Part shown: positions 1 through 64,000 of the stretch, one piece after another
Layout of the letters: every line of letters begins with the position of its first letter
How positions within the stretch are numbered: position 1 is the first letter of the stretch
Origin: Lepidodermella squamata
Taxonomy: Eukaryota > Animalia > Gastrotricha
Length of the DNA stretch: 64,000 nt
Direction of reading: 5' to 3'
NCBI GenBank assembly: GCA_047495785.1
Contig: JBLDXI010000001.1
Span: forward strand, 2,356,001-2,420,000
Translations under genes and position numbers: made by a program
The notes under the pieces: generated by a model
What the model was told of the DNA's origin: nothing
Seen by the model: only the letters and a program-made list of their open reading frames with translations
The model's database searches: none

Positions 1-2330
1 ATGGGTGCCAATGCGGAGCCGGATGGGCTGAATATTTGTGTGAACAGGAGTCGCAGCAATACGTTCGGGGTATCATCAGTCCCAGCTTTGATGGTTTGAT
101 TGGAAAATTGTTAGTCCTAAATTAGCAATACTAACGCTGTTTCTTACTGTTAATTCTCACTATTAATGCTCTGTTGATGTCCCAAAAATAGGATTAATAA
201 AACTTATCAATTACATCCAAATCAATCGGCTTGATGCCAGGTATCGCATGAAATCGATGTACTGGAACCCTGGTAGCTTTAACCTAGAAAGATAACTACA
301 TCGTTATCGAGGACTGCACTCGGAAAAACTATCTTCAATAAAATCATTTTGGCAATAATTGAACTCCTATATGAATCTCTTGTCATAGACTCTGGCGAAG
401 AAATGCGCCTTAAACAATGCGTGCACCCGCACCATGATTACTTGCGAAATGAAGATTAAAAAACTTGGATCGATAAACCTATAGGCGAGATATATTGGGT
501 GCCTCAATGAGGAAAGTGTCCTTTCAAGTAGGCTATATTATGCGGACGACCCCATTCCGAAGAAGCATAGCCATTCAAAAAATCCATCCTCAAACCAAAA
601 ATAGCTATTTTGCTGTATGTGGGACAGTATTAGACACAGTATTAGATTCTAAAATCGACTGTTTCGTTTTATTTTCGCAATAACCCGCTGCGGATATTAC
701 TCATTTCATGAACGCTCAGCATGAGCCCCATCAATGCACCGTCCAGCTGAGGTGAGAATTTTCAATAATTAAACGCTTTTTCCGCTGGAAATTGAAAAGC
801 AAAAATCAGTCAAGGATATCCGGCCTGATTTTTGTAATAAAAAACGCCATAACGACCCTGTTAATTACTTTGACCTTGAATTATTTGCCGAATGAAACAC
901 CGCACCCTGAACAAGTGCAATTTCTTGATAAGTCGAGTTATTTCTCTCAGAGCCAGATGAATTCGCAGTTCTGAAGTGGCAAGCTTTGACCAACGTGCGT
1001 CTAGAATAGTCGAAAAATGGGGAAAATTAATTATTTTCACGGCTTATAAATCCAAGACAGCATCAATAGATTTTGTCAAAAGCGATGCTATTTATGACAC
1101 CTTTTTGCGAAATATTTTTCAAACCAACTCAGACAAAGAATTAGTATATATATCATAGTATGCATATATATCAATAAAATTGCTGTTTGAATTATTAAAA
1201 ACGCCATGCCTAGTTTAGAAGACAATAGACAGCAAGTAGGCGCAGTTGGATGGCTGCAAGCTACGGGGCATGAATAATAATGTCAATATAATATTTAAGG
1301 TGGGAGTGTGTTAAATTCCGATACCTGGTATGACGTATGCTTTATTGCTTTTTGTTAATAAAAGAAATACCGGCGAGCAATTTTTAGCGACACAGCATGA
1401 CGTAGCCGTGTTGTAGAGGCCACCCTGCGCCAATTGACACGCGCTATTAAGGCGCGTTCGGGGCGATATTTGTTATTATTTCCATGCGTCACCTTACTTA
1501 TATAATATAGTCCAGCGCGAGTTCGATTCGGCGCGATGATTATTGGCCACTTTCTGCTCGCGCGAGTGTAATAAAAACATGCTCGAATTGACGTAGGTTT
1601 GTGTCACCTTGCGCCTTAAAAACTTTCCGCGATATTTACTCATCTCTCCTTATATACTGCTATTATTCTTGTTGTTATTTTCGCTCTTCTTTCCCCCTTA
1701 ATTATTTTCTAGTTTACTTTCATTTATCAACAATTTAATCGCTTTGTTAATAAAACAAAATGGTTTCGTTTTTCGATTTAGAAATTTCGAAGTAATATAT
1801 ACACACATATGAAAAATAGAATGCAAGGCGATTCGTTGAATGATTTACCTTTATGGGCGGCGCTTTTAATTGATTGAGGGCGCGCCCGGAGCGTTATCGC
1901 CCTTCTTCATCATCAGCATCATCATTCTGCGCGCACGGTGCGCTGCCCGCCGGCGTTCGCGCTGTTTCGCGCCGCTTCTCTTTTTCCTTCTACGCGATAT
2001 GCCAACAAGCATCGTAAGTTTTCACGCATATAAGTATATTATCCGCCTTAATACTCGATGAACTGATACAGAGGATAGTTTTTTTCACGCCTTGTTATAA
2101 TGACAATATTTATCCACCCCCGAGTTAAAACAAATCGTCAAAAACAACTCTTTTTAATCGTAATATCTATTATTCTTTTCGGCCGTGAAACACGCGAAAC
2201 GATAGATGAAGCTGTATTATTACGGCGCAGGGTATTTAACAAATTTTCGCCTGACTGATTTTTGCGCTGTATCGACTTTCCCGTGTGAAATTAACGCGCC
2301 ACCTTAACAAAACTGGATGTTCTTTCGCAG

Positions 2331-4645
2331 ATCTACCTGGTCCTATTGCTGGTAACATGCGGCCCGTCGCTGGCGGAAAATCGTGTCTGGATGAGTAATT
2401 TTGTTTAATAATTAAAATAAAATAATTAAGGAGGAATTTTTCATATAGCCTGTGATGAAGATTCAGAATGTGGGCCGAATGAAGTCTGCCAAAAAGCGAC
2501 AGATATGGTAAGGATTTTAGCCTAAATCATGGAAATTCCCACGATTTTTCTTCGATTTATAGGATAGACCTTGCTCAAAAGGCCTGTGTGCTTGTCGGCC
2601 GTGCTACGACATCTACAGCTGGTCTGATACATGCACAAGGCGTAAGTTGAACCTTGCGATTATTGCGATTATTTATATATTTTGATATATTTTTTAGCTG
2701 TTTATAAAATGCTATATGAAGCGTGTGAGCAAGTCGAGCAAGAAGGCGTCATTTATCCTCCGAATGCTAGGTGCTCAGAATCCGGTTTCGTCGAATGTTC
2801 GGATGGATATGAGGTAAAATTAATTTTATTAAAATTATTGAAAATTCACACGATATTTTATCGAAATTTTTAGGTTAAGGTATATAATAAATCAGCGAAA
2901 TTCAGAAAAAAGGCAAATTATAAAATACTGCATATTTTGAGTTGAAATGTCTCTTCCTCTTTCTACTGGTCACTTTTTTCATCAATTTTCTGAATTTTTT
3001 TAATAATTTCATTTTCCAAACTTTTAAATGTTGAATATTTTCTTGAATTCCAGGATAGCCAATCGCCGATTTTTGAGAAGACTTGCGCGCCGATTGGCGG
3101 CGAGCCAGAGTTGCCGGAGGACGAACAGCCGTGCGGTCGCAACTCGGAGTGCGCCGGAGATTTGGTGTGCAATAACGAATTCAAATGCACGTGCTATTTC
3201 GGTCACGAAAAGTGGGACAGGCGCAATAAAAAGTGCGTGAAGCGCGAATTCGGCGACTCGTGCCGCAGCGATGACGATTGCCGCGTTGCTGGCTACAACT
3301 GGCAAGGATACACGTAAGAAAAAGATCTGCTACAAGAAATATTTAGAATTTTAATCATGCAAATTATTTAGCAAATATTCCGAGAATTTTAGTAATTTTT
3401 ATTCAAAAATTCAATTTTTATCAATTTTATTTTTATTTTCAGATACAGCCATGGAGCATGTGTAGATGGCACTTGTTCGTGTTCGGACGATGGCCAAGCC
3501 ATAGTAGTCAGCTATTTCGAACCCGGCACCAGTGTGTTAAAGGTCAAAACCATTTGCGTGTCGGACCAAGCGCGCGTCAATTTGACCCAAGGCGCCGCTT
3601 GCACCCTTGACCCGATTCACAGCGGCGACACGCCCAATGCCCGCATCTGCCCTGCTCAATTTGTCTGCTACCAGTGCCCGGAGCAATATCTCTACGAACA
3701 AAGTCCAATATGCCGTAAATATTTTGAATTTTTTTAATGAAATTTCATTGAATTTTTTTATTTTCAGGTGCTGTTTTACCTTCGCCTCCAATCGCTCAAA
3801 ATTGTTTTCCGAGGCGGACGACTACTTCATCGTCAACTTCAACTTCAACCTCGACGTCAACGTCGACCTCAACTCGGCGACCCACAACTAGGATAGCACC
3901 GTCTAAATCCAGCTCAACAACTGCCATGTGGACAAGTTTATTGTGGCGAAATACTAATCAAATTATCACACTGACTGGCCTTACGAGAGGAACGGAGACA
4001 TATTTCAAAACTCAGTCTACTCCTCCACCTCAAACTTCACCTTCATGTAAGCTTCCTTAATTCGGTCTGAATATTTGCAACAGTTTCCAGAGCTAAATTT
4101 GAGCATCATAGGTACCGCTGAATATTTCAAATTTTTTCGATTTCAATTTTTTAAATTTTTTAATAATATTAAGACCCTAATCCTATTAATTAATTTAACC
4201 CAATTAAATTCTCAATTGGCTTCGATATTTTACAATTTCCTATTTAAATTTTTATGATTTTTTCAAATTTTCTATCGAATTTTAAATCATTTCAGATGAA
4301 GTTGTGGACATTGTTGATGTGGAAACCTTCAACAATATGCCGTCGAATCGCAATCCAGGCGCCCCGGTTGCCAGTGAAAAAGCGACAACTCGAGGCTTGC
4401 GTACGTATCCGCCGACTCGAAGCGGTCGCAGTAGTGCAAGTGGGTCAAACATCCGCATCTCAAATTCGCATTCGAACCTGATCTTCATTATCGCGACCTC
4501 ACTCGTTACATCTTTTATTACTGTTATGACACTAATATTTGATCTGCTGCATTTCAGTCGCTTTTATTTTCGAAATAATTTAGCCGTGCAACTACTGCTT
4601 TCGTTATTATTGCTAATAGCAGTGACACCTTCCGCGTCAACTTAG
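2331..4645 (+). CDS. Cys-rich EB-module-like cell-surface protein with Ser/Thr-rich stalk and hydrophobic C-terminus (start codon not located)
   Basis: Approximate GT-AG exons 2331-2394, 2449-2507, 2563-2641, 2698-2813, 3054-3313, 3443-3714, 3768-4046, 4296-4645 join into one frame: signal-like IYLVLLLVTCGPSLA, repeated Cys modules (CDEDSEC, CGRNSEC..C..CTC, FGDSCRSDDDC..CVDGTCSC), an STSTSTST tract and a hydrophobic tail (TM or GPI). Confidence 0.7.
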
Positions 4646-5146
4646 CGATAGTAGTTCCGCGTACAACCGAGACCCTAAAACAAATTATTTTCTGTGATTT
4701 GCGTTGAGTATATTTTGCCGAGAGGTACTGCAAAAACGACTCTTTTAGCGAATAAATTCGATTCGAAAATGAGCTTATTTTTATTGGAGAGGCTAACCTG
4801 CAACAATGCGTCGAATCTTGCTTATTTTAGAAACATATTAAACGAAAATCGCATAACTGAAAATGTTTTACACAAGCTGCAAGCCCTTATCGGCAGAGCT
4901 TTGGAAACATTTTTGGGAAAAAACAGTTCAAAGTCAGGCTTTCGAGCTGCATGGATTCGTTTTTTACGTCACAGGACAGACATCATTTTCAATTCCGGAC
5001 TCTGCCAACTCGTGTTTTCCTTGCTCAAGAAAGAAAAAATTGAAAATCGCAAAAAAATGGGAAAATGTAACGTGCTAATTTATTGCTGGAAGCTCGAATA
5101 ATATAGTTTGGAAAACTTAAACATTAGCCATAATAGTTGAGGATTT

Positions 5147-7128
5147 TTATTTCTGATTAGGTTTCAGCGCCAAATGTGTCTTGCTGAGTTTGCCGTCGCT
5201 GTCGACTTCAAAGACCATCGTCTCACCAGATGAGCAAGTTTTCAGGTATTCTTCCCGATATTGGGACAGGAATTTTCCGGAAGGACACTGGAATTCCCAG
5301 ATTGCGTACTTTGGCTCACCACCCTTCGAGTGAGCCGTAATTCTCACTGTTGACATAATAACGTTTTGCTGAAATTTCACGACGAATAAAATGAAGTGTT
5401 TTTACCTGATTGAATTCTTTTCGGCGGAAACATGAGGATTTGATGAGAATGAAAACCTGGGGATGGGGTAGTACAATCAGCCAAAAGAGCCCAGGATGGA
5501 TTTTCCTTCGACTGGCTAACGTCAACTTTGTAGCCGCACCTTTCGCTTCTTTCACTAACGCCGTATAGGAAGAAAGACATCGATGATACAATGCGCGATC
5601 TAGGAAGGGTAATTTCAACAGGCGCGAGATTATCGAGATAAGGAGATAAGGGATAAGGCCCACCAGGCCAAGGCGTTAGCGCGATGTTGGCATCAAAACC
5701 AGAAACGATCGTTCCATTGTCCTGAGTCGCTAGATCAAAGGAATGATATAACTAGGTTAATAACACAAGGTCTCACTTTAAAACTAGAACCAAGTTTTTA
5801 TAATACATACCTATATTTTAAAAACTTACCTGCAAAACCTTCAAAAATGAGGCTCAGGAAATTTCGGAGAATTTGTGAATTTTATCATGAAATTAATGAA
5901 AGAAATGAATGAATACATGCGAGGAAAATCCCGAATGTTACCCAGCACGGCTTAACGGATTAAATTAGAATCAACAAACCATAAGAGACTATTTCCCCGC
6001 AGAAATGTTTCCGAGGAATCTCATCGCGTCGTTTGTCAGCGAGTTCATCAATATCATCGCCATGCATGAAATGGCTATTAACGAAAAGCTGGAGCAGCGG
6101 GAGCGTGCTTTTTAACGTGAGCCCGTCCATCTTAACTAGTGACAGTCGGATTTTGTCGATGACATCGCTGATCTCAGGAAGCTTCTGTTTCCTCTGCCAG
6201 CGGCACACAGCCAAAGCGATTTCAACCTCAGGAGCGTGGAGGAAATCGTCCGAGATCACGTCCAGCAAAGCTTGTTTCGAAAGATCTTCAAATGACCGGC
6301 TTTTCAGGGCAGTTGTAGCGTTTTGGTAGATGAATCGTCGAGTTGCATCAAGAAGGTCTCCATCGCCGAAAACGACAGCCAAGTCGAAGATGAGCCACAC
6401 GGATTCCGAGTCAATAGCGCACTTAAAAATATGGAATAAAAAATTATTATTAAGATATCATCAGTATTGATCAAGAATAATTGAACAGCGAAATACCCGA
6501 AATTTTGGGGAAATCTGCTAGTTTAATCCCAGTTTTAATGCAAATGTATGCACCTTCGAAAGAAAATGTACGAACTCCTCATAAATCACACACAAGAAAT
6601 GTAGGTCAAATACTTTAGGTCAGATACCTCAAATCTGAAATTAAAGAGCTATCTGTAATTTGAAAGAAAGCCCGATCGCCTCCAGCTCGTTGATAAATTG
6701 TCTAATTTTTCTAATTTATTTGAAATCGATCGAACCTCAACTAAAATGTCCGCCAGCAAGCGAAATAAATCGGTGACTTGATACTCATGAGCCATGCAAA
6801 GTAGTGCCAGAGCTGTTTCAAGATCGAGTTGGCTGGCCTTCAAACAGCCAGAGTACAAAAAGCTGAGGAAAATTCGAACGGTTCCTTCAGTCTTGCCAGG
6901 GAGCTTTACTTCACCCAGTCTGCCCTCTTTGAACCCAGCACCACCACATAGCATCCCGGCGAACACCGGCGAATGAGCAGCCAAAACAGTTCGATGCGCT
7001 TTAAATCGCGCACCTTTGTCCAAAATTAGCTCAACGTCAGTGAAGCTCGAGGATTCGAACATTTTCATGAAAGCACTGCTCAAAAAGTCTCCCCTCACAA
7101 CATCAGGCATTCCACTAAAATAAGTCAT
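5147..7128 (-). CDS. BTB/POZ-BACK-discoidin(F5/8C)-like protein, BTBD9-like paralog 1
   Basis: Exon 1 (7128-6736) encodes the BTB motif FTDVELILD..FKAHRTVLAAHSPVFAGML. Exon 2 (6421-~5979) encodes BACK (FEDLSKQALLDVISDDFLHAPEVEIALAVCRW). The 3' exons give QILMFPPKRI..VRITAH..IWEFQC, resembling BTBD9 QKLYFPARV..IRIVGTH..AFEC. Colinear with the paralog at 42701. Confidence 0.8.
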
Positions 7129-7627
7129 TATCAAATATGGGGAAAATTTCTACGAAAACTGAAATTTACTGGTAAAAATAATCACGTAAAAATGATGCTG
7201 GTTTTAAAGCAATGTTAGCTTTTCGGGACTTCGTTAAATTGAAGAGATGTAATAACTTCGAAAACCATTTTTTCGCTGTTTTTGGCAAGTTCTGAGATAC
7301 TTAGCGCGATAGCTACATTCGAAGTTTGGGCTCTCGAATTGATAAACCGTAGTTACCGAAATATAAGCTCTCCCTCGTTTAGAGGCCTGGATAAATTTCG
7401 AATGGTGCCTAGGCACGTGCGAAACGTGTGCTCTGACGCACGTGCTGAACACTTCTTTGACATCACCAGCGAAATTTAGCAGCTGAGTAACCTGCTGAAA
7501 TGATTCATCAAGAGCTTATGCTTTCCTGGTCGCGTGCCCAGTTTTTCACTAGTAAAGAACTCTATAATAAGTGCAGCCAAATCAACGCAACTGACAAGTG
7601 ATTTCGGGTGGCTACTTCAACCTAATT

Positions 7628-8028
7628 TATGTCAAATGACCTGTCCTTAAATTTGGACGGGGGAAATATGGCATAATGGCCCAGCCTCCAGCTCGGCGCC
7701 CATCTAATCCAAATTTTCGGCCGGTCTTTGGTAGAAAAAATCGGAAAGAGTCACGTTTTCGCACGGTGGTTATTATTGCTTTTCGAGCATTTTGCAAAAA
7801 ATCGCCAAATGAAATCATGGCGCCAAGTGCAAAGATTATGATTCATGCTACCAAATAACCAGCAATCAGGCCCGTATCATTAAATTTATCGCTAAATTTT
7901 GTAGGTTTTGAAAAATTCCAGAAAAATAACGCGAAACCGGCCGGAAATTTGGATTAGCTGGAGGCTGGACCTTTATGCCCTATTTATCCCGTCGAAATTG
8001 AAGGGCACGGGGCACGTCATTTGAGATA
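7628..8028. mobile_element. MITE-like element (~400 bp) with ~90-bp imperfect terminal inverted repeats
   Basis: 7628-7725 (tatgtcaaatgac...ccagcctccagct...aatccaaattttcggccggt) is the imperfect reverse complement of 7936-8028 (accggccggaaatttggattagctggaggctgg...gtcatttgagata). Both ends are TA and there is no credible coding capacity. Confidence 0.75.
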
Positions 8029-10076
8029 TGGTTTAAATAGAAGCCCTAAATCGCTGAATCAAGTTGAATCAAGTTTCCAAGTCCGAACCGCTCGGACTGC
8101 TCAACAAACCTCAGCCCTGCCCATCGTTTACATCATTCAATATTTCTCATTTTCAGTATTCGAGTTTGGCTCCAAAATAAAACCATTTTTTGATTATTGC
8201 TTCGATTATCGGTGTTAAACAATTTATTCGGAATTGACGATAATCCCTTTTCAAGGAGACATATCTTCTGTTTGTGGGTGCAGTAGTTAATTCGAGCAAT
8301 ATTGATCATTAGCTCATTTTTTGCCGTTGCCAAGCGTTCGGACACTGTAATCACCTTCGGAAACTAGAGCGGTATCGAATCTCCTAAAATCTCGTCTCAT
8401 AACGCAGCTTAATTACAAATTTTAATATCAGTGCATTAATTTTTTATCATCAGAAGCTGTAAGCACATGGAGCCCAGGAGGTGTTTTCCTAACGACTCTA
8501 CTATCGACAAATACGCAGTCATCAATATCACTCCAGGTATTGCAGTGCACTCTGTTTGCTCAAACAGACTTTTCTCTAAAACGTTATATACCTACCCAAA
8601 GCGCATTATATAGCCGGCGAGAAAATTGCGCGAAAAAATAACAGCATCGAAAAATTCTTGGGACGACTTGAGCCCAGCACCTTGAAAGTTGTTACGGCTT
8701 GTTTGCCGATAGCTATACCCACCTATATTGCAACTATATTGGCAGGGTGAGACAAAGGGTGCCGTTAAATTATTGCTTTTCACTGCTGTATACTGCAAGA
8801 AAAGAAGAACAAATAATCTTTTTCCTGTGTGTGGGTTTGGCAAAGCACCGTTTTATTATCTCCCTCAGGCGCCTCTTTCTCCTCAGAGGTAACAATGATA
8901 TAGAGAGCGAGAAGCGCGCGTGCGAGGCTATAAACAAAGTGCGCGCGGCAGGCTCGTAAAAAATGAGCAATCATCATCACAGCCCATCATTGCGATATAA
9001 ATCAAGCCGTTGCCTTCATCTGTTGTCATTATCCAAGTTTCGGTTCGTTCTCAGGTGATTATGCCAATATAAAATACATCGCGTGATTTTTTTTTCAAGT
9101 CTAGCCTGATGGCTATTTTTTTATATTCAGAATAAATTAATGCCCATTTAAACTTTTGACTACCACGCGAAAAATGTTTTTCTCTAGGCCGTTAATTGCG
9201 GATTTTCGCCGTATATTTTTTTCCGACTGCCATTTAAACCCGGTGCAATCTAAAATTTTATCGCACCATTACTTGGGAAATTATCAAAGTTTTAGCCCTC
9301 TGATTAAGAAAAAAACGCGCATTGTTATTTACTTTTTAATTTTTTCCGATAATAAATGTCTCGCGAAATTTCCGGCCATTATTGCGCGCATCGATGAGCA
9401 CACTCATCTTTCAGCTGACCTCGCTTACTCACTCAGCCAGTCGCGATTGCTGAGTCACGCTTTTATAATATATAATATAATATCGACAAATAATAACTGG
9501 GTCGATTTATATCTCTTGAAAAATCTCACTCGGCCACCGCGTCATTCTTTTACTATAAAATATAAACACACAAATATATATTAATTGTTATAATAAAACC
9601 GTGGCTACGAAAAATTCTGCTGTGTTGGAGAAAACAAATTGTTATTTATTATCGAGATTTTCCTGTCGTGTTATTTTGATGTGCGTAAATTTTACTTGTA
9701 AACTACTATTATTACTAAAGGCGACATTTATAACTGCTGCCGCTGTTTTTGTTTGATAATAATTTTATTATAAAATTTAATTTTGCACCACACGCCCATC
9801 CGTCATTAAGCGGCTAGCCAGCGCCCGCGGCGCCTAGTTACAAATTGCTAACTTGATATTTCCTGTCCCTCTGAAAAGTAAAAGGGAAGAATAACAATTT
9901 ACGCATTTTTTCCTTTTCCCTTGATATTTTTCGCACTGGCGATTTTTTAACCTAAAATTAGAATATTTTAATTTTTTAGATAAAATGGCTAAAATATTAA
10001 TTATTAATTTAATATTTTGCAATTAATTTTGGGACATTTTTTCGATGTGCCATGAAAATTTTCGAATCTCCTGCGA

Positions 10077-13000
10077 ATGTGTCAGTTGCGGCAATTTGTG
10101 ATCAGCATCTGGCTCGTTTCGACGCTAAATTTACTTCTCGCGTTGAAGTTCGACAACAGCACCGCAGGTGAGACTGCCGAACCGCCGCCGGTGCCGAATC
10201 CATCGACAAAGGGCGTCGGGTTGTTGAACCATCTGCTCGACCACGAACACACAACTACACCGACGACTACAACAACGGTATATGTTAAACCATCAACTTC
10301 AACAAGGAAATTCGGGCCTAAAAATTCCAAAGTAATTGGTGGTATAGATGTGATGGAAAATGAGAGATTGACATACATCAGCACCCGGTTTCTACTTTAC
10401 CACGATTTGTTGTTTCATTTTCTAACACCGCATCAAGCTTGAAGTTTCCGATTTGTTGCCAAATATAATAGGTATAGCGAAGTAAAATGGCGTTACTTTG
10501 TTAGACACCGTTTATTTAAAGGCTTGTATTATAGGCTAGCAATTTTGAAATTTATCTAACTTGATGTTTTTTAATTCATTTCAGTACGTGCCGCCTATAA
10601 TATTGCCGACTCAAGGACCACAATATGCATTCATACCCTACGTCGACTTCATGCTGGCCAGCATTGCGAATTCAACGTGGCCAGAGGATTTGTCATTTTG
10701 TAAGTCACGATCGTGAATTTCAAGGTGTCAAAAATCCTGTTATCAATAACACTCAGGGGTCACCCCAACTTTGAAGTTGATAATTTCGATGTCGATAATT
10801 GTTTATAATTTTTTCAATTTTTTCAATTTTTTCAAACCAAGCAAGTTTTTTTAGTATTTGATGAGCTGGATTTTTTTCGAAAATGTGGTTCAAACGTCGA
10901 AATTGCCGTGCCAAGTGTTTGAGCGTAGGCCAAATTTAAAATTTGGATCCACCAATATGTTTTGACTTTTCCAGAAATTTTCCAGAACATTTTTTGTAGA
11001 TTTCCCGATCATTACCGTATTTTGTTCCAATAATAGCCCATTCACTAATAGTAGCCCAGGGTTGAGGGGTTTTCGAAAGTTGGTTCGAAAATTACAAAAA
11101 TGAACGATTCATCAAAAATCTTCGAATTTTTCAAAATTGCGAGGTTTACATTTTAGTAGCCCCGGCGTATAGGAACAAATTACGGTATATTTTATTTTTA
11201 TTTTTTTATTTCAATAGATTTTTTATTTTTTTTTCATATTAGGAAATCTGATAGGATAAATGGAAAATATTTTTTTTAACATCAAATTCACTTTTTTCAA
11301 CATCAAATTACTTTTTCTATCATCAAACTCTTTTCTCAACAGCAAAATTCAGAAATTATTATTTGATAAGGAAGGATATACTTTCATGGTGAAGTTGTGG
11401 ATTTTAAGTGCCTATCACCTCGGGTGATAATAGCGTGGCCCAGACTCGTGCCAGACCGATGAACAAAACTTCTGAGTAGCACGCCTCAGGAAGGCGTGCT
11501 CATGAAAGGAAGATATTATCAACAATCAACAAGGGGTCTGCGCTAATCGATTATTGGATTCTTTGGCGATTCGTAGTGGTTGAAAGATATTTTGAATTAT
11601 AAAGAGACCTCGCAAACGGTGACGACATCACCTATTGTTATTGTCGCTACTGCGAAAGTCCGGCTACGATGTCAACGATGTCAGTGCCAGGCAAAGTTGC
11701 TTCTCGGCGGCGAGACATAGGTGCTGATGGCATCCGGGGCGAAACAGCGTCACAAGACGGCGTAAAACGTTCCGGCGGCTTGACCTTGAAGGGCCCTGAC
11801 TAATTTCACTCATTTGAATCATTGTCTTCGCAAAAATAAGAATCGTAAAATTATTCGGACAAATATTAAAAAATTCAATATTTTTTGGCCAAAAATCAAA
11901 TATTTGTCCATAACTTTGCAAAATTGCAGCTAACTCAATTTTCTATAATTTCTTGAACGGGTTCGACAGCAACAAACTACATTGTTCTTCCGAATTTTCT
12001 GTTATTTTTCCGGACCGGTCATCATCAAGGGCTTTAATGAGTGTGGATCGCAAAAATTAAGATATCGAAATTTGCTGTTGAAAAACGAGTTTGATGATAG
12101 AAAAAGTAATTTGATGTTGAAAAAAGTAAATTTGATGTTAAAAAAAATGTGACCCGGATAAATATAGATACCTATATAGTTAGTGTTCTATTACGTCAAT
12201 TATTTCACTTTTGGGTCTTTGAAAAGGTGAACTAATTACGATTTATTGACTGGACCGCCCGGAAAATGTCAATTGTAATTCGATGCGTCATTGAAACTTC
12301 TATGCCGCTGTCTGATATAGGTCTAATTTACTACTATATCGCTACAAATTTCTTTCAAATTGTGCGGGGGATTCTCCTCGGGGATCATCCCGAACTCACT
12401 AGGGATTTATTATTGGAATAAGACGAAGTAAAAATTGCTTCGTTTTTTATAGTTGAATAGAACAGGAAAAATAGCCTAATTGATGAACCTATTTGCCTGT
12501 TTCCTATGTCATTTTCAATGGCATGGATCATATTCAAATTTCAAAACGATTCAATTTTTTCATAATATTTGTCCTCAAATTCGTGTATTATTTCCTTTCA
12601 GCAACTTGCTCAAGTGACGATCAGTGTCTCCCGAACGAAGACTGCCACCGGTCGTTCGGCTGCTTGCGCGGCGTTTGCGCCGATTTGCTAGCGCCCGAGT
12701 TTCAGTTCGCCATTGACGCTTCATCGCCAGCCGGCCACCAGCGGGCGATAAGTGCTACGTCACGCGCTCGATTTCACTCGTCGAGCAACAACAGGGTGAA
12801 CAGAAACCGGCTGAAAATAACGTCGACGCAGCTGGCCGGCCGGCGGACGAAGAACTTGCCGGGCGTGAATGTGAAGCCCGTCTACGGCATGCGATGCACA
12901 ACCGGTGAAGACTGCTTGGTCATCGGCCGCCGGCCTGGCTCTGTGCCGTGTATCCGCAACGGCACCGATGACTCATCATTCTGCTTGTGCCCGCCACAAT

Positions 13001-14165
13001 CGTTTTTCTACCGCGAGTCCTATTGTAAATTATGTAAGCCTTCTCATTTTTTCGCATAAAATGATTGATTTCAAGCTTTTTTGTGTGAAATTTAGCTGGG
13101 ATCTTGTTTAATTCGCCAATGATGCATAAATTTACAGAGCCCCAAATTAGCTACACAGTAAAGTTGGCTGATATATACCCTCAGGTACCGTAGGGGAGGG
13201 CAATTTTGAACAAACCCACGTTTTTCGAGGATAAAAAATCAGTCCTAATTCAGAAATCGATGATTTTTAATAGTAAGGTGTGTAAAATGAGCCCGATTTA
13301 TCAGCTCCGATTTATCGGAAAAATTTGGTGATTTTTGGATGTTTACCTGATTTTTGGCGATCGAAGACATTTATGGCTAAAGATGGACAATTAGCGGGCA
13401 ATTCTGGACGCGCTCATTTGCGTACGGAATGGCATTGTGCATTTTCAGTTTTTCCAGGTTTTGGGTCAAATTTGGAAAAATATTGCCCGATTTTCACCTG
13501 AACTTCACGTGATGCCCTGCAAAATTTTTCAATTTTTTCAAGATTATTTTAATAGATGTTTGGGAATATTTTGTAAAATAAAACCTATTTAAATTTTAAA
13601 TGATACCATGACCCACATTATTTTATCTTTAATTTTCATATTTTTATTAATTCCCCACTTTCTAGATGATTACGGCGACTCTTGTACAAAAGATTCTCAG
13701 TGCAACAATTTATTCATGATGCAAGACCGCATGGCATGCCGCGACGGCCTGTGCGACTGCAGCGACGGCTACGCACCCGTCACGGTGTCCCTGCTGCGCG
13801 CCGGCTGGGGCGCCGAGACCCCGCCCCGCTGGCTCGCCTCCGCAACGCCGCCCCGCGACTCGCTGCAGACGTTCTGCCTGCGTGACCACATCGGTGCTTT
13901 CATAGGCGGCCTCGGCGTCGGCTTCAACTGCACGATCGACGTGTTGGGCTCGCCGACGCCTCGCATCTGCGCCGACGGCCTCACGTGCCTGTTTTGCGCG
14001 GGCGACGTCGGCGAAGGCACGTGCGTCGAATTTCCACTACAACACCTCGTAACAACTACAATCGCTAGCAATTCAGTGTCGTCTACTTCACTACAACTTA
14101 CGTTTACAGTGAAAATATTCCCAGTTGTGTCATTGTTGCTTTGTTATTATCATTTTCGCCACTGA
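10077..14165 (+). CDS. Secreted, probably GPI-anchored Cys-rich EB-module-like protein, related to the gene at 2331
   Basis: Signal peptide MCQLRQFVISIWLVSTLNLLLA and a Thr-rich tract. Exons 10077-10277, 10585-10699, 12602-~13033 and 13667-14165 are phase-compatible. Modules include CSSDDQC, YGDSCTKDSQC..CRDGLCDCSDG and CTID..TPRIC..C..C. Hydrophobic C-terminus. Confidence 0.75.
11013..11187 (-). mobile_element. Tc1/mariner(pogo)-type MITE, family C copy 1 (intronic)
   Basis: TIRs TAccgtattttgttcc...ggaacaaattacggTA. The body 11094-11187 is the reverse complement of 36275-36372. Confidence 0.75.
11268..12150. mobile_element. Foldback-like element (~880 bp) with ~80-bp modular TIRs, intronic
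   Basis: 11268-11350 and 12066-12150 are near-perfect inverted repeats, each built from ~20-bp subrepeats (tttttcaacatcaaatta). A 9-bp-stem hairpin lies inside at 11478-11500. Confidence 0.75.
13234..13315 (+). repeat. Dispersed repeat family D copy (second copy at 34870-34945)
   Basis: aaaatcagtc(c/t)taattcagaaatcgatgattttt...gtgtgtaa...ccgatttatc occurs at both positions. Confidence 0.65.
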
Positions 14166-15087
14166 TTTATTTTCGTGAAGCTTAGGTAATATTATCAATT
14201 TTTTGGGTCGCAATCCCGAATATTTTTTATTTCTGCTGGCTGCGGCAACGTGAATTCAGGAGGCCGACTTTCCAGGCTGAACTCAGAATAGAATAAAAAA
14301 TTTGGATAGAGCATCATAGTGTGACTTTTTGACGCTAAAAAATACATACGTTCTCGAAAAAAATCGAAAAATTTATAGGGAGGATTTTATTAAATGCTTA
14401 CCAACCAAATTTTGAGAATATCTTTGATTTTTCTTTTCCTATTGACAAGCGCTATTTCGATAGAGAACGAATTGGGGAGCGATAATTCGAAAACCCCATG
14501 TTTTTATCACTCATGGTTACGGAGAAATTCCAGTGTGAAGTTGGTCACGTGACCTTACCTGATTTCACACCTGAGCGGTCATCTCGAAAACGGTGATAGC
14601 TAGGAAGCCGCTCTCAAAGAATAAGTTCATCAGCGTCATGAGATCTACCTAGAAATGCATTCAGTTTGGACACAAGCGAAAACCTAATCTATCTGTTTAT
14701 AATTTTTTTTAAATATATCTGGAACCAACTAGGAACCACCCCGAGCCCTCTCAATGAAAAAATGGTGGGTAATGTACAAAAAACTCTTAAAATTGTATAC
14801 AGGGAGCTTCTATTTACCGTGCAGCGATGTCGCTTCCTCGAAGTCAGCGATATAACACTACTTGGTTTCATCTGCCGTTGGTGTGAGCATGACTTTTTAA
14901 GAAAAAGAATAGCCCTGGTCCGTAAGATGAGCCATCATAACAATGCTCATCGACTCTAACAAGGCCCGAGTGCGTACGTGCTCTTTGCGCGTGAAACTGG
15001 GGTATTGACCCTCGTCAAACATCATAACCCAATTTTGAGATTGGGTAAACTGTCCACTTTCGTAGCGAACCTCTACGTTTTCGAAAA

Positions 15088-15516
15088 ATGGGCGTCTTCA
15101 CGACGACCGACAACAGCACTAACATTGTTGGATGGCTGATGATTATACTCGGCGTTATCACTTTAATCGGTCTCATTTTCATAATCGTCTACACGGTTGA
15201 TACAACCGGGGACGATGACTTCGTCGCCTCGACTACGCCTTCTCCAAGATACCTAGACGATAATTCAGACGAAACTGACCAAACGACAGTTGACCCGCGC
15301 GTCCCAAACTGGGTTACCCTGGGCGTTTTCGATCTCAAGCTGAATGAAGACGGCGAATGGGTTGCAATTTTCAGGAATCAACCGCCGACACTGAAAAACT
15401 TGGATGAAACGACAACATTACCAATGACAACCACGACGGATGAAGATTCAACGCTATCAACGGACACGGATTCAGGCGAAACGACGTTATTTCGATTAAA
15501 TCGAGATTCAATTTGA
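15088..15516 (+). CDS. Small single-pass membrane protein with Thr/Asp-rich region, unknown function
   Basis: Intronless 142-aa ATG ORF with the TM helix WLMIILGVITLIGLIFIIVYTV followed by an acidic/Thr-rich tail. Its 3' end recurs in decayed form at ~18470-18620. Confidence 0.6.
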   Translation: MGVFTTTDNSTNIVGWLMIILGVITLIGLIFIIVYTVDTTGDDDFVASTTPSPRYLDDNSDETDQTTVDPRVPNWVTLGVFDLKLNEDGEWVAIFRNQPPTLKNLDETTTLPMTTTTDEDSTLSTDTDSGETTLFRLNRDSI

Positions 15517-15726
15517 GATCGAAGCAAGCAGTGTACCAAAGCATTTCAAAGAACTGGATTATGAAGCTGTTAACATCTGTGTAACATCTGCTTAACGAGA
15601 CTCACGTTGCGAAATAAAATTAACTTACATCAATGATTGACATATGGGACAGTTGAAAGGTTAATTAGACGAAACTACGAAGGTTTTGTTTTGAGCTTCT
15701 CTTTTGCATTCGAAGAAAATTCGCAC

Positions 15727-17882
15727 ATGGAGAAAACTGCTTGTTCGATTTTAGCATTGCTGATTGTACTAATACTCGGAAGCTCGGCGGATGAGATCAA
15801 TCCATGTGGGAAAGTTTCGGTACAGATTATTTTGATTTCTGGAAAAATAGAAAACCTCACCTTTGGATTGCCTTAATGTAGATTGCTAAGCTGAATTGCC
15901 GTCTGGCTGTTGCGATCGAACTCGGAGATAAGGAAGCTGTTAAGAATAGGAATTTTTGTCTCAACATATCGACAGATGATTTGGCAGATAAAATTCGGTT
16001 CAAGGCTGTCTACGAGCAGTGTCTCCCGAATATCACCAGCCTGCACCGCGCTGTTCTTCAGAACTCTTCAATTTCCGTAGTTAAGCCGCTGATCACAAAT
16101 CCTGAAGATGTTACTGCGGTTGAACCTTTGCTACGCCGGACGCCAGTGATGATCGCAATTCAACGCAACAATACCGAGGTGGCCAAATTACTCTTCGGCA
16201 TCATATTCGATCGAGCAATTTGTCATATTTCGACGGCGGTAAAGCGCTGAAAGAATCGGCTAAACTCAGAAACGTGGAGCTGTTGGAAATACTGCTGAAC
16301 AACGGCGTCGACGTAAATGCCAGGGATGAAGAAAACTTGACGGCTTTGGATATTTCGGCCGAAATAGGAGACATGCGAGGTGTGAAGCTGCTGCTCGATC
16401 GGAACGCTTCTATGGGACCTCCACGGGAATCTGCGCTTTTTGCAGCCATCGACAATAAGCATTTCGCGGTGGCAGATTTTCTGATTTCACGAGGTGCCAA
16501 ACTGCTGCCATGGTGGCTCGTCGCGGGTGTCCAGTTCAATATAAATATAGACTCGGTGCGATACCTCTTAGATCGTGGCGCATCGGTCAACTACAAAGGC
16601 TTTTTTGGCTTCACGGCTCTTGACATGGCGATTTTACAAAACTCAACCGAGATCGCTAAGCTTTTGCTCGCCAAAGGAGCAGATGTCAACGCAGTCAATC
16701 CATATTTCCCCAGCGAAACCCCGTTACGCAATGCATGGCGCAATGATAGAACCGGAATTGTTAAACTTTTACTTGAAAATGGAGCTAATGCGACGGAATT
16801 TGCGATCCTATCGATGCCTGCTACAACAACAACGACTGTTCCTAGAACAACAATTCATCCTAATGTAACCTTTTTATATTCTTCAGTTCCTAATACCTGT
16901 ATTTCCATTTTTCAACCAGATGCAGAAGTTCCTGGACTACGCAGTTAATGGAAGCATCGCCGACGTGAAAGAAATGCTAGCCACTGGCGAAATAAACACT
17001 AGGGATGGCCTCAAATTCGTCATCGAGCTCAATGCCTCAAGTGATGTAGTTCGGCATCTAATCTCTAGGCTTGGTCGAGTTAACATAACCGATGCTGAGC
17101 TTCTTATGGCTGTACATAACGGCAACTTGGCAGTCGTTGAAACTTTATTCGAAGCCGGGGCTAATGCAAGCTATCCATCTGCACTCTGGTCGGCGGTGTT
17201 TCGAAATAATTTTGCTATGACTGAGCTTATTTTGAGTCAGCAATCGTTCCGCAGTACGCCCCTCTATGAAATCAACAAATCCCATACAATGGCAGACGTA
17301 GAGTCTGCAGCAATTTTCGAACTGCTTCTTAACAAAACAGATCTGATCGTGAATTTCACTACTGTTGACACGCCCTTGATTTCTGCGGCAAGATTTGGAC
17401 AAATGCAGGCTTTGCGGTTGCTGCTGAAGCGTGGCGCGAACTTGACAGACGTCGGTCTATGTGGACACTCGGCATTGACAGCTGCTGCGAGGAACGGCCA
17501 CTTGGAGGCGGCTGAAGAGCTCATAAAAGCTGGCAGTGATGTCAACTGGAGAATGGCTGATGGCGAAATTGCTCTCCACTACGCTGCGTTCAACGGCAGG
17601 GTCGAAATGGCGAAACTTCTGCTCGACCACGGCGCCGATGTTGAGGCTCGCGACCGAATAGGTCGAACTCCTTTCGCATGGGCATCAATGCTTGGCAAAC
17701 ATGAAATGGCTGAATTTCTTCGTTCCAGAGGGGCCCAGTTGGTTGAAGGGCTCGAAGAGCAAAACGTTTCTGTGTCCGACTTTGCCTGGAGTTACAAAAA
17801 TAAAGAAGTCTCCAAAAATTACGGAGTGGTCTTTTCGTCGGGAAAGCTGAAGAAGAAAACCTGCCTGGCGATGATCCATTGA
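15727..17882 (+). pseudogene. Signal-peptide ankyrin-repeat protein, tandem paralog A; frameshifted at ~16204
   Basis: Exon 1 (15727-15819) encodes the signal peptide MEKTACSILALLIVLILGSSA. Exons 15882-16864 and 16920-17882 encode ANK repeats with a Thr-rich linker. Relative to paralog B there is a 2-nt insertion (atcATattcga vs atcattcga), giving a stop at 16248-16250. It could be a pseudogene, a null allele or an assembly error. Confidence 0.75.
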
Positions 17883-18820
17883 ATTTTCGATTGTTTTTTT
17901 TTTGCTGCTTACACCCCGATTTTTTGTTAAGCTTTTAATTAATTTGCCTTTACTTTGCAATGGTTTAACTAAATCGATGTTTTAAATAAATAAAATTGTT
18001 TTTCCCCTTCACTGGCTATCTTTGGAAAGTGATGTTTTCAATCAGAGTACGTAGAGAGTTGAATAGTTCTAGGAGTCTCAGATAACAATCTTCTGACTGC
18101 TGAGCCTGTAAACGCCGACATATCGTTAGCAACATATCGGCACCATAACTCCGCTGAATAACTCCGATTTACGGTTGTTTATGTCAGTTTGAAGGTGACA
18201 AATCTTGTTTTGCCTCTTTAAAAACGTTAAAAAAGCCGCTTTTCACTTGCCACGGATGTAAACAAGCCTAATTCGATACTAACGAGTCTTATTGATATGG
18301 TTCATGATTCAGCATCAAAGTGGTTGGAAAATTAATAAAAAAATATAGGATTGCCCATTCCCGATGATTTCTTTCCATAAATAGCTACAATATTAAAAAA
18401 AAACCCGATGGTTCCAGACTGCAGACGGTCCTCTGAAAAAATGAACACGATTGTTATTTTTTATTTTAGATTAATGACAGCCTTGATTGATAACGGTTCT
18501 ACACTATCAACTGACACAGATTCAGGTGAAGACAGCGAAACCATGCTACATATTTCGATTAAACCGAGAGTGATGTTGAACTTGACCCTTGATTTTCATG
18601 CGACCGAAGCAGTAGCCTAGGAATTTTCAAGAACTGGCTTATCAAGTTGTTACATCCCCACTCTGTGTAACATCTGTCTGACGAGGCTCATTTTGGGAAA
18701 TAACTTGGGATCGACATCTGCCTCATGTGTGACAGTTTTCCAGGTTAAGAGGCTAGTAGGGCGCAGGTATGAAGATTGTATTCCAGATAACTCTCTTTGT
18801 ATTCGCAAAGCCTAGTCAGA

Positions 18821-20933
18821 ATGAGGAAAACGGCGGTTATCCATATAGCTTGTTCAACCTTAGCTTTGTTGACTGCACTTAGCTTCGAGAGCACGGCAGA
18901 TTCCATTCAGACATGTGAAAACGCAACGGTAGATGATTTTGGATTGCCGGATATCTTCACTTAGATTTATTTCAAAACAGATTGCAGAGTTGAATTGCCG
19001 TCTGGCTGTTACGATCGATCTTGGTGATGAGGAAGCCTTTAAGAAGGAACAAAGCTGTCTCAACTTATCGAAAATCGAGTTGGCTGACAAAAACCGCTTC
19101 CAAGCCACCTACGAGCAATGTCTACCGAAGATTACAAGCCTGCACCGCGCTGTTCTTCAGAACTCTTCAATTACCGTAATAGAGTCGCTGATCGGCAACT
19201 CGGCAGGTGTGGATTCGATCGAGCCTTTGATACGTCGAACGCCTCTGGAAATCGCAATTCAACGCAACAATACCGAGGTGGCCAAATTACTCTTCGACAT
19301 CATTCGATCGAGCAATTTGTCAAATTTCCACGGCGGTAAAGCGCTGAAAGAATCAGCCAAAGTCTGCAACGTCGAACTGTTGGAAATGCTGTTGAACAAC
19401 GGCGTCGACGTGAATGCCACGGACGAAGCAAACTTGACGGCTTTGGTTTTTTCGGCTGAAAAGGGAGACTTGCGAGCTGTGAAGTTGATCCTCGATCGGA
19501 ATGCTTCCATCGAAAGACAGGCGCTTAAAGCAGCGATATCGAATCAGCATTTCGATGCGGCGGATTTTCTTATTGGACGAGGTGCCAAGCTGCTGCCATG
19601 GTGGCTCCCTTTTTTCGCCGACTCGAATCTTACCGAATCGGTGCGATACCTCTTAGATCACGGCGTCTCTGTCAATCACAAAACAACCCTCGACTTTACA
19701 GCTCTTCACATGGCTGCTTGGCACGGCTTTGTTGAACTCATTCAACTGTTACTGGCAAGAGGGGCGAATGTCAATGCAGTGACTTATTTCGGATCAACCC
19801 CGTTATACAGTGCATGGCTTAACGGTAAAACGGATGCTATGAAAATTTTACTTGAAAATGGAGCTAATGCGACGGAATTTGCGATCCTTTCGATGCCTAC
19901 CACCACTACAACGGCTGCTCCCAGTACTACACTCCATCCTAATGTGACCTTATTCCTTATCATCTACTTCATCTACTTCATTTCCTGTATTTTCATTTTC
20001 AAACAGATGCAGAGGTTCTTGGACTATGCCGTCAATGGAAGCATTGCTGGCGTGGAGGAAATGCTGGACAATGGCGAAATCCATCCTAGTGATGCTCTCT
20101 TCTCCGCCATCCAGTTCAACGCCACCGGCAATGTAGTTAGGTATATACTCTCCACCAGACATGGTCAAGTTCACATAAGCGCCACTTCTCTTCTTTATCC
20201 TGTGAAAAACGGCAACTTGGCAGTCGTTGAGGCTCTATTCGAAGCTGGGGCCGATGCGAGTTACCCATCAGTACTTTGGTCGGCAGTATTTCGAAATGAT
20301 TTCGCTATGGCTCGGCTAATTTTGAGTCAGCCATCGTTTCGTATAACGCCCCTCCATGAAATCGACAAAGTCGTTACAATGGCAGCCATAAAGGGTGGAG
20401 CTGTATTTGAACTGCTTCTTAACAAAACTGGTAATCTGAACTTGAATTTAACCTCTGGTGACACGATATTGGTTTCTGCGGCAAGATTTGGACGAATGGA
20501 GGCTTTGCGGTTGTTGCTGAAGCGAGGCGCCAACTTGACTGAGGTCGGTCTATGTGGACACTCAGCACTGACAGCTGCTGCGAGGAACGGTCACTTGGAA
20601 GCGGCTGAGGAGCTCATAAAAGCTGGAAGTGATGTCAACTGGAGAATGGATGATGGCGAAACTGCTCTGCACTACGCTGCGTTTAACGGCACAGTCGAAA
20701 TTGCCAAACTGTTGCTTGATCACGGCGCCGATGTTGAAGCACGCGATTGCACTGGTCGAACTCCTCTCGCATGGGCATCAATGCTTGGCAAATATGAAAT
20801 GGCTGAATTTCTTCGTTCCAGAGGGGCTCGATTTCTTGATGGGTATAATTCAGGGCGAACCATGTCTGTGTTCGAATTCGCGGCGAGCTATGAACATTCG
20901 AAGATGTTTACCTGCCTGAAACTCTTCTACTGA
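18821..20933 (+). CDS. Secreted ankyrin-repeat protein, tandem paralog B (intact)
   Basis: Exon 1 (18821-18928) reads MRKTAVIHIACSTLALLTALSFESTA (signal-like). Exons 18981-19943 and 20007-20933 encode more than 12 ANK repeats (e.g. GETALHYAAFNGTVEIAKLLLDHGADVEARD) with a central TTTTTAAPSTT linker and many N-x-S/T sequons. Confidence 0.85.
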
Positions 20934-21695
20934 ACTTTCTATCTTTCTTTCTTTGCTGTTTATTCAAAAATGTTTTGTTTTACTTTGCCTGTACTTCGCA
21001 TTGTTTCAACTGTATCGCAGTGCTTCATTTGAGTAAAACTTTCATTGCCGTTCTCCGGTAGTAAGAAAGACTTCGAAAGACTCCTGAAAGACTGTTTTTC
21101 CACCTGAGAAAATTCAGCATCGAGTGATTAGAGAAGTAGATAATATGCAGAATATCTGTTACCGGAACCAAATTTACGGTTTGTGGAACCTAGATTTCTG
21201 CCGCGGAACCATATTTGCTGTAGCGGAACCAAATGTTCATATTGCAGAACGTTATAGCTCGGATCTTCATTTAAATCCTTTGAGCGAAATTGGAAATATT
21301 CTTTCTGATTTTCTGAAATTGCCTGGGAACCCAGATCCACCTTCGACTGTAGTTTGAAAGATCGTGAGGCATCAGTTTGACTTCTCAAGATATCACAGAA
21401 AATCATAGCTGAGAAAAATTAGGTCCAGCTTAAAATTTCAACTTTATCGGTTAATTTTATTCTCATTTGATGAAGAAGACGATAAAATTCATGGCACAAA
21501 GCTGTCAAAAATAGGAAAAATCACTTAGATCATCAGCAGTCGGTTTTCAAATTATAATAACTTATTCTCGGAGACAAAGGAGAAAACAATTAAAAAACAA
21601 TTATAACACGAAATATTTAAATGATAAATAATAATAAAGCAACAAACTAAAATTTGAGCTAAGGTTATTTTTTTTTTCGAAAAATTCGCCTCCGC

Positions 21696-24600
21696 TCACC
21701 ATAGATAGCACTTCTCCCTGCGATTCATCGTCGTCACGCTGCCACATTTGAACGCTCGAGCGAAATCGTCAGAATTCGCCAGCGTTCCAACAACTCTAAC
21801 AGCCGAAGGCGAATGAGCCGACATGTACACCTGATTCCGCAGCGCCTCTTTCGTCAGCAACGTGCAATAAGTCTGAGCGAATGACAAATAGAACAATTGG
21901 TCTGAATTAAGGTCCAGACCAGGCAGTTTCGCATCGACGCCGCCGATTTGACCTAGCTTTTGAGCAGTTTTATACGCGAGGAACGCAGATCTCAACCCGC
22001 TGCTATCCGCAAGATTTTCGCCCAAAGTTTGCCGGCCGTCAATGCGGTTCGAGTCGATAGTATAGGAATTGTACTGCTTAACAAAGCATTGAGTGTGATT
22101 TCTAAAAGTTGTGTACGTAATCGGCGACCACCAGTTTTTGATATTTCCAGCGCCGTCGAAAGCTTGACCCCTATCATCGAACGCATGAGTGATTTCATGG
22201 CCGGCCATGACGCCTAAAGATCCGTAACTCAACGCCTCAGGTAGGCCTTTCGTCAGGTAGAAAAATGGTTCATGCAATAGAGCAGCCGCGACAAAAATCG
22301 TGTTCTGGGTAACTTCGTATAGGCCATTAACGGTTTGGGGCGTTAACGACCATCGATTCACGTCAGGTTTCTGGCGGTAAGACCGTAGCGTGACTCGGAT
22401 TGAGTGGTTGTAGAAGTTGAATAAATTAGCCGTGTGGTCGGTGTTGGTGATTGTGAAGTTGATGTAATTTTCGTCGACGTAACTGCTGTTTCGGAGCCAG
22501 TCCGGGTACGCGACATCCATAGCGAGGTCGTCGAGTTTACCTAGGGCATTCGTTCGCGTCCAACCGTCCATCCATACGGCGTTTGAGATCAGTTGGCGAT
22601 AAGAGGATTTGACGTTGTTGACTAATTCAAGTGCCTAAATCGAAAAAAATCGGAAACAAGAGTATTAAAAAAATAGGAATTCAGTGAGGCAAAACCTCAA
22701 TTCCTAAAATTTGAACGACAAATTTCGAAAAAAAATTAATTCCGAAAATTTCAAAAATTAATAATTTCATATTTAAAAATCTCAAATTTCAAATTTTCAT
22801 AACTTCAAAATTCAAAAATTTCGAAAATTTAATTATTGAAAAAATCAAAACTAAGCAATAAGGCGAATCTTAACTTTTATATTTGCCTTTTATCGAATCC
22901 AAAATATTCAGATGGATCTCAAAAAAATTAAATAAAAATCGAGCGTTATTCATGGGAGAATGAATTCCGGAAATTTTCAAGTTAAAAAGCTCTTAGCTTA
23001 CCTTTTGCTTTTGATTATCAGGAGAGAACCGATCCAAGTACATTTTGCCGAGAGCAACTCCCAACTTTTGATTAGTATCACCCAAGCAATCCAGCCACGG
23101 CTCAGGCTGGCCACGATTGCCGCTGTAAACCGTCAGAAATTTAGTATAAGCCGTCTTGAAGTCGCTACCCATCCGCGGGGCATAAGTCGAAACAGCCAGT
23201 AGTACAATATAGTTCTGCAGGGTTTTCACGCCAGCCGGGGTCGCAAGGTACGAGTCGAGGAGGGATGCCAAACTCTTGAAGTACGGAAAATCGAGGACAA
23301 TAACATTTTCCTCCAGCGAAAAATCGACGTTCAACCCAATGCCGGTGTAGAGGTTTGTCAAGAAGCGGTCCCATTTGATGTAACTAGCATTGCCGTACAG
23401 GTATTTCAACGGCATTTCTCGGTACAAATACGTCACGCTTCGCCGGTCAATTTGCGAAGAATGAATCGCGGCTAATTTTTGCTCGAGTAACACAACGTCT
23501 TGAATCGCTTTTGTATCAACATTTTTTGACCCAGTTATCGACTGGACAAAGGTTGTTAGCTTTTGAATATAAGCCACCATAACCGGGTCTTGAGTCAACG
23601 ATTTGTTGAGGTAGAAATCTCGGGTGTTCAAACCGAGACCCAATCGGCCCCGGTCCAGGAATAAAACATTCCGCGACGTGTTGTAGTAGTCAGGCGTGAC
23701 TCCGATCAAGAAAATGCCGTTCATTGTATAGCGGCTTCGTTTGATAACCGCGTCCTCGAACGAAAATTTCGTCGTGTCAAAGGTTGAATTTTCAAACGCG
23801 AAACCGCCCAGCTCGTCGACCATCTGCCGTAGTCGCGTCACGCCTCGCAGCTCCGTCGTCACGGTGTTTAAACACGCCTGGTAATAGGCGCGAACTTTTT
23901 TAATCACCGGGTCGTCGGTGGTTAGCGGCTTTTCAATGACAGTTTTGAGTTGTTTCATGATGACAGCTTCGCGTTTTGTAAATTGTGTCGTCATTTTTTT
24001 GCCGACGGGGATTTCTTCGAGTTGCGCAAAACCGCCGCATGCGTAGTCGTAGAAATTCACGCATGGATCAGCTGTGACGTTCATTGAGGCGATAATGCGA
24101 CCAGCGGTTCGGATACACTCCGTACTAGTACATAACGATGATTTCCTCGCTAAATAAAAATTTTAAATAATTAGTTTAATAACAAAAAAACTCCTCCTTA
24201 ATAAAATTTTCCCGTGAAATTTTCAATTTTTCAGCCATTTAAAAAAAATCTAATTTTTTTAGTTAAATTAAAAAATCTGAATCTAAATTTTTTTAAATAT
24301 TATATAATTGTTTCCCTTGACCCGGACAACTTGGAAATAAATTAAAATTATGAAAATTGGTATTTCAGAAAATTAAGAAAAAAGTACAATTTTTAGCTTA
24401 AAAATTAAAAAATGACCAAAACTCACCATTTGTTTTAGAAGCGATACTGAGAGATATCGATAGCATTAAAATGGTGAGTAATAGAATAAGGATAGGTGTG
24501 ATGTATACGACAGCTTTCAGCCATTGCTGCTTGTGGTCCCACCATTGCCGGGTCGTGTAATAAGCGTACCATAACCGGCTAAATTTACTAGTTTTGTAGG

Positions 24601-24724
24601 TCAAATCCGGCTCGGAAACGTTGAAATTTGTATCGAGACCAGCGGTTGTTGTTGTTCCCGGTGGATTTCGGGCATTACCACTCCCTACAAAGCTGGTACC
24701 AAGTGGGTACTGGTCACCTACCAT
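21696..24724 (-). CDS. Neprilysin/endothelin-converting-enzyme-like metallopeptidase (M13), type II membrane protein
   Basis: Exons 24724-24427 (cytoplasmic tail plus TM), 24149-~23001 and ~22634-21696. Motifs CxxxxC..DPCVNFYDYACG, VNGLY, HEITH zinc motif, GENLAD, HSP..RV and terminal CYLW. Confidence 0.93.
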
Positions 24725-25738
24725 TTTTCAAATAAATCCTATATATTCGAAATCAAGAGTAGACAATGCAGATTCAGGTCATTAGCGTAATGATAACGAT
24801 GACTAAAAACACGTTGTTGTAAATAATAAGAATTTTGCTGATAATTAACAACAAATTTCCTGAAATATTTGAATGGCCGGAGTATAATTAGGGTCATTCA
24901 TATATATATATCCGGTCGCTGTTTTTTATTACGAACATAGCCCTGCGTTGTCATAAGTCGGTATTCATCGCTATACATAGTACATCGGTATGCGACTACA
25001 AGTTGTGTCTCCCGAAAAGCGCACGCTTGTTTGCCGTTATTTTTTTACGCGCGCTTGCTTTATGCGCGCGAAACAATTATGTAGCGTGCGAGCAGAGCGC
25101 GGCGCAACAAAACAAGTCGCGCGCGCGCGCGCGCATGGAAATAAGCCGGGATCGGTGCGGCGTTATTATAGCCTGTTATCAAAAGCGCTGCTTTTTGCGG
25201 CCTTGGCGCAGCAGTCACCTTTTGCTGTCACGCTGCATATGCCAAGTCGCTATGTCGTAACTTTGCCGTGTCTTGTAGCCCCTTGATAAAGTAACCGACC
25301 TGCTCTAGAGCCTGCCTTAATGGGTTGCTCAAGCCAGAAAAGTGATACTAAATTTTACCGGAGGAAGGATGAAGTAATGCATCGAAACCATACACACCGG
25401 GTACAATTTTTTGAAAGGAAAACATAACAGTTTGGCTTCAAAGAAAATACATACCTAATTTGATCTGGTAAATCGGCCTAGAACCTTCACTCCAGGACTT
25501 GATGCAATCATTGCGAATTAGTAAAAAATGTTAAGCAAGGATTAGAATAAAACGTTACGTAAGGCAATCAGTCCCGATTCATTAGAATATGCTCGAGATT
25601 ATTGCTAAGCAAAAAAAAAATCAAACCGATTTTTTTCTTTCATGATTTTTATTTTTATGATTTTTTATTACCATCAACCAGCGCACACATTTTTTTCTCC
25701 ATTACTACGAGAAGATGAATCATCATTGAAGCTGTTTT

Positions 25739-28700
25739 TTAAGGTGGGCAAAGTGCAGAAAATGACGCGGTGCAGCCTTCGCCAGTTGCGCCCTTACTCG
25801 TCAGCAATTTAACGATATCAGACTTGCCATCATGAGCCGCGTACATCATGGCAGTCCAGTTATCCTGATTGCGCCGGTTAAGCTCCGCCCCTCCAGCAAT
25901 CAACCGCTCAACCACGCCAATACTACTGTAACGAGCCGCGTACATTAAAGCGGTCCAGCCAGACTGGTCAAATTCGCCCGGATCAGCGCCTTGATCCAGT
26001 AAGTAGTCGATAATTTCCAATTTATCATTCCTCGCCGCTTCAAGTAAAGCAGTCTCGCCGAATTTATCCGTCATATTTAGAACAGCCCCGTTTTCAACCA
26101 GGTATTTGACAATATCCAAGTGGCCATTCGCCGATGCGAAAAGAAGAGGAGTTTGGCTGTAGAGGCTTTCAATGGCGTTGATTTCAGCGCCTTTATCAAT
26201 AAGGATCTTGACGACCTCAAAACGGGCCTCGGGCGTTCCCGTGCATTGAGTCACCCTGTGTAGCAGCGTCCCATTTTCATTCGAATACCGGCAGGTATGG
26301 CGAGACTGGTCGCGCCAGTTCGGGTCGAAATGTCCGCCCGTTTCTAGGTCGATTTGACTGATCAAGTTTTTAACAACGTCGATTTTTACGAAATTCCCAC
26401 AGGCTACGCTGAGTTCTTGGTATAGTTGCAGGGTGGCTGGTAGCATTTCGCAGTAGCCAAGGTCCGGGATCCATCTGCCATTTGCGTGGCATTTAGCTTG
26501 AAGACTACCGACTCCCTGGAATCCGCGGGTACACATTAGGGTGACAAAAGAGCCAGCAATCACCCGTTCACCCTGGGTGACATCTCTGACGTAGGTTTCG
26601 TCACGAACTGAATGGAAGCCTCTATCTACAACGCAGGGTGCTAATAAAAATGATAATTAAATTTTAATTTTAATGAAATGAATTTTAATTACCCAATTCG
26701 CAAGCCTGGGGCTTTGTCCATGTCCCATTGTTCAAACACCTTATGCTGTTATCGTTAACCGATAGATATCCGTCCAAGCAGACAACTTCCCGTTCCGTTC
26801 CACTTGCGTTGCTTCCACGCTTGATATAACCATTTTCAACTGCTGGCAAGATTCCACACTCGATTTTGGCGCATGGAGCTGGTTCGGACCAGGTTCGAGT
26901 TGGTAGGCAGGTGATGGATTCAGTTGTCGTTCGATAGCCGGCGTAACATTCGACACGCCTGACTGCTCCGAAATTGAACGAACTTCCAGGCTCAATCCAT
27001 CCATTTTCAATTATTGGAACCTCGCCGCAAGCTAAACAAATTTTAAACCAAATTTGATTAAGGTGGATTTTCGAACCTTTGCCAAGTGTGGACCCTAAAT
27101 TTAGGGTTCCGGATCTAACTTTGAGGCTCCATAACTAATTTCCCCAAATGTAATTTAGTGCTGTAACCTCAATTCTGGTTTAAATTATTGAACCTTTTTA
27201 ATTTATACCTTGACAAGATCCAGAAACTTCCCAAGTTCCAGAATGTAAGCAAATAACAGTTGCAGATCCAATTAGTGAATAGCCATCATCGCAGACAATT
27301 AAGCCAACAGTTTCGACCCGGCCAAGGATGATGACGCCATTTACAATTTTCGGAGGAACTTCGCATTGACCTCGGCATTTTCCAGGTTCGCTCCAACTTC
27401 CATTTGGCTGGCAGAGAATCGAATCTGAGCCGATCAGTTCGAAACCAGGTTCACAGCTAACCATCCTGACCGATCCAGCTTTACTAGTTCCATCGGATAT
27501 GGTCCCATTCGTAATCTCAGGCAAATTGATACAATCTGGGAAAAAAATCGAGCGAAATTGAAGGAAAACGTTAAATTATCTGTTTACCTGGCAAACATTG
27601 CCCCGATAATTGCCAATAGCCGTCTGACATGCAATGAACCTCGCCAGTTCCAGTTAACGAAAAGCCACTTAGGCACTCAACTAATCCAACAGATCCTATT
27701 GTCTTCTGAACGATAGTAACTCGACCGTTCTCAATTGTAGGCGGATCGTCGCAAGCTGTGAGGAAATAATTGAAATTAATTAATTCCTATAAAATTTGAA
27801 ATTTACCTGGTAAGCAGAACCCGGATACAACCCATTTGCCAGAATTTGAGCAGATAACTTTACCGGATCCGAGTAATGAGTAGCCATTTTCACAAGATAG
27901 CTGGCTGGTGGTACCAACGCAGCGTGAAGTGACGTTAAAGCCTCCTCCGGGAATTATCGGCAACTCGATTGGACAAGCGACGGCTGAAAGAAGATTTAAA
28001 AATAATTAAAAAAATAATTAATAGATTAAATTAATTTTGTTAATTTTGTTAATTTATTCATGCCTTTGCTTTCTGCAGTAAGATAAGTTCCAATCGTGTT
28101 GTCGCACTCATCGACCTGAATCGGCGAGCATAGGCCACTTTGTACCATCAAATTGACCAAATAAACGCGTCGTCTCATCGCAGCTCGATGAAGCGGGGTC
28201 AGCCCGTCCTTGTCCAGCATTGAACAATTTGCTTGATATTTCTCCAACAAAAGGGCCACCAAACTCGCCGAACCCGTTTCTACGGCTAGAGATAACGGCG
28301 ATAGGCCATCGAAATCCAACTGAGAAAGAGTCTGCGATAATTCGCCGCTATATTTGCCGAATTTTGATAAAATCAAATCGACAACGCCATGCGTTGATTC
28401 GTCCATGCCAATAGCGATATGTAAAGCGCTGTAGCCGTACGAGTCACCCTGAGACGCGGCGCTTGGGTCAGCCGAGGCAACTAGGTCAATGACGGTCATA
28501 TCGCGGGAAATTACGGCTAAGTGCAAGGCGTTTTGACCTTCGCGATTGGGTAACGCGACATTGCAGTGACGGGCGAGAAATCGGATCATTTCCAACGAAG
28601 CATTGTGACGAATTGCCAGGGATAACGCCGAGTCCCCAGTGCTTGGATGAGTTTCATTCAGCGATCTACCCTAAAACATATATAATTTTGATTTTTTAAT

Positions 28701-30421
28701 TTTTAATAATAATTAATTAAATTTAATAACTAATTTTATTAATTTAATTATTTTTAATTTTAAAATTTGAAGAAGAATTTACTGCGTTTTTTCAATTTTA
28801 CCTGTTTATCGGCCTTTATCAGTGCTTTGGTCATATTGAAATTTCGTTTCTCAATCGAATATAGCAAAGCTGTTAGACCGTCTTTATCTCGTTGGGTTAG
28901 GTAGAGCCATTTCGAAAATTGCCGAATAAATTCGACATAATTCGTCCGAACAGCTAAATGCGCCAATCCGAGACCTTTTTCATTCGCCAGTTCAGTATCG
29001 GCCTTTTCAACTTCAATCAAATGCCGAACTAAATCGATTGATTTGCGGCGGGAAATTGCCAGCATCAACGGGGTCATCAACCCATCCTCGCCATCTGTCG
29101 AATTCCCAGCAACTGAAAACGACCTTACATCAATGCCGTCTTGAAATTGAAATTTTATATCAGCAGCGAGAAAATGCAGCATTTTCACGTCATTAGCTAA
29201 ATGAAGAGCGGTATAGCCGTGGATATCTCGAGCTAGTCGATTAGCAGTGAACTCTCGAAACATAAAATCAGCCGAAGAAACCGAGCCTGAAATAACGGCC
29301 CTTAAGAACGGAGTAATCCCCTGGCTATCGCGCGATTCGACAAGATTTCGATCTTTCCTTATCAACCAATGCGCGATTCGTTTCGCCGACATTGAAAATT
29401 CGAACAAAACGCGTAATGACGATGAATCGAGCGAAAATACGTCATCAACTGTATCATTCATCGAAACCAGGGCGTGTAGGGCTGTTTCGTTATTCGAATC
29501 CAAAATCGAGACATTCACGCCAAATTTAATCAAATTTTCCGCAATTTTTTCGTGCCGAAATTTCGCAGCTAAATGAAGCGGTGTCCCTCGCTTATCAGAC
29601 TCGTTGTTGTACAAACAAATCGGGTCCTCGAAAATTGACGGGTCAACCTTCTTCTCGAAAATTTTCACTAGAAATTCGGCGCTGTTATTCCGGATAGCGT
29701 AGCAAATCGGCGTCTCGTTATTCGCGTCGTAAGTCGTGAAATTGAAAAGTGTCCAGAATGAGTCTAAAAACTGGGTCATCCCCGATTCTGCCACTAAATG
29801 CGATACCGTTTTATTAGCCTCGCAGCAACGGGATTCGATCAGTTCGTAATGATCATCGCTTCGACTCAGCAAAAATTTGACGAGATCGAAATTGCGGTGG
29901 ATGATCGCCTCGTGAATCGGCAGTCGATTTGCCGATTTCTCGCGATGACTCATCAAAGCGCCGAATTCGTCAACTAACAGCGATGCGATTTGCCGCGTTT
30001 TGCCACTCGGAGCTTTTGCCAGGTAGAAAAGCGGCGTTTTGCGAGCGTTATTCAACGCATTAGCCAACTCGGGATTTTCAGTTAAACTCGATTTAACGAT
30101 ATCAAAATTCCCGGATTGACACGCTAGGTGGATAGGTAACTCCCCGAGAAAGTTGAACGTTTTTACCGATCCGCCGTTTAATTTGAGAAATTTGAACGAT
30201 TCACTGGCGTTGAAAAGTGCCGCGATATGTAGCGGGGTGTTTCCGGTTTGATTATCGCGAATTTCCCGCGCTGAACTGTTGAAAAATTCTGATAGTACGC
30301 GAGTAATAATGTCAACGTCGTCATGCTTGATCGCCTCGAATAGCGAATCCCTTCCCAAGGATTCTAGATCAAAACTTCGAACTGAGGATATGATAATAGC
30401 AATCAAACTAAGAATTTTCAT
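25739..30421 (-). CDS. Secreted ankyrin-repeat / Sushi (CCP) mosaic protein: SP - ANK array - 7x Sushi - ANK array
   Basis: Signal MKILSLIAIIISSVRS. ANK exons 30421-28802 and 28670-28064. Phase-1 Sushi exons 27983-27807 (1 domain), 27755-~27588 (1), ~27535-27208 (2), ~27032-26691 (2) and ~26641-25739 (1 Sushi plus ~6 ANK). Each Sushi matches C-(x)-P-x-I-x-NG...C..G(F/Y)....C...G.W....C. No TM segment seen. Confidence 0.8.
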
Positions 30422-31372
30422 GCTTTTATCAAATAAATTCAGAATTTAGTCTTTAATACCGATTTCACCACCTGTTTCAACTTGTTTTTCATGATTTTTC
30501 ACGATTTTTCAGTGTCAATAAAAATATTATTTTTTTCGATGAAAATACCTGTTATTGACGCCAATAATTCGTCTATTTTTGAGTTGTTTGTTCTCAAAAG
30601 CTATTATGTTATTTTCTACTCATACAATAACGCCTAAGGAGCGTAATGGAATAATTTTTTGCGGCTGCCTATTCAATGCGCGCGCATAATCGATTTTTTA
30701 TTGTTGTTTTCGCGTATAAAATAAGAACGCGCTCAAATAATGGTGCATTATTTTGCCAGATATGCGTATTCCACCTTAATCCAAGTGTATATTTTTCTAT
30801 ATTAAGCAGCCAAATGCACCTACTGCAACGAGCTTTCGTCAAACTTCACCTCATATTCGTCCCAAGAAGGTAATTATCGTTTGGATCTATCAATATGAAA
30901 TATTTTATAACTAAAATTGAACTCGAGATTCACAAATTTGTCGCAAGTTCGTAATTTTTTCAACCTTTGTTGATGCCGAAATATCACGTGCGTCCCGAAA
31001 AGCGGCGTTCGTTAAAAGTACGATGTAGCTAGCACACACTCGGCCATCGGGACAATAAAATAATAATAATAAAGCATCCACCTTAATAGCGCGACTGCGC
31101 GACGCATCTTTTCGCAGCGCGCACAAAAGGCGGCTATATACGACGTATCTTTTAGCGCGCGCACACGGATGAATGAAAAACATTAGCAACAAATTCCTAT
31201 TGACGATGCTGCTAACAATGATGCTTTGACGAACTTGCTCTCAGTACAACAGCCTACAGCAAAATAAAATTTGAAGCAGAAAATATTTGCTGCTTAAGTT
31301 GAGGTCCGTTGAATGTTTGTCAAGACGGCAGATTATTTCGTGAAATCTAGGCGTTTATTTGCTTAGCGCAAA

Positions 31373-34300
31373 ATGCATCTGCTAAGCTATCGCCGGGTTT
31401 TACTGCAAGCGCGGCATTTTTTCGGTTTACGTTATCTCAAAAAATTGGCTATATTAACGCTAACTTCAACCAGGCGCTGCCTTTTCGACACTATTTACTG
31501 CCGAACGACTCGGAGACAAAAGTTTCTTATCTTCTTCCTATTGGTTAGTGATTTCGAGATTTTTTGAAATTTTTCGAATTTTTCGAATTTTAGATTGTCC
31601 TTCTAATATGGTACGATCAACCTGAAGATGAAGATGGAAATTTTTACAAGCCCGTGGCAGGTATAAAAATAAAAAAATAAAAACTATTTTTTATAGATAA
31701 ACATTTTATTTTTCATTATTTTTAATATTTTTATATTTTTTATAGAATCCACAATTTGCCACTCGGCAAAATGTATCGTCGAAGCGAGTCAAGCTTCGCT
31801 GAACTTGAAAATCGATCCATGTTCAGATTTTTACGAATTTTCTTGCGGGCAATTCCGCGGCCGAGTCGAGCACGTGACTGACGTTGTCGGGATTTCAAAA
31901 CATCGAATTCGCCACATTTTAGAGCAAAATTCCACCGATTTTCAATCCGATTCGATTGAAAAAGCACGAATCTATTACAACTCATGCATGACCGCTGACA
32001 TCAACCGAGTTGGTGCAATCGAAATTTTGAGGATAGTTACCAATCTCGGCGGTTTTGCCGTGGCTAGTAACAGCTATTTACCTGGTTATTCTGCCTTCGA
32101 GAAAAATTTGCTGCTATTTTGGTCGAATTATTCTTCGAATGCGTTCTTCAAATTTCAAATCGGCCGGGATGAGTTGAACCCGACAACCAATGTCGTTCAA
32201 CTGGTACCACCCGACCTCGGCCTGGGACCTGGAACTCAAAATATTTACCTGACGAATAATTCAATAATTCACGACCGAATTTTAACGGCTTACGCGTGGA
32301 AATTGGAGCAATTCTCGCAATTTGTCATGCTAATTCCTAACGATGGGTCGATTCAAGCGGGTAGGACTAACGCAAAGGCGCCGATGACCAGGCGCGATAT
32401 AATCGATGTCATTGATTTCGAGCGAAAACTCGCCGAATTCATGCCGAAGCAAATCTATAAAACAGTTGTAAATAACACGTGGTTCGAAAAGAAAATCGAG
32501 GGTATGACCAACATAAAATGGCGGTCGCTATTCGAAAAGCTATTCATCGATTTAACTCGCCAAGCTTTAAAGCCTCAGACCGAAATTTATTACCTCCACG
32601 TGTATTCCGAGTCTTTCTTCAACAATTTGTTTACGCTGATGAGTGAAATGGTGCGGACGGATCGCGGCCGGCGAGCTTTGCATAATTATTTAGTCTTCCA
32701 GGCGTTGAACGCCCATGCGGCTAAATTTAATCATTTCTTCCTTAACGCCGAGGTCGAGTTGCAGAAACACGTTTTTGGCAAGACTGTTGTGCATCCACGA
32801 TGGCGCCGATGTATCGAAGAAACTGAGACAGCCTTTGGACTAGCCATCGGATCGGCATATATTGCAAAATACATCCCATCCGAGGCTAAAGCTGAGGTGA
32901 AATCTTTTTAATTACGATTTAATTTAATTTAATTTTTTAATTATGATTCATTTCCAGGCACGAAAAATTATCGATGCTGTAAAAACCGCCTACAAGGCCA
33001 AAATTAAAGCGGTCGATTGGATAGATGATGAAACGAAGCGAGGCGTGATAGAAAAGCTCGATTTGCTGGCGATTTCTATCGGTTTCAGCGATAAAATGTT
33101 GGAAAAGCCGGCTGTTGAAGCTTATTATAAAGATCTGCAAATGTACCGTGGCAATTATTTCGCTAATCGAATTTCCATTCATTATTTTACGACTCAACAA
33201 AACCTTTTCGTAAGTCAACATTTCTATTACTTCGGCAACTAGTAGGAAATTCAACCGATTTTATTAAATTCAATCTACCGAGAGAATATTACATCTTTTA
33301 TCCGCGATTTCACCGAAGAAATAACAAATTTACAGGAGAAAACTCGGGAAACCCCGATGGTAACTGGTTCGGTAATTTTCGGTATTTTTACCCGGTTGGA
33401 CCAAATTTCTCCGGACTTTCTTATGCCCATTAATAGGTGATATGCTTGATTACTATTTTCGTGATTTTTTGTAATTATCTAAAAAACCTCTGGCCATTAG
33501 ATGTGACTTCGTCTCTCATTTTAGAGTTCCTAAATCTTTTTCCGTGAGTTTTCTTTGCTTGCGTTACCTATGGGACACATTATGATTTTTCGAGTTTTAC
33601 CTTGGTATCTCAGTTTTGAAGTTGAAGCCTAAACAACAAATCTCACTGTAAAAACGCGTATTTTGCGCTATCAGCGGTCAGTTACACTTTGCTGAACCGA
33701 TATCGATTTCCGGTATCGATTTTACAGATAAGTGATTTTTTCGATATCGGTAGTCGAAGAGGCAGCATTAAAGGGATTTACGTAAATGAGGGTAACAGTT
33801 AGCTCTAATAATGAAAAATCCAAATCCCATGGTTATATTAAGGTGCATAATGAAAGGAAAAAGTCAAAATCTCAAAAAATTCGCGAAAAATTAAGCGCTC
33901 TTTATTTAAAAAATTCAATTTTAGCTAAAAATAACCGAGATTTTGAAAATTTTACATCGACCTAAAATTATATTTTGTTATAATACTTTTTTGCAGTTAT
34001 TAAATACGGCTCCGGTCCCGCCAATTCGACCTCTCTTGTCTCCCCTGGCCAATAACGCCTACTACGAACCCATAGAAAACCACCTCGCAATTTTAGCCGG
34101 CCTCCTCGCTCCTCCCACATTCTTCCACTCGTCAAGCCATGTACCAATCGCAATGAACTACGGCGCTTTAGGCTCGCTAGCTGGCCACGAGATGACGCAT
34201 GCGTTCGACTCACGAGGCGGCGGCTTCGACAGCACAGGCCATTTACGGCCATGGTGGAGAAACGAAACAAAGGCGCGGTTTCAACATCGCGGTAAATGCT

Positions 34301-34707
34301 TCGTCAAGCAATACAACCGCTATTTAGCCTTTGGTAGCAACGTCAATGGCCAGAGAACGCTGGACGAAAATCTCGCGGATAACGCCGGGCTTCAAATCGC
34401 CTACGACGCCTGGAAATCAGTGAATGAGCCGATGAAAATCGACGATAGCCACTGGAGTTATTACGTCGAGTCGACGGCCGAAAATTTCCTTTTAAATTCT
34501 GAGCGGTTATTTTTTATAGCCTACGCCCAGCAGTGGTGCGCCTATGAGACGCCGGAGACAATCAAGTACCAACTGCTGAAGAGTGAACACGCGCCGTATC
34601 GGTTCCGCGTCAATGGCGCTGTGTCAAATATGCCGGCTTTCAGTGAGGCGTTTCGATGTCCGAAAAATTCGCCGATGAGTGCGAGAACGAAATGCTCAAT
34701 TTGGTGA
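31373..34707 (+). CDS. Neprilysin-like metallopeptidase (M13), paralog 2
   Basis: Approximate exons 31373-31543, 31593-31660, 31746-32896, 32959-33209 and 33997-34707. TM FLIFFLLIVLLIW, ICHSAKC..DPCSDFYEFSCG, NNAYY, HEMTH, ENLAD, HAP..RV and terminal CSIW. Confidence 0.9.
33320..33570 (+). repeat. Dispersed repeat family B (copies at ~33320-33570 +, ~36596-36825 +, ~55505-55677 -, ~58553-58720 +)
   Basis: Shared core aaaccc(g)atggtaac(t/a)gg..cggt..ttt..ccggtt, with extended similarity such as ttgattactatt.tcgt and tctcattttagag. Non-coding and probably a non-autonomous TE. Confidence 0.7.
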
Positions 34708-36274
34708 TTCAGCTATACGTTGCTTTCTATATACATTCAAATTGATGTACGAAAAAATGGCGAAAAGTAAATAATTGTTTGCGATAAAATTAGTTTCTCG
34801 GACATTTTTTATTCAAATACCTTAGACTTAATTTTGGTTAATTTTTGACGAAACGCTGTTTTTGAAACTAAAAATCAGTCTTAATTCAGAAATCGATGAT
34901 TTTTGGTACAAAAGTGTGTAAGGTGAGACCCGATTTATCGGTACAATTTGAGCAGACTGAGAGAGCAGCGCTCCTAGGATACCCATACCGCCCAAAAGAA
35001 TTATTTGTGGGGGTACCAAATCGAAGTTTGAGTTGCCTTGCGTATAATATTCTTAAAATTCGTGTATCGCTCCAATCACCTTGGGACTTCCAATGTCATT
35101 CGAAAGCTCATATAAGACGGGGGATTTTATGCTACAAACAATCGGTTCGCAAAGTGTGGCACACCCGTGCGCGTTGGCGCATTTCGAAAGATCGGATTCG
35201 CACGCATGCGCATTGGCGCACGCGAGGCCTATGAACTATCTCACTCTGGCCAGCTATTCCCCCACTTACATGGACGTAGTGGCTAGTGGTGAAGAATACT
35301 ATAGCCAGGAGTGGCGCACGCGGCCGGTCCTAATCGTCGGTAACCTTACGGGTTTTGAAGAAGACGAAAACCCAAAGATTTGTCACCCGCTCCACCGAGG
35401 AGAATATCTTAAAAAATGTCATGCCATTCATCTCGCTCAAAAACAATTGTTGTTAGTCTTTGTCCGATAAACCCTTTTTTTAGTGCAACATTGTCTGTGC
35501 ATTACCTATTTTTACATAGAGGACAAACTATTTCACCCGACATATTTCGTCCGGCAATTCAAAATATAGCGTATAACCCGACATTTTAATTAGTCGAGAA
35601 TCTAATTTTCCTAATCAGGGGCGTCTCGCCATAAGTCAGAGGGACGTTTACACGCCGGTTCAATTTGATTAGCGCAGCTCGAAACCCGATTCCCTATAGG
35701 TAAGTAGTGTCTGGAAAATCCGCCAAAAACAGCTATTTCGAACCGAATTTCATGTTAAGGTTATGAATTATACCGATCTAAACGACTTATAAGAAATAGG
35801 TCATGTCCACATATGTCCCCAAAATGTTCCATCAAATTCAGATTGATAAATGATAAAATTAACTGCCGGATGGCAAAATAAATATTTCTGGTTGTCTGTT
35901 AGCGGTCTCGCCTGGTAGGAGACGTTGGATGGATCAAGTCACACCCTATTAATAGCAAATCAACAACAGATCAATTATATAATTAACATGTCGACTGCGT
36001 AATTTGAAATAAACATGTCTTGGCTATACGATTAGTACCGTGAAGGCGCTTACGGACAAAGCCATGGTTTCCTACTCTATAAAATCAAAGCAACAAATTT
36101 AAAAAATTCGATGGCTGCGCAATATTTGAAAATTGTCGCAAATTACGCATTTGTATATGAAAAATGATATGTTAATGTTTGGTAATTTCTAGTTATGTCT
36201 TTCAATAATCGAAATTCAATGGTTTCTTATTGTTTAAATTTTTTCTCTCAAACGCATCTACCTAGTTCTATCAA

Positions 36275-36400
36275 TACCGTATTTGTTCCTATAGCAGCCC
36301 GGGCTACTAAAATTTTAACCTCAAAATTTTGAAAATTCTGAAAATTTATTTTTTGTGAATCGTTAATTTTTGATGGGCTACTATTGGAACAAATACGGTA
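36275..36400 (+). mobile_element. Tc1/mariner(pogo)-type MITE, family C copy 2 (126 bp)
   Basis: 26-bp TIRs taccgtatttgttcctatagcagccc / gggctactattggaacaaatacggta with 2 mismatches, TA at both ends. Confidence 0.85.
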
Positions 36401-37838
36401 CATGCCACAAAAATAGCTTAAACATAACCTGAGCCCTATTAGACCAGATTGCATTTGAATTTAGTGCCTCAGAAGTTACACAACTATTTATTAATTTGGA
36501 AATTTTTTAAAAAAGGAAGTTCAGCTAACTTTATTGAAGAGAATATGACTTTTATTCGCGCTTCACCCGAAGAAAATCTTCCCTCAGAAAAAATGAAAAA
36601 AATACCCATGGTAACTGGTTCGGTGATTTTCGGTATTTCTCCGGGTTTAACCGTATTTCTACTGATTATTTTATCCTATTATAGCAAGGGACATACTTGA
36701 TTACTATTCTCGTAATTTGTTTGAGTTTTCCTAAAAAAAATTCTGGCGATGTTGGGCGACTATTAGGTTTCTCATTTTAGAGCTTCTGAAACCTTTTCGG
36801 TGTTTCATCTATGCTTGCGTTTATTTTTTGAGCGGCGCTGTAAAAAGTTTCAAAGCAATATGGATCAAATAAGACGTGTGAAGCTAATTAGATGAGTAGG
36901 TAATTGAACGGTAAAATAAAAGTCGCTTAGCCCGCCCTAAAAGAATAGGCACGCGGGAATAATTTGTCACGATTTTATTTGGGGACAACTTTTTTCCTGT
37001 TTATAATGAAACTAGAAGATGGGTATCTGCACGCCTTCCTATTTTGGAGCGCCATGAATATATGTGTATTGTCCCACATAACCACGCTAAATTCACGTAT
37101 GAATCACCCATACAAGTCAAAAACAGTTGTTTATTTAGCTTGCCCCTTGTATAGTTGTTGAAATTTTGTCTAAATGGGCGCCGTGTTTTCCTTATACTGA
37201 AGCGCCTCTTTTCCGGCTTAACTACTCGTGTCGGAATTTTTGCAGCTCGAAATTTTTATTACCCAGCGACGTTTAGCTTTCTCACGCGCTCGATAGCCGC
37301 GCGCACGGCCAAGAATGCAATCTATAGCGATTAGGCGTGATTCTAGCCGGCTAAGGACAGGTGCGAGGGCGCCTCGAGAGGCCCTCAACATACAGCTGTT
37401 GCCGGCCGCTCCCACGCGCGCGATGCGAAATCTCAACGGGAGTCGCGATTAGGTTGCCTCGTCGCTCGGCCTCGTCCCTTGTTCCTGGTAATCCGCCCCA
37501 TCGAGTGACTGACATCGCCAGCGAGGCGTGTGAAGTCGATGGAGACGGCCAGTTCCTGCCTCGAGCGCCCTCGAACGCCCCGCAGCTGACGCGCGTCTTT
37601 GTCTTGGCCTCGGCGCATATATAATTGGCCCCCGCGAGGCGCAGTAGGAGCACCAGTGCCTAGTCGCGGCTAATTTTTTCCATTCAACCTCGCTTAACCA
37701 ACACCCCCGCAAGGTGAACAAATTCGTTACAGCCAGCGGTTGCAAAAACAAAATCACCCCTAACTATCAATTAATTTGCATCTAATATTCATTCATCTCA
37801 ATCAAATTTAGTGAATATACACTGATTTTTATCGAAAA

Positions 37839-39476
37839 ATGTGGCGAGTTTTGACTACTTTCGGCCCGAAAGCTGAGCGTAACACCAAACCACTTCTGGA
37901 TCAATCGGTCGATCTAAGTGTGATTGAGCCGAAAATCGAACCGAGGCCTGAGTTTGGCGAAATTTGGCCGCGCACCTCAACCCTTCGATCTCAACGTCCA
38001 GCCTCTTCTTCCTCGTCTAACGATCGATCCATACCTTCTCCGCTCCCTCAGGTATTTATTTAAATTTTTCAATATTTAAATTTTAAAATTTCAATATTTT
38101 GTTGAATTTTGAATTCCATTTTCATTTTTCAATATCAATTTTCTGATTTTATCTTTTAGAATCCCGGCAACAATGACGACTACAAGCTCGTCCGTATGCT
38201 TGGCAGCGGTGGCTTTGGCGAGGCTTACTACGCCCGTCGGAAATCGGCCGCCACCTCGAAATCGACCGGCGTTGTCCTGAAACGAATGCGCACGTCCGAT
38301 AAGCACCAAGCGAAACGCCTCATGTGGGCACGTCGCGAGGCCGGCATTATGTCGGCTCTTTTTCACCCGCACGTCGTTCGGTTTTATCACGCCTTCGAAG
38401 AAGCCGCAACTGTTGTCATCGAAATGGAGTACTGCGACGGCGGCGATTTGCGCGCGTTCATTCGCTCTCGCAATGGTTCTTTTATTGCTGAGCGTCAAAT
38501 TCGCCACTGGTTTCATCAACTCACCCAAGCGGTTGCTTACATTCACGACCTCGGCATTGTTCATCGAGACATCAAATCCAAGGTAAACTAGAAAAATGTT
38601 TTGAAAATTGTGAGAATAAATGTGAAAATTTTGAAATTGAAAATGAAAAATTAATTATGATTTATGGAAAGTTTAAGGTGGATTTTTTAATCTTAATTTT
38701 TTAATTTTTTAATTTATTTTTGTGTTAATTTTAATTTTATTAATCATATTTCTTCAATTTTTCAGAATGTTTTCCTTTGCGATAACAATCGATCTGTGAA
38801 GCTCGGCGATTTCGGTTCGGCCAAGTACCTTGTCGATCGGCGCACTAATGAACCCAGTCTCGCCCGCACACGCGTCGGCACCAGCACCCATCACCCACCA
38901 GAATTCTGCCGCCGCCTACGTCGCGAGTACGGCACCGAGGTCGACGCATGGGCCATGGGCGTTCTTCTCTTCGAAATGGCCACGCTACAAATGCCATTCC
39001 AGGCCACGTCTCAGGTCGATCTAAGCGCGAAAATTCGCAGCGGTCAACGCGATCACGAAATTGCACCATCGATCTACTCGAACTCGCTGCGTCGCCTCGT
39101 CGATGTTTTGATGTCTCAAGACCCGGAAGAACGGCCGACCATGAAGCAGGTGCTTGATGATCGTTATTTCGTGACCTATGCTCGTTTTGTGAGGCGAGTC
39201 AATCGTAAACGAGCCCGCGCGTCGTCCGAGGCCGCCGCTGCTCTACTACCCGTCGCGCTTCGCCGAAACGACCGCCATCCGTCTCGCATGAATGAAATCC
39301 GCCCGCAATCGACTGGTCATGAAATGCTATTGACTCTTCTCGCTACTTCATCGCAGCAACAACAGCTACTTCAGCAGCAGACAAGTGGCATCGCCTCGGC
39401 ATCGGGATCGACCGGTAATTTATCGCCGCCGCCAACACTTCACTGGCTGTCGACTCAGCCGTCGCATTGCGTTTAA
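37839..39476 (+). CDS. NIMA-related (NEK-like) Ser/Thr protein kinase
   Basis: Approximate exons 37839-38051, 38160-38582 and 38767-39476. Motifs LGSGGFG, VVLKRM, HPHVVRFY, MEYCDGGDL, HRDIKSK|NVFL, KLGDFG, DAWAMG and ERPT. Confidence 0.88.
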
Positions 39477-40334
39477 TCCGCCTCGTTATGTAAATATTTA
39501 GTTCGACTACGGCCTATCATTCGTGCTCATTGGCTGTTTGTTTTTGTTCTCTTGTTCTCACTCAAATTTTATAAATATCCGTGATAAAGCTTTTCTACCT
39601 CGCTTGTTGACTGTTGGAAATATTTTTAAATTTATGGAAAAAAGCAATGATTGACAAATAAAGTAATGAATAATATGAAAATTCGAGTTTTTCAATGACT
39701 GGTCGGGTTCATGATATTTTGTCTTGGAATATCGGAATTATTTTGGGACATTGTAGGTCAAACACCGTTTCAAAATTCAAAAACGGACCAAATTCAATAC
39801 TTAATTATGGAATAAATTCGATTATTAAAAGTACGTACGTTTGTCCGAAATGAGACCAATACGGTATATTACGGTAATAAATCTTGCTGATAAATGGTGA
39901 GACCACTGGCCGAGTTAATAACCATCAGCGGGTATCATAAAATCGCAGTAGGCCTCCTTAAATCATGGCTAATCACGGCCTCACTTTATTTTATCTAATG
40001 AGGTCATCGCTATGATGCACTCAGCTGGTGTGGCGATGCGGTGTAAATCTGTTTCCAATATCTGTTATTGAAAATGTGCGCCCAAGGTGTAACTGGCGTC
40101 TATACACATAATAGTAGGCGCGAATAGCACACAACTCGGCAAACAAATAATAGCCACATGAAACCACATTTAACAGCTGCTGATATCCATTTTCTTACGA
40201 TGATTGTATTAATAGACAGTTTCATTTCTCACGATTCACCTTCCAATTACTCGTCAAATATATTTTTAATTTCCAGATTCAAAATTTTACATAATTTTAC
40301 GAATTTTTTAGATTTTTTTGTCTATCTTTGAGCG

Positions 40335-42486
40335 ATGCTCAATTTGTTGACCTACGCGATTATTATTTCCGCTAATTTGTTACCAAAATGTGAGGCGGGA
40401 ATCAAGCAAAAGGTCATGGTTGTTTCTTTCGATGGCTTTGCACTTCATTATCTCAAAGCGGGCCGCAATTTGCCGTCTTTCGCCCGCCTACGCCGCGAGT
40501 CAACTTACACCGAATCCGCTCAAAGTGTCTTTCCGAGTAAATTTGCATTTTCCAACATTTTCCAAATGTTTACCTGAATTTGTAGGTGAAACGTTCCCTA
40601 ATCATTTTTCGATTGCAACTGGCCTTTACCCGGAATCCCATGGCATGGTATCGAACATTTTCTATGATCCAGATCAAAAATTTCTGTACAACGCGATGGG
40701 CTACGGTCTTGATTCTCGGCCCGATTTGGACTCTGCAGTTTGGTGGTCAGCGGTAAGTTTCAAAAATGAAAATAATTGAAAAACAGGATTTTAAAATTTA
40801 AATTTGATTTTTTTTTAATTATTACTTTAGGAGCCATTATGGGTCACAGCGCGCAAGCAGGGCCTAAAAACTGGGACATCGTGCTGGCCAGGCGATCGGG
40901 CTAAATACAAACCGGGCGATATGCAAGCGACGTTTCACCGAACCGATTTCACGATGGATATCCCATTTCGGAAACGCATCGACGAAGCCATTGAATGGTT
41001 GACGCGATATGACGTAGACCTTGCCTACCTTTACAGCTTCCAACCCGACGCGACCGGCCATCGTTTCGGCACGAATTGCACTGAAATGGAGGACACGTTG
41101 AAGAAGGTCGATGCCGATCTGGGTTATCTGTTAGATTCGCTTGAAAACGCTGGTTTCAATACGATGAATTTTCATTTGATCATCGTTTCCGATCATGGCA
41201 TGTGGAATCTGGAGCGCGAGGTTGTTTTCGATGATTACATGAATACGACGGAGCTGTTTGAACGAACGACTCGATTCGGTGCGAATGTCCCGTTTTGGCC
41301 TCATCCAGGTCGAGAGGAAGAGGCGCTAAAAACCCTCCAGTCGGTTGCCGAGAAGCATAGCGATTTATTTCAGGTAAATTACAGATAATTATTTTGACAT
41401 TCGAATTCAAAATCAATAATTGAGCTGAAGTTTCGATCGATATAAGAAAAGATCGTATCTGGTTTACCGCCATTTTTCCAAAAAATTCCTATCCAGGATT
41501 TATCTCGGAAATGGTTGATAGAAATAAAATTAAAATTATGGCTTTGGAGTCGGAACCTTGAAATGAATCATTTGTGATTTTTTTGTTTATTTTTTCTGTT
41601 TTGCGAATATGCTAATCAAGAATTGCGTGATGACAATTTTTTCCTCTGAATGCGGTATTTTTTTATTTTCCTTTGTTAATTGGGCATGGCTTTCGGGCTG
41701 TGCCCCACAATCAATCTGAGAAAATCATTTGAAAAATCCGGGTCACTCTGGATGCTAGGAGGCTTTAACGAGCTTCACCGCGGCCCAAGCCGCTAATAAA
41801 ACAAAAACAAATAAATGATTATTGATACTGCTCGGTATCAATCGAATTTAGGTGCGCAATAAATCCTTATTTCGGTTGTAAAAAATTATTCTGAAATTGA
41901 ATTTTCATCGTCAATTTTTCTTCAAGCCAAACGAGCTAATCCATCATTTGAATGTATTTTCAGGTCTATCCGAAGGCAAAACTACCCGAGCGGTATCATT
42001 ATCGAGCAAGTCCGCGAATCCCATCGATTGTCGCTGTCGGAAAAGTTGGCGCCTATTTGACGGCGACTCACAAATTTTCAATGAAGCGCCTGAAACTAAC
42101 GGCCGGCCACGGTTACGACCCTAGCGATTTCCGCATGCAGCCGATATTTTTCGCCCGCGGGCCGGCTTTTAAACGCAATTTCGACGCCTCCCCACTGACG
42201 AAAAATATGTCCACTAAGGTAATTCAAATTTTTTCGAAATTACTCAAGTGAATTTTTGATATTTTTTTAGGACATTTACGCGGTTGTTACGGAGCTCATT
42301 GGGATGAAATATCCGCCACCCGTGAACGCTTCTTACGCCAATGTTGAAGGCCTGTTCCGGGACGATTACAAATTTTTGACCGTCATCGATTTGCGACCCC
42401 GATCTCAATCAAATTCTGCCGCGACCTTGTATGGAATTTACGCTGCGACAATGTTACTACTGCTGAAAATATGTATTTCGAACTGA
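40335..42486 (+). CDS. Ectonucleotide pyrophosphatase/phosphodiesterase (ENPP4/5/6/7-like), probably GPI-anchored
   Basis: Signal peptide, VSFDGF, PS|ETFPNH with the Thr nucleophile, [30 protein letters not shown] and a hydrophobic C-terminus, spread over about 5 exons. Confidence 0.9.
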
Positions 42487-42700
42487 AAAATTGCTCCGGA
42501 ATTTTGATAAATGTTTACCTAATAATTATAAATAAGTGTTTAAATTATTAAGATCCTGCAAATACTGCCACCTAATTTTACGCCGTAAATGTGTTTTTTG
42601 TTCGATTTTTCTATGAATAAAATAAAACCTAATCGGCTCGCGATATAGTTGTAAAAAAAATTATATTTTCTTTCACAAAAATTCAGATATTTTTTTGAAA

Positions 42701-44176
42701 ATGAAGCTCTACTTTCGTGATACTCCTGATGTGGTTCAAACCGATAACCTTAGCCGCGTCTTGCTCAATCTTTTCGAATCGTCAACCAACACAGATATTG
42801 ACCTAATTCTCGACGATGGCTCTCGAATTAAAGCTCACCGCTCGATTTTGTCAGCGCATTCGCCAGCCTTTGCACGAATGCTCGGTGTTGGCAGTTTTAA
42901 GGAGGGTTTATCGGGCGAAGTGAAATTACCTGGAAAATCGAAACCGGCTGTCGATTTGCTGCTGCGGTATTTTTACTCTGGCTGCATTAAAATTGCCGAT
43001 GTTGATCTGGAAACGGCGTTGGCTGCTTTTGCTATGGCCCACGAGTACGAGGTGGACAAGTTCTTCAAAACAATGGCTAACCTACTGATAGAGGTGGCTA
43101 ATTTTGATTAAAATAACACGAATTTTTTTAAAAATATTCGTAAATTTTAGCATGCGATCGATGAAGACTCAGTTTGGCAAATTTTCGAACTGGCCTTGCT
43201 ATTCAACGAGGGCGAACTACTGGACGAGACCCGCGATTTCACCTACTCAAACGCGACAGAATGCCTGAAAAATGAATCATTTGTTCAGCTGTCAAAATCG
43301 GCTCTTCTCAATGTTTTGTCTGATGACTATCTATTTTCGCCGGAAATAAATGTCGCTCTAGCGGTTTGTCGGTGGCAAGAGCACAACAATTGCAGTGAAA
43401 TCAAAGAGGTGCTTGCAAAAATTCGATATTCGTTCATCAAGTTGGATGGCTTCACCCTCGAAGATATCGCTGCCTTGTATGATTTGTTGAAAGCGAATCA
43501 AATCGATTTAAAAAGTGTTGGAAAATCTGGTTCTGAGGCCAAAATGGCGAGAAAATTGTTTGTTCGATCCTACGGTATTTATCTAGGAACAAATCAATTT
43601 GATTGAAAAACTTATTTTCTAATTTGACAGCTCTACTAGATAATGGCACTCAAGTCGTTGGTATCGATAGCAAAATTTTGCTGGAGCCTTCCGTGCTGCG
43701 TGAAGACTCGGAGGTTGATTGTCAGGTTGCGAGACATGACTCTGTCATCATTACACTCCCGCGACCTCGGACAATTTCATCAATGTCATTCAGCATTCAT
43801 AGTAATGGCAAATCTTCCTGTTATTGTATTTTCGAGGTACGCGAGTCAAAAGCCGCGCCCTTCGAGGTGCTGCTCCCTTACGACAGCTCGAGCTTTCACT
43901 ATGGAGTGCAGATTCTTGTATTTCAAGCCCGGAAGATTTGTGAAGGTTGGACGTCATTTTGATACTTCTGATCTGTTTATACTTTCAATCTTACATCTAG
44001 TTAAAATAACGGGTGGCTCAGCATACCAGCATACCAGGTTCTACTCGATCCGTGCGTTTGAATGTCCGTCTACGACGTACCAACCGAAATTCGGTCAAAT
44101 TTTCGCTAAAGAAAGACCACCGTCTAATTTCAAGCTCTATCAGCTGAATGATATTGACCCAGATAGCATTTATTAG
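42701..44176 (+). CDS. BTB/POZ-BACK-discoidin-like protein, BTBD9-like paralog 2
   Basis: BTB (TDIDLILDDGSRIKAHRSILSAHSPAFARML), BACK (FVQLSKSALLNVLSDDYLFSPEINVALAVCRW) and C-terminal QILVFQARKICEVKITG..IRAFEC. Intron positions match the gene at 5147-7128. Confidence 0.82.
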
Positions 44177-44912
44177 ACTCAACGTCGAACAATTTGAGAT
44201 CAATGAAGTTCGCGACTGCTTTTTGACTTCAAGAATGGCTTGTTGCGTTCGTTTTCGAGTTCTTATAGAATATATTATATATATTATGTTTTATTAAATA
44301 TAATTCTCCCTCGTTGATTCAAGGATATACTTTACTTCGAATTATTGAAATATCTTATTAACTGTAACTTCATGATAACAGATCACCGAAAAAATACGAA
44401 TGAAAATGTCCGTTAAATAGGGTAAAAAATTACTTTGGGCAGTGGGGTCACTTTACCGTGCCTCGGGTGACTTTAAAAACTAAATCGGAATTTAGGCATG
44501 TTTTTTGAGCTGAAGTCTCATGAAAGGTTCAGCCTTTGCTTGAAAAGAAATAAAAAAAATAAAATTTGCTGAAATTCCAAAAACGATTGAATCACCTATT
44601 GGCCCAAGGGATTATTTTGGCGATTATACGCTTGTAGATATTCCAGCATTTTATTTCCGATAATTTTAGTAGAATGAACAAAATCCGACCGAAAACATCC
44701 TCATCGCGTGGAAATGTGATCGCGTGCTAATTAAAACACGCGTTTCTTGAACAAAGAAAGCCGTATTTTGCATTCGGAATCTTTTCCGTCTAGTTGTTTA
44801 TTTTTTTTAGTTTAAAACGTCATGAAGTAAAACTACTCTCAAGATACATAGAGGTATATAGGCTCACAGATCGTGTTGGTGTGTTGATTAACCCGGGAAT
44901 CCTATTGCGAAG

Positions 44913-47900
44913 ATGACGTCAGCCGATGTTCCAGTGCGATCAGCGCTTCGAACACTCTTCTTCCTGCGAAATTATTTTATCGCAATTTTAACGCCTATCC
45001 TCCTGGCGCCGTTGTTCATCTACGATGGGACCCAATACCAGGCCGCGGCTCGATGTGGCTACGTTCTGCTAATTCTCATTATTTTCTGGACAAGCGAATG
45101 CATCCCGATAGCTGTAACAGCTTTATTGCCAATGGCGCTGTATCCTCTACTCAAGATTGCTCCGGCAAGCGAATTGGCTCCAAAGTACATGGGTGTTAGT
45201 CACTTACTTTCCTTATTTAATTTTGAGAATTGTTTACCTTAAATTATTGAGGTTTAGATTTTTTATTCAAAAATATGCGCTCTTCAGAAAAATTTCAATG
45301 AATTTAAATCCTAATTAATTAAAATTCATTTGTTTTTGATATTTACTATCAAAACCAGGAAGTCAATATGGCTTTTGTTGGCAGCTACATTCTTGTTATT
45401 GCCGTTGAAAGTGCCAATCTTCATAAGCGATTCGCCTTGAAAGTTCTTACTCTGGTCGGCGCCCAGCCTCGCTGGCTCCTTTTCGGTTCACTTTGGTCCG
45501 GTTGCGTTCTATCGATGGTAATTTTTAGTAATTTTTAAATAAAATTAACTCGCAATTTTCCTTTTAATTTTTTAATTTTTTTCAGTTCACGAACAACACT
45601 GTTTGCTGCGCCCTTCATTTGCCAATTGTCAAAGCGATTGTTGAAGAACTTCGAAAAGCTTCGGCAGACGTCGAAACAGATGATGAATCACCAGCGACCG
45701 ATCGATCCCCATTATTGCAACCACTCTCGATTCAAATCGATCGCGAAACCGATTCTTCCAACAACAGCAGTCACCTAGATGATTCAAACTCCTCGGATAA
45801 TTCGCTGCTAATTAGCCAACAACCTCAGCAAACAGGTAGTGCTTTGAACGCCTTGGATGCCGCCTTGAGAAAAGCAGTCACGCCTAAAAAAGAGAAGCCG
45901 CATCACGATAGTGCCAATTTATCGAGTGAAACAATCGCTGGTATCGAGAAAATGCTGCTGATCGCGGCGGCTTACAGCGCAACGCTAGGTGGCATGTGTT
46001 CGATTATCGGTTGTATGGGCAATTTGGTGGTAATGGATCTCACCGAGTCGATTTATAAGGCGAATAATTACACGTGCACGCAGCCGATCAGTTTTACTTC
46101 TTGGTTTGAAATCGGAACACCGCTCGGATTCATTTTCACATTTTTCGCTTGGATTTGGCTCCAGATCTTTTTTCTGGGACCAAGGTATGTCAAGATAATT
46201 TTTTGTAAATTAATTATTTATCATTATTAATTAATTTATTAATTACTAATTTATTTTTTCATTAATTTATTCAACAAAAATTCGGTCCAGTTCGGTTGAT
46301 GCCAGATGGCGAAGATCATTGACTTCTGGGCGTTTATTTTAGTTATTTGTTTTCGTCCCAACATGTAGCTGGAAGCTGGACGTCGAACCCTGCGCTTCTT
46401 ACTGTTCATATTATTCCTGCGGGGTTGAGCGTGCCGAATGCTGATGCTAATCACGGCTGCAGTCTTTAGACCTTTTTGCGGGGCATGTGTCGCTTGAATG
46501 ATAGCGGCGGAATCTGAATTCAGCTGAGGATAGAAACTTAGTTTCGTTAGGACTATACTTAATTTGGATGGCTACACAACATTCGAAAGTTCGAAATAGC
46601 GGAGAAAGAATAGATATTGTCCGGTAGTTGCGAAGATTTGAGGTGAATCTTTGTTCGGCGGTGAAATTCACGATAGCCTGCGATCGGCGAAATTAGTTTG
46701 AAAGTGGTCCAAGAGGTCGTAGTTCCCCATAATGGGAGAAGAGCAATAAAGGTCAAAATTCAGGCCGTTATTGAGTTTCATTTTCCATGGTTGTCATAAT
46801 ATCTTCAACTTCGGCCCTAATAACAGCCTCCTTATCATCGTCGTTCGTCTTTAGTCGACAGCGCGTAGGTATTTAAGGATTGACTTCAAGGTTCGATTAT
46901 ACCTCTCCAAGAGGCCATTTGCCAAAAAAACACAAAGAAAATCATGGAAAAATTCTGAAAAACCTGAATATATCAATCTTGAACTTTCCAGTTTCGAGGC
47001 AGACAAGGTGTATTTTCGAACCGGATTTTCCGAGCTGAGTATCGAACTCCGCCACTAAATCGGCCCACTTATCGAGAAAAGCATAGAAGAAACTCCAAAC
47101 ATAGCCAGGCTGTTTTAATCGTCTAAAAGATCGATGTAATTCGAATAATTGAAAATTCTAAAATCATTAGTCAAATTTTCAAAATAATTTCAATTTATTT
47201 GAATCCTCTCAACTTGGTGATTCTTTAACTGACTTTAGGTACATGTGGTCCATCTGGGTCGTAAAACCAGTTCGACGCCTGCTCGGCCTCGGCTGCGGCC
47301 TGATCACGTGCGAGTCGAAAATCAACACCACCGACGAGCAAGCCGCCCGAGTGACCAATGCCATCAATCGTTTGTACTCCGAATTAGAGCCTATGGGCTT
47401 CCAACAGTACGCTGTTCTCGGCCATTGCGCCGTCATGGCCGGGCTGCTATTCACGCGGCAGCTATCAGCCGGCGGCGATCAGTTCATCGGCTGGGGCATA
47501 ATTGCGCCTTCATTTGTCAAAGAATCCACCGCAACAATTTTAGTCTCAATTTCGCTCTTCATTTTCCCGAAATCTCTCTCAACATCATCCGAGCCATTGC
47601 TGAGTTGGAAAAATGTCGATCAATCATTCCCGGTCAGTGTTTTACTCTTGATTGGCGGCGGCATGGCGGCGGCTGAGGGCGCGAAAGAATCTGGGTTATC
47701 AGCCCTTTCTGCCCCATTTTTGCTCGATGCTATGGAGGGCTTATCGCTGACCCAGGTCATACTAATTATATGCCTAATTTCTGCTGCACTGACCGAATTT
47801 ACGTCGAACGTCGCTCTCGTCGCTTTGCTGTGCCCTATCGTCGGAAAATTAGTATGAATAATTTTTAAAAATTTCGATTTTTTTTTAAATTTATTATTTA

Positions 47901-48199
47901 AGGCTGTGGATATGCATGTTCATCCTTTGCTGTTGATGTTCCCGAGCACGTTTTCAGCTTCACTGGCTTTCATGCTGCCGGCCGCAACACCTCCGAACGC
48001 CTTGATTTTCTCAACAAATCAAGTGAAAATTCACGATATGGTGAGAAAAATCGTTAAAAATGTTTAATAAAATATAATTAAAAATGTCAAGGTGTTTTGC
48101 GGCCTCGGAATGAAAGTTATCGGCATCGCTTTGATCTTTTTGGCTGTTCACACATGGGGAGATGCGGCGTTTTCGCTTCACAAGCCGCCGTGTTCCTAA
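44913..48199 (+). CDS. SLC13/DASS family Na+-coupled dicarboxylate/sulfate transporter (Indy-like)
   Basis: FWTSECIPIAVTALLP, AVESANLHKRFAL, AAYSATLGG, ISFTSWF, LLIGGGMAAA, TEFTSNVA and SLAFMLPAATPPNALIF over about 6 exons, with stop TAA at 48197-48199. Confidence 0.9.
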
Positions 48200-49232
48200 G
48201 TCAATCCGACCCTTATAGCCAATTTTTTCAACAATCAGCCTCGCGAAAAACAGCTCAAGTTGTGTCTTTTTTTCAAAGAGACGGTTATACAAATATTTAT
48301 GGTTTTCACCTTCAGATCACCATAGCAATCTATCATCGTTTGAAACACAAATTGCATGCGGTTATATTTACCGAATAAATAAAACAAAAAACTGTTTGCC
48401 CATGCGTTTTTTTTTCAACGTCAATGACTGCTAGGTATATGCCTGGACTTTCAGGTGCAGAATCAACGCTCCACTTGGTTTAAAATCAATTTTTTAAGAT
48501 TGTTTTAAGTGCTACGCTGATCGGTTCATTCTTGATGCCGGAAGATGTTGTATTATCTGTGTTTTTTCACTGAATAGATAACGATGAATCATGCAGGGCT
48601 TTTAACGTCTGTCGTCAACTTGGGAGCTTCCATGACGAGCGCGGCGGGCGATCAAAAGAAGCGCCTAGCTTGTATAATTATTAGTACGCTGAATACAGGG
48701 CAAGCCAAAATTGCGAATATATAGTAACATACCAGCGTAGGTTGTATGAAAGATAATTTACCATCCCTAGCAACCAAGGATCTTGTTAAAAATGATGCAG
48801 AAAATAGCGTAGAATAAACAACACGCCCCACTCTTTATTACTATACACAACCGGCTTGAAATTACGAAATAACTATAATTTTTGTAACTTTCGCTTTTCT
48901 TATTTGTGTTTCCAATTTTTCAAAAGCTATCAGTTCACTCTGTTTAATTTTTTAATTTATTTAATGTTGCCAAATTTCTCGAATGAGTCGGGGAATATAA
49001 AAAATAAAATTAATATATATCAATGAGCGCCCAAAATTTCCTACCATTTTTCGATTTTTTCAATTTCCGAAAAAAATCCCTAATATTTCAGGGATATCAA
49101 GATTCCCAAATGCTTTTAATTTCAGATTTGTTTTAGCAGTTTTTTCATTATTTTCTATAATTTTATCAATTTTTTAGGAATTCATTTTTATCATTATTTT
49201 TATTATTATTTTCATAGCAATTTTATTTGTGA

Positions 49233-51050
49233 ATGCCAAGGGCTCCAGAACCCGCACCGCCAAAAGGCGGAAAACCGCCACCCCCTGCGCAGCCATCGAA
49301 GGGTGATCCAAAGTCGAAACAAGCCGCCCCACCCCCTCAGCAGCAGCACGTTTCTCGGAAGGCTCAGCACAACCAGGAAGCGCCGCCTCCACCGCCTGGT
49401 AACCGCAAAAACTCGGTCGAAAAGGTGAAAACCTACGTGGTTGACTCGCCGAAGCAGTTGGTGGCATCTAAAAACGCCAATCAGCCCGAGCCGCTGCCAC
49501 CGGGTCGAAAAAGTCCGAAGCCCAAACCGAGACAGGATAAGCAGGAGGTCTTCGCGCGGACCCACCATGCTCCGGATCAACCAGTCCGGGCATCCGGGGA
49601 GAAACCGAAACCAGGCAAGCCGGGTCAGAAAATTTCCTTCGGTGGCTGGAATGAGTTCATCTCGGACGAAGTCGATAGGCTACAGGGTAAATCGAATAAA
49701 CCGGCCGGGAAGGGCCGTTCGGAGCCGCAACCACCGCCGCCACCAGCTTTGAAACCGAGTAAACCCGGCCAGGGTGACCAGGCGAAGAAATCTGGGAAAT
49801 ACACGACTACGGTGGTTTACGAAGTTGTCGACGATTATGACGACCCGAGACGGTATAAAAAGAAGCCCGAGGCCAAACCGGCGAATGGTAAGCTCCCACC
49901 TGTTGCTACGAAAAACCAGCCGGTCCCTAACAAGGCGGCGCCTGGGCCCTCTCGGAACAGGATCACGACTATCCCCGAGGAGCCGCCGACCCCCCGTCAA
50001 AGCAAGCCGGGAAAAATCTCGGAGCAGCCGCAAAAATCAGGTAAATCGATCGAACAACCCCGACATGAACCTCCGGGTGTCAAAATGGGTGCTGCTCATA
50101 ATCGGAAGCTGTCATTCCCGAGCCCGGTCGATCCCGTTGGGAAACATCGAATTTCGCTGATACCTGAAGAGCCTGACTGGGTTCATCAAGCTGCAGCGCG
50201 GTCGAATAGTAAACCCAACGCTCCTCCTCCACCACCACCACCTGCTCATAGGAAGGGTGACCCGCCTCAAACGTCTTCTAAGCAACCACCGCCGAGTAAT
50301 AAACAAATCACAGCGCAACAACTCCCGCAACGGAAAGGTGATCCATCACCTGGCCGAGGGCCCCAGGGTGCTCCGGGTGCTGCTGGATCTAAAGGTTCGA
50401 GTAGTAAGCCAAACGCACCCCAGAGGAAGGAAGACCCATCACCCGGAAGAGGATCCCAGGGTGCTCCCGGGGCGAAGGGTCCTAAGCCAGATCCAAAGCA
50501 GCAAAATCAGCCTGGAAGACCTCAAAAACAGGAAAATGCGCAATCTCGGCAAGCTCCGCCGGCTGGAAAACAGAACCAAACTGGCGCCAGGGCCCCGCCG
50601 GAGCCTCCATCAAAGGGGAAACCTCAACAGCAGCAACAGAAGGGGCAAACTCAAACTCAGAAACCAAATCCGCCGGCTGGAAAGGCGCGGCAATCTAATT
50701 CGAATGTAACCCCTCGAGAATCTGTTGATCGTAAAAAGCCTCAGCCACCCTCGAAGAGTGCCCCGAAAAAGGGTGTCTCCCTATCAACGGGTGACCTCCC
50801 GCGAACTGTCGCGAAATCAACAGGTAAAACTGCTGGCAAAACCAAGGAGCCTCCTGTTGAGGTCGAAGAGGTGCCTGACCTTCAACATCGGCCGAGCTTC
50901 AAGAGCAAATATCACGCGAATTTCAAGCGGTTTCCTATACTGGCGGAGCAAACTGATACGGAGAAGCGGAGAGGATCCTTCGCCTACTACCGAGGTGGTG
51001 TCGTTCTGGCGCGGGGGATCCACGCCGCACTTCGAGGGGGAAATTTTTGA
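49233..51050 (+). CDS. Pro/Lys/Gln/Gly-rich intrinsically disordered protein (605 aa), unknown function
   Basis: Uninterrupted 1.8-kb GC-rich ORF between AT-rich flanks, with poly-Pro runs and an internal repeat PQRK(G/E)DPSPGRG(P/S)QGAPGA. AATAAA at ~51143. Confidence 0.7.
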   Translation: MPRAPEPAPPKGGKPPPPAQPSKGDPKSKQAAPPPQQQHVSRKAQHNQEAPPPPPGNRKNSVEKVKTYVVDSPKQLVASKNANQPEPLPPGRKSPKPKPRQDKQEVFARTHHAPDQPVRASGEKPKPGKPGQKISFGGWNEFISDEVDRLQGKSNKPAGKGRSEPQPPPPPALKPSKPGQGDQAKKSGKYTTTVVYEVVDDYDDPRRYKKKPEAKPANGKLPPVATKNQPVPNKAAPGPSRNRITTIPEEPPTPRQSKPGKISEQPQKSGKSIEQPRHEPPGVKMGAAHNRKLSFPSPVDPVGKHRISLIPEEPDWVHQAAARSNSKPNAPPPPPPPAHRKGDPPQTSSKQPPPSNKQITAQQLPQRKGDPSPGRGPQGAPGAAGSKGSSSKPNAPQRKEDPSPGRGSQGAPGAKGPKPDPKQQNQPGRPQKQENAQSRQAPPAGKQNQTGARAPPEPPSKGKPQQQQQKGQTQTQKPNPPAGKARQSNSNVTPRESVDRKKPQPPSKSAPKKGVSLSTGDLPRTVAKSTGKTAGKTKEPPVEVEEVPDLQHRPSFKSKYHANFKRFPILAEQTDTEKRRGSFAYYRGGVVLARGIHAALRGGNF

Positions 51051-51228
51051 AATATTATCAATTATTATTTGTTATTTTTTGTGCGACAAATTTGTATTTT
51101 TATGATCGCCTAGCGCAGAGATTTTTAGCTCGAAATGCTTTCAATAAAAAATGAAAAATAATTAAATATCTTGTCCACCCGAATTGAGCAAAAATAGTTA
51201 ATTGCTCCATATTTATTTAAAAAAATTA

Positions 51229-52454
51229 TCAATTGCATTTATTAGGACCGGTGCCGCGTCTCTGATTACTGAGTTTGCACCCACTGAAGGTTGAAGACGA
51301 GGATGAACTGGCGCCAACTAAGGCGTCATCGTCGTTGTAGAGAAGCCGTCGAATTTTGATGCCAGAATCGCCTTTTCGACGCGTCCGCTCGAGCAGCATC
51401 TGGTCTTTAATATCGGCCAAATTTCGAAGTTGTGCTGCTAGCGATATGAATGTTTCGTTGACGTTCACCATTTCCTTAGCCGAGGTCTCCATAAACATGG
51501 CTCCAAACTCATTTGCCATCCTCTAAAAATTAAAATTAAATAAAAAAAAATTACAGTAATAATAATGAGTGAATAGTAAAACTGCATACTCTTATTGTCG
51601 CACAACTCGATTAACTTACACTACATATGTACTAATTGGTTCAAAGTTAGCGGCCTGCGTGCCCTTTTGAAACCACGAATTTCTTTTTGTACCAAATTTT
51701 TATACGAAAGTATATTTTTCGAAATAAACATAATAATAATAATAATAATAATAATATTTAGCTATTTTTACCTGTCCCTCCAGCCGTGAAACGACTCGAT
51801 TGCGTACTAGGTCACATTTACAAGCGACGAGAACAATTTTGAGGTCATCTCGGCCGTGTTTTTTGGCCTCGCCGATCCAGTGCGGAACATTTGAATATGA
51901 TGCCTAATAATAAAAAATCTACCTTAAAATTTGAAATAAATGGAAAATTTAAATTTACCCCGCAGGTTACATCGTAAGCCACGACTACAGCATCAGCATT
52001 TTGGTAGTAATTTCGAGTGAGAGCTTTGAATCTTTCTTGACCAGCAGTATCCCACTGATATAAAATTTCAATAATTTCAGAAATTAAATCTTAGAAAATA
52101 TTACTCACAATAACAAGTTTGATGATTTTATCATCGAATTCGATGCGTCTCATGACCTAAAAAAAAAGAAATTAGGTCAACATTTTGGAAATGGAAGCGT
52201 GAACATACAAAATCGACGCCGAAAGTCGCTGGGTATCCATCATCAAAAATTTCACCCTAAATTTCAATGAAATAATTTGCAGTCAATGCCAAAGACTCGG
52301 CGAATTGTTTTACCTGAAAGCGCCGTAGTAAGCAAGATTTACCAACTGAGGAATCACCAACAATTATGAGCTTGAAAGCATAGTCTCTGAAATATATTGT
52401 TGAACTAAAAATCAAATTTCTAAGAATAATTTGAACTTACTCAGATGATGGCAT
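51229..52454 (-). CDS. Rab-family small GTPase (Rab30/Rab19/Rab43-like, divergent)
   Basis: Seven short exons give [58 protein letters not shown] and C-terminal KCN. Confidence 0.88.
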
Positions 52455-54229
52455 TCGATGAATTCCGGATAAAAGGGGTTTCGCTTATTTTCTTGTAATT
52501 TAAATCTAAAAATTGAAAGAGATTTTATGAAAGGGAAGAAACTAGGTTAAAATTAACAATGCAAGTGCCGCATAATTGCGAAAATTTGTTTACCATCCGT
52601 TGTTGTTAAACTCAACGAGGTGGAACAAAAAGCTGAAATGATATCATGTATACAGGTAATAGCTCTGAAATTTTGGCATGGCCAACGAGCGAGTCCAGCA
52701 TTAATCATTGCTATTGTGACAACGCGCGTTGTTATAACATGCTATAGGTGCCTACCTGTTTACGAGAGATGAAAAGCGCGCACACGCCTTTTCTGTAACA
52801 TATTACAGGATTATTATCATAATAATAAAAAAGGCCAAATTCGCACAAGAGTGTTCACTTTTGTTGGGCATTATTTGCCCTTTACTTTTTGCGTTGAATT
52901 ATTATAAGCATTACTCACATATTATACATAAAAGCCAGGGCAAAAAGGTGTGTACACATATTACACATTATGCAGAGGTATTCTTTGAAGAAGAGTTTTA
53001 TACTTCTACATCAGACGGTATTATTGTCACACACACAAGTCGTATAATTCTATTATACGCAGGTGTTGTTTATACATGTGTTTTATACTTGCCGAAAATG
53101 ACGCCGATGATGATGAATGGTGTATAGAAAAACGTATGCATATGGTGCCATTTTTTTGTTAAATTTTCACGGGGTTAACGTTTTTTATTATAATATTATA
53201 TAACATGTCATCGCTTGGATTTTTTCTATTTCAAATATCGTAATCTTAATATAACTTGAAATTTTTGCGTAGTTTTTTGTTTCGTATCTACGTCACTGAG
53301 AACTCAAATTGTGTGGGGTATCACGCCATCGTGAATAGTTGACAACTGAAATAGGATTGTCCAAGTTTTCGATTTTTTGAAATTCGCCCCGAAATTCACA
53401 CCTTCTACTAGAAAATCGAATTCGGAAAAAATAATGAAAAAAATTAACTACCAGTTTTCAGTTGACAAGCTTTCTTGTCTTGAAATATTGGAGCGAGAAA
53501 CACGTGATAATACTATAAAATTTGTTATGTTAGATGTAATTCTTCACGTTTAACAATACTTGAATAGTGAAGAGTTTGTTATATTTTCATCACGTATTAA
53601 CGGACAAGGGCAGAGTGCGCAGAGTGCAAGCGCAACCCTACAACCCGGCAACCCTTCTGCGGGTGCAATTAGTGGTGGGGGCCGCGCGAGGCCGTCGGTC
53701 AAATTTGTAATTAGCCGTGGAAAAACGTGGAGGCCAAAATCTGGTGTGGATGTGGCACCTTTTCTTGGCAACCGTTGCTATGATAAAGAGCGTTGTTTTC
53801 CGCTTTTTTCACAGAAATAACGGTGAAAGCTAATCCCTCTTAATTTTTTGCGCTCAATATGAATCACGTTTCGAGACGCCTGAGAACTTCACCGAGTTCA
53901 CTTTTCGCATAACTGAATTCGTAACGGAAGTGCATATTGAAAAATTAGCTATGATTCTAACATTTTTTCAGGTATTTGACAAGGGCAAATTTATCTTGCT
54001 GATGACACCATGCCTGAGGGCTGAAAATGTAATTTTATAGAGCTGCCCTCTCAATGGAAGATACATAAAACCAAAAATAACCTGAAAATTGGAGAGGGAC
54101 GTTGCTCAGCTCAGGGCCATCGGAAATTTCCATAGGTTCCATAGGTTCGATCGAAGGTTCTGAAAGAATCGCTGGTGGTTTTGCAGACCTAATTTGCTTG
54201 GGCCTCTGAGACGATAACATTCAGCGAGG

Positions 54230-54560
54230 ATTGCCAAGTTTCATGGGGAAGGCCGCGAGCTTCAACATCGGTACTGTGATCGAGCAGCATTTTTTCGATT
54301 TCGGTCATCGCAGCGTAGTGCAGAGCAGTCTCTGCCAGCCACTCTCCAGTTGACATCACTGCCAGCATTTTTGATGAGCTCTTTTGTTACTTCCAAGTGG
54401 ACCTTTCTCGCAACGCAGCTGTCATTGCCGAATGTCCACATCGACCAAGCCAAGTTGGTGTCTCGCTTCAGCAACAAGCTCCAAGCCTGCCTTCTTTCAA
54501 ATCTTGAACCGGAGTCTGAACCGGTGCTGAACACATCTTGTTCGCTTATTGGAAACGATT
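54230..54560 (-). pseudogene. Decayed fragment of the secreted ankyrin family (paralog A/B type)
   Basis: Translation LLLKRDTNL..HLEVTKELIKNAGSDVNWRVAG matches LLLKRGANL..HLEAAEELIKAGSDVNWRMADG of paralogs A/B, with frameshifts. Confidence 0.75.
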
Positions 54561-55077
54561 GCTGATTGAAGCTGATTGAACGATTGCTGAGTCAGAGCAG
54601 ACTCGCTAATATCTGCCCCGGCTCCAAGAATAACTTTCGCTAGTTCCAAATATTAGTCAAATAGCTTCATATATATTCGCATGGAGAAAGTAATGATATG
54701 CTGCAACGCTTTGCTGAAACCCTAAACAATGCGTAACCTACCAATTCATTTTTGCAAGGATCCAAGTTGTTCCGTAGTTTTTGTGGGCAGTAAAGCTGAG
54801 AGCCAAGTCAGCAGCATTCTTTCAAATGACTAGCAATAATCCAGCTCTTGAATTCATCATCTTAGAACGGAAGCGTCTTATCTATGGAAGATTGCTTTAG
54901 TTCCCGAACAGTTGTCGCGCGCGACAGGGTGACACCTGGGACACGATACTACAGCTTTGGATAAAATCCTCGCCCATTGGTTGCGAATAAAAAATTATTA
55001 AATTATAATGTATCAAATCGATTTATTTATTACTGAACTATGATGCTTTTTTTCATGCTTTTTTTATGAGAGAGAGG

Positions 55078-55316
55078 GTGATTCATCTCACATCTAGAAT
55101 CTAGATCAGTGAATATGCTGATAAAATTCCCATGGCACATGAAATCTTAGCCGCGAGGTGCTTCAGTCGAAATTTATGTAACAAGTGGGCATGACTTTCG
55201 GGTCAAGCCCCAAACACTGTGAAAGCCACTGTGAAAAACAGGACGTCAAGGTTCGGTGAAATATCCGATTTGTTAGGAGGTTCTCACGAGCCTCACCGCG
55301 ACATTAGTCGCTAATC
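55078..55316 (+). repeat. Dispersed repeat family A (copies at ~41680-41797 +, 55078-55316 +, ~57110-57345 -, ~58925-59123 -)
   Basis: Shared gggcatg(a/g)ctttcggg..cccc and ggagg..cgagc(c/t)tcaccgcg...cgctaat. One end is gattcatct; a short hairpin gcgac-atta-gtcgc lies near the other end. Confidence 0.75.
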
Positions 55317-56289
55317 TTGAAATGAACAAAACATACCTAAAGGCTGAAGATTAGGTTGAGCCAAGAGTTGCTCATGAGCTCCGGCGCTGAGTCGCACGCG
55401 AAGAGGTCAAGTCCCTTATATGTGAAACAATCCAATAAGAGACACACGACCACGATAATTAAAAATGACTTTTCTTAGAAAAAATATCTAGAAATGCGGT
55501 TCATTCTGGTAAAATACCGATAATTACCAAATACCAAACCATCGGGTTTTTCCGGACTTCCTCCGGTTAATTAAAATTAATTCGAACTTCGATATCATCA
55601 CGGATGATTTTTGGTAAATGGTCCCTTCAAGTCTTATTTCGAAGAAATTGTTCGCAAAAAGTTCCCAAATTGATAAAAAAAAATGGCTGCGCAAAGGATA
55701 GGCTTCATATACTTCACTCGCGTGATGGACTATTCTCGTTACCTGGTCAGGGAATTCATCGCCGGCTCGGACAGTTCAATGTTCCTGTATTTCCGAGAAA
55801 TCAGTTATCTTTTTGCCAAGCTGTATAAGCATAAGGATAATCTGTATACGCTCGAACAACGCCTGAGATTGCAACTGAATCACTTATGGTCCGAATTCGG
55901 TAAAATCAACAACTCCGAGTTATCATCCTATATCCTATTTAAGCGACAAAATTTCACTTTCCACGCAGATTCTTGGATTTTTACTGAAATGATATTGAAA
56001 AAAATTGCTTTGAAGCATTTTCTGTTGTGATATTTTAGAGCGGAAAGTATACCTAGCCAAAAGTCACGAATTAATGAATGAAAGAAAATAGAAGCTTCTC
56101 AAGAGCTTTATATTAGATATTAGGCTTCATTAGTTTCAATAACGTGTTCACACGAATCCCTATTTCTAACATTACAAAGAGCAAAACTGCAACATTATAG
56201 TTTTGACTTTCGAAAGTTATTATTTCCGCTGTTGCAAATTTTCAACTTAGCAATAATTATTCGTAACATTTTATTAATTATTGAAATAG

Positions 56290-59200
56290 ATGATGGTAAT
56301 ACTCGAGAGTTTATTGCTTTGTTTAATCGTTGTACCGGCGTCTTATGCCGCAAATGCGGCTAAAACGCAAGAACTTTTCAACGCTATCAATGCCGGAAAT
56401 TTGGCCCAGGTCACATCGGCTATAGCCGGCGGGGCCGACATTAACGGGCGAGATACGCGTCCGAGTTCAAACGGTGCCACGCCGTTGATAACTGCGACAA
56501 AAAAGCAGAACATTGCCATCGTGCAGTTGCTGCTCAAAAGCACCGGAATCAACTTGTCAGAGGGCGACGACTACGGCAATACAGCTCTTCATTTGGCTGT
56601 TACAACCGGATCAGTTGAAATCGTAAAATTGCTGCTCCAAGGTTAGTGGACTGAATTACCAAGTATAGACCGAAATATTCCCTCTCCGCGAATTTTCGGA
56701 ATTTCAAGAAATTGTATAAAAATGATTTTGTGAGAACCAAAAATTTCTTGAAAAATTGGCTAAAATTTCGGTTTTTTTGAATATTTTCTAGAACACACAT
56801 TTACTCCTTTCTTTTGACTGGCGGTTTGAGAACTAATTTTATTACAATTTCTTTTTACCCATCTCGGTCTCAACTCTATAATTTTCTCAGACTCAAGAAT
56901 AAGTTATCAATCTATTTTTGCTGAAATTTACGATAGTTTTTAATCTGAATTACATACGAAATCCCAAAAGATTCGGAACAACTGATTGTTCGGATCGACG
57001 AATTGCTTGCATATTTTTTATTAAACCGTTTAACCGTTCAGTTTAACCCTCTGATTTCTTCAAAGCAGCGTCTGCTGATTTCTTGAATCGGAAATTTTAT
57101 TTCTAAATCATTAGCGACTTGCGTCGCAGTGAGGCTGGTTAAAGCCCCCGGACATCCGGATATTTTACCGGACCTTTGCGGCTTAGTTTCACAGTGGCTT
57201 TCACTTTGTCAGTGGGTCTGGGGCACGGCCCGAAAGCCATGCCCAAATGTCAAGTTTTCAAGTTGAAACCACCTCGCAGGAAAAAACGCATCTATCCCTG
57301 AAATCTTATTTACATATGCACATTTTATAAGCGAGATGAATCATCAATCCACCTAAAAAAACTGAGAAAATAAATGATTTTATTTGCAAATTATTCAATT
57401 TTTTTAAATTTGTTTTTGCAGGTGACTCGGATCCTAATTCTCAGAATAAGGCAAGCCAAACTCCACTCATCACCTGTCTCGCATCCACAGTCGCCTGTCC
57501 AGGTGACATCATAGTCGCCCTTTTAAATCGATCCGCCTCCCTCGACCTGGCCGATCGGCAGGGCAACACAGCCCTGGAACTGGCGAAAAACACCGAAATC
57601 ATCCCAGTCTACCTCTCAGTCCTCGCCGGTTGTATCGTTACAACAAATGATGACTGCGTCAACGCTCTGTTGGCTCCACCTCAATTAATCAGGCTCGGAA
57701 TCGATATGATGAGCCGACCAGTCGCTGGATTCGCCCGGGATGACGACACGTTGCTATCAGTCGCCGTCAGAACAGGCCAAAGACAAGTTGTCGAGCAGTT
57801 GCTAGACGCAGGGGCTGACCCTGATAGACCGCCTTATATCCTTACATTAGCAGCTCAAAGTGGGGAAATAGCCCTAGTTCGACTTCTAATGGGCTACGGC
57901 GTTGCTTTGAATTCGAAAAGCCCGCAGGATTGCAACATGACGGCAGTTATGGCTTGCGCGTTGTCCGACAAGGTCGTCAATCTATGCACCCTGGAAATTT
58001 TCGACTATTTAATTCGGCAAAAGGCGTCCCTTAGCGGGGTTGATTGCTTCGGCCGCGGGGTTGACGCCATCGCAAAATCGAATAAGAACGACCGGTCGTT
58101 TTCGGATAGAATCGAGAGTGAGTTCAGTGGGCTGGCGGTTGCGGTGGGCTCGACTCAGGCGCCGCAGCGGGTTCAAACGAATGCTATTGGCCGGGAGATC
58201 ACGGTGTGGCCGTGTGGTTATGACAAGAAGGAATTGATTACGACGACGACAACGACTACAACGCAGCAGCCGACGACGAGAAGAGCCGGGCAGAGGGGGC
58301 AAAGGCCGTCGTTCACGCAGATGCAAACGACCAGGGGGACGGAAGCTTGGTTTCCGTGGATGGTAAATTTTTTAAATTCAGAAATATTTAATATTAAGGG
58401 AACAATTTAAAATCGATTACTTAGTTGTATTGTTTAATTCTCTCCCATAATTTGTTGAATTATTACAATAATGTACGACAATTTGACTTTGAAACAGGGG
58501 CGATCCAGACCCTCCGAAGCATTTCTCATAGTTTGCCGAAGAATCCGAACCATTTATCCAATTAGGAACTTTTTGCGAACAATTTTTGCTAGCTTAAGAG
58601 ACCATTTACCGCTAATCGTGATTCTATCGAAGAAATTACAAATTTACCGGAGGAAGCTCGGAAAACCCGATGGTAACAGGTAATTTACCCGGTTGAACCG
58701 GATTTCTCAGGATTTTTCCTCTTAAAACAGTAAAAAAAACTAGTTGATTATCGTTTCAAGTTTGGAAATTTTGGACATGACCTCTTCACACCCGAATCAA
58801 CGCCGAAGCTCATAAACGAAATCGGCATATGCCGTAGTTGCACCTCTTTGTCGGCACTTAGATGTTCTTTGTAGTGCCAGGCTTGTATTTCGGCTACTAC
58901 GGTAATTTGTTCATTTCATGATTATAGCGACTAATGTCGCGGTGAGGCTCGTTAGATCCTCCTGACAAATCGGATATTTCACCGATCCTTGTGGTTGGGG
59001 CTTTACCCGAAGGTCATGCCCGATTGTGAAATATATTCCCAATGAAGCGCCTCGCGGCTAAGATTTCATGTGTCATAGAAATTTTATTAGCATATTCACT
59101 TCTCTATAAATAAGATGAATCACACAAAAAAATCACAGAACAAATATAATAATGAATAATAAATAAATATATTTAATTAATTACGATTAGTTAATTTAAA

Positions 59201-60480
59201 TTCTTATCAGCAAAAAATTGGGGGGTGTTGTGGGATACTTCTACATGACATTAAACGAAGATTAAGCGGGATTGGGGTCGGAATTTTGACGGAAGCCTGT
59301 TAGGATTTTACTTTATATTTTGTTGCTTTTTTCGATGGGACTTTGTTTTATTTTGCAATACATTTTTCAGGCTCGTTTGAGGCTGAGCAGCGCTGGGAAG
59401 TCGGCCGAGTACTGCGGTGCGAGTATAATCTCCGCTAATTGGCTGCTCACAGCCGCTCACTGCGTCCGTAATAAGCTGAACGTCGACATTCAGATGGGCA
59501 ACCACAACTTTTCACAAATCGAAGACGGCCAGGCCGACCCGCAACCGGCACAGAACGTCGTCATCCACCCATCGTACAACCCAGATACGCAAGACTACGA
59601 CTTCGCCCTGTTACAGCTAAATGTCCCATTCTATCGATTTACCGCGAAAATGCAGCCGATTTGCTTGCCTGACCACCCGTTTAAAATGTGTGACTCATCG
59701 GTTGATACCAGCGATGATACAATGAGCATGGTTGACCAGTGTGACCAGGTCGAGGCGGCTGGTTGGGGCCTGAATGAGTTCAGCCAGAAGACACCGGCGC
59801 TGCAAAAGGTCACGTTGAATGTGAAGCCCTACGGTGAATGCGCGACGAAAATTGTTGGAGAAAACGACGAAAATGCAGAGCCTCTGAGACTCAGTGATGT
59901 TCACATATGCGCGGGCAGTGATGATGGCCAGGACACTTGCCAAGGTGACAGGTATGGACTAGACAATTATTTTAAAAAATTTCAATATTTTTCAATTTCA
60001 ATTTTTTTCATACTTATATTGAAATTCTATCCATTATTTGAAGAATCATTTAGAAATTTAGATTTAGAATTTAGAAATCATTTAGAAATATAATTTTTTC
60101 AAATTTTTGTAATATTTTGATTTTTCATAAGTACGTAACCACTTTAAATGTTTCAATTTTTAATTTCGAAAACTCTAAATCAATTTTCTTCAATTTTTAT
60201 TTATTTACTTTCTAACAGTGGCGGCCCTTTGATGTGTAAGAAAGATGGCCGATGGTATGCTATTGGCATCGTCAGTTTTGGTCGGCAAGATTGCGGAGAA
60301 AAAGGAGTGCCTGGTAAATATTAGCATTAAATTTCAAAAAATCTCGAAATTATTCTGCGAATTTTTATAGCTGTTTATTCGAGGGTTTGCAAAGTTGTCG
60401 ACTGGATAAAAAATGTCACGAAATTCGACTTTCTTGACGGAAATGCCAACGACAATGGCCGCATCAGATCATCGGGCTAA
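56290..60480 (+). CDS. Secreted ankyrin-repeat / trypsin-like serine protease fusion protein
   Basis: Exons 56290-56641, 57422-58362, 59371-59951, 60219-60313 and 60371-60480 are phase-compatible. Signal MMVILESLLLCLIVVPASYA, ANK repeats, then PCG..TTTTTTTT linker. Exon 2 ends GTEAWFPWM and continues ARLRL..CGASIISANWLLTAAHC, DYDFALLQL, QDTCQGDS|GGPL, GIVSFG..CG..GVPAVYSRV..WI. Confidence 0.85.
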
Positions 60481-60856
60481 TTTTGTGCCGAAATAACCCG
60501 ATTTGCAATTAATTGATTTTGAAGAATCGCTGTTTGATAAAAATAAGTTAACAAATAAATAAATGAGAAATATAACACGAGGGCAGGGTATAAATAATTT
60601 ATATAATATTTTCCTCAATCAAGCTATAGTGCATTTTTTATCATGGGCCACAATGCATGCTATATTCCTTTTATTATTAGCTACGTATACACTAATAATA
60701 ACGAATGTTCCTTTCATGTTTTTTATACTGCTGGCATAGTATATGGAATTCTCGAGAGCATTACATCTCTCATTCTCTCTCACTGCTCCCTATACTACAA
60801 TTTCAGAAAAAAACACATCAGATTTTTACAAAGAGTGATAAGCAGATTTCTTGAAG

Positions 60857-62190
60857 ATGAGGCAATGCAAGGTAATAATTCTGTTACTTTTTATTTCCTT
60901 TTCGAAATTTGTATTTTAGGTATGCGATGCTTCAATCGCCCGTCGAAAAGTCTACCAGCCAAGTATTTGCGAGGCTTGCCAGAAATTTTTCCGCCGAAAT
61001 GTGAGAAACGCGGCTAATTTGCGGTGTAAAAAAGGCCACGGCGGCTGCCTGGTGTTATGGGTCTTCAAACGAGACATTTGCCCGCTATGCCGCATGGAAA
61101 AGTGCCGACAAGTTGGCATGCAAAGTGAGATTTCGTTTTCTTTAAAATTTCACTTTATTTTAAATTATTATCTTATAGGCAGGGTACATCAGCAGGAAAG
61201 TGATATTTCGTCAGAAGGCTCAGTTAGTCTATCGCCCGCGACCTCAGAATGCGTACCTGTATTTCCCGACCGGCACCAATTGGCCGAGGCAGAGAGACAT
61301 TTCCAGCAGTTGATGCAGGCTCTTACGTCACTTCACGACTTGAACTTCGTAAGTTTGACTCGGTCCAGTTTACTCATGTAATTTACTGGATTTAAACAGC
61401 TCGAAATGAAGAATCCTGATTTGATCATCGACGACGAAGCAACTTTGCTAAGATTAACAAAAATCGACCTTGAAATTGCAATGAAGGCAATCCGATCTTT
61501 TGCAAATTTCGTAGCTGGTTAGCATCGTAATCGTCTGCATTTTTTTATTTCCAATTATTTCTCAACAGACGCCGAAGCACTTGAGACCTCTGAAATTGAT
61601 TTGCTGATGAATGGCTTCGGGCCAAAAATAGCGGCAGTCTACGACGCGTTACCTTGCGCTTCCAGTTCGTGTTTATTAGGAATGGACGCCAGTTTAAAAG
61701 ATCCTTTAATCAAGCTCAACCCTGATATCAGTAACATGGTTTATCGCGCTGAGCGGTTCAACGATGTTGTCCTCGAGTGGTCGCCATCAATTGTCGAAAG
61801 CGCAATTTTCGTCTACCTCGTGTTTTTTTCAGGTTGAAATCATTTTCGACAAAAAATCCGCCTTAATTTTTGAAATTGTTCAACACAGAAAATTGTATAC
61901 AAAACGCTCGAGTTGCTAGAATCAGACGTCGCCTTTGGTCGCTGCTAAATTTATGGAACTCGAACACAGCCGCAAGACTGGGCCTTCCAGATGTGAATGA
62001 TTACGTATCGCAACGTCGCCAGCATTTGGAGCATTGCATAGCTGTTATGCAATGGGCAGTTGACGAATTTGTGAGGGTCTCATGTGGCAACTTCAAAGAT
62101 GAGATGATGCAAAACTTCACGTTTGATGACGACTTGGTGCGGTGCTGCTTTCAAGAGGAAACTCCAAAGTTGACCGAAATCACGACATGA
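60857..62190 (+). CDS. Divergent nuclear hormone receptor (C4 zinc-finger DBD plus diverged LBD-like region)
   Basis: MRQCK|VCDAS..SICEACQKFFRRNV..LRCKKGHGGC..CPLCRMEKCRQVGM contains all eight Zn-binding Cys. Several downstream helical exons run to the stop at 62190. Confidence 0.8.
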
Positions 62191-62800
62191 CATTCATTAT
62201 TTTGACCTTTTTTATTACCGCATTATCAGTACTGAGGGATGACCTAGTTGGAACATACGCAATCAAATAATAAAATACCACGAAGTAATGCTCAAGGTAT
62301 ATTAACGAATAACGATGGAAATATTAAATATCGACATTTAATATTTCAATATAAGAATTGTGCTCGCCAACTTCGAAACCGAAGCTGCATTTATTTACAA
62401 GCCTTTGAATACAAGCTGAATAAGAATGCCTCTGTTTTTTAGCTCTCTGAGACTGTAGAAAACTTGAAGCCCTGCCCTGCTTTTAGAAATGAAAAGAAAT
62501 TTCGCCATAGTGGAATATTGCGGAAAATGTGCTTGCTTTCTCCACAAATCTGGCGTGTTTCGATTTACCGGCACGTGTGACCCTGTTTACAACAGCGAAT
62601 TATACTGTTTCCAAAACAGGGTGAAAAACAACACCAATTCTGCACGCGATCTTGAAGCCAAGGCAGGTGCTTATTGGCGGCGGCGGCAATTATTCAACAA
62701 TCCCATTCATGGTTTTTAAAGAGCGGTTTCGAATCTGCGCAAATCATCAGTTTTTCGAAATACTTATTCAATTTATCTATTTATTTTTCCTACATTCAAA

Positions 62801-63424
62801 ATGCGTTTCGTTCTCCTAGCGGCTATTATTGCCCTATTTTGCATTGGTAATTGACCCACTTTTTTGTCAATTTATTTCACATTATTTAAACTTGCAGTCG
62901 CCAGCTCGGCGAACAAGGGGATTGGCAAGCGTGGACGTGGCAACAATGTTTCCGCCTCGGTGAACAAGAACTCGGCCTCGGCCTCGGCCGGTGACAACCG
63001 TCGTCGTGGCTTCTTCGGCCACAAGAGTCGTCGCGGCAACTTCGCCTCCGCCTCCGTCAACCGCCGCTCCGCCTCGGCTGCTGCCGGCAACAACCGTGGC
63101 CGTCGCGGATTCTTTGGTCGCCGTCGTGGTGGCAACTACGCCTCAGCCTCCGTCAACAAGAACTCCGCCTCGGCGAATGCTGGTGACTACCGTGGTCACC
63201 GTGGCCATTTCTTCGGCCGCCGTGGCTCCCGCTCGTCTGGTTCCTTCTACGGCCGTCGCCATGGACGCGGTTTCTATGGCCGTCACGGTTACGGTCGTCG
63301 TGGATTCTACGGTCGCGGTCGCTATGGCTACGGCTACGGTCGTTTCGGCCACCGTGGTTTCTACAGCGGCTCGTCCTCGTCCGGCGATTTCTATGGCCGT
63401 CGTAATGGCTGGTTCTGGCATTAA
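62801..63424 (+). CDS. Secreted Gly/Arg/Tyr/Phe-rich repetitive cationic peptide precursor
   Basis: Exon 1 (62801-62846, MRFVLLAAIIALFCI) is followed by an intron to 62897. Exon 2 has three GNxxSASVN(K/R)xSASAxAG(D/N)xR..GxFFG repeats and a GFYGR/GYG-rich tail. Confidence 0.8.
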
Positions 63425-64000
63425 GCGGTTTCGTGAAAGAACTATAGATAGGACTGCCAAATGCCGATTTTTCGGCGAAATATTTCGTGTATGAGTCATG
63501 CAACGATGAGTGCTACAACGCCTTTATTTATTTCTTCTCTGTGGTATCGAGCAATTGAATGAAAAGCCAATATTTTCGATAAATTTTTAGAATAAAAATT
63601 ATCGATTTTTGATTAAAACTCAATTTTTTTAATTAATTTAATAATATAATTTTGTTGAATAGTATGTAAAGGACGGGGTTTTCACACCATATCAGAGCGC
63701 GCTAGATCAACAAGTGAGATAACATTGGGTGCACCAGGTGCTTTTCTGGCAGCTTCAAAGTTTCGAGATGAAGCAGCGGCTCCGTTCAGATATGAACTCT
63801 TTACTCATGCTATATCATACAAGTATAGATTTATTGCTAGGAGGCATATTCAAGCTGAAGAATCGTCCGCGTTATTCGTTCCCCGTCATTGAGAGAACCA
63901 CCTCTTTTGAGTGTGGGCGCTTGAAAGTTTGGAAACCGATCTTACTAATAAACTTTCCGGCATCCTTATTATTCAACCGCCCCTGATGCTCACATACCTG

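What the first reader, a model, noticed from the sequence alone, without database searches (positions are those of the whole stretch)
15727..60480. Candidate extracellular ankyrin-based system: four signal-peptide ankyrin genes, one carrying Sushi/CCP domains and one a serine protease
Seen in sequence: four separate ankyrin genes (15727, 18821, 30421, 56290) each begin with a hydrophobic signal peptide. None has a constitutive TM segment, and three are rich in N-glycosylation sequons. Their partner modules are extracellular types (mucin-like Thr linkers, 7 CCP domains, a trypsin domain). A fifth decayed copy lies at ~54.3 kb. Established knowledge: ankyrin repeats are overwhelmingly cytosolic or nuclear in animals, the main exceptions being spider latrotoxins and bacterial effectors. 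CCP plus trypsin domains are the core of complement proteases (MASP, C1r/C1s, factor B, horseshoe-crab factor C). Inference: this lineage may use secreted ankyrin arrays as variable recognition modules coupled to a complement-like protease cascade, or as a saliva/venom effector family.
Basis: partly seen in the sequence, partly recalled or inferred. Interest (0 to 1): 0.9.

Follow-up and report, generated by a model that had tools for sequence, protein, structure and literature searches.

The report
Exported ankyrin-repeat proteins in an invertebrate
Four genes of an unidentified small invertebrate put ankyrin repeats, normally an inside-the-cell binding module, behind export signals and in one chain with complement-type (CCP) modules or a trypsin-like protease, so the ankyrin parts should work outside the cell.

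Summary
Hand-built gene models and Pfam confirm four ankyrin (ANK) genes with N-terminal hydrophobic leaders and no internal membrane span. g1 and g2 are a tandem pair (leader, ANK, Thr linker, ANK). g3 is leader, ANK, 7 CCP, ANK. g4 is leader, ANK, Thr8 linker, S1 protease with an intact His/Asp/Ser triad. Single exons carry leader+ANK, CCP+ANK, and ANK+linker+protease start, so the fusions do not depend on my splice calls. N-glycosylation sequons are about 3-fold enriched in g1, g2 and g3. Corrections:
- g1 carries a 2-bp frameshift.
- g2's leader is weak.
- g4 is not sequon-rich.
- The "fifth copy" is a 260-bp dead remnant.

The four genes are not a cluster; unrelated genes separate them. 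They belong to genome-wide families. Nine of ten g3 paralogs keep ANK followed by CCP, and seven keep their own leader. g4 has an old paralog with the same layout and a furin-type site. Four other loci encode protease, CCP, ANK in that order.

The "variable recognition" idea is only partly supported, and "complement-like cascade" is untested. No RNA data exist. The nearest precedent is Toxoplasma RON9. This scan had already noted secreted ANK genes elsewhere in this genome.

The parts
15727..15819 (+). g1 exon 1: leader MEKTACSILALLIVLILGSSA, then a Cys-containing start
   Evidence: Reading of the DNA. Aligns to g2 exon 1 with an in-frame 5-codon indel. Passes the crude signal-peptide rule.
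15882..16867 (+). g1 exon 2: Cys-containing cap, ANK repeats, Thr-rich linker. A 2-bp insertion near 16205-16207 shifts the frame, with a stop at 16248 in the old frame
   Evidence: Alignment with g2. Pfam finds ANK on 16223-16900. No alternative allele appears in the DNA run X1.
16920..17882 (+). g1 exon 3: second ANK block
   Evidence: Pfam ANK at 110-112 bits. 69% amino-acid identity to g2, omega 0.37.
18821..18928 (+). g2 exon 1: weak leader MRKTAVIHIACSTLALLTALSFESTA
   Evidence: DNA reading and gene model. Borderline by the crude rule.
18981..19943 (+). g2 exon 2: four-Cys cap, ANK repeats, TTTTT linker
   Evidence: Pfam ANK and gene model.
20007..20933 (+). g2 exon 3: second ANK block. 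The intron 19944-20006 before it is in frame
   Evidence: Pfam ANK at 150 bits. A 7-nt length variant at 19948 in run X1 fits non-coding intron sequence.
28802..30421 (-). g3 exon 1: leader MKILSLIAIIISSVRS plus about 520 aa of ANK array in one open frame
   Evidence: ORF listing. Pfam ANK at 161 bits. 16 sequons against 6.0 expected in the N-terminal ANK part.
28064..28670 (-). g3 exon 2: more ANK, ending at a GC donor (phase 1)
   Evidence: Gene model. Pfam ANK. No GT donor in the right phase is available.
26693..27983 (-). g3 exons 3-6: CCP modules 1-6, bounded by phase-1 introns (27983-27807, 27755-27588, 27535-27209, 27031-26693)
   Evidence: Pfam Sushi at 25-71 bits. Gene model.
25739..26640 (-). 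g3 last exon: CCP 7 (sub-threshold), a cap with the motif IDLETGGHFDPNWR and two conserved Cys, and about 5 ANK repeats, all in one open frame
   Evidence: Pfam ANK at 119 bits plus Sushi at 19.2 bits. More than 110 paralogous modules genome-wide. Cap alignment A2.
56290..56641 (+). g4 exon 1: leader MMVILESLLLCLIVVPASYA plus the first ANK repeats in one frame
   Evidence: Pfam ANK. A stop lies directly upstream of the ATG. The exon 1/2 junction matches a continuous ORF in paralog L002.
57422..58362 (+). g4 exon 2: divergent ANK, a Cys, a TTTTTTTT linker, basic stretches (TTRRAGQRGQR), and the start of the protease domain (GTEAWFPWM)
   Evidence: Pfam ANK at 50 bits. Gene model. One distant paralog in the genome.
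59371..60480 (+). g4 exons 3-5 (59371-59951, 60219-60313, 60371-60480): S1 protease with His (TAAHC), Asp (DFALL), Ser (GDSGGP), Asp189 and Cys122
   Evidence: Pfam Trypsin at 109 bits. Solved-structure matches at about 1e-15 to kallikrein-8, factor VII and trypsin. Gene model.
54255..54513 (-). Dead remnant of the C-terminal ANK repeats of the g1/g2 family
   Evidence: tblastn gives 45-50% identity in two frames with an internal stop.

Best explanation
g2, g3 and g4, and g1 until a recent frameshift, encode soluble proteins that enter the secretory pathway, are N- and probably O-glycosylated, and end up outside the cell or inside a secretory compartment. Their ANK repeats are there together with CCP modules or an S1 protease.

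They are members of large lineage-specific families in which ANK has been recruited as an extracellular protein-binding module and shuffled with CCP and protease modules.

Inferred mechanism:
- The ANK arrays bind a partner, either a ligand or another family member.
- In g3 a CCP stalk links a long and a short ANK module.
- In g4 the ANK domain is the non-catalytic targeting or regulatory chain of a trypsin-like protease. It is probably cut from the protease domain by a furin-type convertase and possibly stays tethered through Cys122.

Shown here: the architecture, the leaders, the absence of a TM segment, sequon enrichment, and conservation of the layouts in paralogs. Inferred: secretion, glycosylation, disulfides, binding, and proteolytic activation.
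For: Domains are confirmed by Pfam.

Fusions that need no splice call:
- Leader plus ANK in one frame (g3 exon 1, g4 exon 1).
- CCP plus ANK in one frame (g3 last exon).
- ANK plus linker plus protease start in one frame (g4 exon 2).

There is no TM segment between the modules. ANK must therefore share the compartment of the disulfide-dependent CCP and S1 domains.

Sequons are 2.3-3.3 times expectation in g1-g3, beyond all 120 control ANK proteins. 12 sequon columns and 6 Cys are shared by g1 and g2 at 69% identity, with omega 0.37.

Paralog conservation:
- L002 repeats leader-ANK-linker-protease with the same exon break, and has RRRGKR just before the protease domain.
- 7 of 10 sampled g3 paralogs, about 30% identical, start with their own leader.
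- 9 of 10 show ANK followed by CCP on the same strand, and 4 show ANK, CCP, short ANK.
- L030-L033 show protease, CCP, short ANK. Read by eye, L030 has a leader and an intact triad.
- The short module has two conserved Cys and a near-invariant N-x-T.

Toxoplasma RON9 shows that ANK plus Sushi behind a signal peptide can exist in a secretory organelle (PMC3299665).
Against: - No RNA run for this organism was found, so no splice, start codon or expression is verified.
- Signal peptides were judged only by a crude rule, and g2 fails it.
- g1 is frameshifted.
- g4 has no sequon enrichment.
- g4's activation site is not R/K followed by IVGG, so its activity is uncertain.
- One g3 intron needs a GC donor.
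- Part of the sequon excess could reflect ANK consensus residues (T6, N29/N31) and not selection for glycans.
- No ligand or function is known.
Confidence: 0.72

Rival explanations
1. These are exported effectors or toxins, from saliva, venom or a gland. Their ANK parts act inside the cells of prey, host or competitor, as with latrotoxin, bacterial ANK effectors or apicomplexan rhoptry proteins. They would not be extracellular binders of the animal's own physiology or immunity.
For: ANK normally binds cytosolic targets. The known exported ANK proteins are of this kind (RON9, PMC3299665; a latrotoxin review was the only hit for 'extracellular ankyrin'). The families are large, tandem and fast-evolving.
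Against: Pfam finds no pore-forming or translocation domain. Dense N-glycan sites, CCP stalks and a Cys122-type tether suggest stable extracellular mosaic proteins. Nothing is known of tissue or lifestyle.
Confidence: 0.13
2. These are structural or matrix components, or secretory-granule residents (cuticle, eggshell, adhesive, mucus). ANK would serve only as a rigid spacer or self-assembly unit, with no recognition role.
For: Mucin-like Thr linkers are present. A conserved terminal Cys in the short module could make intermolecular bridges. g1/g2 show uniform purifying selection without a variable face.
Against: In the short-module family change concentrates on positions 2, 3, 5, 10, 13 and 14, the ANK binding face. 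Fusion to active-looking proteases is unusual for a purely structural protein.
Confidence: 0.1
3. Annotation artefact. The leaders are not used, and the ANK parts are ordinary cytosolic proteins or belong to separate genes from the CCP and protease exons.
For: There is no transcript evidence. g2's leader is weak. One intron has a GC donor. g1 is broken.
Against: Several fusions lie inside single open frames. The same layouts and leaders recur in paralogs of about 30% identity. The CCP exons of g3 have no start codon or leader of their own.
Confidence: 0.05

Closest known systems
Toxoplasma gondii RON9, a rhoptry-neck protein (PMC3299665)
   Same: Signal peptide, ANK repeats and a Sushi/CCP domain in one secretory-pathway protein. 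It was located experimentally in a secretory organelle.
   Different: RON9 is from a protist, is single-copy, and has one Sushi, PEST repeats and a C-terminal TM segment. Here the host is an animal, there is no TM, g3 has seven CCP between two ANK blocks, the families have many members, and there are also protease fusions. No sequence relationship was tested.
Modular complement and clotting proteases (MASP, C1r/C1s, factor B, Limulus factor C)
   Same: Extracellular mosaics built from CCP modules and an S1 protease. The closest protease paralogs of g4 in this genome sit next to CCP exons.
   Different: None of them contains ANK. g4 has no CCP, CUB, EGF or vWA module, and its activation site is not R/K followed by IVGG. 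In this window CCP (g3) and protease (g4) are separate genes 26 kb apart. The protease-CCP-ANK paralogs place the protease at the N-terminus, which is the reverse order.
Alpha-latrotoxin (spider venom)
   Same: An exported animal protein with a long ANK array.
   Different: Latrotoxin has no signal peptide, CCP or protease, and it has its own N-terminal and pore-forming parts. Pfam finds only ANK, Sushi and Trypsin here.
Repeat-protein recognition scaffolds: lamprey VLR (LRR-based) and designed ANK binders (DARPins)
   Same: Recognition by a solenoid repeat with a variable face. In the short-module family the most variable positions (2, 3, 5, 13, 14) coincide with those randomised in DARPins (the DARPin positions are from my own knowledge).
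   Different: There is no somatic assembly and no evidence of antigen binding. Position 33 is not variable. Positive selection is not proven.
Secreted ANK effectors of bacteria, oomycetes and plasmodiophorids
   Same: ANK behind an export signal (papers listed).
   Different: Those are microbial and act in host cytosol. They are not fused to CCP or S1 domains. The genes here have spliceosomal introns and animal neighbours.

Membership tests
Ankyrin repeat proteins (Pfam Ank clan) | Tandem 33-residue helix-turn-helix/hairpin repeats scoring above the Pfam cut-offs | tested here: met
   Ank_2 and Ank score 50-161 bits on every ANK exon of g1-g4.
Sushi/CCP modules | Modules of about 60 residues with four Cys, PF00084 above 20.7 bits | tested here: met
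   Six modules score 25-71 bits, and the seventh scores 19.2 bits, just below the cut-off. There are 29 Cys in the CCP region.
S1 (chymotrypsin-fold) serine peptidases | PF00089 match with the His57/Asp102/Ser195 triad | tested here: met
   PF00089 scores 109 bits. TAAHC, DFALL and GDSGGP, plus Asp189, are in the model.
S1 (chymotrypsin-fold) serine peptidases | Zymogen activation site R/K followed by I/V-V-G-G | tested here: not met
   g4 has ...QMQTTRGTEAWFPWM. Paralog L002 has RRRGKR followed by AGESNSYPDFYPWM.
Complement-type modular proteases (MASP, C1r/C1s, factor B, factor C) | CCP module(s) directly N-terminal of the protease, plus CUB/EGF, vWA or lectin modules in the same chain | tested here: not met
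   Pfam on all g4 exons finds only ANK and Trypsin.
Secretory proteins with a cleavable signal peptide | N-terminal n-h-c region, small residues at -3/-1, and no later TM segment | tested here: inconclusive
   The crude rule passes g1, g3, g4 and 10 of 12 paralog leaders, but g2 fails. No internal TM segment. SignalP was not available.
RON9-like ANK-Sushi rhoptry proteins | Signal peptide, ANK, Sushi, and a C-terminal TM anchor | tested here: not met
   g3 has no C-terminal hydrophobic segment. Sequence homology was not tested.
Latrotoxins | Latrotoxin-specific N- and C-terminal domains flanking the ANK array, and no signal peptide | tested here: not met
   No Pfam family other than ANK, Sushi and Trypsin was found. 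Leaders are present.

The most novel reading that the evidence does not exclude
This animal lineage has built a humoral recognition repertoire on ankyrin repeats. It would consist of hundreds of exported, glycosylated ANK modules with a diversifying binding face, joined by CCP stalks to each other and to trypsin-like proteases. That would be functionally parallel to LRR-based VLR/TLR or lectin-MASP systems, but on a scaffold not known to be used outside cells by any animal.
Probability: 0.25. Interest if true: 0.9.

Novelty: new variant of a known kind. Interest (0 to 1): 0.74.

Why it matters
ANK repeats are treated as a marker of cytosolic or nuclear location. Annotation pipelines, topology predictors and domain-combination statistics rely on that assumption.

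A large animal gene family would overturn the rule for one lineage if it has these features:
- ANK sits behind signal peptides.
- It carries glycan sites and conserved Cys.
- It is fused in one exon to CCP modules and S1 proteases.

It would show that the fold can be adapted to the oxidising, glycosylating secretory route. It would also offer natural templates for extracellular ANK binders.

If the variable face reflects ligand-driven diversification, it would be an independent invention of a repeat-protein recognition system coupled to proteases.

Tried and rejected
- Homolog search with g2 returned only generic ANK proteins at 28% identity or less, and no close relative.
- Identifying the organism with HSC70 gave 75-79% identity to mites, flatworms, leeches, insects and chordates alike. 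No close relative is in the database, and the phylum is unresolved.
- Two ESM Atlas look-ups returned generic ANK clusters, many of them bacterial, and were uninformative.
- A profile search of 1.84 billion representatives with the short-module cap (A2) was swamped by long ANK arrays. The three hits that covered the cap region are fungal NACHT-ANK or ANK-only proteins.
- A word search restricted to the cap region found nothing. This is weak evidence of lineage restriction, given the tool's length and word limits.
- The RNA run search found one DNA-like run only. Read laying on it could address only the g1 frameshift and allelic variants.
- Pfam did not call Sushi on the tail of the L011 ORF or on CCP1 of the L030 ORF, although tblastn finds CCP-like sequence there. 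I therefore do not claim those single-ORF fusions.
- The ANK register HMM covered only 20-40% of g1-g4, so the sequon-register result (positions 15 and 29 favoured, only one sequon, at position 14, on the binding face) is tentative.
- Horizontal origin from bacteria was considered and rejected. The genes have GT-AG introns, animal neighbours and many diverged paralogs.
- Structure prediction and complex prediction were not used. Spliced proteins cannot be passed by reference, and I make no binding claim.
Full report
**Setting.** The window is G000:C1:2356001-2420000 of a 121-Mb assembly in 151 contigs. It is about 41% GC and has short AT-rich GT-AG introns of 50-130 nt. The neighbouring genes are typical of an animal: M13 neprilysins, a NEK-like kinase, ENPP, BTB proteins, an SLC13 transporter and a nuclear receptor. 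An HSC70 gene from the same genome is 75-79% identical to those of mites, flatworms, leeches, insects and chordates, and has no close relative in the database. I can therefore call it only an unidentified, fast-evolving invertebrate. No RNA run for it was found. The single holder of the sequence is a DNA-like run from 2024. All gene models below rest on sequence alone.

**The four genes.** I built the models by hand from open frames and splice motifs.
- g1 (15727-17882, + strand) and g2 (18821-20933, + strand) are tandem paralogs with 86% column identity at the DNA level. Each has a small leader exon, then a block with a four-Cys cap, ANK repeats and a TTTTT linker, then a second ANK block.
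- g3 (30421-25739, - strand, 1379 aa) has a leader and about 740 aa of ANK in two exons. These are followed by seven CCP modules in phase-1 exons. The last exon holds CCP 7, a distinctive cap and about five ANK repeats.
- g4 (56290-60480, + strand, 692 aa) has a leader and ANK in exon 1. Exon 2 holds divergent ANK, a T8 linker and the first residues of the protease domain (GTEAWFPWM). Three more exons complete an S1 protease with TAAHC, DFALL, GDSGGP, Asp189 and Cys122.
- Pfam confirms ANK everywhere, Sushi in g3 (six modules above the cut-off, the seventh at 19.2 bits) and Trypsin at 109 bits in g4.
- The best solved relatives of the g4 protease are generic: kallikrein-8, factor VII and trypsins.

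**Are the fusions real?** Three kinds of junction lie inside single open frames and need no splice call:
- Leader plus ANK (g3 exon 1, g4 exon 1; a stop lies 8 codons upstream of the g3 ATG and directly upstream of the g4 ATG).
- CCP 7 plus ANK (g3 last exon).
- ANK plus linker plus protease start (g4 exon 2).

The g4 exon 1/2 junction is matched by continuous sequence in a paralog. The CCP exons of g3 have no start codon or leader of their own. A 7-nt length variant inside the in-frame g2 intron fits non-coding sequence. Two weak points remain. One g3 intron needs a GC donor, and there is no transcript evidence.

**Topology.** The N-termini have signal-peptide shape. By a crude hydrophobicity and (-3,-1) rule g1, g3 and g4 pass. 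g2 is borderline. Six of 40 ATG-initiated ORFs in the window pass, two of them being g3 and g4. No internal TM-like segment exists, and there is no KDEL or GPI-like tail. With no membrane span between modules, ANK must share the compartment of the CCP and S1 domains, and those depend on disulfides formed in the ER.

**Glycan sites and cysteines.**
- N-x-S/T sequons occur at 3.3, 2.9 and 2.3 times the shuffle expectation in g1, g2 and g3 (P<0.0005). These ratios exceed all 120 generic ANK proteins taken as controls (maximum 2.24). g4 is at 1.0.
- g1 and g2 share 12 sequon columns and six mature-chain Cys at 69% identity, with dS 0.53, dN 0.20 and omega 0.37.
- Where the ANK register could be assigned, which was only 20-40% of residues, sequons favour positions 15 and 29. 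Only one, at position 14, falls on a canonical binding-face position. Some of the excess may come from consensus T6/N29/N31, so I treat this as supportive and not decisive.

**Defects.** g1 has a 2-bp insertion relative to g2 near 16205-16207, which gives a stop at 16248. The DNA run shows no alternative allele there. Omega of 0.37 implies that g1 was functional until recently. At 54255-54513 (- strand) lies a remnant of about 260 bp of the g1/g2 C-terminal repeats, with a frameshift and a stop.

**Not a local cluster but a genome-wide phenomenon.** The four genes are separated by unrelated genes and lie on both strands. First-look candidate counts in the genome are 1734 for Sushi and 1119-3374 for the three ANK queries. 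Paralogs:
- g1/g2 have no other close paralog.
- The g3 N-terminal array has about 48 matches at 26-42% identity. Of ten sampled loci, seven begin with their own canonical leader in the same ORF. Nine show ANK followed by CCP on the same strand, and four show ANK, CCP and short ANK within the stretch fetched.
- The g3 C-terminal module has a cap with consensus EIDxxTGGxFDPNWR, two conserved Cys, a near-invariant N-x-T and a terminal Cys. It has more than 110 matches.
- g4 has one old paralog, L002, with 29% identity in the ANK part. It has the same leader-ANK-linker-protease layout and the same exon break after YPWM, and it has RRRGKR just before the protease domain. That is a furin-type site, which fits passage through the Golgi.
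- The closest protease paralogs of g4 lie beside CCP exons.
- Four further loci (L030-L033) show protease, CCP and short ANK in that order on one strand. Read by eye, L030 has a leader and an intact triad. ANK and S1 domains have thus been joined in at least two different orders.

**Variable recognition?** For g1/g2, omega at the canonical ANK binding positions (2, 3, 5, 13, 14, 33) is 0.31, against 0.32 for the framework, so there is no signal. For twelve independent paralog pairs of the short-module family:
- dN is 0.57 at the binding positions, against 0.16 for the framework.
- Amino-acid differences reach 65-82% at positions 2, 3, 5, 10, 13 and 14, and 0-15% at core positions.
- Omega for the binding face is 1.44 (bootstrap interval 1.21-1.72) with pooled dS, but 0.80 with the local dS of those codons.

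Gene conversion of the framework, or multiple-hit bias, could explain the difference between the two omega values. The variability is focused on the binding face. Positive selection is not proven.

**Complement-like?** g4 fails the defining architecture: it has no CCP, CUB or vWA module, and its activation site is non-canonical. The genome does hold about a dozen thioester-domain (TEP/A2M/C3-like) genes, so a humoral protease system is possible, but nothing links it to these genes.

**What is known.** Full-text searches found no paper on secreted or extracellular ANK proteins in animals apart from latrotoxin. The nearest precedent is Toxoplasma RON9, which has a signal peptide, six ANK repeats, one Sushi domain and a C-terminal TM segment, and which was located in the rhoptry neck (PMC3299665). 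Homolog, Atlas and profile searches for relatives outside this genome returned only generic ANK proteins, or nothing for the cap motif.

**Earlier notes of this scan.** Notes and follow-ups on other parts of the same genome describe similar secreted ANK families. I used them as leads and tested what I could on loci that I fetched myself.

**Verdict.** The extracellular-ANK reading is well supported by sequence evidence but lacks any expression or protein data. The recognition role is plausible for one module family and untested for these four genes. The complement analogy is not supported.

Noticed in passing
window 10077-10442 (+): An ORF with a leader (MCQLRQFVISIWLVSTLNLLLA), a Thr-rich linker and then K-VIGGIDV. 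This looks like the start of another secreted S1 protease, this one with a canonical activation site, just upstream of the finding.
   Followed up: no
window 15088-15516 (+) and 18408-18620 (+): A small mucin-like ORF with one TM segment lies before g1. Its 3' end (STLSTDTDSGE...) recurs before g2, so the tandem duplication unit of about 3.1 kb included part of this neighbour.
   Followed up: no
window 21696-24724 (-) and 31805-34707 (+): Two M13 neprilysin-type metallopeptidase genes flank g3 in divergent orientation. The first has a type II TM N-terminus at 24398-24724.
   Followed up: no
window 28063-28064 (-): The g3 intron 2 has a GC-AG boundary (AAAG|GCATGA). No GT donor in the right phase is available.
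   Followed up: partly
window 16855-17869 and 19948: DNA run X1 shows half-depth variant unitigs across g1, which look like heterozygous alleles, and a 7-nt length variant inside g2 intron 2.
   Followed up: partly
window 5960-7134 (-) and 42695-43962 (+): Two BTB-domain paralogs with similar sequence lie 36 kb apart on opposite strands and bracket the ANK genes g1-g3.
   Followed up: no
window 49233-51050 (+): A 605-aa open frame that is very rich in Pro, Lys and Gln. It is basic, low-complexity and has no Cys.
   Followed up: no
window 62864-63424 (+): A 186-aa Gly/Arg/Tyr/Ser-rich repetitive ORF with units such as SASVNKNSASA and GRRGFFGRR.
   Followed up: no
L030-L033 (G000:C4:1979000-1987000, C4:2040000-2048000, C4:1419500-1428500, C73:339500-347500): Genes with leader, S1 protease, about 3 CCP and a short ANK module in that order. 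The protease is at the N-terminus, which is unusual for chymotrypsin-fold enzymes.
   Followed up: partly
G000: C13:714982, C13:721079, C38:325927 and about 9 more: About a dozen thioester-domain (TEP/A2M/C3-like) genes are present in the genome.
   Followed up: no

Follow-up and report, generated by a model that had tools for sequence, protein, structure and literature searches.

ANK (ankyrin) repeats are among the commonest protein-binding scaffolds and in animals are overwhelmingly, indeed almost entirely, cytosolic, while Sushi/CCP modules are almost entirely extracellular. CCP modules of ~60 aa, in which four Cys pair 1-3 and 2-4 and a Trp stands between Cys3 and Cys4, are repeated in proteins such as factor H, CR1, CR2, DAF, C4BP, and factor XIII B; in vertebrate CCP genes they are encoded singly or in pairs on phase 1-1 exons. 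Our literature search returned a single characterised secretory protein with both ANK repeats and a Sushi module, RON9 of Toxoplasma gondii, a rhoptry neck protein with orthologues in coccidia and Cryptosporidium (PMC3299665). RON9 resembles the predicted protein described here in having an N-terminal signal peptide, with ANK repeats and Sushi/CCP sequence in one secretory-pathway chain (PMC3299665).

In the window (the whole stretch of DNA analysed, 64,000 nt), the minus strand from 30421 to 25739 gave a stop-free seven-exon model, whose 4,140-nt CDS encodes 1,379 aa and has a single terminal stop. The ATG is at 30421, with an in-frame stop just upstream, and 25739 is the final base of the TAA stop (25741-25739). 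The gene end (25648..25741) also contains two AATAAA signals, at 25669 and 25653, 70-86 nt 3' of the stop. Six AG acceptors are used to splice the CDS; the introns (51-177 nt) comprise five of the GT-AG type and one GC-AG, and their GC content is 10-33% compared with 44-53% for the exons. No tandem coding repeats were found in the gene. Judged by the window, the genome is compact and animal-like. We think it somewhat better than an even bet that this is one seven-exon gene, producing a soluble secretory-pathway protein of ~1,379 aa that would serve as a non-catalytic extracellular adaptor.

The ends of the predicted protein are ANK arrays. Exon 1 (28802..30421, minus strand, as are all features of this gene) encodes a putative signal peptide and ANK repeats 1-14; intron 1 (28671..28801; GT-AG, phase 0, 131 nt, 10% GC) falls inside repeat 14, and exon 2 (28064..28670; GC 0.50) adds repeats 15-19 and a short Cys-containing tail. 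The resulting N-terminal ANK part is a divergent array, 742 aa long with ~19 repeats, and contains 9 Cys. Pfam Ank_2 matched exon 1 (E 7.6e-48), exon 2 (7.2e-25), and exon 7 (2.5e-34), and Ank_4 matched exon 7 (E 5e-35); no Pfam family besides Ank and Sushi was found in the protein, bar a weak sub-threshold Ank_KRIT1. AlphaFold2 modelled exon 1 as one continuous solenoid of 14 helix pairs (mean pLDDT 86, pTM 0.80), for which the best Foldseek matches were the ankyrin-1 and AnkB solenoids (8cs9, 4rlv; TMq 0.72-0.74). The C-terminal array (25766..26278) has five or six consensus-like repeats, five of them confident, with a possible cap upstream in a 55-aa linker. In the exon 7 model, pLDDT was 90-98 at piece residues 141-280, and five helix pairs were seen over 123-281. 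This array, consensus-like as the first-pass annotation had noted, is 42% identical to generic ANK proteins. The Ank profiles, predicted helix pairs, and Foldseek matches all identify tandem ANK-repeat solenoids.

Between the arrays lie seven CCP modules. Searches with Pfam Sushi (PF00084, gathering threshold 20.7 bits) were run on exon pieces, and six modules scored above the threshold: CCP1 in exon 3 (27807..27983; 25.3 bits), CCP2 in exon 4 (27588..27755; 37.7 bits), CCP3 and CCP4 as two stretches in exon 5 (27209..27535; 59.9 bits), and CCP5 and CCP6 as two stretches in exon 6 (26693..27031; 71.1 bits). The seventh, CCP7 (26450..26635), stands at the start of exon 7 (25739..26640) and is divergent, with 11 residues inserted in a loop; it reached 19.2 bits, slightly under the cut-off, and 16.5 bits against an HMM made from CCP1-6 only. 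AlphaFold2 on exon 7 did not model this module (pLDDT <50). Four Cys with typical spacing and the conserved Trp are present in all seven, so that the 28 CCP cysteines and seven tryptophans are intact; CCP1 has one additional Cys. The order of domains proposed in the first-pass annotation, ANK, seven Sushi modules, ANK, was therefore borne out, as was its remark that several modules had escaped the ORF track: the CCP2 exon is unlisted there, CCP5 has no listed ORF in the right frame, and the ORF listed for CCP7 begins inside the module. The frame from 26656 to 25742 is open throughout and covers both CCP7 and the C-terminal ANK array. Because these share one uninterrupted ORF, the fusion of Sushi to ANK sequence at this end is free of any splicing inference.

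The introns that delimit the CCP modules have a uniform phase. Intron 1 is phase 0, while introns 2-6 are all phase 1, and the CCP-only exons 3-6 (177, 168, 327, and 339 nt) are each divisible by three and symmetrical 1-1, confirming that the modules are encoded largely on phase-1 exons. With phase-1 introns on both sides and a length that is a multiple of three, exons 3-6 have the form of class 1-1 mobile modules (reviewed in PMC8001218), Patthy's signature of exon shuffling. A crude scan of the window yielded 42 other candidate introns with phases distributed 15/15/12; five of five phase-1 introns, compared to about one-third elsewhere, departs from the local norm. The boundaries between CCP3 and CCP4, CCP5 and CCP6, and CCP7 and the C-terminal ANK array have no corresponding intron. 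The claim that the gene was built by phase-1 exon shuffling is plausible and compatible with the 1-1 exons, and that is as far as we would take it. Inherited CCP modules carry phase-1 boundaries anyway, the seven modules are only 18-43% identical pairwise, and the CCP7/ANK boundary is intronless. In addition, no donor gene or recent duplication was identified, either in the window, which holds no further CCP modules outside this gene, or in database queries with exons 1 and 7.

The weak link in the single-gene model is the point at which the N-terminal ANK part meets CCP1. Joining exon 2 to CCP1 requires either a GC-AG intron (intron 2, 28063-27984; phase 1, 80 nt, 12.5% GC, donor AAG/GCATGA, acceptor TTTCAG) or a poor GT donor. 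Assigning both parts to one gene relies on this non-canonical intron, and the exon 2-exon 3 splice itself is deduced from the sequence. The sole GT alternative in phase is a weak AAA/GTGGCC, which would start the intron at 28138 and cut out 75 nt of exon-like sequence (GC 0.49). A GT donor at 28157 was rejected since it uses a non-coding frame, and donors of phase 0 or 2 were rejected by reasoning, as stops are met after the acceptor.

These features leave room for a two-product arrangement, which we regard as unlikely while giving it more weight than any other alternative. Here the main or only upstream mRNA would retain 28063-27984, so that the ORF ends 12 codons further on at the TAA at 28026 and the secreted product is 754 aa of ANK sequence only. 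The Sushi-ANK exons would then either form a separate unit or serve as an alternative 3' extension that is seldom used. The GC donor has a mediocre to moderate consensus context, there is no phase 1 GT donor near the end of exon 2, and an AATAAA is present at 28058 inside the intron. Our intron scan recovered no GC-AG intron from the rest of the window, although the consensus score that it demanded was stricter for GC than for GT donors, and the intron 2 donor itself falls below that score. Against this, the Sushi-ANK part is fully open over 637 codons, its CCP cysteine patterns are perfect, and its five splices are consistently phase 1. The 12 extra codons derive from a 9-nt AT-rich tandem repeat (28031-28055) of a kind typical of introns here, and the AATAAA is upstream of the stop that it would serve, in an AT-rich intron of the sort in which such hexamers occur by chance. 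Furthermore, the Sushi-ANK part lacks both its own start codon and its own signal peptide; an in-frame ATG followed by a hydrophobic segment was not found. CCP1 begins in phase 1 behind its TTTCAG acceptor, just 42 nt past the putative stop, leaving no space for a promoter. By these sequence features, the Sushi part cannot stand alone, with exon 1 holding the only predicted signal peptide available to its disulfide-bonded modules. We therefore retain the single seven-exon gene as the preferred model.

Several features suggest that the product of this single gene enters the secretory pathway. The start codon and signal-peptide-like N-terminus (aa 1-16; 30374..30421), assigned by inspection, comprise a basic n-region and a hydrophobic core of 11-12 residues, and V-R-S occupies -3/-1 of the predicted cleavage site. 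A hydropathy scan revealed no TM-like segment beyond the signal peptide, and no GPI-like tail or ER-retention/KDEL-type signal was found; the C-terminal tail is short, with two Cys, and lacks a hydrophobic GPI-like or TM segment. Given the lack of a TM segment, a GPI-type tail, or an ER-retention motif, the product is most likely released. As the first-pass annotation had noted for its ~750-aa array, the N-terminal ANK part is rich in N-X-S/T sequons, with 16 compared to 6.1 +/- 2.2 in shuffles (2.6-fold enrichment); exon 1 holds 13 when 4.7 are expected. In the AlphaFold2 model, 12 of these 13 lie outside helices. However, Asn residues of this array lie in loops both within and outside sequons, and the loop-position test is therefore non-discriminating. 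Among 150 unrelated long ANK proteins, only three had a higher sequon z-score, while eight of 150 generic ANK proteins had z >3 without a signal peptide, so an excess of sequons is not unique to secreted proteins. Counting against secretion are the usual cytosolic setting of ANK repeats in animals and the nine Cys of this array. In the reading that we prefer, the signal peptide would be cleaved and the protein probably glycosylated and secreted.

Other ANK genes in the window share some of these properties, with ANK arrays behind signal peptides and beside modules of extracellular type; this setting, to which the first-pass annotation gave no emphasis, is the most informative context for the gene. 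The ORF at 56290-56646 has a clear signal peptide that leads directly into ANK repeats, and in the ORF at 57670-58410 a single frame runs from ANK repeats through a poly-Thr linker into the beginning of a trypsin domain; a signal-peptide-ANK gene with a terminal trypsin domain thus lies 26 kb from the ANK-Sushi-ANK gene. Poly-Thr linkers also occur in two ANK genes of the window that are rich in sequons. Nine sequons were counted in the ANK ORF at 16920-17879 (2.2 expected) and 16 in that at 18933-20930 (5.1 expected), whereas kinase, BTB, and M13 control ORFs from the window were not sequon-rich. Close paralogy with the neighbouring ANK gene at 18933-20930 was rejected, as similarity is at the level of the repeat (25-37%). 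Given these other signal-peptide or sequon-rich ANK genes, this genome seems to place ANK arrays in the secretory pathway, and we propose that the ANK-Sushi-ANK gene is a member of a local, lineage-specific set of secretory-pathway ANK genes, one with a trypsin domain.

Elsewhere, the window encodes M13 peptidases, trypsin, BTB-BACK, SLC13, and ENPP proteins with compact AT-rich introns. The C-domain of an M13 peptidase had its best identity, 38%, to Hyalella azteca, with 33% to Steinernema; the trypsin ORF had one match (30%), and the kinase, BTB, and SLC13 pieces are divergent from PDB entries. Exact look-ups of three ORFs returned nothing on record, and there were no tRNA or Rfam matches in the window.

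The neighbouring genes also allow a broader reading, in which the lineage has co-opted the ANK repeat as a general extracellular recognition module. We consider this doubtful, and a little less probable than the two-product arrangement. It envisages a family of glycosylated signal-peptide ANK proteins in which the partners joined to ANK are serine proteases, mucin-like stalks, and rods of CCP modules, with the ANK-(CCP)x7-ANK protein as a soluble bivalent recognition or opsonin-like component. LRRs, as used in Toll receptors or lamprey VLRs, provide an analogy.

A still less probable reading would place the protein in an extracellular protease cascade, where it would regulate or recognise in the manner of a complement regulator. 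The CCP rod would bind a thioester protein or a protease such as the ANK-trypsin protein, and target specificity would come from the ANK heads. In the PDB, the best matches of the CCP3/4 exon were CR1, CR2, and factor H, and those of the CCP5/6 exon were factor H, CR1, and CR2, with DAF also among the best solved-structure matches of the CCP modules; the same window encodes the signal-peptide-ANK-trypsin protein and two M13 ectopeptidases that flank the gene. However, the resemblance in these PDB matches is generic and at the family level, to proteins that have many CCPs, and the window ORFs screened included neither a C3/TEP-like gene nor any other complement component. Where a genome is compact, closeness of genes is a weak argument, and the ANK arrays are similar only at the repeat level to the neighbour ORF with which they were compared (18933-20930). 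Least probable, and very much so, is a recently disabled gene in which a T-to-C change at the intron 2 donor uncoupled the Sushi-ANK exons to leave decaying remnants: the GC donor is the sole non-canonical site and no orthologue was found to show constraint, but a 4.1 kb CDS free of frameshifts or stops, with every CCP cysteine and tryptophan in place, does not look like decay, and GC-AG introns are handled by the normal spliceosome.

In the adaptor model that we favour, a cleavable signal peptide would direct the ANK-Sushi-ANK protein into the secretory pathway. The ~19 repeats would form a continuous solenoid, probably N-glycosylated at many loop positions, and the seven CCP modules a semi-rigid rod leading to a small ANK domain at the far end, with five or six repeats and a short two-Cys tail. 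The two protein-binding ANK surfaces would in this way be kept apart by a CCP spacer. Solved CCP proteins measure ~3.5-4 nm per CCP, and at that value the spacer would be ~25 nm. The adaptor function as a whole, like the bridging, opsonin, or cascade-regulator role suggested in the first-pass annotation, is read from the architecture.

Having both modules in one secreted chain suggests that nature can fit ANK solenoids to the oxidising and glycosylating conditions of the secretory pathway, and this predicted gene suggests their use as extracellular binding heads. The case for extracellular use is strengthened by the neighbouring signal-peptide-ANK genes, one of which ends in trypsin. Such a protein would be a natural counterpart to engineered ANK binders (DARPins) and is relevant to the question of how existing modules give rise to new systems of extracellular recognition. 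At present, the value of the gene model is that of a lead.

Searches with exons 1 and 7 as queries found no orthologue, no protein of the same architecture, and no close CCP relative. Using phmmer with exon 1 against 1.84 billion representatives, we retrieved only giant generic ANK proteins, matched through many repeats, and a local HMM detected a CCP in none of the best 150. In the search with exon 7 (CCP7 and ANK), the 120 matches listed were all ANK-only and covered about half of the query, and a metagenome scan with exon 1 found one unrelated ANK locus, without a CCP. By these searches and the literature, a characterised family with the ANK-(Sushi)x7-ANK architecture was not found. The first-pass annotation had called the architecture unfamiliar; this stands for the plan as a whole, although RON9 does combine ANK and Sushi in a secretory protein (PMC3299665).

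Compared by description, the plans of the two proteins differ. RON9 has 5-6 ANK repeats, internal PEST-like repeats, a single Sushi module in which the Trp is missing, and a TM segment at its C-terminus (PMC3299665), whereas the protein here has ~19 ANK repeats, seven CCPs, and a further 5-6 ANK repeats, with neither a TM segment nor PEST repeats. With its M13 peptidases, trypsin, BTB-BACK, SLC13, ENPP, and compact AT-rich introns, the window does not look apicomplexan. The predicted protein is most likely a mosaic extracellular CCP protein, a type already known, and what is unusual is an ANK repeat used outside the cell. It shares with the complement regulators and other multi-CCP proteins the tandem four-Cys and Trp modules and the mixture of one- and two-module 1-1 exons, but none of those proteins has ANK repeats, and the similarity is at the family level only. 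The canonical ankyrins (ANK1, ANK2/AnkB, ANK3) have a long continuous ANK solenoid and gave the best structural match to exon 1, but they are cytosolic, have 24 repeats and ZU5-UPA-death domains, which by Pfam are absent here, and lack a signal peptide and CCPs. Spider-venom latrotoxins, whose ANK domains were among the Foldseek matches (9go9, 7ptx), are a rare case of long animal ANK arrays that act outside the producing cell; they possess an N-terminal helical pore-forming region, to which Pfam revealed nothing similar in the protein here, and have neither a classical signal peptide nor CCPs. Selectins carry a C-type lectin domain, EGF, and a TM segment and have a single head, while here there are ANK arrays at both ends and no anchor. 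Yet in selectins, too, a recognition domain is held at a distance from its anchoring point by a run of CCPs, and this head on a CCP stalk offers a mechanical analogy for the spacer and adaptor model that we suggest.

The minus-strand gene was modelled by joining coding blocks at AG acceptors preceded by polypyrimidine tracts, which yielded seven exons: exon 1 (30421-28802), exon 2 (28670-28064), exon 3 (27983-27807), exon 4 (27755-27588), exon 5 (27535-27209), exon 6 (27031-26693), and exon 7 (26640-25739). Position 30421 is the first ATG past an in-frame stop and a TAA at 25739-25741 closes the last coding block, exactly the limits proposed in the first-pass annotation. The resulting CDS of 4,140 nt encodes 1,379 aa with a single, terminal stop, and two AATAAA motifs lie 70-86 nt downstream of it. 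Coding blocks of 44-53% GC are cut by introns of 51-177 nt with 10-33% GC, a eukaryotic character, and the CpG observed/expected ratio of 1.33 across the whole window indicates that depletion of the methylation type is absent. Intron 5, at 177 nt the longest of the gene, contains a perfect 16-nt palindrome, ACCCTAAATTTAGGGT, at 27092-27107; it occurs once in the window, against a chance expectation of 0.

Pfam searches with each exon piece matched the Ank (ankyrin repeat) clan in exons 1, 2, and 7 (E = 1e-48, 1e-25, and 1e-35, respectively) and located Sushi/CCP modules (PF00084) in exon 3 (one), exon 4 (one), exon 5 (two), and exon 6 (two). The seventh module, CCP7 in exon 7, is weak, scoring 19.2 bits with a cut-off of 20.7 bits, and 16.5 bits against an HMM made from the other six CCPs alone; it carries a loop insertion of 11 residues. 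All seven modules have four cysteines at CCP spacing and a Trp ahead of Cys4. Together, the Pfam matches and this Cys/Trp pattern bear out the content and order first read from the sequence, namely ANK, seven CCPs, and ANK. A six-frame scan found no CCP elsewhere in the 64 kb. Because pairwise identity among the modules is 18-43%, they are old and diverged, and recent duplication is not the picture. The AlphaFold2 model of exon 1 (mean pLDDT 86, pTM 0.80) consists of 14 consecutive helix pairs, and structurally it comes closest to the long solenoids of ankyrin-1 and AnkB. Exon 2 adds five further repeats by inspection, giving ~19 in the N-terminal array, and the model of exon 7 contains five ANK repeats with a pLDDT of 90-98 across most of the array (the model does not resolve CCP7).

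One uninterrupted ORF (26656-25742) covers CCP7, the C-terminal ANK array, and the 55-aa linker between them; thus, this Sushi-ANK fusion is directly encoded and needs no splicing inference. At the other end, we infer that the N-terminal ANK part is joined to CCP1. Donors past exon 2 that restore the CCP frame are all in phase 1. The best of these, AAG/GCATGA at 28063, creates a GC-AG intron (28063-27984) that has 12.5% GC, like the other introns of the gene, and holds a 9-nt AT-rich tandem repeat. The only GT alternative, AAA/GTGGCC, is weak; it would start the intron at 28138 and drop 75 nt of exon-like sequence (GC 0.49). Retention of intron 2 would leave an ANK-only protein ending at 28026, and such a protein could be the main product, or the gene could be disabled. 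The donor at 28063 speaks for these readings, being non-canonical with an only moderately good consensus, as does the finding that the scan accepted no other GC-AG intron in the window, although its threshold was stricter for GC than for GT donors, and the 28063 donor fails it too. However, the Sushi part has no in-frame ATG with a hydrophobic segment after it, and it begins in phase 1, 42 nt past the stop of the unspliced ORF. Furthermore, the 28 cysteines of its CCPs point to folding in the ER; the one putative signal peptide available to it is the start of exon 1. For these reasons joining the ANK and Sushi parts is favoured. We consider a single gene with a full-length product probable; the two alternatives, a main product with ANK repeats only and a disabled gene, are rather unlikely when combined. 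A second donor, CGCA/GTAAAT at 28783 on the minus strand, is in phase 1 if exon 1 is read beyond its phase-0 donor; its use with the phase-1 acceptor of CCP1 would give a purely hypothetical isoform that skips ANK repeats 15-19.

Intron 1 is in phase 0, inside ANK repeat 14, while introns 2-6 are all in phase 1 (5/5), making exons 3-6 (177, 168, 327, and 339 nt) symmetrical, class 1-1. A crude scan for short, AT-rich, frame-keeping introns elsewhere in the window gave 42 candidates outside the gene with phases of 15/15/12, so an all-phase-1 set of five is unusual for this locus, with the five being non-independent events. Exons of class 1-1 classically mark extracellular mobile modules (PMC8001218), and the exon structure shows that the CCP modules are of the shuffling-competent kind. 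The first-pass annotation had gone further, proposing that the protein was built by phase-1 exon shuffling. The phases and exon classes it relied on stand, but assembly by shuffling is not demonstrated, since large-database queries with exons 1 and 7 found no donor gene for the CCP modules and three module boundaries (CCP3/4, CCP5/6, and CCP7/ANK) are intronless.

The N-terminus of the protein has a basic start, a hydrophobic core of 11-12 residues, and small residues at -3/-1. Judged from its sequence, this core is too short for a membrane anchor, and no second TM-like segment, GPI-type tail, or KDEL-type ending was found in the protein. The N-terminal ANK array contains 16 N-X-S/T sequons versus 6.1 +/- 2.2 in shuffles, in agreement with its earlier description as sequon-rich. 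Several take their Thr from the TPLH motif, where it is conserved, or lie at the helix-helix turn, and 12 of the 13 sequons in exon 1 lie outside helices in the model. Because the Asn residues of this array are loop-located in general, sequon or not, and because 8 of 150 unrelated long ANK proteins lack a signal peptide yet have sequon z-scores above 3 (3 of the 150 exceed the 4.0 observed here), the excess is supportive rather than decisive.

ANK arrays behind signal peptides and beside extracellular-type modules are a recurrent theme of the window, and in our view the locus is most interesting for this secretory theme. The ANK-trypsin gene (56290-60324, plus strand) opens with an ORF (56290-56646) in which a textbook signal peptide leads directly into ANK repeats; further along, ORF 57670-58410 continues in one frame from ANK repeats through a poly-Thr/Gln linker to the start of the trypsin domain, the remainder of which lies at 59320-60093 and 60148-60324. 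Two plus-strand ANK genes (16220-17882 and 18933-20933) are tandem duplicates with near-identical stretches and poly-Thr mucin-like linkers, and both have a sequon excess (9 versus 2.2 and 16 versus 5.1 expected, respectively); none was seen in the kinase, BTB/BACK, M13, or trypsin ORFs of the window. Upstream of the duplicates, ORF 15088-15516 encodes a TM segment and then a Thr/Ser/Pro/Asp-rich stalk, and could be the membrane-anchoring first exon of ANK gene 16220-17882. Comparison of our ANK arrays with one neighbour, ORF 18933-20930, revealed only repeat-level likeness (25-37%), ruling out a recent copy of that gene.

Two M13 (neprilysin-like) ectopeptidase genes flank the ANK-Sushi gene: one at 21696-24724 (minus strand), with a type II TM first exon (24398-24724), and one at 31805-34707 (plus strand), which is head-to-head with it across about 1.4 kb, making a common bidirectional promoter possible. 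Ordinary cytosolic or membrane content surrounds the ANK cluster: BTB-BACK genes at 5316-7134 (minus strand) and 42695-44176 (plus strand) and, all on the plus strand, a NEK-like kinase (38796-39476), an ENPP-type phosphodiesterase (40390-41388), and an SLC13-type transporter (45619-47857). With M13 and trypsin, these families make the gene content metazoan-like. The conserved-family proteins tested (M13, trypsin, NEK-like kinase, SLC13, and BTB) are all highly divergent from database entries, the best M13 matches being amphipod (38%) and nematode (33%). A single plus-strand ORF at 49233-51050 encodes 605 aa of Pro/Lys/Gln-rich, low-complexity sequence with no Pfam match and no exact match in public collections, and the two ORFs at 12493-14165 (plus strand) each encode a small Cys-rich protein, with an N-terminus resembling a signal peptide in one of them.

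We conclude that this is a real, unusual mosaic gene, a variant of known CCP-containing extracellular mosaics with a predicted exon 2-3 splice; the original observation is confirmed, and its interpretation partly supported. The product would most likely be a soluble, N-glycosylated extracellular adaptor in which the large ANK solenoid and the small ANK domain would each bind protein partners, held apart by the seven-CCP spacer. Two C-terminal cysteines might permit covalent oligomerisation. From its proximity to the ANK-trypsin gene, a role alongside that protein in a protease cascade is conceivable. Interest would rise substantially if transcripts bear out the model and the extracellular ANK family is a genuine lineage-wide system.

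When 1.84 billion cluster representatives were scanned in full by HMMER with exon 1 as the query, the matches were all giant ANK proteins of generic type, with no CCP among the best 150. A word-indexed search with exon 7, blind outside 164-523 aa, gave ANK-only proteins covering the ANK half; a metagenome scan with exon 1 yielded one irrelevant locus, and exact look-ups of three window ORFs gave no match. In a full-text literature search for characterised secretory proteins that pair ANK with Sushi, the sole match was Toxoplasma RON9 (PMC3299665), in which a signal peptide is combined with six ANK repeats, a single Sushi domain, PEST-like repeats, and a TM segment at the C-terminus. Thus, the architecture thought unfamiliar at first reading has no same-architecture relative in these searches, but the domain pair itself is known. 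Compared by its description, RON9 shares this pair with our protein, as well as the signal peptide, which is predicted in ours; in contrast to RON9, our protein lacks a TM segment and PEST-like repeats, its modules differ in order and number, and its gene context is non-apicomplexan. A canonical ankyrin is ruled out by the lack of ZU5, UPA, and death domains, and the likeness to latrotoxins does not go beyond the ANK solenoid. The CCP modules match those of CR1, CR2, factor H, DAF, and factor XIII B at the family level. In selectins a CCP stalk carries the binding head, and factor H is a CCP rod with different partners bound at its two ends; these two, the one for its stalked head and the other for its two-ended rod, would be the nearest mechanistic analogies.

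Follow-up and report, generated by a model that had tools for sequence, protein, structure and literature searches.

The window (the whole 64,000-nucleotide stretch of Lepidodermella squamata DNA analysed here) carries on its forward strand a gene whose predicted product joins ankyrin (ANK) repeats to a C-terminal serine protease domain of the S1A family. That both domains belong to a single gene, as proposed in an initial annotation of this DNA, is confirmed at the level of sequence, as a well-supported prediction rather than a discovery. The product starts with a signal-like segment and approximately nine ANK repeats; a disordered linker, which contains a Cys-Gly motif and a poly-Thr run, leads from these to the S1A domain. 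In the reading which we prefer, and which we consider reasonably likely, this is a secreted mosaic S1A serine protease whose non-catalytic arm is an ANK solenoid in place of the customary clip, CUB, LDLa, SRCR or Sushi modules. The protein would most probably remain single-chain and have low or ligand-dependent activity.

Gene structure and the ankyrin region

An independently derived gene model includes five exons with checked splice sites (56290-56641, 57422-58362, 59371-59951, 60219-60313 and 60371-60480) and yields an uninterrupted product of 692 amino acids from a 2079-nt coding sequence with no internal stops. The junctions proposed earlier (57422, 58362 joined to 59371, and a stop ending at 60480) are identical to those of this model. 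All four introns have GT..AG borders, and the GC content is 44-54% in the exons and 18-36% in the introns. The stop codon is a TAA at 60478-60480 and a pattern scan located a polyadenylation-like signal, AATAAA, 74 nt past it on the same strand (60554-60559). Comparison of the window with itself by blastn found a dispersed repeat, about 200 nt long, in intron 1 (57110-57246, forward strand) and in intron 2 (58906-59090, forward strand). Further copies lie on the reverse strand at 41680-41797 and 55118-55330, the second of which is 75% identical to the intron 2 copy over 215 nt.

After the signal-like segment, the remainder of exon 1 (56350-56641) encodes ANK repeats 1-3 and ends in phase 1 within a Gly codon, at the donor G/GTTAGT. 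The ANK part of exon 2 (57422-58143; aa 118 to about 358) was delimited with Pfam, an ANK profile and AlphaFold2 and comprises two ANK blocks and a low-confidence connector. Pfam ANK matches occur above their cutoffs in both exons, those to Ank_2 reaching 61 bits (aa 29-116) and 50 bits. An independent ANK profile, built solely from unrelated database proteins, covers two stretches, aa 120-329 and aa 21-135, of which the latter crosses the exon 1/2 junction; the exon 1/2 splice completes one ANK repeat in register. In the AlphaFold2 model of exon 2, residues 1-240 are helical with high pLDDT, except for low-confidence stretches at 68-83 and 99-103, and the best Foldseek matches in the PDB are DARPin fusions, tankyrase ARCs and ankyrin-B, with a probability of 1.00. 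By profile and by predicted fold, the region has the tandem 33-residue helix-turn-helix repeats of the ANK family.

The junction between the ankyrin repeats and the protease

As the initial annotation had read it, exon 2 is a single open frame which runs from the ANK repeats through W-P-C-G, eight Thr residues and a basic stretch into TTRGTEAWFPWM. The exon holds both ANK repeats and the FPWM strand, and the fusion junction is therefore located inside an exon. The linker or pro-region (58144-58305; aa 359-412) was defined by sequence reading and is predicted to be disordered (pLDDT <50 in the AlphaFold2 model of exon 2). It includes W-P-C382-G (Cys codon at 58213-58215), the eight-Thr run (58240-58263) and the basic stretch RRAGQRGQR. 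It is followed by the exon 2 tail (58306-58362; aa 413-431), in which alignment to a trypsin profile places a degenerate activation segment and the first S1 strand, PSFTQMQTTRGTEAWFPWM, and by a phase 0 donor, ATG/GTAAAT.

The trypsin profile, built from 83 database homologues, aligns with the spliced model over aa 400-674, through the exon 2/3 junction, with a score of 225 bits. The exon 2 tail contributes about 10 bits (226.7 with the tail and 216.7 without it), whereas shuffled tails average 217.9 bits (sd 1.45), and it ranks first when all 65 candidate phase-0 donors with an open frame from 56000 to 59370 are compared. Splicing of exon 2 to exon 3 restores the S1 N-terminal strand in register. 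Moreover, Cys382, encoded by exon 2, is the only available partner for Cys529 at the C122 position.

The ANK and protease ORFs are indeed separate entries in a naive ORF list, as initially noted, and intron 2 is 1008 nt long and contains AT-rich sequence and a repeat insertion. Both features would suit an arrangement of two genes, in which an ANK gene reads through the 58362 donor to a stop at 58408-58410 and a protease transcript starts within intron 2, the ATG at 59335 (MGLCFILQYIFQ) being one candidate. We consider this very unlikely. The 12 hydrophobic residues which follow this ATG are really the acceptor polypyrimidine tract, and the corresponding protease reaches 218.0 bits, compared with 226.7 bits for the domain that includes the exon 2 tail. 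S1 residues 16-30, and with them the conserved P-W strand, would also be missing from a stand-alone protease, and Cys529 would be left unpaired, while the last 50 codons of exon 2 (the C-G motif, the linker and TEA-FPWM) are meaningful solely as an S1 pro-region.

It appears extremely improbable that the gene is an unexpressed or decaying chimera, a young pseudogene created by local rearrangement in an ANK-rich cluster with a frame open by chance. Such an origin would agree with the degenerate activation segment, the repeat insertions in both large introns and searches which gave no orthologue, but 692 open codons in five exons with four canonical introns, the strong exon/intron GC contrast, the intact state of every catalytic and disulfide position and the polyadenylation signal in place all argue against it.

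The core of the initial annotation, a single gene in which ANK repeats take the usual place of clip, CUB or LDLa modules, is supported by these sequence data: Pfam finds ANK repeats in exons 1-2 and no clip domain. The fusion is inferred from evidence which appears stronger than was originally stated.

The protease domain and its activation segment

Exon 3 (59371-59951) and exon 4 (60219-60313) match Pfam Trypsin (PF00089) with 109.2 bits (profile positions 23-179) and 21.8 bits (positions 181-206), respectively, for a cutoff of 20.6. The PDB matches of exon 3 include kallikrein-8, factor VII, trypsins and protein C (E ~1e-15). Exon 3 encodes the S1 core with His57 (His461; 59458-59460), Asp102 (Asp508; 59599-59601), Asp189 (Asp619; 59932-59934), Gly193 (Gly623) and Asp194, and ends with the AG of the Ser195 codon. 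Exon 4 supplies the T of this codon, GGP, C201, Ser214-Phe215-Gly216 and C220. Exon 5 (60371-60480) encodes Ala226 (codon split G/CT), Cys663 at the C232 position, the VDWI motif and an 18-aa tail, the spliced model aligning to the trypsin profile as far as aa 674. The motifs TAAHC (His461), DYDFALL (Asp508) and QDTCQGDSGGP (Ser625, equivalent to Ser195) are all intact, as originally described. The Ser195 codon is of the AGY type and split by an intron (AG at 59950-59951 and T at 60219), so that Ser195 exists only after exon 3/4 splicing; that of Ser214 is also AGY (AGT, 60274-60276).

The 12 cysteines from Cys382 onwards, of which one (Cys382) is encoded in exon 2, fit six classical disulfide pairs, assigned by position as C1-C122, C42-C58, C128-C232, C136-C201, C168-C182 and C191-C220. 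The profile match, the triad with Gly193 and these disulfide positions together place the domain in S1A, and the six-disulfide set would fit an oxidising, extracellular life. No other trypsin copies were found within the 64-kb window. The prediction of Arg/Lys specificity from Asp189 holds as far as the presence of Asp619 is concerned, but is tempered by position 226, which is Ala instead of Gly; the S1 pocket is for this reason not fully canonical.

The activation segment reads ...FTQMQTTRGTEAWFPWM. Its alignment is ambiguous: without gaps, Gln417 falls at position 16, while MAFFT introduces a 3-residue deletion and aligns TTRG with IVGG. Neither alignment provides the basic P1 residue or the Ile/Val16 of an R/K15-I/V16 activation bond; R/K occupies P1 in 39 of the 60 homologues with a recognisable motif. 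The earlier statement that R-IVGG is replaced by QMQ-TTRG is thus correct in that there is no R/K-IVGG site, whereas placing TTRG under IVGG represents one of two alignments. No IVGG-like motif which might belong to a hidden canonical exon occurs in any forward frame from 57422 to 59400. The zymogen-stabilising His40/Ser32 pair is absent, the residues being Glu40 and Arg32, and motif counting places Gln at position 156 and Lys at 157.

Ala226 and the missing Ile16 switch could mean that the protein has little or no activity. The vertebrate PRSS23 is a secreted S1 pseudoprotease which keeps the triad but is inactive, with a dismantled Ile16-Asp194 switch (PMC13194640). This precedent makes a pseudoprotease a serious alternative to an allosteric or weak enzyme: a fused secreted protein whose S1 domain, zymogen-locked without an Ile16 N-terminus, serves as a binding module and has kept its triad either because function was lost recently or because the triad has a structural role. 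The two proteins share secretion (predicted here), the His/Asp/Ser residues, the absence of an Ile/Val16 N-terminus, with Gln or Thr at the place of Ile16, and the absence of His40. Although we regard this alternative as rather unlikely, it is consistent with the missing R/K-I/V site, with the loss of 3 residues from the N-terminal segment, with an S1 pocket that contains Ala226 and with PRSS23 itself, in which an intact triad and a dismantled switch go with no measurable activity (PMC13194640). By the criteria defined for PRSS23, the Ile16 half of the switch is missing here and position 40 is Glu, but Asp194, which is Ala in PRSS23, is retained (PMC13194640), together with Gly193, Asp189, Ser214, Gly216 and the six disulfide positions, and the His40/Ser32 zymogen stabilisers are absent. 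We disfavour a pseudoprotease because we would expect the full set of active-site and disulfide residues to erode in the absence of catalytic selection. PRSS23 also carries no ANK repeats, and its sequence relationship to the ANK-protease is at the family level at most.

In the preferred reading, the ANK-protease would have a complete catalytic machinery (His57, Asp102, Ser195, Gly193, Asp194 and Asp189) and most probably stays single-chain, since there is no Arg/Lys-Ile/Val activation bond. The single chain would work without the Ile16-Asp194 switch, with a trypsin-like activity that is low or dependent on a ligand. Tissue-type plasminogen activator (tPA), the vampire-bat DSPA and the prothrombin-staphylocoagulase complex are S1 proteases which can reach an active conformation without or before Ile16 cleavage and are without the Asp194-His40-Ser32 zymogen triad. 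This triad is also predicted from sequence to be missing in the ANK-protease, and the absence of His40/Ser32 may resemble the situation in proteases with appreciable single-chain activity. In tPA, Lys156 pairs with Asp194; the ANK-protease differs in having Gln at position 156 and in having no kringle or finger domains.

Predicted secretion, relatives and neighbouring genes

The first 20 or so residues (56290-56349, starting with an ATG immediately preceded by an in-frame stop) resemble a signal peptide, a feature absent from the initial annotation. They include a hydrophobic core, LLLCLIVV, followed by A-S-Y-A-A, with cleavage placed by eye between the last two alanines. The highest Kyte-Doolittle 19-residue window of the whole protein is that of aa 1-19 (2.14), and the segment has no basic n-region. 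A transmembrane helix between the ANK repeats and the protease, which would make the ANK repeats cytosolic, was considered and rejected: the sole internal window above 1.6 (1.89, aa 134-152) contains Pro, Gly and Asp and belongs to an ANK helix pair. From its sequence the product appears to be secreted. A cleavable signal peptide would route it to the ER; the roughly nine ANK repeats would form a protein-binding or targeting arm, connected to the protease domain by a flexible Thr-rich linker, probably O-glycosylated, and a Cys382-Cys529 disulfide of the C1-C122 type would hold the linker on the protease domain.

In many ways this organisation is that of mosaic S1A proteases such as the arthropod clip-domain enzymes, matriptase, hepsin and enteropeptidase, in which targeting or regulation of the enzyme is attributed to the N-terminal modules. 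Common features are the C-terminal chymotrypsin fold with Asp189, a (here predicted) extracellular location and a linker cysteine placed to pair with C122, so that the regulatory arm would stay attached. In contrast to these proteases, the arm is an ANK solenoid, a normally cytosolic module, Pfam detects no clip, SEA, LDLa, SRCR or CUB domain, and the R/K-IVGG activation bond is missing. The absence of both a clip domain in exons 1-2 and an activation bond separates the protein from clip-domain proteases. It also differs from type II transmembrane serine proteases: its hydrophobic segment starts at residue 1, without a preceding tail, and looks like a cleavable signal peptide, not like an anchor, there is no internal transmembrane segment and the stem consists of ANK repeats only. 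With MASP, C1r and C1s it shares an AGY Ser195 codon and a mosaic, presumably extracellular, organisation, and a Sushi (CCP) domain occurs in a neighbouring ANK gene. Unlike members of that lineage, it has no CUB, EGF or CCP domains, keeps C42 and C58 of the His-loop disulfide and has a protease domain split by three introns instead of encoded in one exon. The ANK repeats of latrotoxins, which spiders secrete, are among the few animal cases that act outside the cell. These toxins form pores, have neither a protease domain nor a classical signal peptide and showed no sequence similarity to the ANK-protease.

An exhaustive HMMER search with exon 2 (313 aa) for an orthologue among 1.84 billion representatives returned just giant generic ANK proteins and no match to itself, and none of six of these giant proteins scanned with Pfam includes a protease domain. 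The top matches of the trypsin core in a word-indexed search, a method to which longer kin are invisible, are ordinary trypsins of 106-338 aa with 33-34% identity, none with ANK repeats, and a metagenome scan with the same core gave no match. The proposed architecture was recovered in the gene itself, where Pfam finds both ANK and Trypsin; no orthologue or paralogue with this pairing appeared in these searches. The literature searched on ANK-trypsin combinations or extracellular ANK repeats contained nothing relevant besides a latrotoxin review.

Other genes of the window also appear to place ANK repeats in secretory contexts, which would provide a local precedent. One open exon (26656-25742) carries both a Sushi domain (22.4 bits, cutoff 20.7) and ANK repeats, and neighbouring ANK ORFs have two to four times as many N-x-S/T sequons as their shuffles (13 vs 4.6, 9 vs 2.2, 9 vs 3.2 and 6 vs 1.9; P <= 0.003). 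The ANK region of the ANK-protease gene itself is not enriched (3 observed vs 2.8 in shuffles). A possible fusion of ANK repeats to an M13 peptidase was rejected, the M13 gene (24724-21699) having its own N-terminal transmembrane anchor; its exon gave one database match, with 22% identity. A neighbouring ANK ORF of 553 aa has generic ANK matches, with PF00089 in none of the 120 matches listed. The window also encodes a zf-C4 nuclear receptor, a Sushi domain and an EB module, which together with the S1A domain indicate an animal origin. Rfam and tRNA scans of the window gave no matches, and an exact look-up of eight of its ORFs in a protein collection found none.

A further suggestion, which we consider decidedly unlikely, is that the genome encodes a lineage-specific family of extracellular ANK mosaics (ANK-Sushi, membrane-anchored ANK and ANK-S1), with the solenoid of the ANK-S1 member acting as an exosite: on binding its partner, it would activate a single-chain trypsin-like domain which is never cleaved. 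If so, cofactor-type activation within one polypeptide would replace the universal Ile16 cleavage switch.

Mosaic S1 proteases are the driving enzymes of clotting, complement, moulting and immune cascades, and the place and time of their action are set by the modules at their N-termini. Few protein-binding modules are commoner than ANK repeats, which are almost always intracellular. If the preferred reading is correct, a secreted, disulfide-tethered ANK-protease would represent a new targeting module for extracellular proteases and a natural counterpart to engineered DARPin-enzyme fusions. It would also provide a natural test case beside tPA and PRSS23, that of an S1 domain without the Ile16 switch but with Asp194 and the whole active site. 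Together with the Sushi-ANK and sequon-rich ANK neighbours, it would show that, in one animal lineage, the ANK fold has been transferred to the secretory pathway.

Gene structure and the one-gene question

The gene lies in an intron-containing eukaryotic region and comprises five exons on the + strand (56290-56641, 57422-58362, 59371-59951, 60219-60313 and 60371-60480), read from the DNA and then assembled by script, whose borders match the junctions proposed in the initial annotation. All four introns are of the GT..AG type with pyrimidine-rich acceptors (phases 1, 0, 2 and 1) and the 2079-nt coding sequence, without internal stops, would specify 692 aa. GC content is 44-54% in the exons versus 18-36% in the introns; an in-frame stop lies directly 5′ of the ATG and an AATAAA 74 nt past the stop codon. 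The sequence right before the start (56278-56292, ...TTGAAATAG followed by ATGATG) resembles a splice acceptor abutting the ATG; a trans-splice acceptor is one possibility, the end of an upstream exon that is not translated another. Introns 1 (780 nt) and 2 (1008 nt) each include one copy, about 200 nt long, of a SINE- or MITE-like dispersed repeat family (~140-215 nt; 57110-57246, 58906-59090, 55118-55330 (-) and 41680-41797 (-); copies 68-75% identical). Both long introns have therefore grown by insertions.

By Pfam, both exon 1 (aa 29-116) and exon 2 encode ankyrin (ANK) repeats. AlphaFold2, given an alignment of unrelated ANK stretches, models the product of exon 2 as confidently helical over residues 1-240, with a low-confidence connector at 68-103 and disorder in the final 73 residues; in the PDB the model most resembles DARPin-DARPin fusions, tankyrase ARCs and ankyrin-B/R. 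Together, these place the ANK arm at ~aa 21 to ~aa 358, where it would form roughly nine repeats in two blocks. The arm contains eight cysteines, an even count, and is followed by a linker (aa 359-416) including W-P-C382-G, a run of eight Thr and a basic RRAGQRGQR.

The junctions were examined by asking whether splicing restores a domain. An ANK profile built from database proteins alone, with the query left out, aligns unbroken over aa 21-135 and crosses the exon 1/2 junction (aa 117/118) in repeat register. For exon 2/3, 83 database homologues were compiled into a trypsin profile whose alignment runs from the linker across ...TEAWFPWM/ARLRL... into exon 3; counting in the 20 terminal codons of exon 2 lifts the score from 216.7 to 226.7 bits (200 shuffles of these residues: mean 217.9, sd 1.45, maximum 225.2). 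Donor 58362 gives the top trypsin-profile score among 65 candidates (GT sites in phase 0 with 20 open codons upstream, 56000-59370). The 12 cysteines from Cys382 to the C-terminus fall exactly at six classical chymotrypsin-family disulfide positions: C1-C122, C42-C58, C128-C232, C136-C201, C168-C182 and C191-C220. By position, Cys529 (C122, exon 3) can only pair with Cys382, encoded by exon 2 just after the ANK arm. The competing model, a separate protease gene starting at ATG 59335 within intron 2, would lack S1 residues 16-30, leave Cys529 unpaired and reach 218.0 bits against the 226.7 obtained with the exon 2 tail. No second trypsin-like sequence occurs elsewhere in the window. These observations argue strongly that ANK arm and protease belong to one gene. 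The ankyrin-trypsin chimera noticed by the initial annotation is thus confirmed as an observation, and its interpretation as a fusion is supported at the sequence level.

Catalytic residues and activation segment

The Pfam Trypsin profile (PF00089) matches exon 3 with 109 bits (profile positions 23-179) and continues in exon 4 (positions 181-206). As claimed from the sequence, the triad and Asp189 are intact, all in the expected motifs: His57 in TAAHC, Asp102 in DYDFALL, and Asp189, Cys191, Gln192, Gly193, Asp194 and Ser195 in QDTCQGDSGGP, with Ser214-Phe215-Gly216 further on. Both serines do use AGY codons, Ser195 being AG/T interrupted by intron 3 and Ser214 AGT. At position 226, Ala replaces Gly. 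Trypsin G226A variants have a narrower S1 pocket and lower activity on Arg, and by analogy Ala226 should have the same effects here; the Arg/Lys specificity originally proposed is reasonable in view of Asp189 but not clean in view of Ala226. The closest solved structures are kallikrein-8, factor VII, trypsins and protein C, and identity to these and to the closest database proteins is only ~30-34%. Judged by sequence, the protease is a divergent S1A (chymotrypsin-fold) member without a specific subfamily.

Of the homologues retrieved, 60 have a recognisable motif of the I/V-x-G-G type, and in 39 of them R/K precedes it. The corresponding segment here reads R412-P-S-F-T-Q-M-Q-T-T-R-G-T-E-A-W-F-P-W-M431. 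The ungapped HMMER alignment makes Gln417 position 16, while MAFFT sets T420-T-R-G beneath I-V-G-G with a 3-residue deletion ahead of F-P-W, as initially aligned. In neither is P1 basic or residue 16 hydrophobic, which bears out the reported absence of a canonical R-IVGG, and no hidden IVGG-type motif occurs in any + frame of 57422-59400. If the chain were cut after Arg422 or Arg412, the new N-terminus would be too short or too long to reach the Asp194 pocket, so that the classical Ile16 switch cannot work in its usual way despite the retention of Asp194. Since residue 40 is Glu and residue 32 Arg, the Asp194-His40-Ser32 zymogen triad is also absent. Nor is the Lys156 solution of tPA obviously copied: motif counting gives Gln156 and Lys157.

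A serious alternative is that the domain is a pseudoprotease. Human PRSS23 keeps the triad and has lost Ile16, Asp194 and His40, and its activity is undetectable (2026 study, PMC13194640), a precedent for inactivity behind an intact triad. The protein described here likewise has neither Ile16 nor His40 but, unlike PRSS23, it retains Asp194 together with every pocket and disulfide position, which speaks against a pseudoprotease.

Ankyrin repeats in a probable secretory setting

Of all 19-residue windows in the protein, the N-terminal one (MMVILESLLLCLIVVPASYA/A...) is the most hydrophobic. Only one internal window (aa 134-152; 1.89) exceeds the customary TM threshold, and it was rejected as a TM segment, being an ANK helix pair with Pro, Gly and Asp. 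With no internal TM segment, the protease domain, rich in disulfides, would lie on the lumenal side together with the ANK arm.

The view that ANK repeats have extracellular uses in this genome gains support from neighbouring genes. An apparently large, secreted mosaic ANK-Sushi gene (30421-25742, -) begins with a signal-peptide-like sequence, MKILSLIAIIISSVRS, followed by ANK ORFs (30421-28763 and 28670-28029), at least six Pfam-confirmed Sushi/CCP domains (28005-26688) and one open exon (26656-25742) in which Sushi (22.4 bits, cutoff 20.7) passes directly into ANK repeats. At ~28062/27985, where the ANK ORF would be joined to the first Sushi exon, there is no GT donor in phase 1; the join fits only a GC-AG intron (AAAG/GCATGA ... 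TTTCAG/CC) or a weak upstream donor, and an AATAAA lies just ahead of the stop of the adjoining ANK ORF. This apparent single gene may thus be one or two. A tandem pair of ANK paralogues (~15049-17882 and 18933-20933, +) carries poly-Thr linkers internally. Exon 15049-15513, ahead of the first, encodes a TM-like segment and a stalk rich in Ser, Thr and Asp, and the second has a 666-aa ORF open through an apparent short AT-rich intron. N-x-S/T sequons in neighbouring ANK ORFs are 2-4 times above composition expectation (13 vs 4.6 in the first ANK ORF of the ANK-Sushi gene, then 9 vs 2.2, 9 vs 3.2, 6 vs 1.9 and 4 vs 0.9; P from <0.0005 to 0.0045), with significant enrichment in both tandem genes; the ANK arm of the fusion shows none (3 vs 2.8 expected).

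Two M13 (neprilysin-like) metallopeptidase genes in divergent orientation (24724-21699, - and 31805-34707, +) flank the ANK-Sushi gene. The former carries a type II TM anchor of its own, on which ground a suspected ANK-M13 fusion was rejected. Small, secreted-looking Cys-rich ORFs lie at 2994-3734 and 12487-14162 (+), one matching the EB module (PF01683, 26.3 bits). The window also includes two BTB/BACK paralogues (5963-7149, - and 42626-43959, +), a protein kinase (38160-39473, +), an ENPP-like type I phosphodiesterase (40351-42248, +), an SLC13-type sodium:sulfate/citrate symporter (44892-47854, +), a Ras-family GTPase C-terminal exon (51232-51522, -) and two low-complexity + strand ORFs, one Pro/Lys/Gln-rich and without Pfam match (49233-51047, 605 aa), the other Gly/Arg/Tyr-rich and repetitive (62864-63424, 186 aa). 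A nuclear-receptor gene (60920-62187, +; zf-C4 40.8 bits, atypical zinc-finger spacing) begins within a few hundred bases past the protease stop, indicating a compact genome and an animal origin.

Relatives and predicted function

Exon 2, searched exhaustively against representative proteins, returned 9610 ANK proteins, with neither an orthologue nor a self match; six that were domain-scanned contain ANK only. The trypsin-core search, covering proteins of 106-338 aa (a range outside which fusions fall), gave no relative, none of the 120 top-ranked relatives (304-968 aa) retrieved with the neighbouring ANK ORF contains PF00089, and a metagenome scan and exact look-ups of window sequences were blank. 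The M13_N exon of the 24724-21699 gene has a single database match, at 22% identity, a measure of how far this lineage has diverged. Together these results place the genome in a poorly sampled, fast-evolving lineage; the zf-C4 nuclear receptor, Sushi, EB module and S1A domains mark it as an animal. Full-text literature searches found no description of an ANK-trypsin protein and, for 'extracellular ankyrin', only a latrotoxin review; the pairing may nevertheless occur in predicted proteomes elsewhere.

The product is most likely a secreted mosaic S1A protease. Its ANK arm may serve in targeting, the Thr-rich linker would be tethered through the C1-C122-type disulfide, and the protease domain, of uncertain activity, would be single-chain and independent of cleavage activation. 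On the evidence of this one gene model, it is a variant of the mosaic S1 proteases and not a new kind of system.
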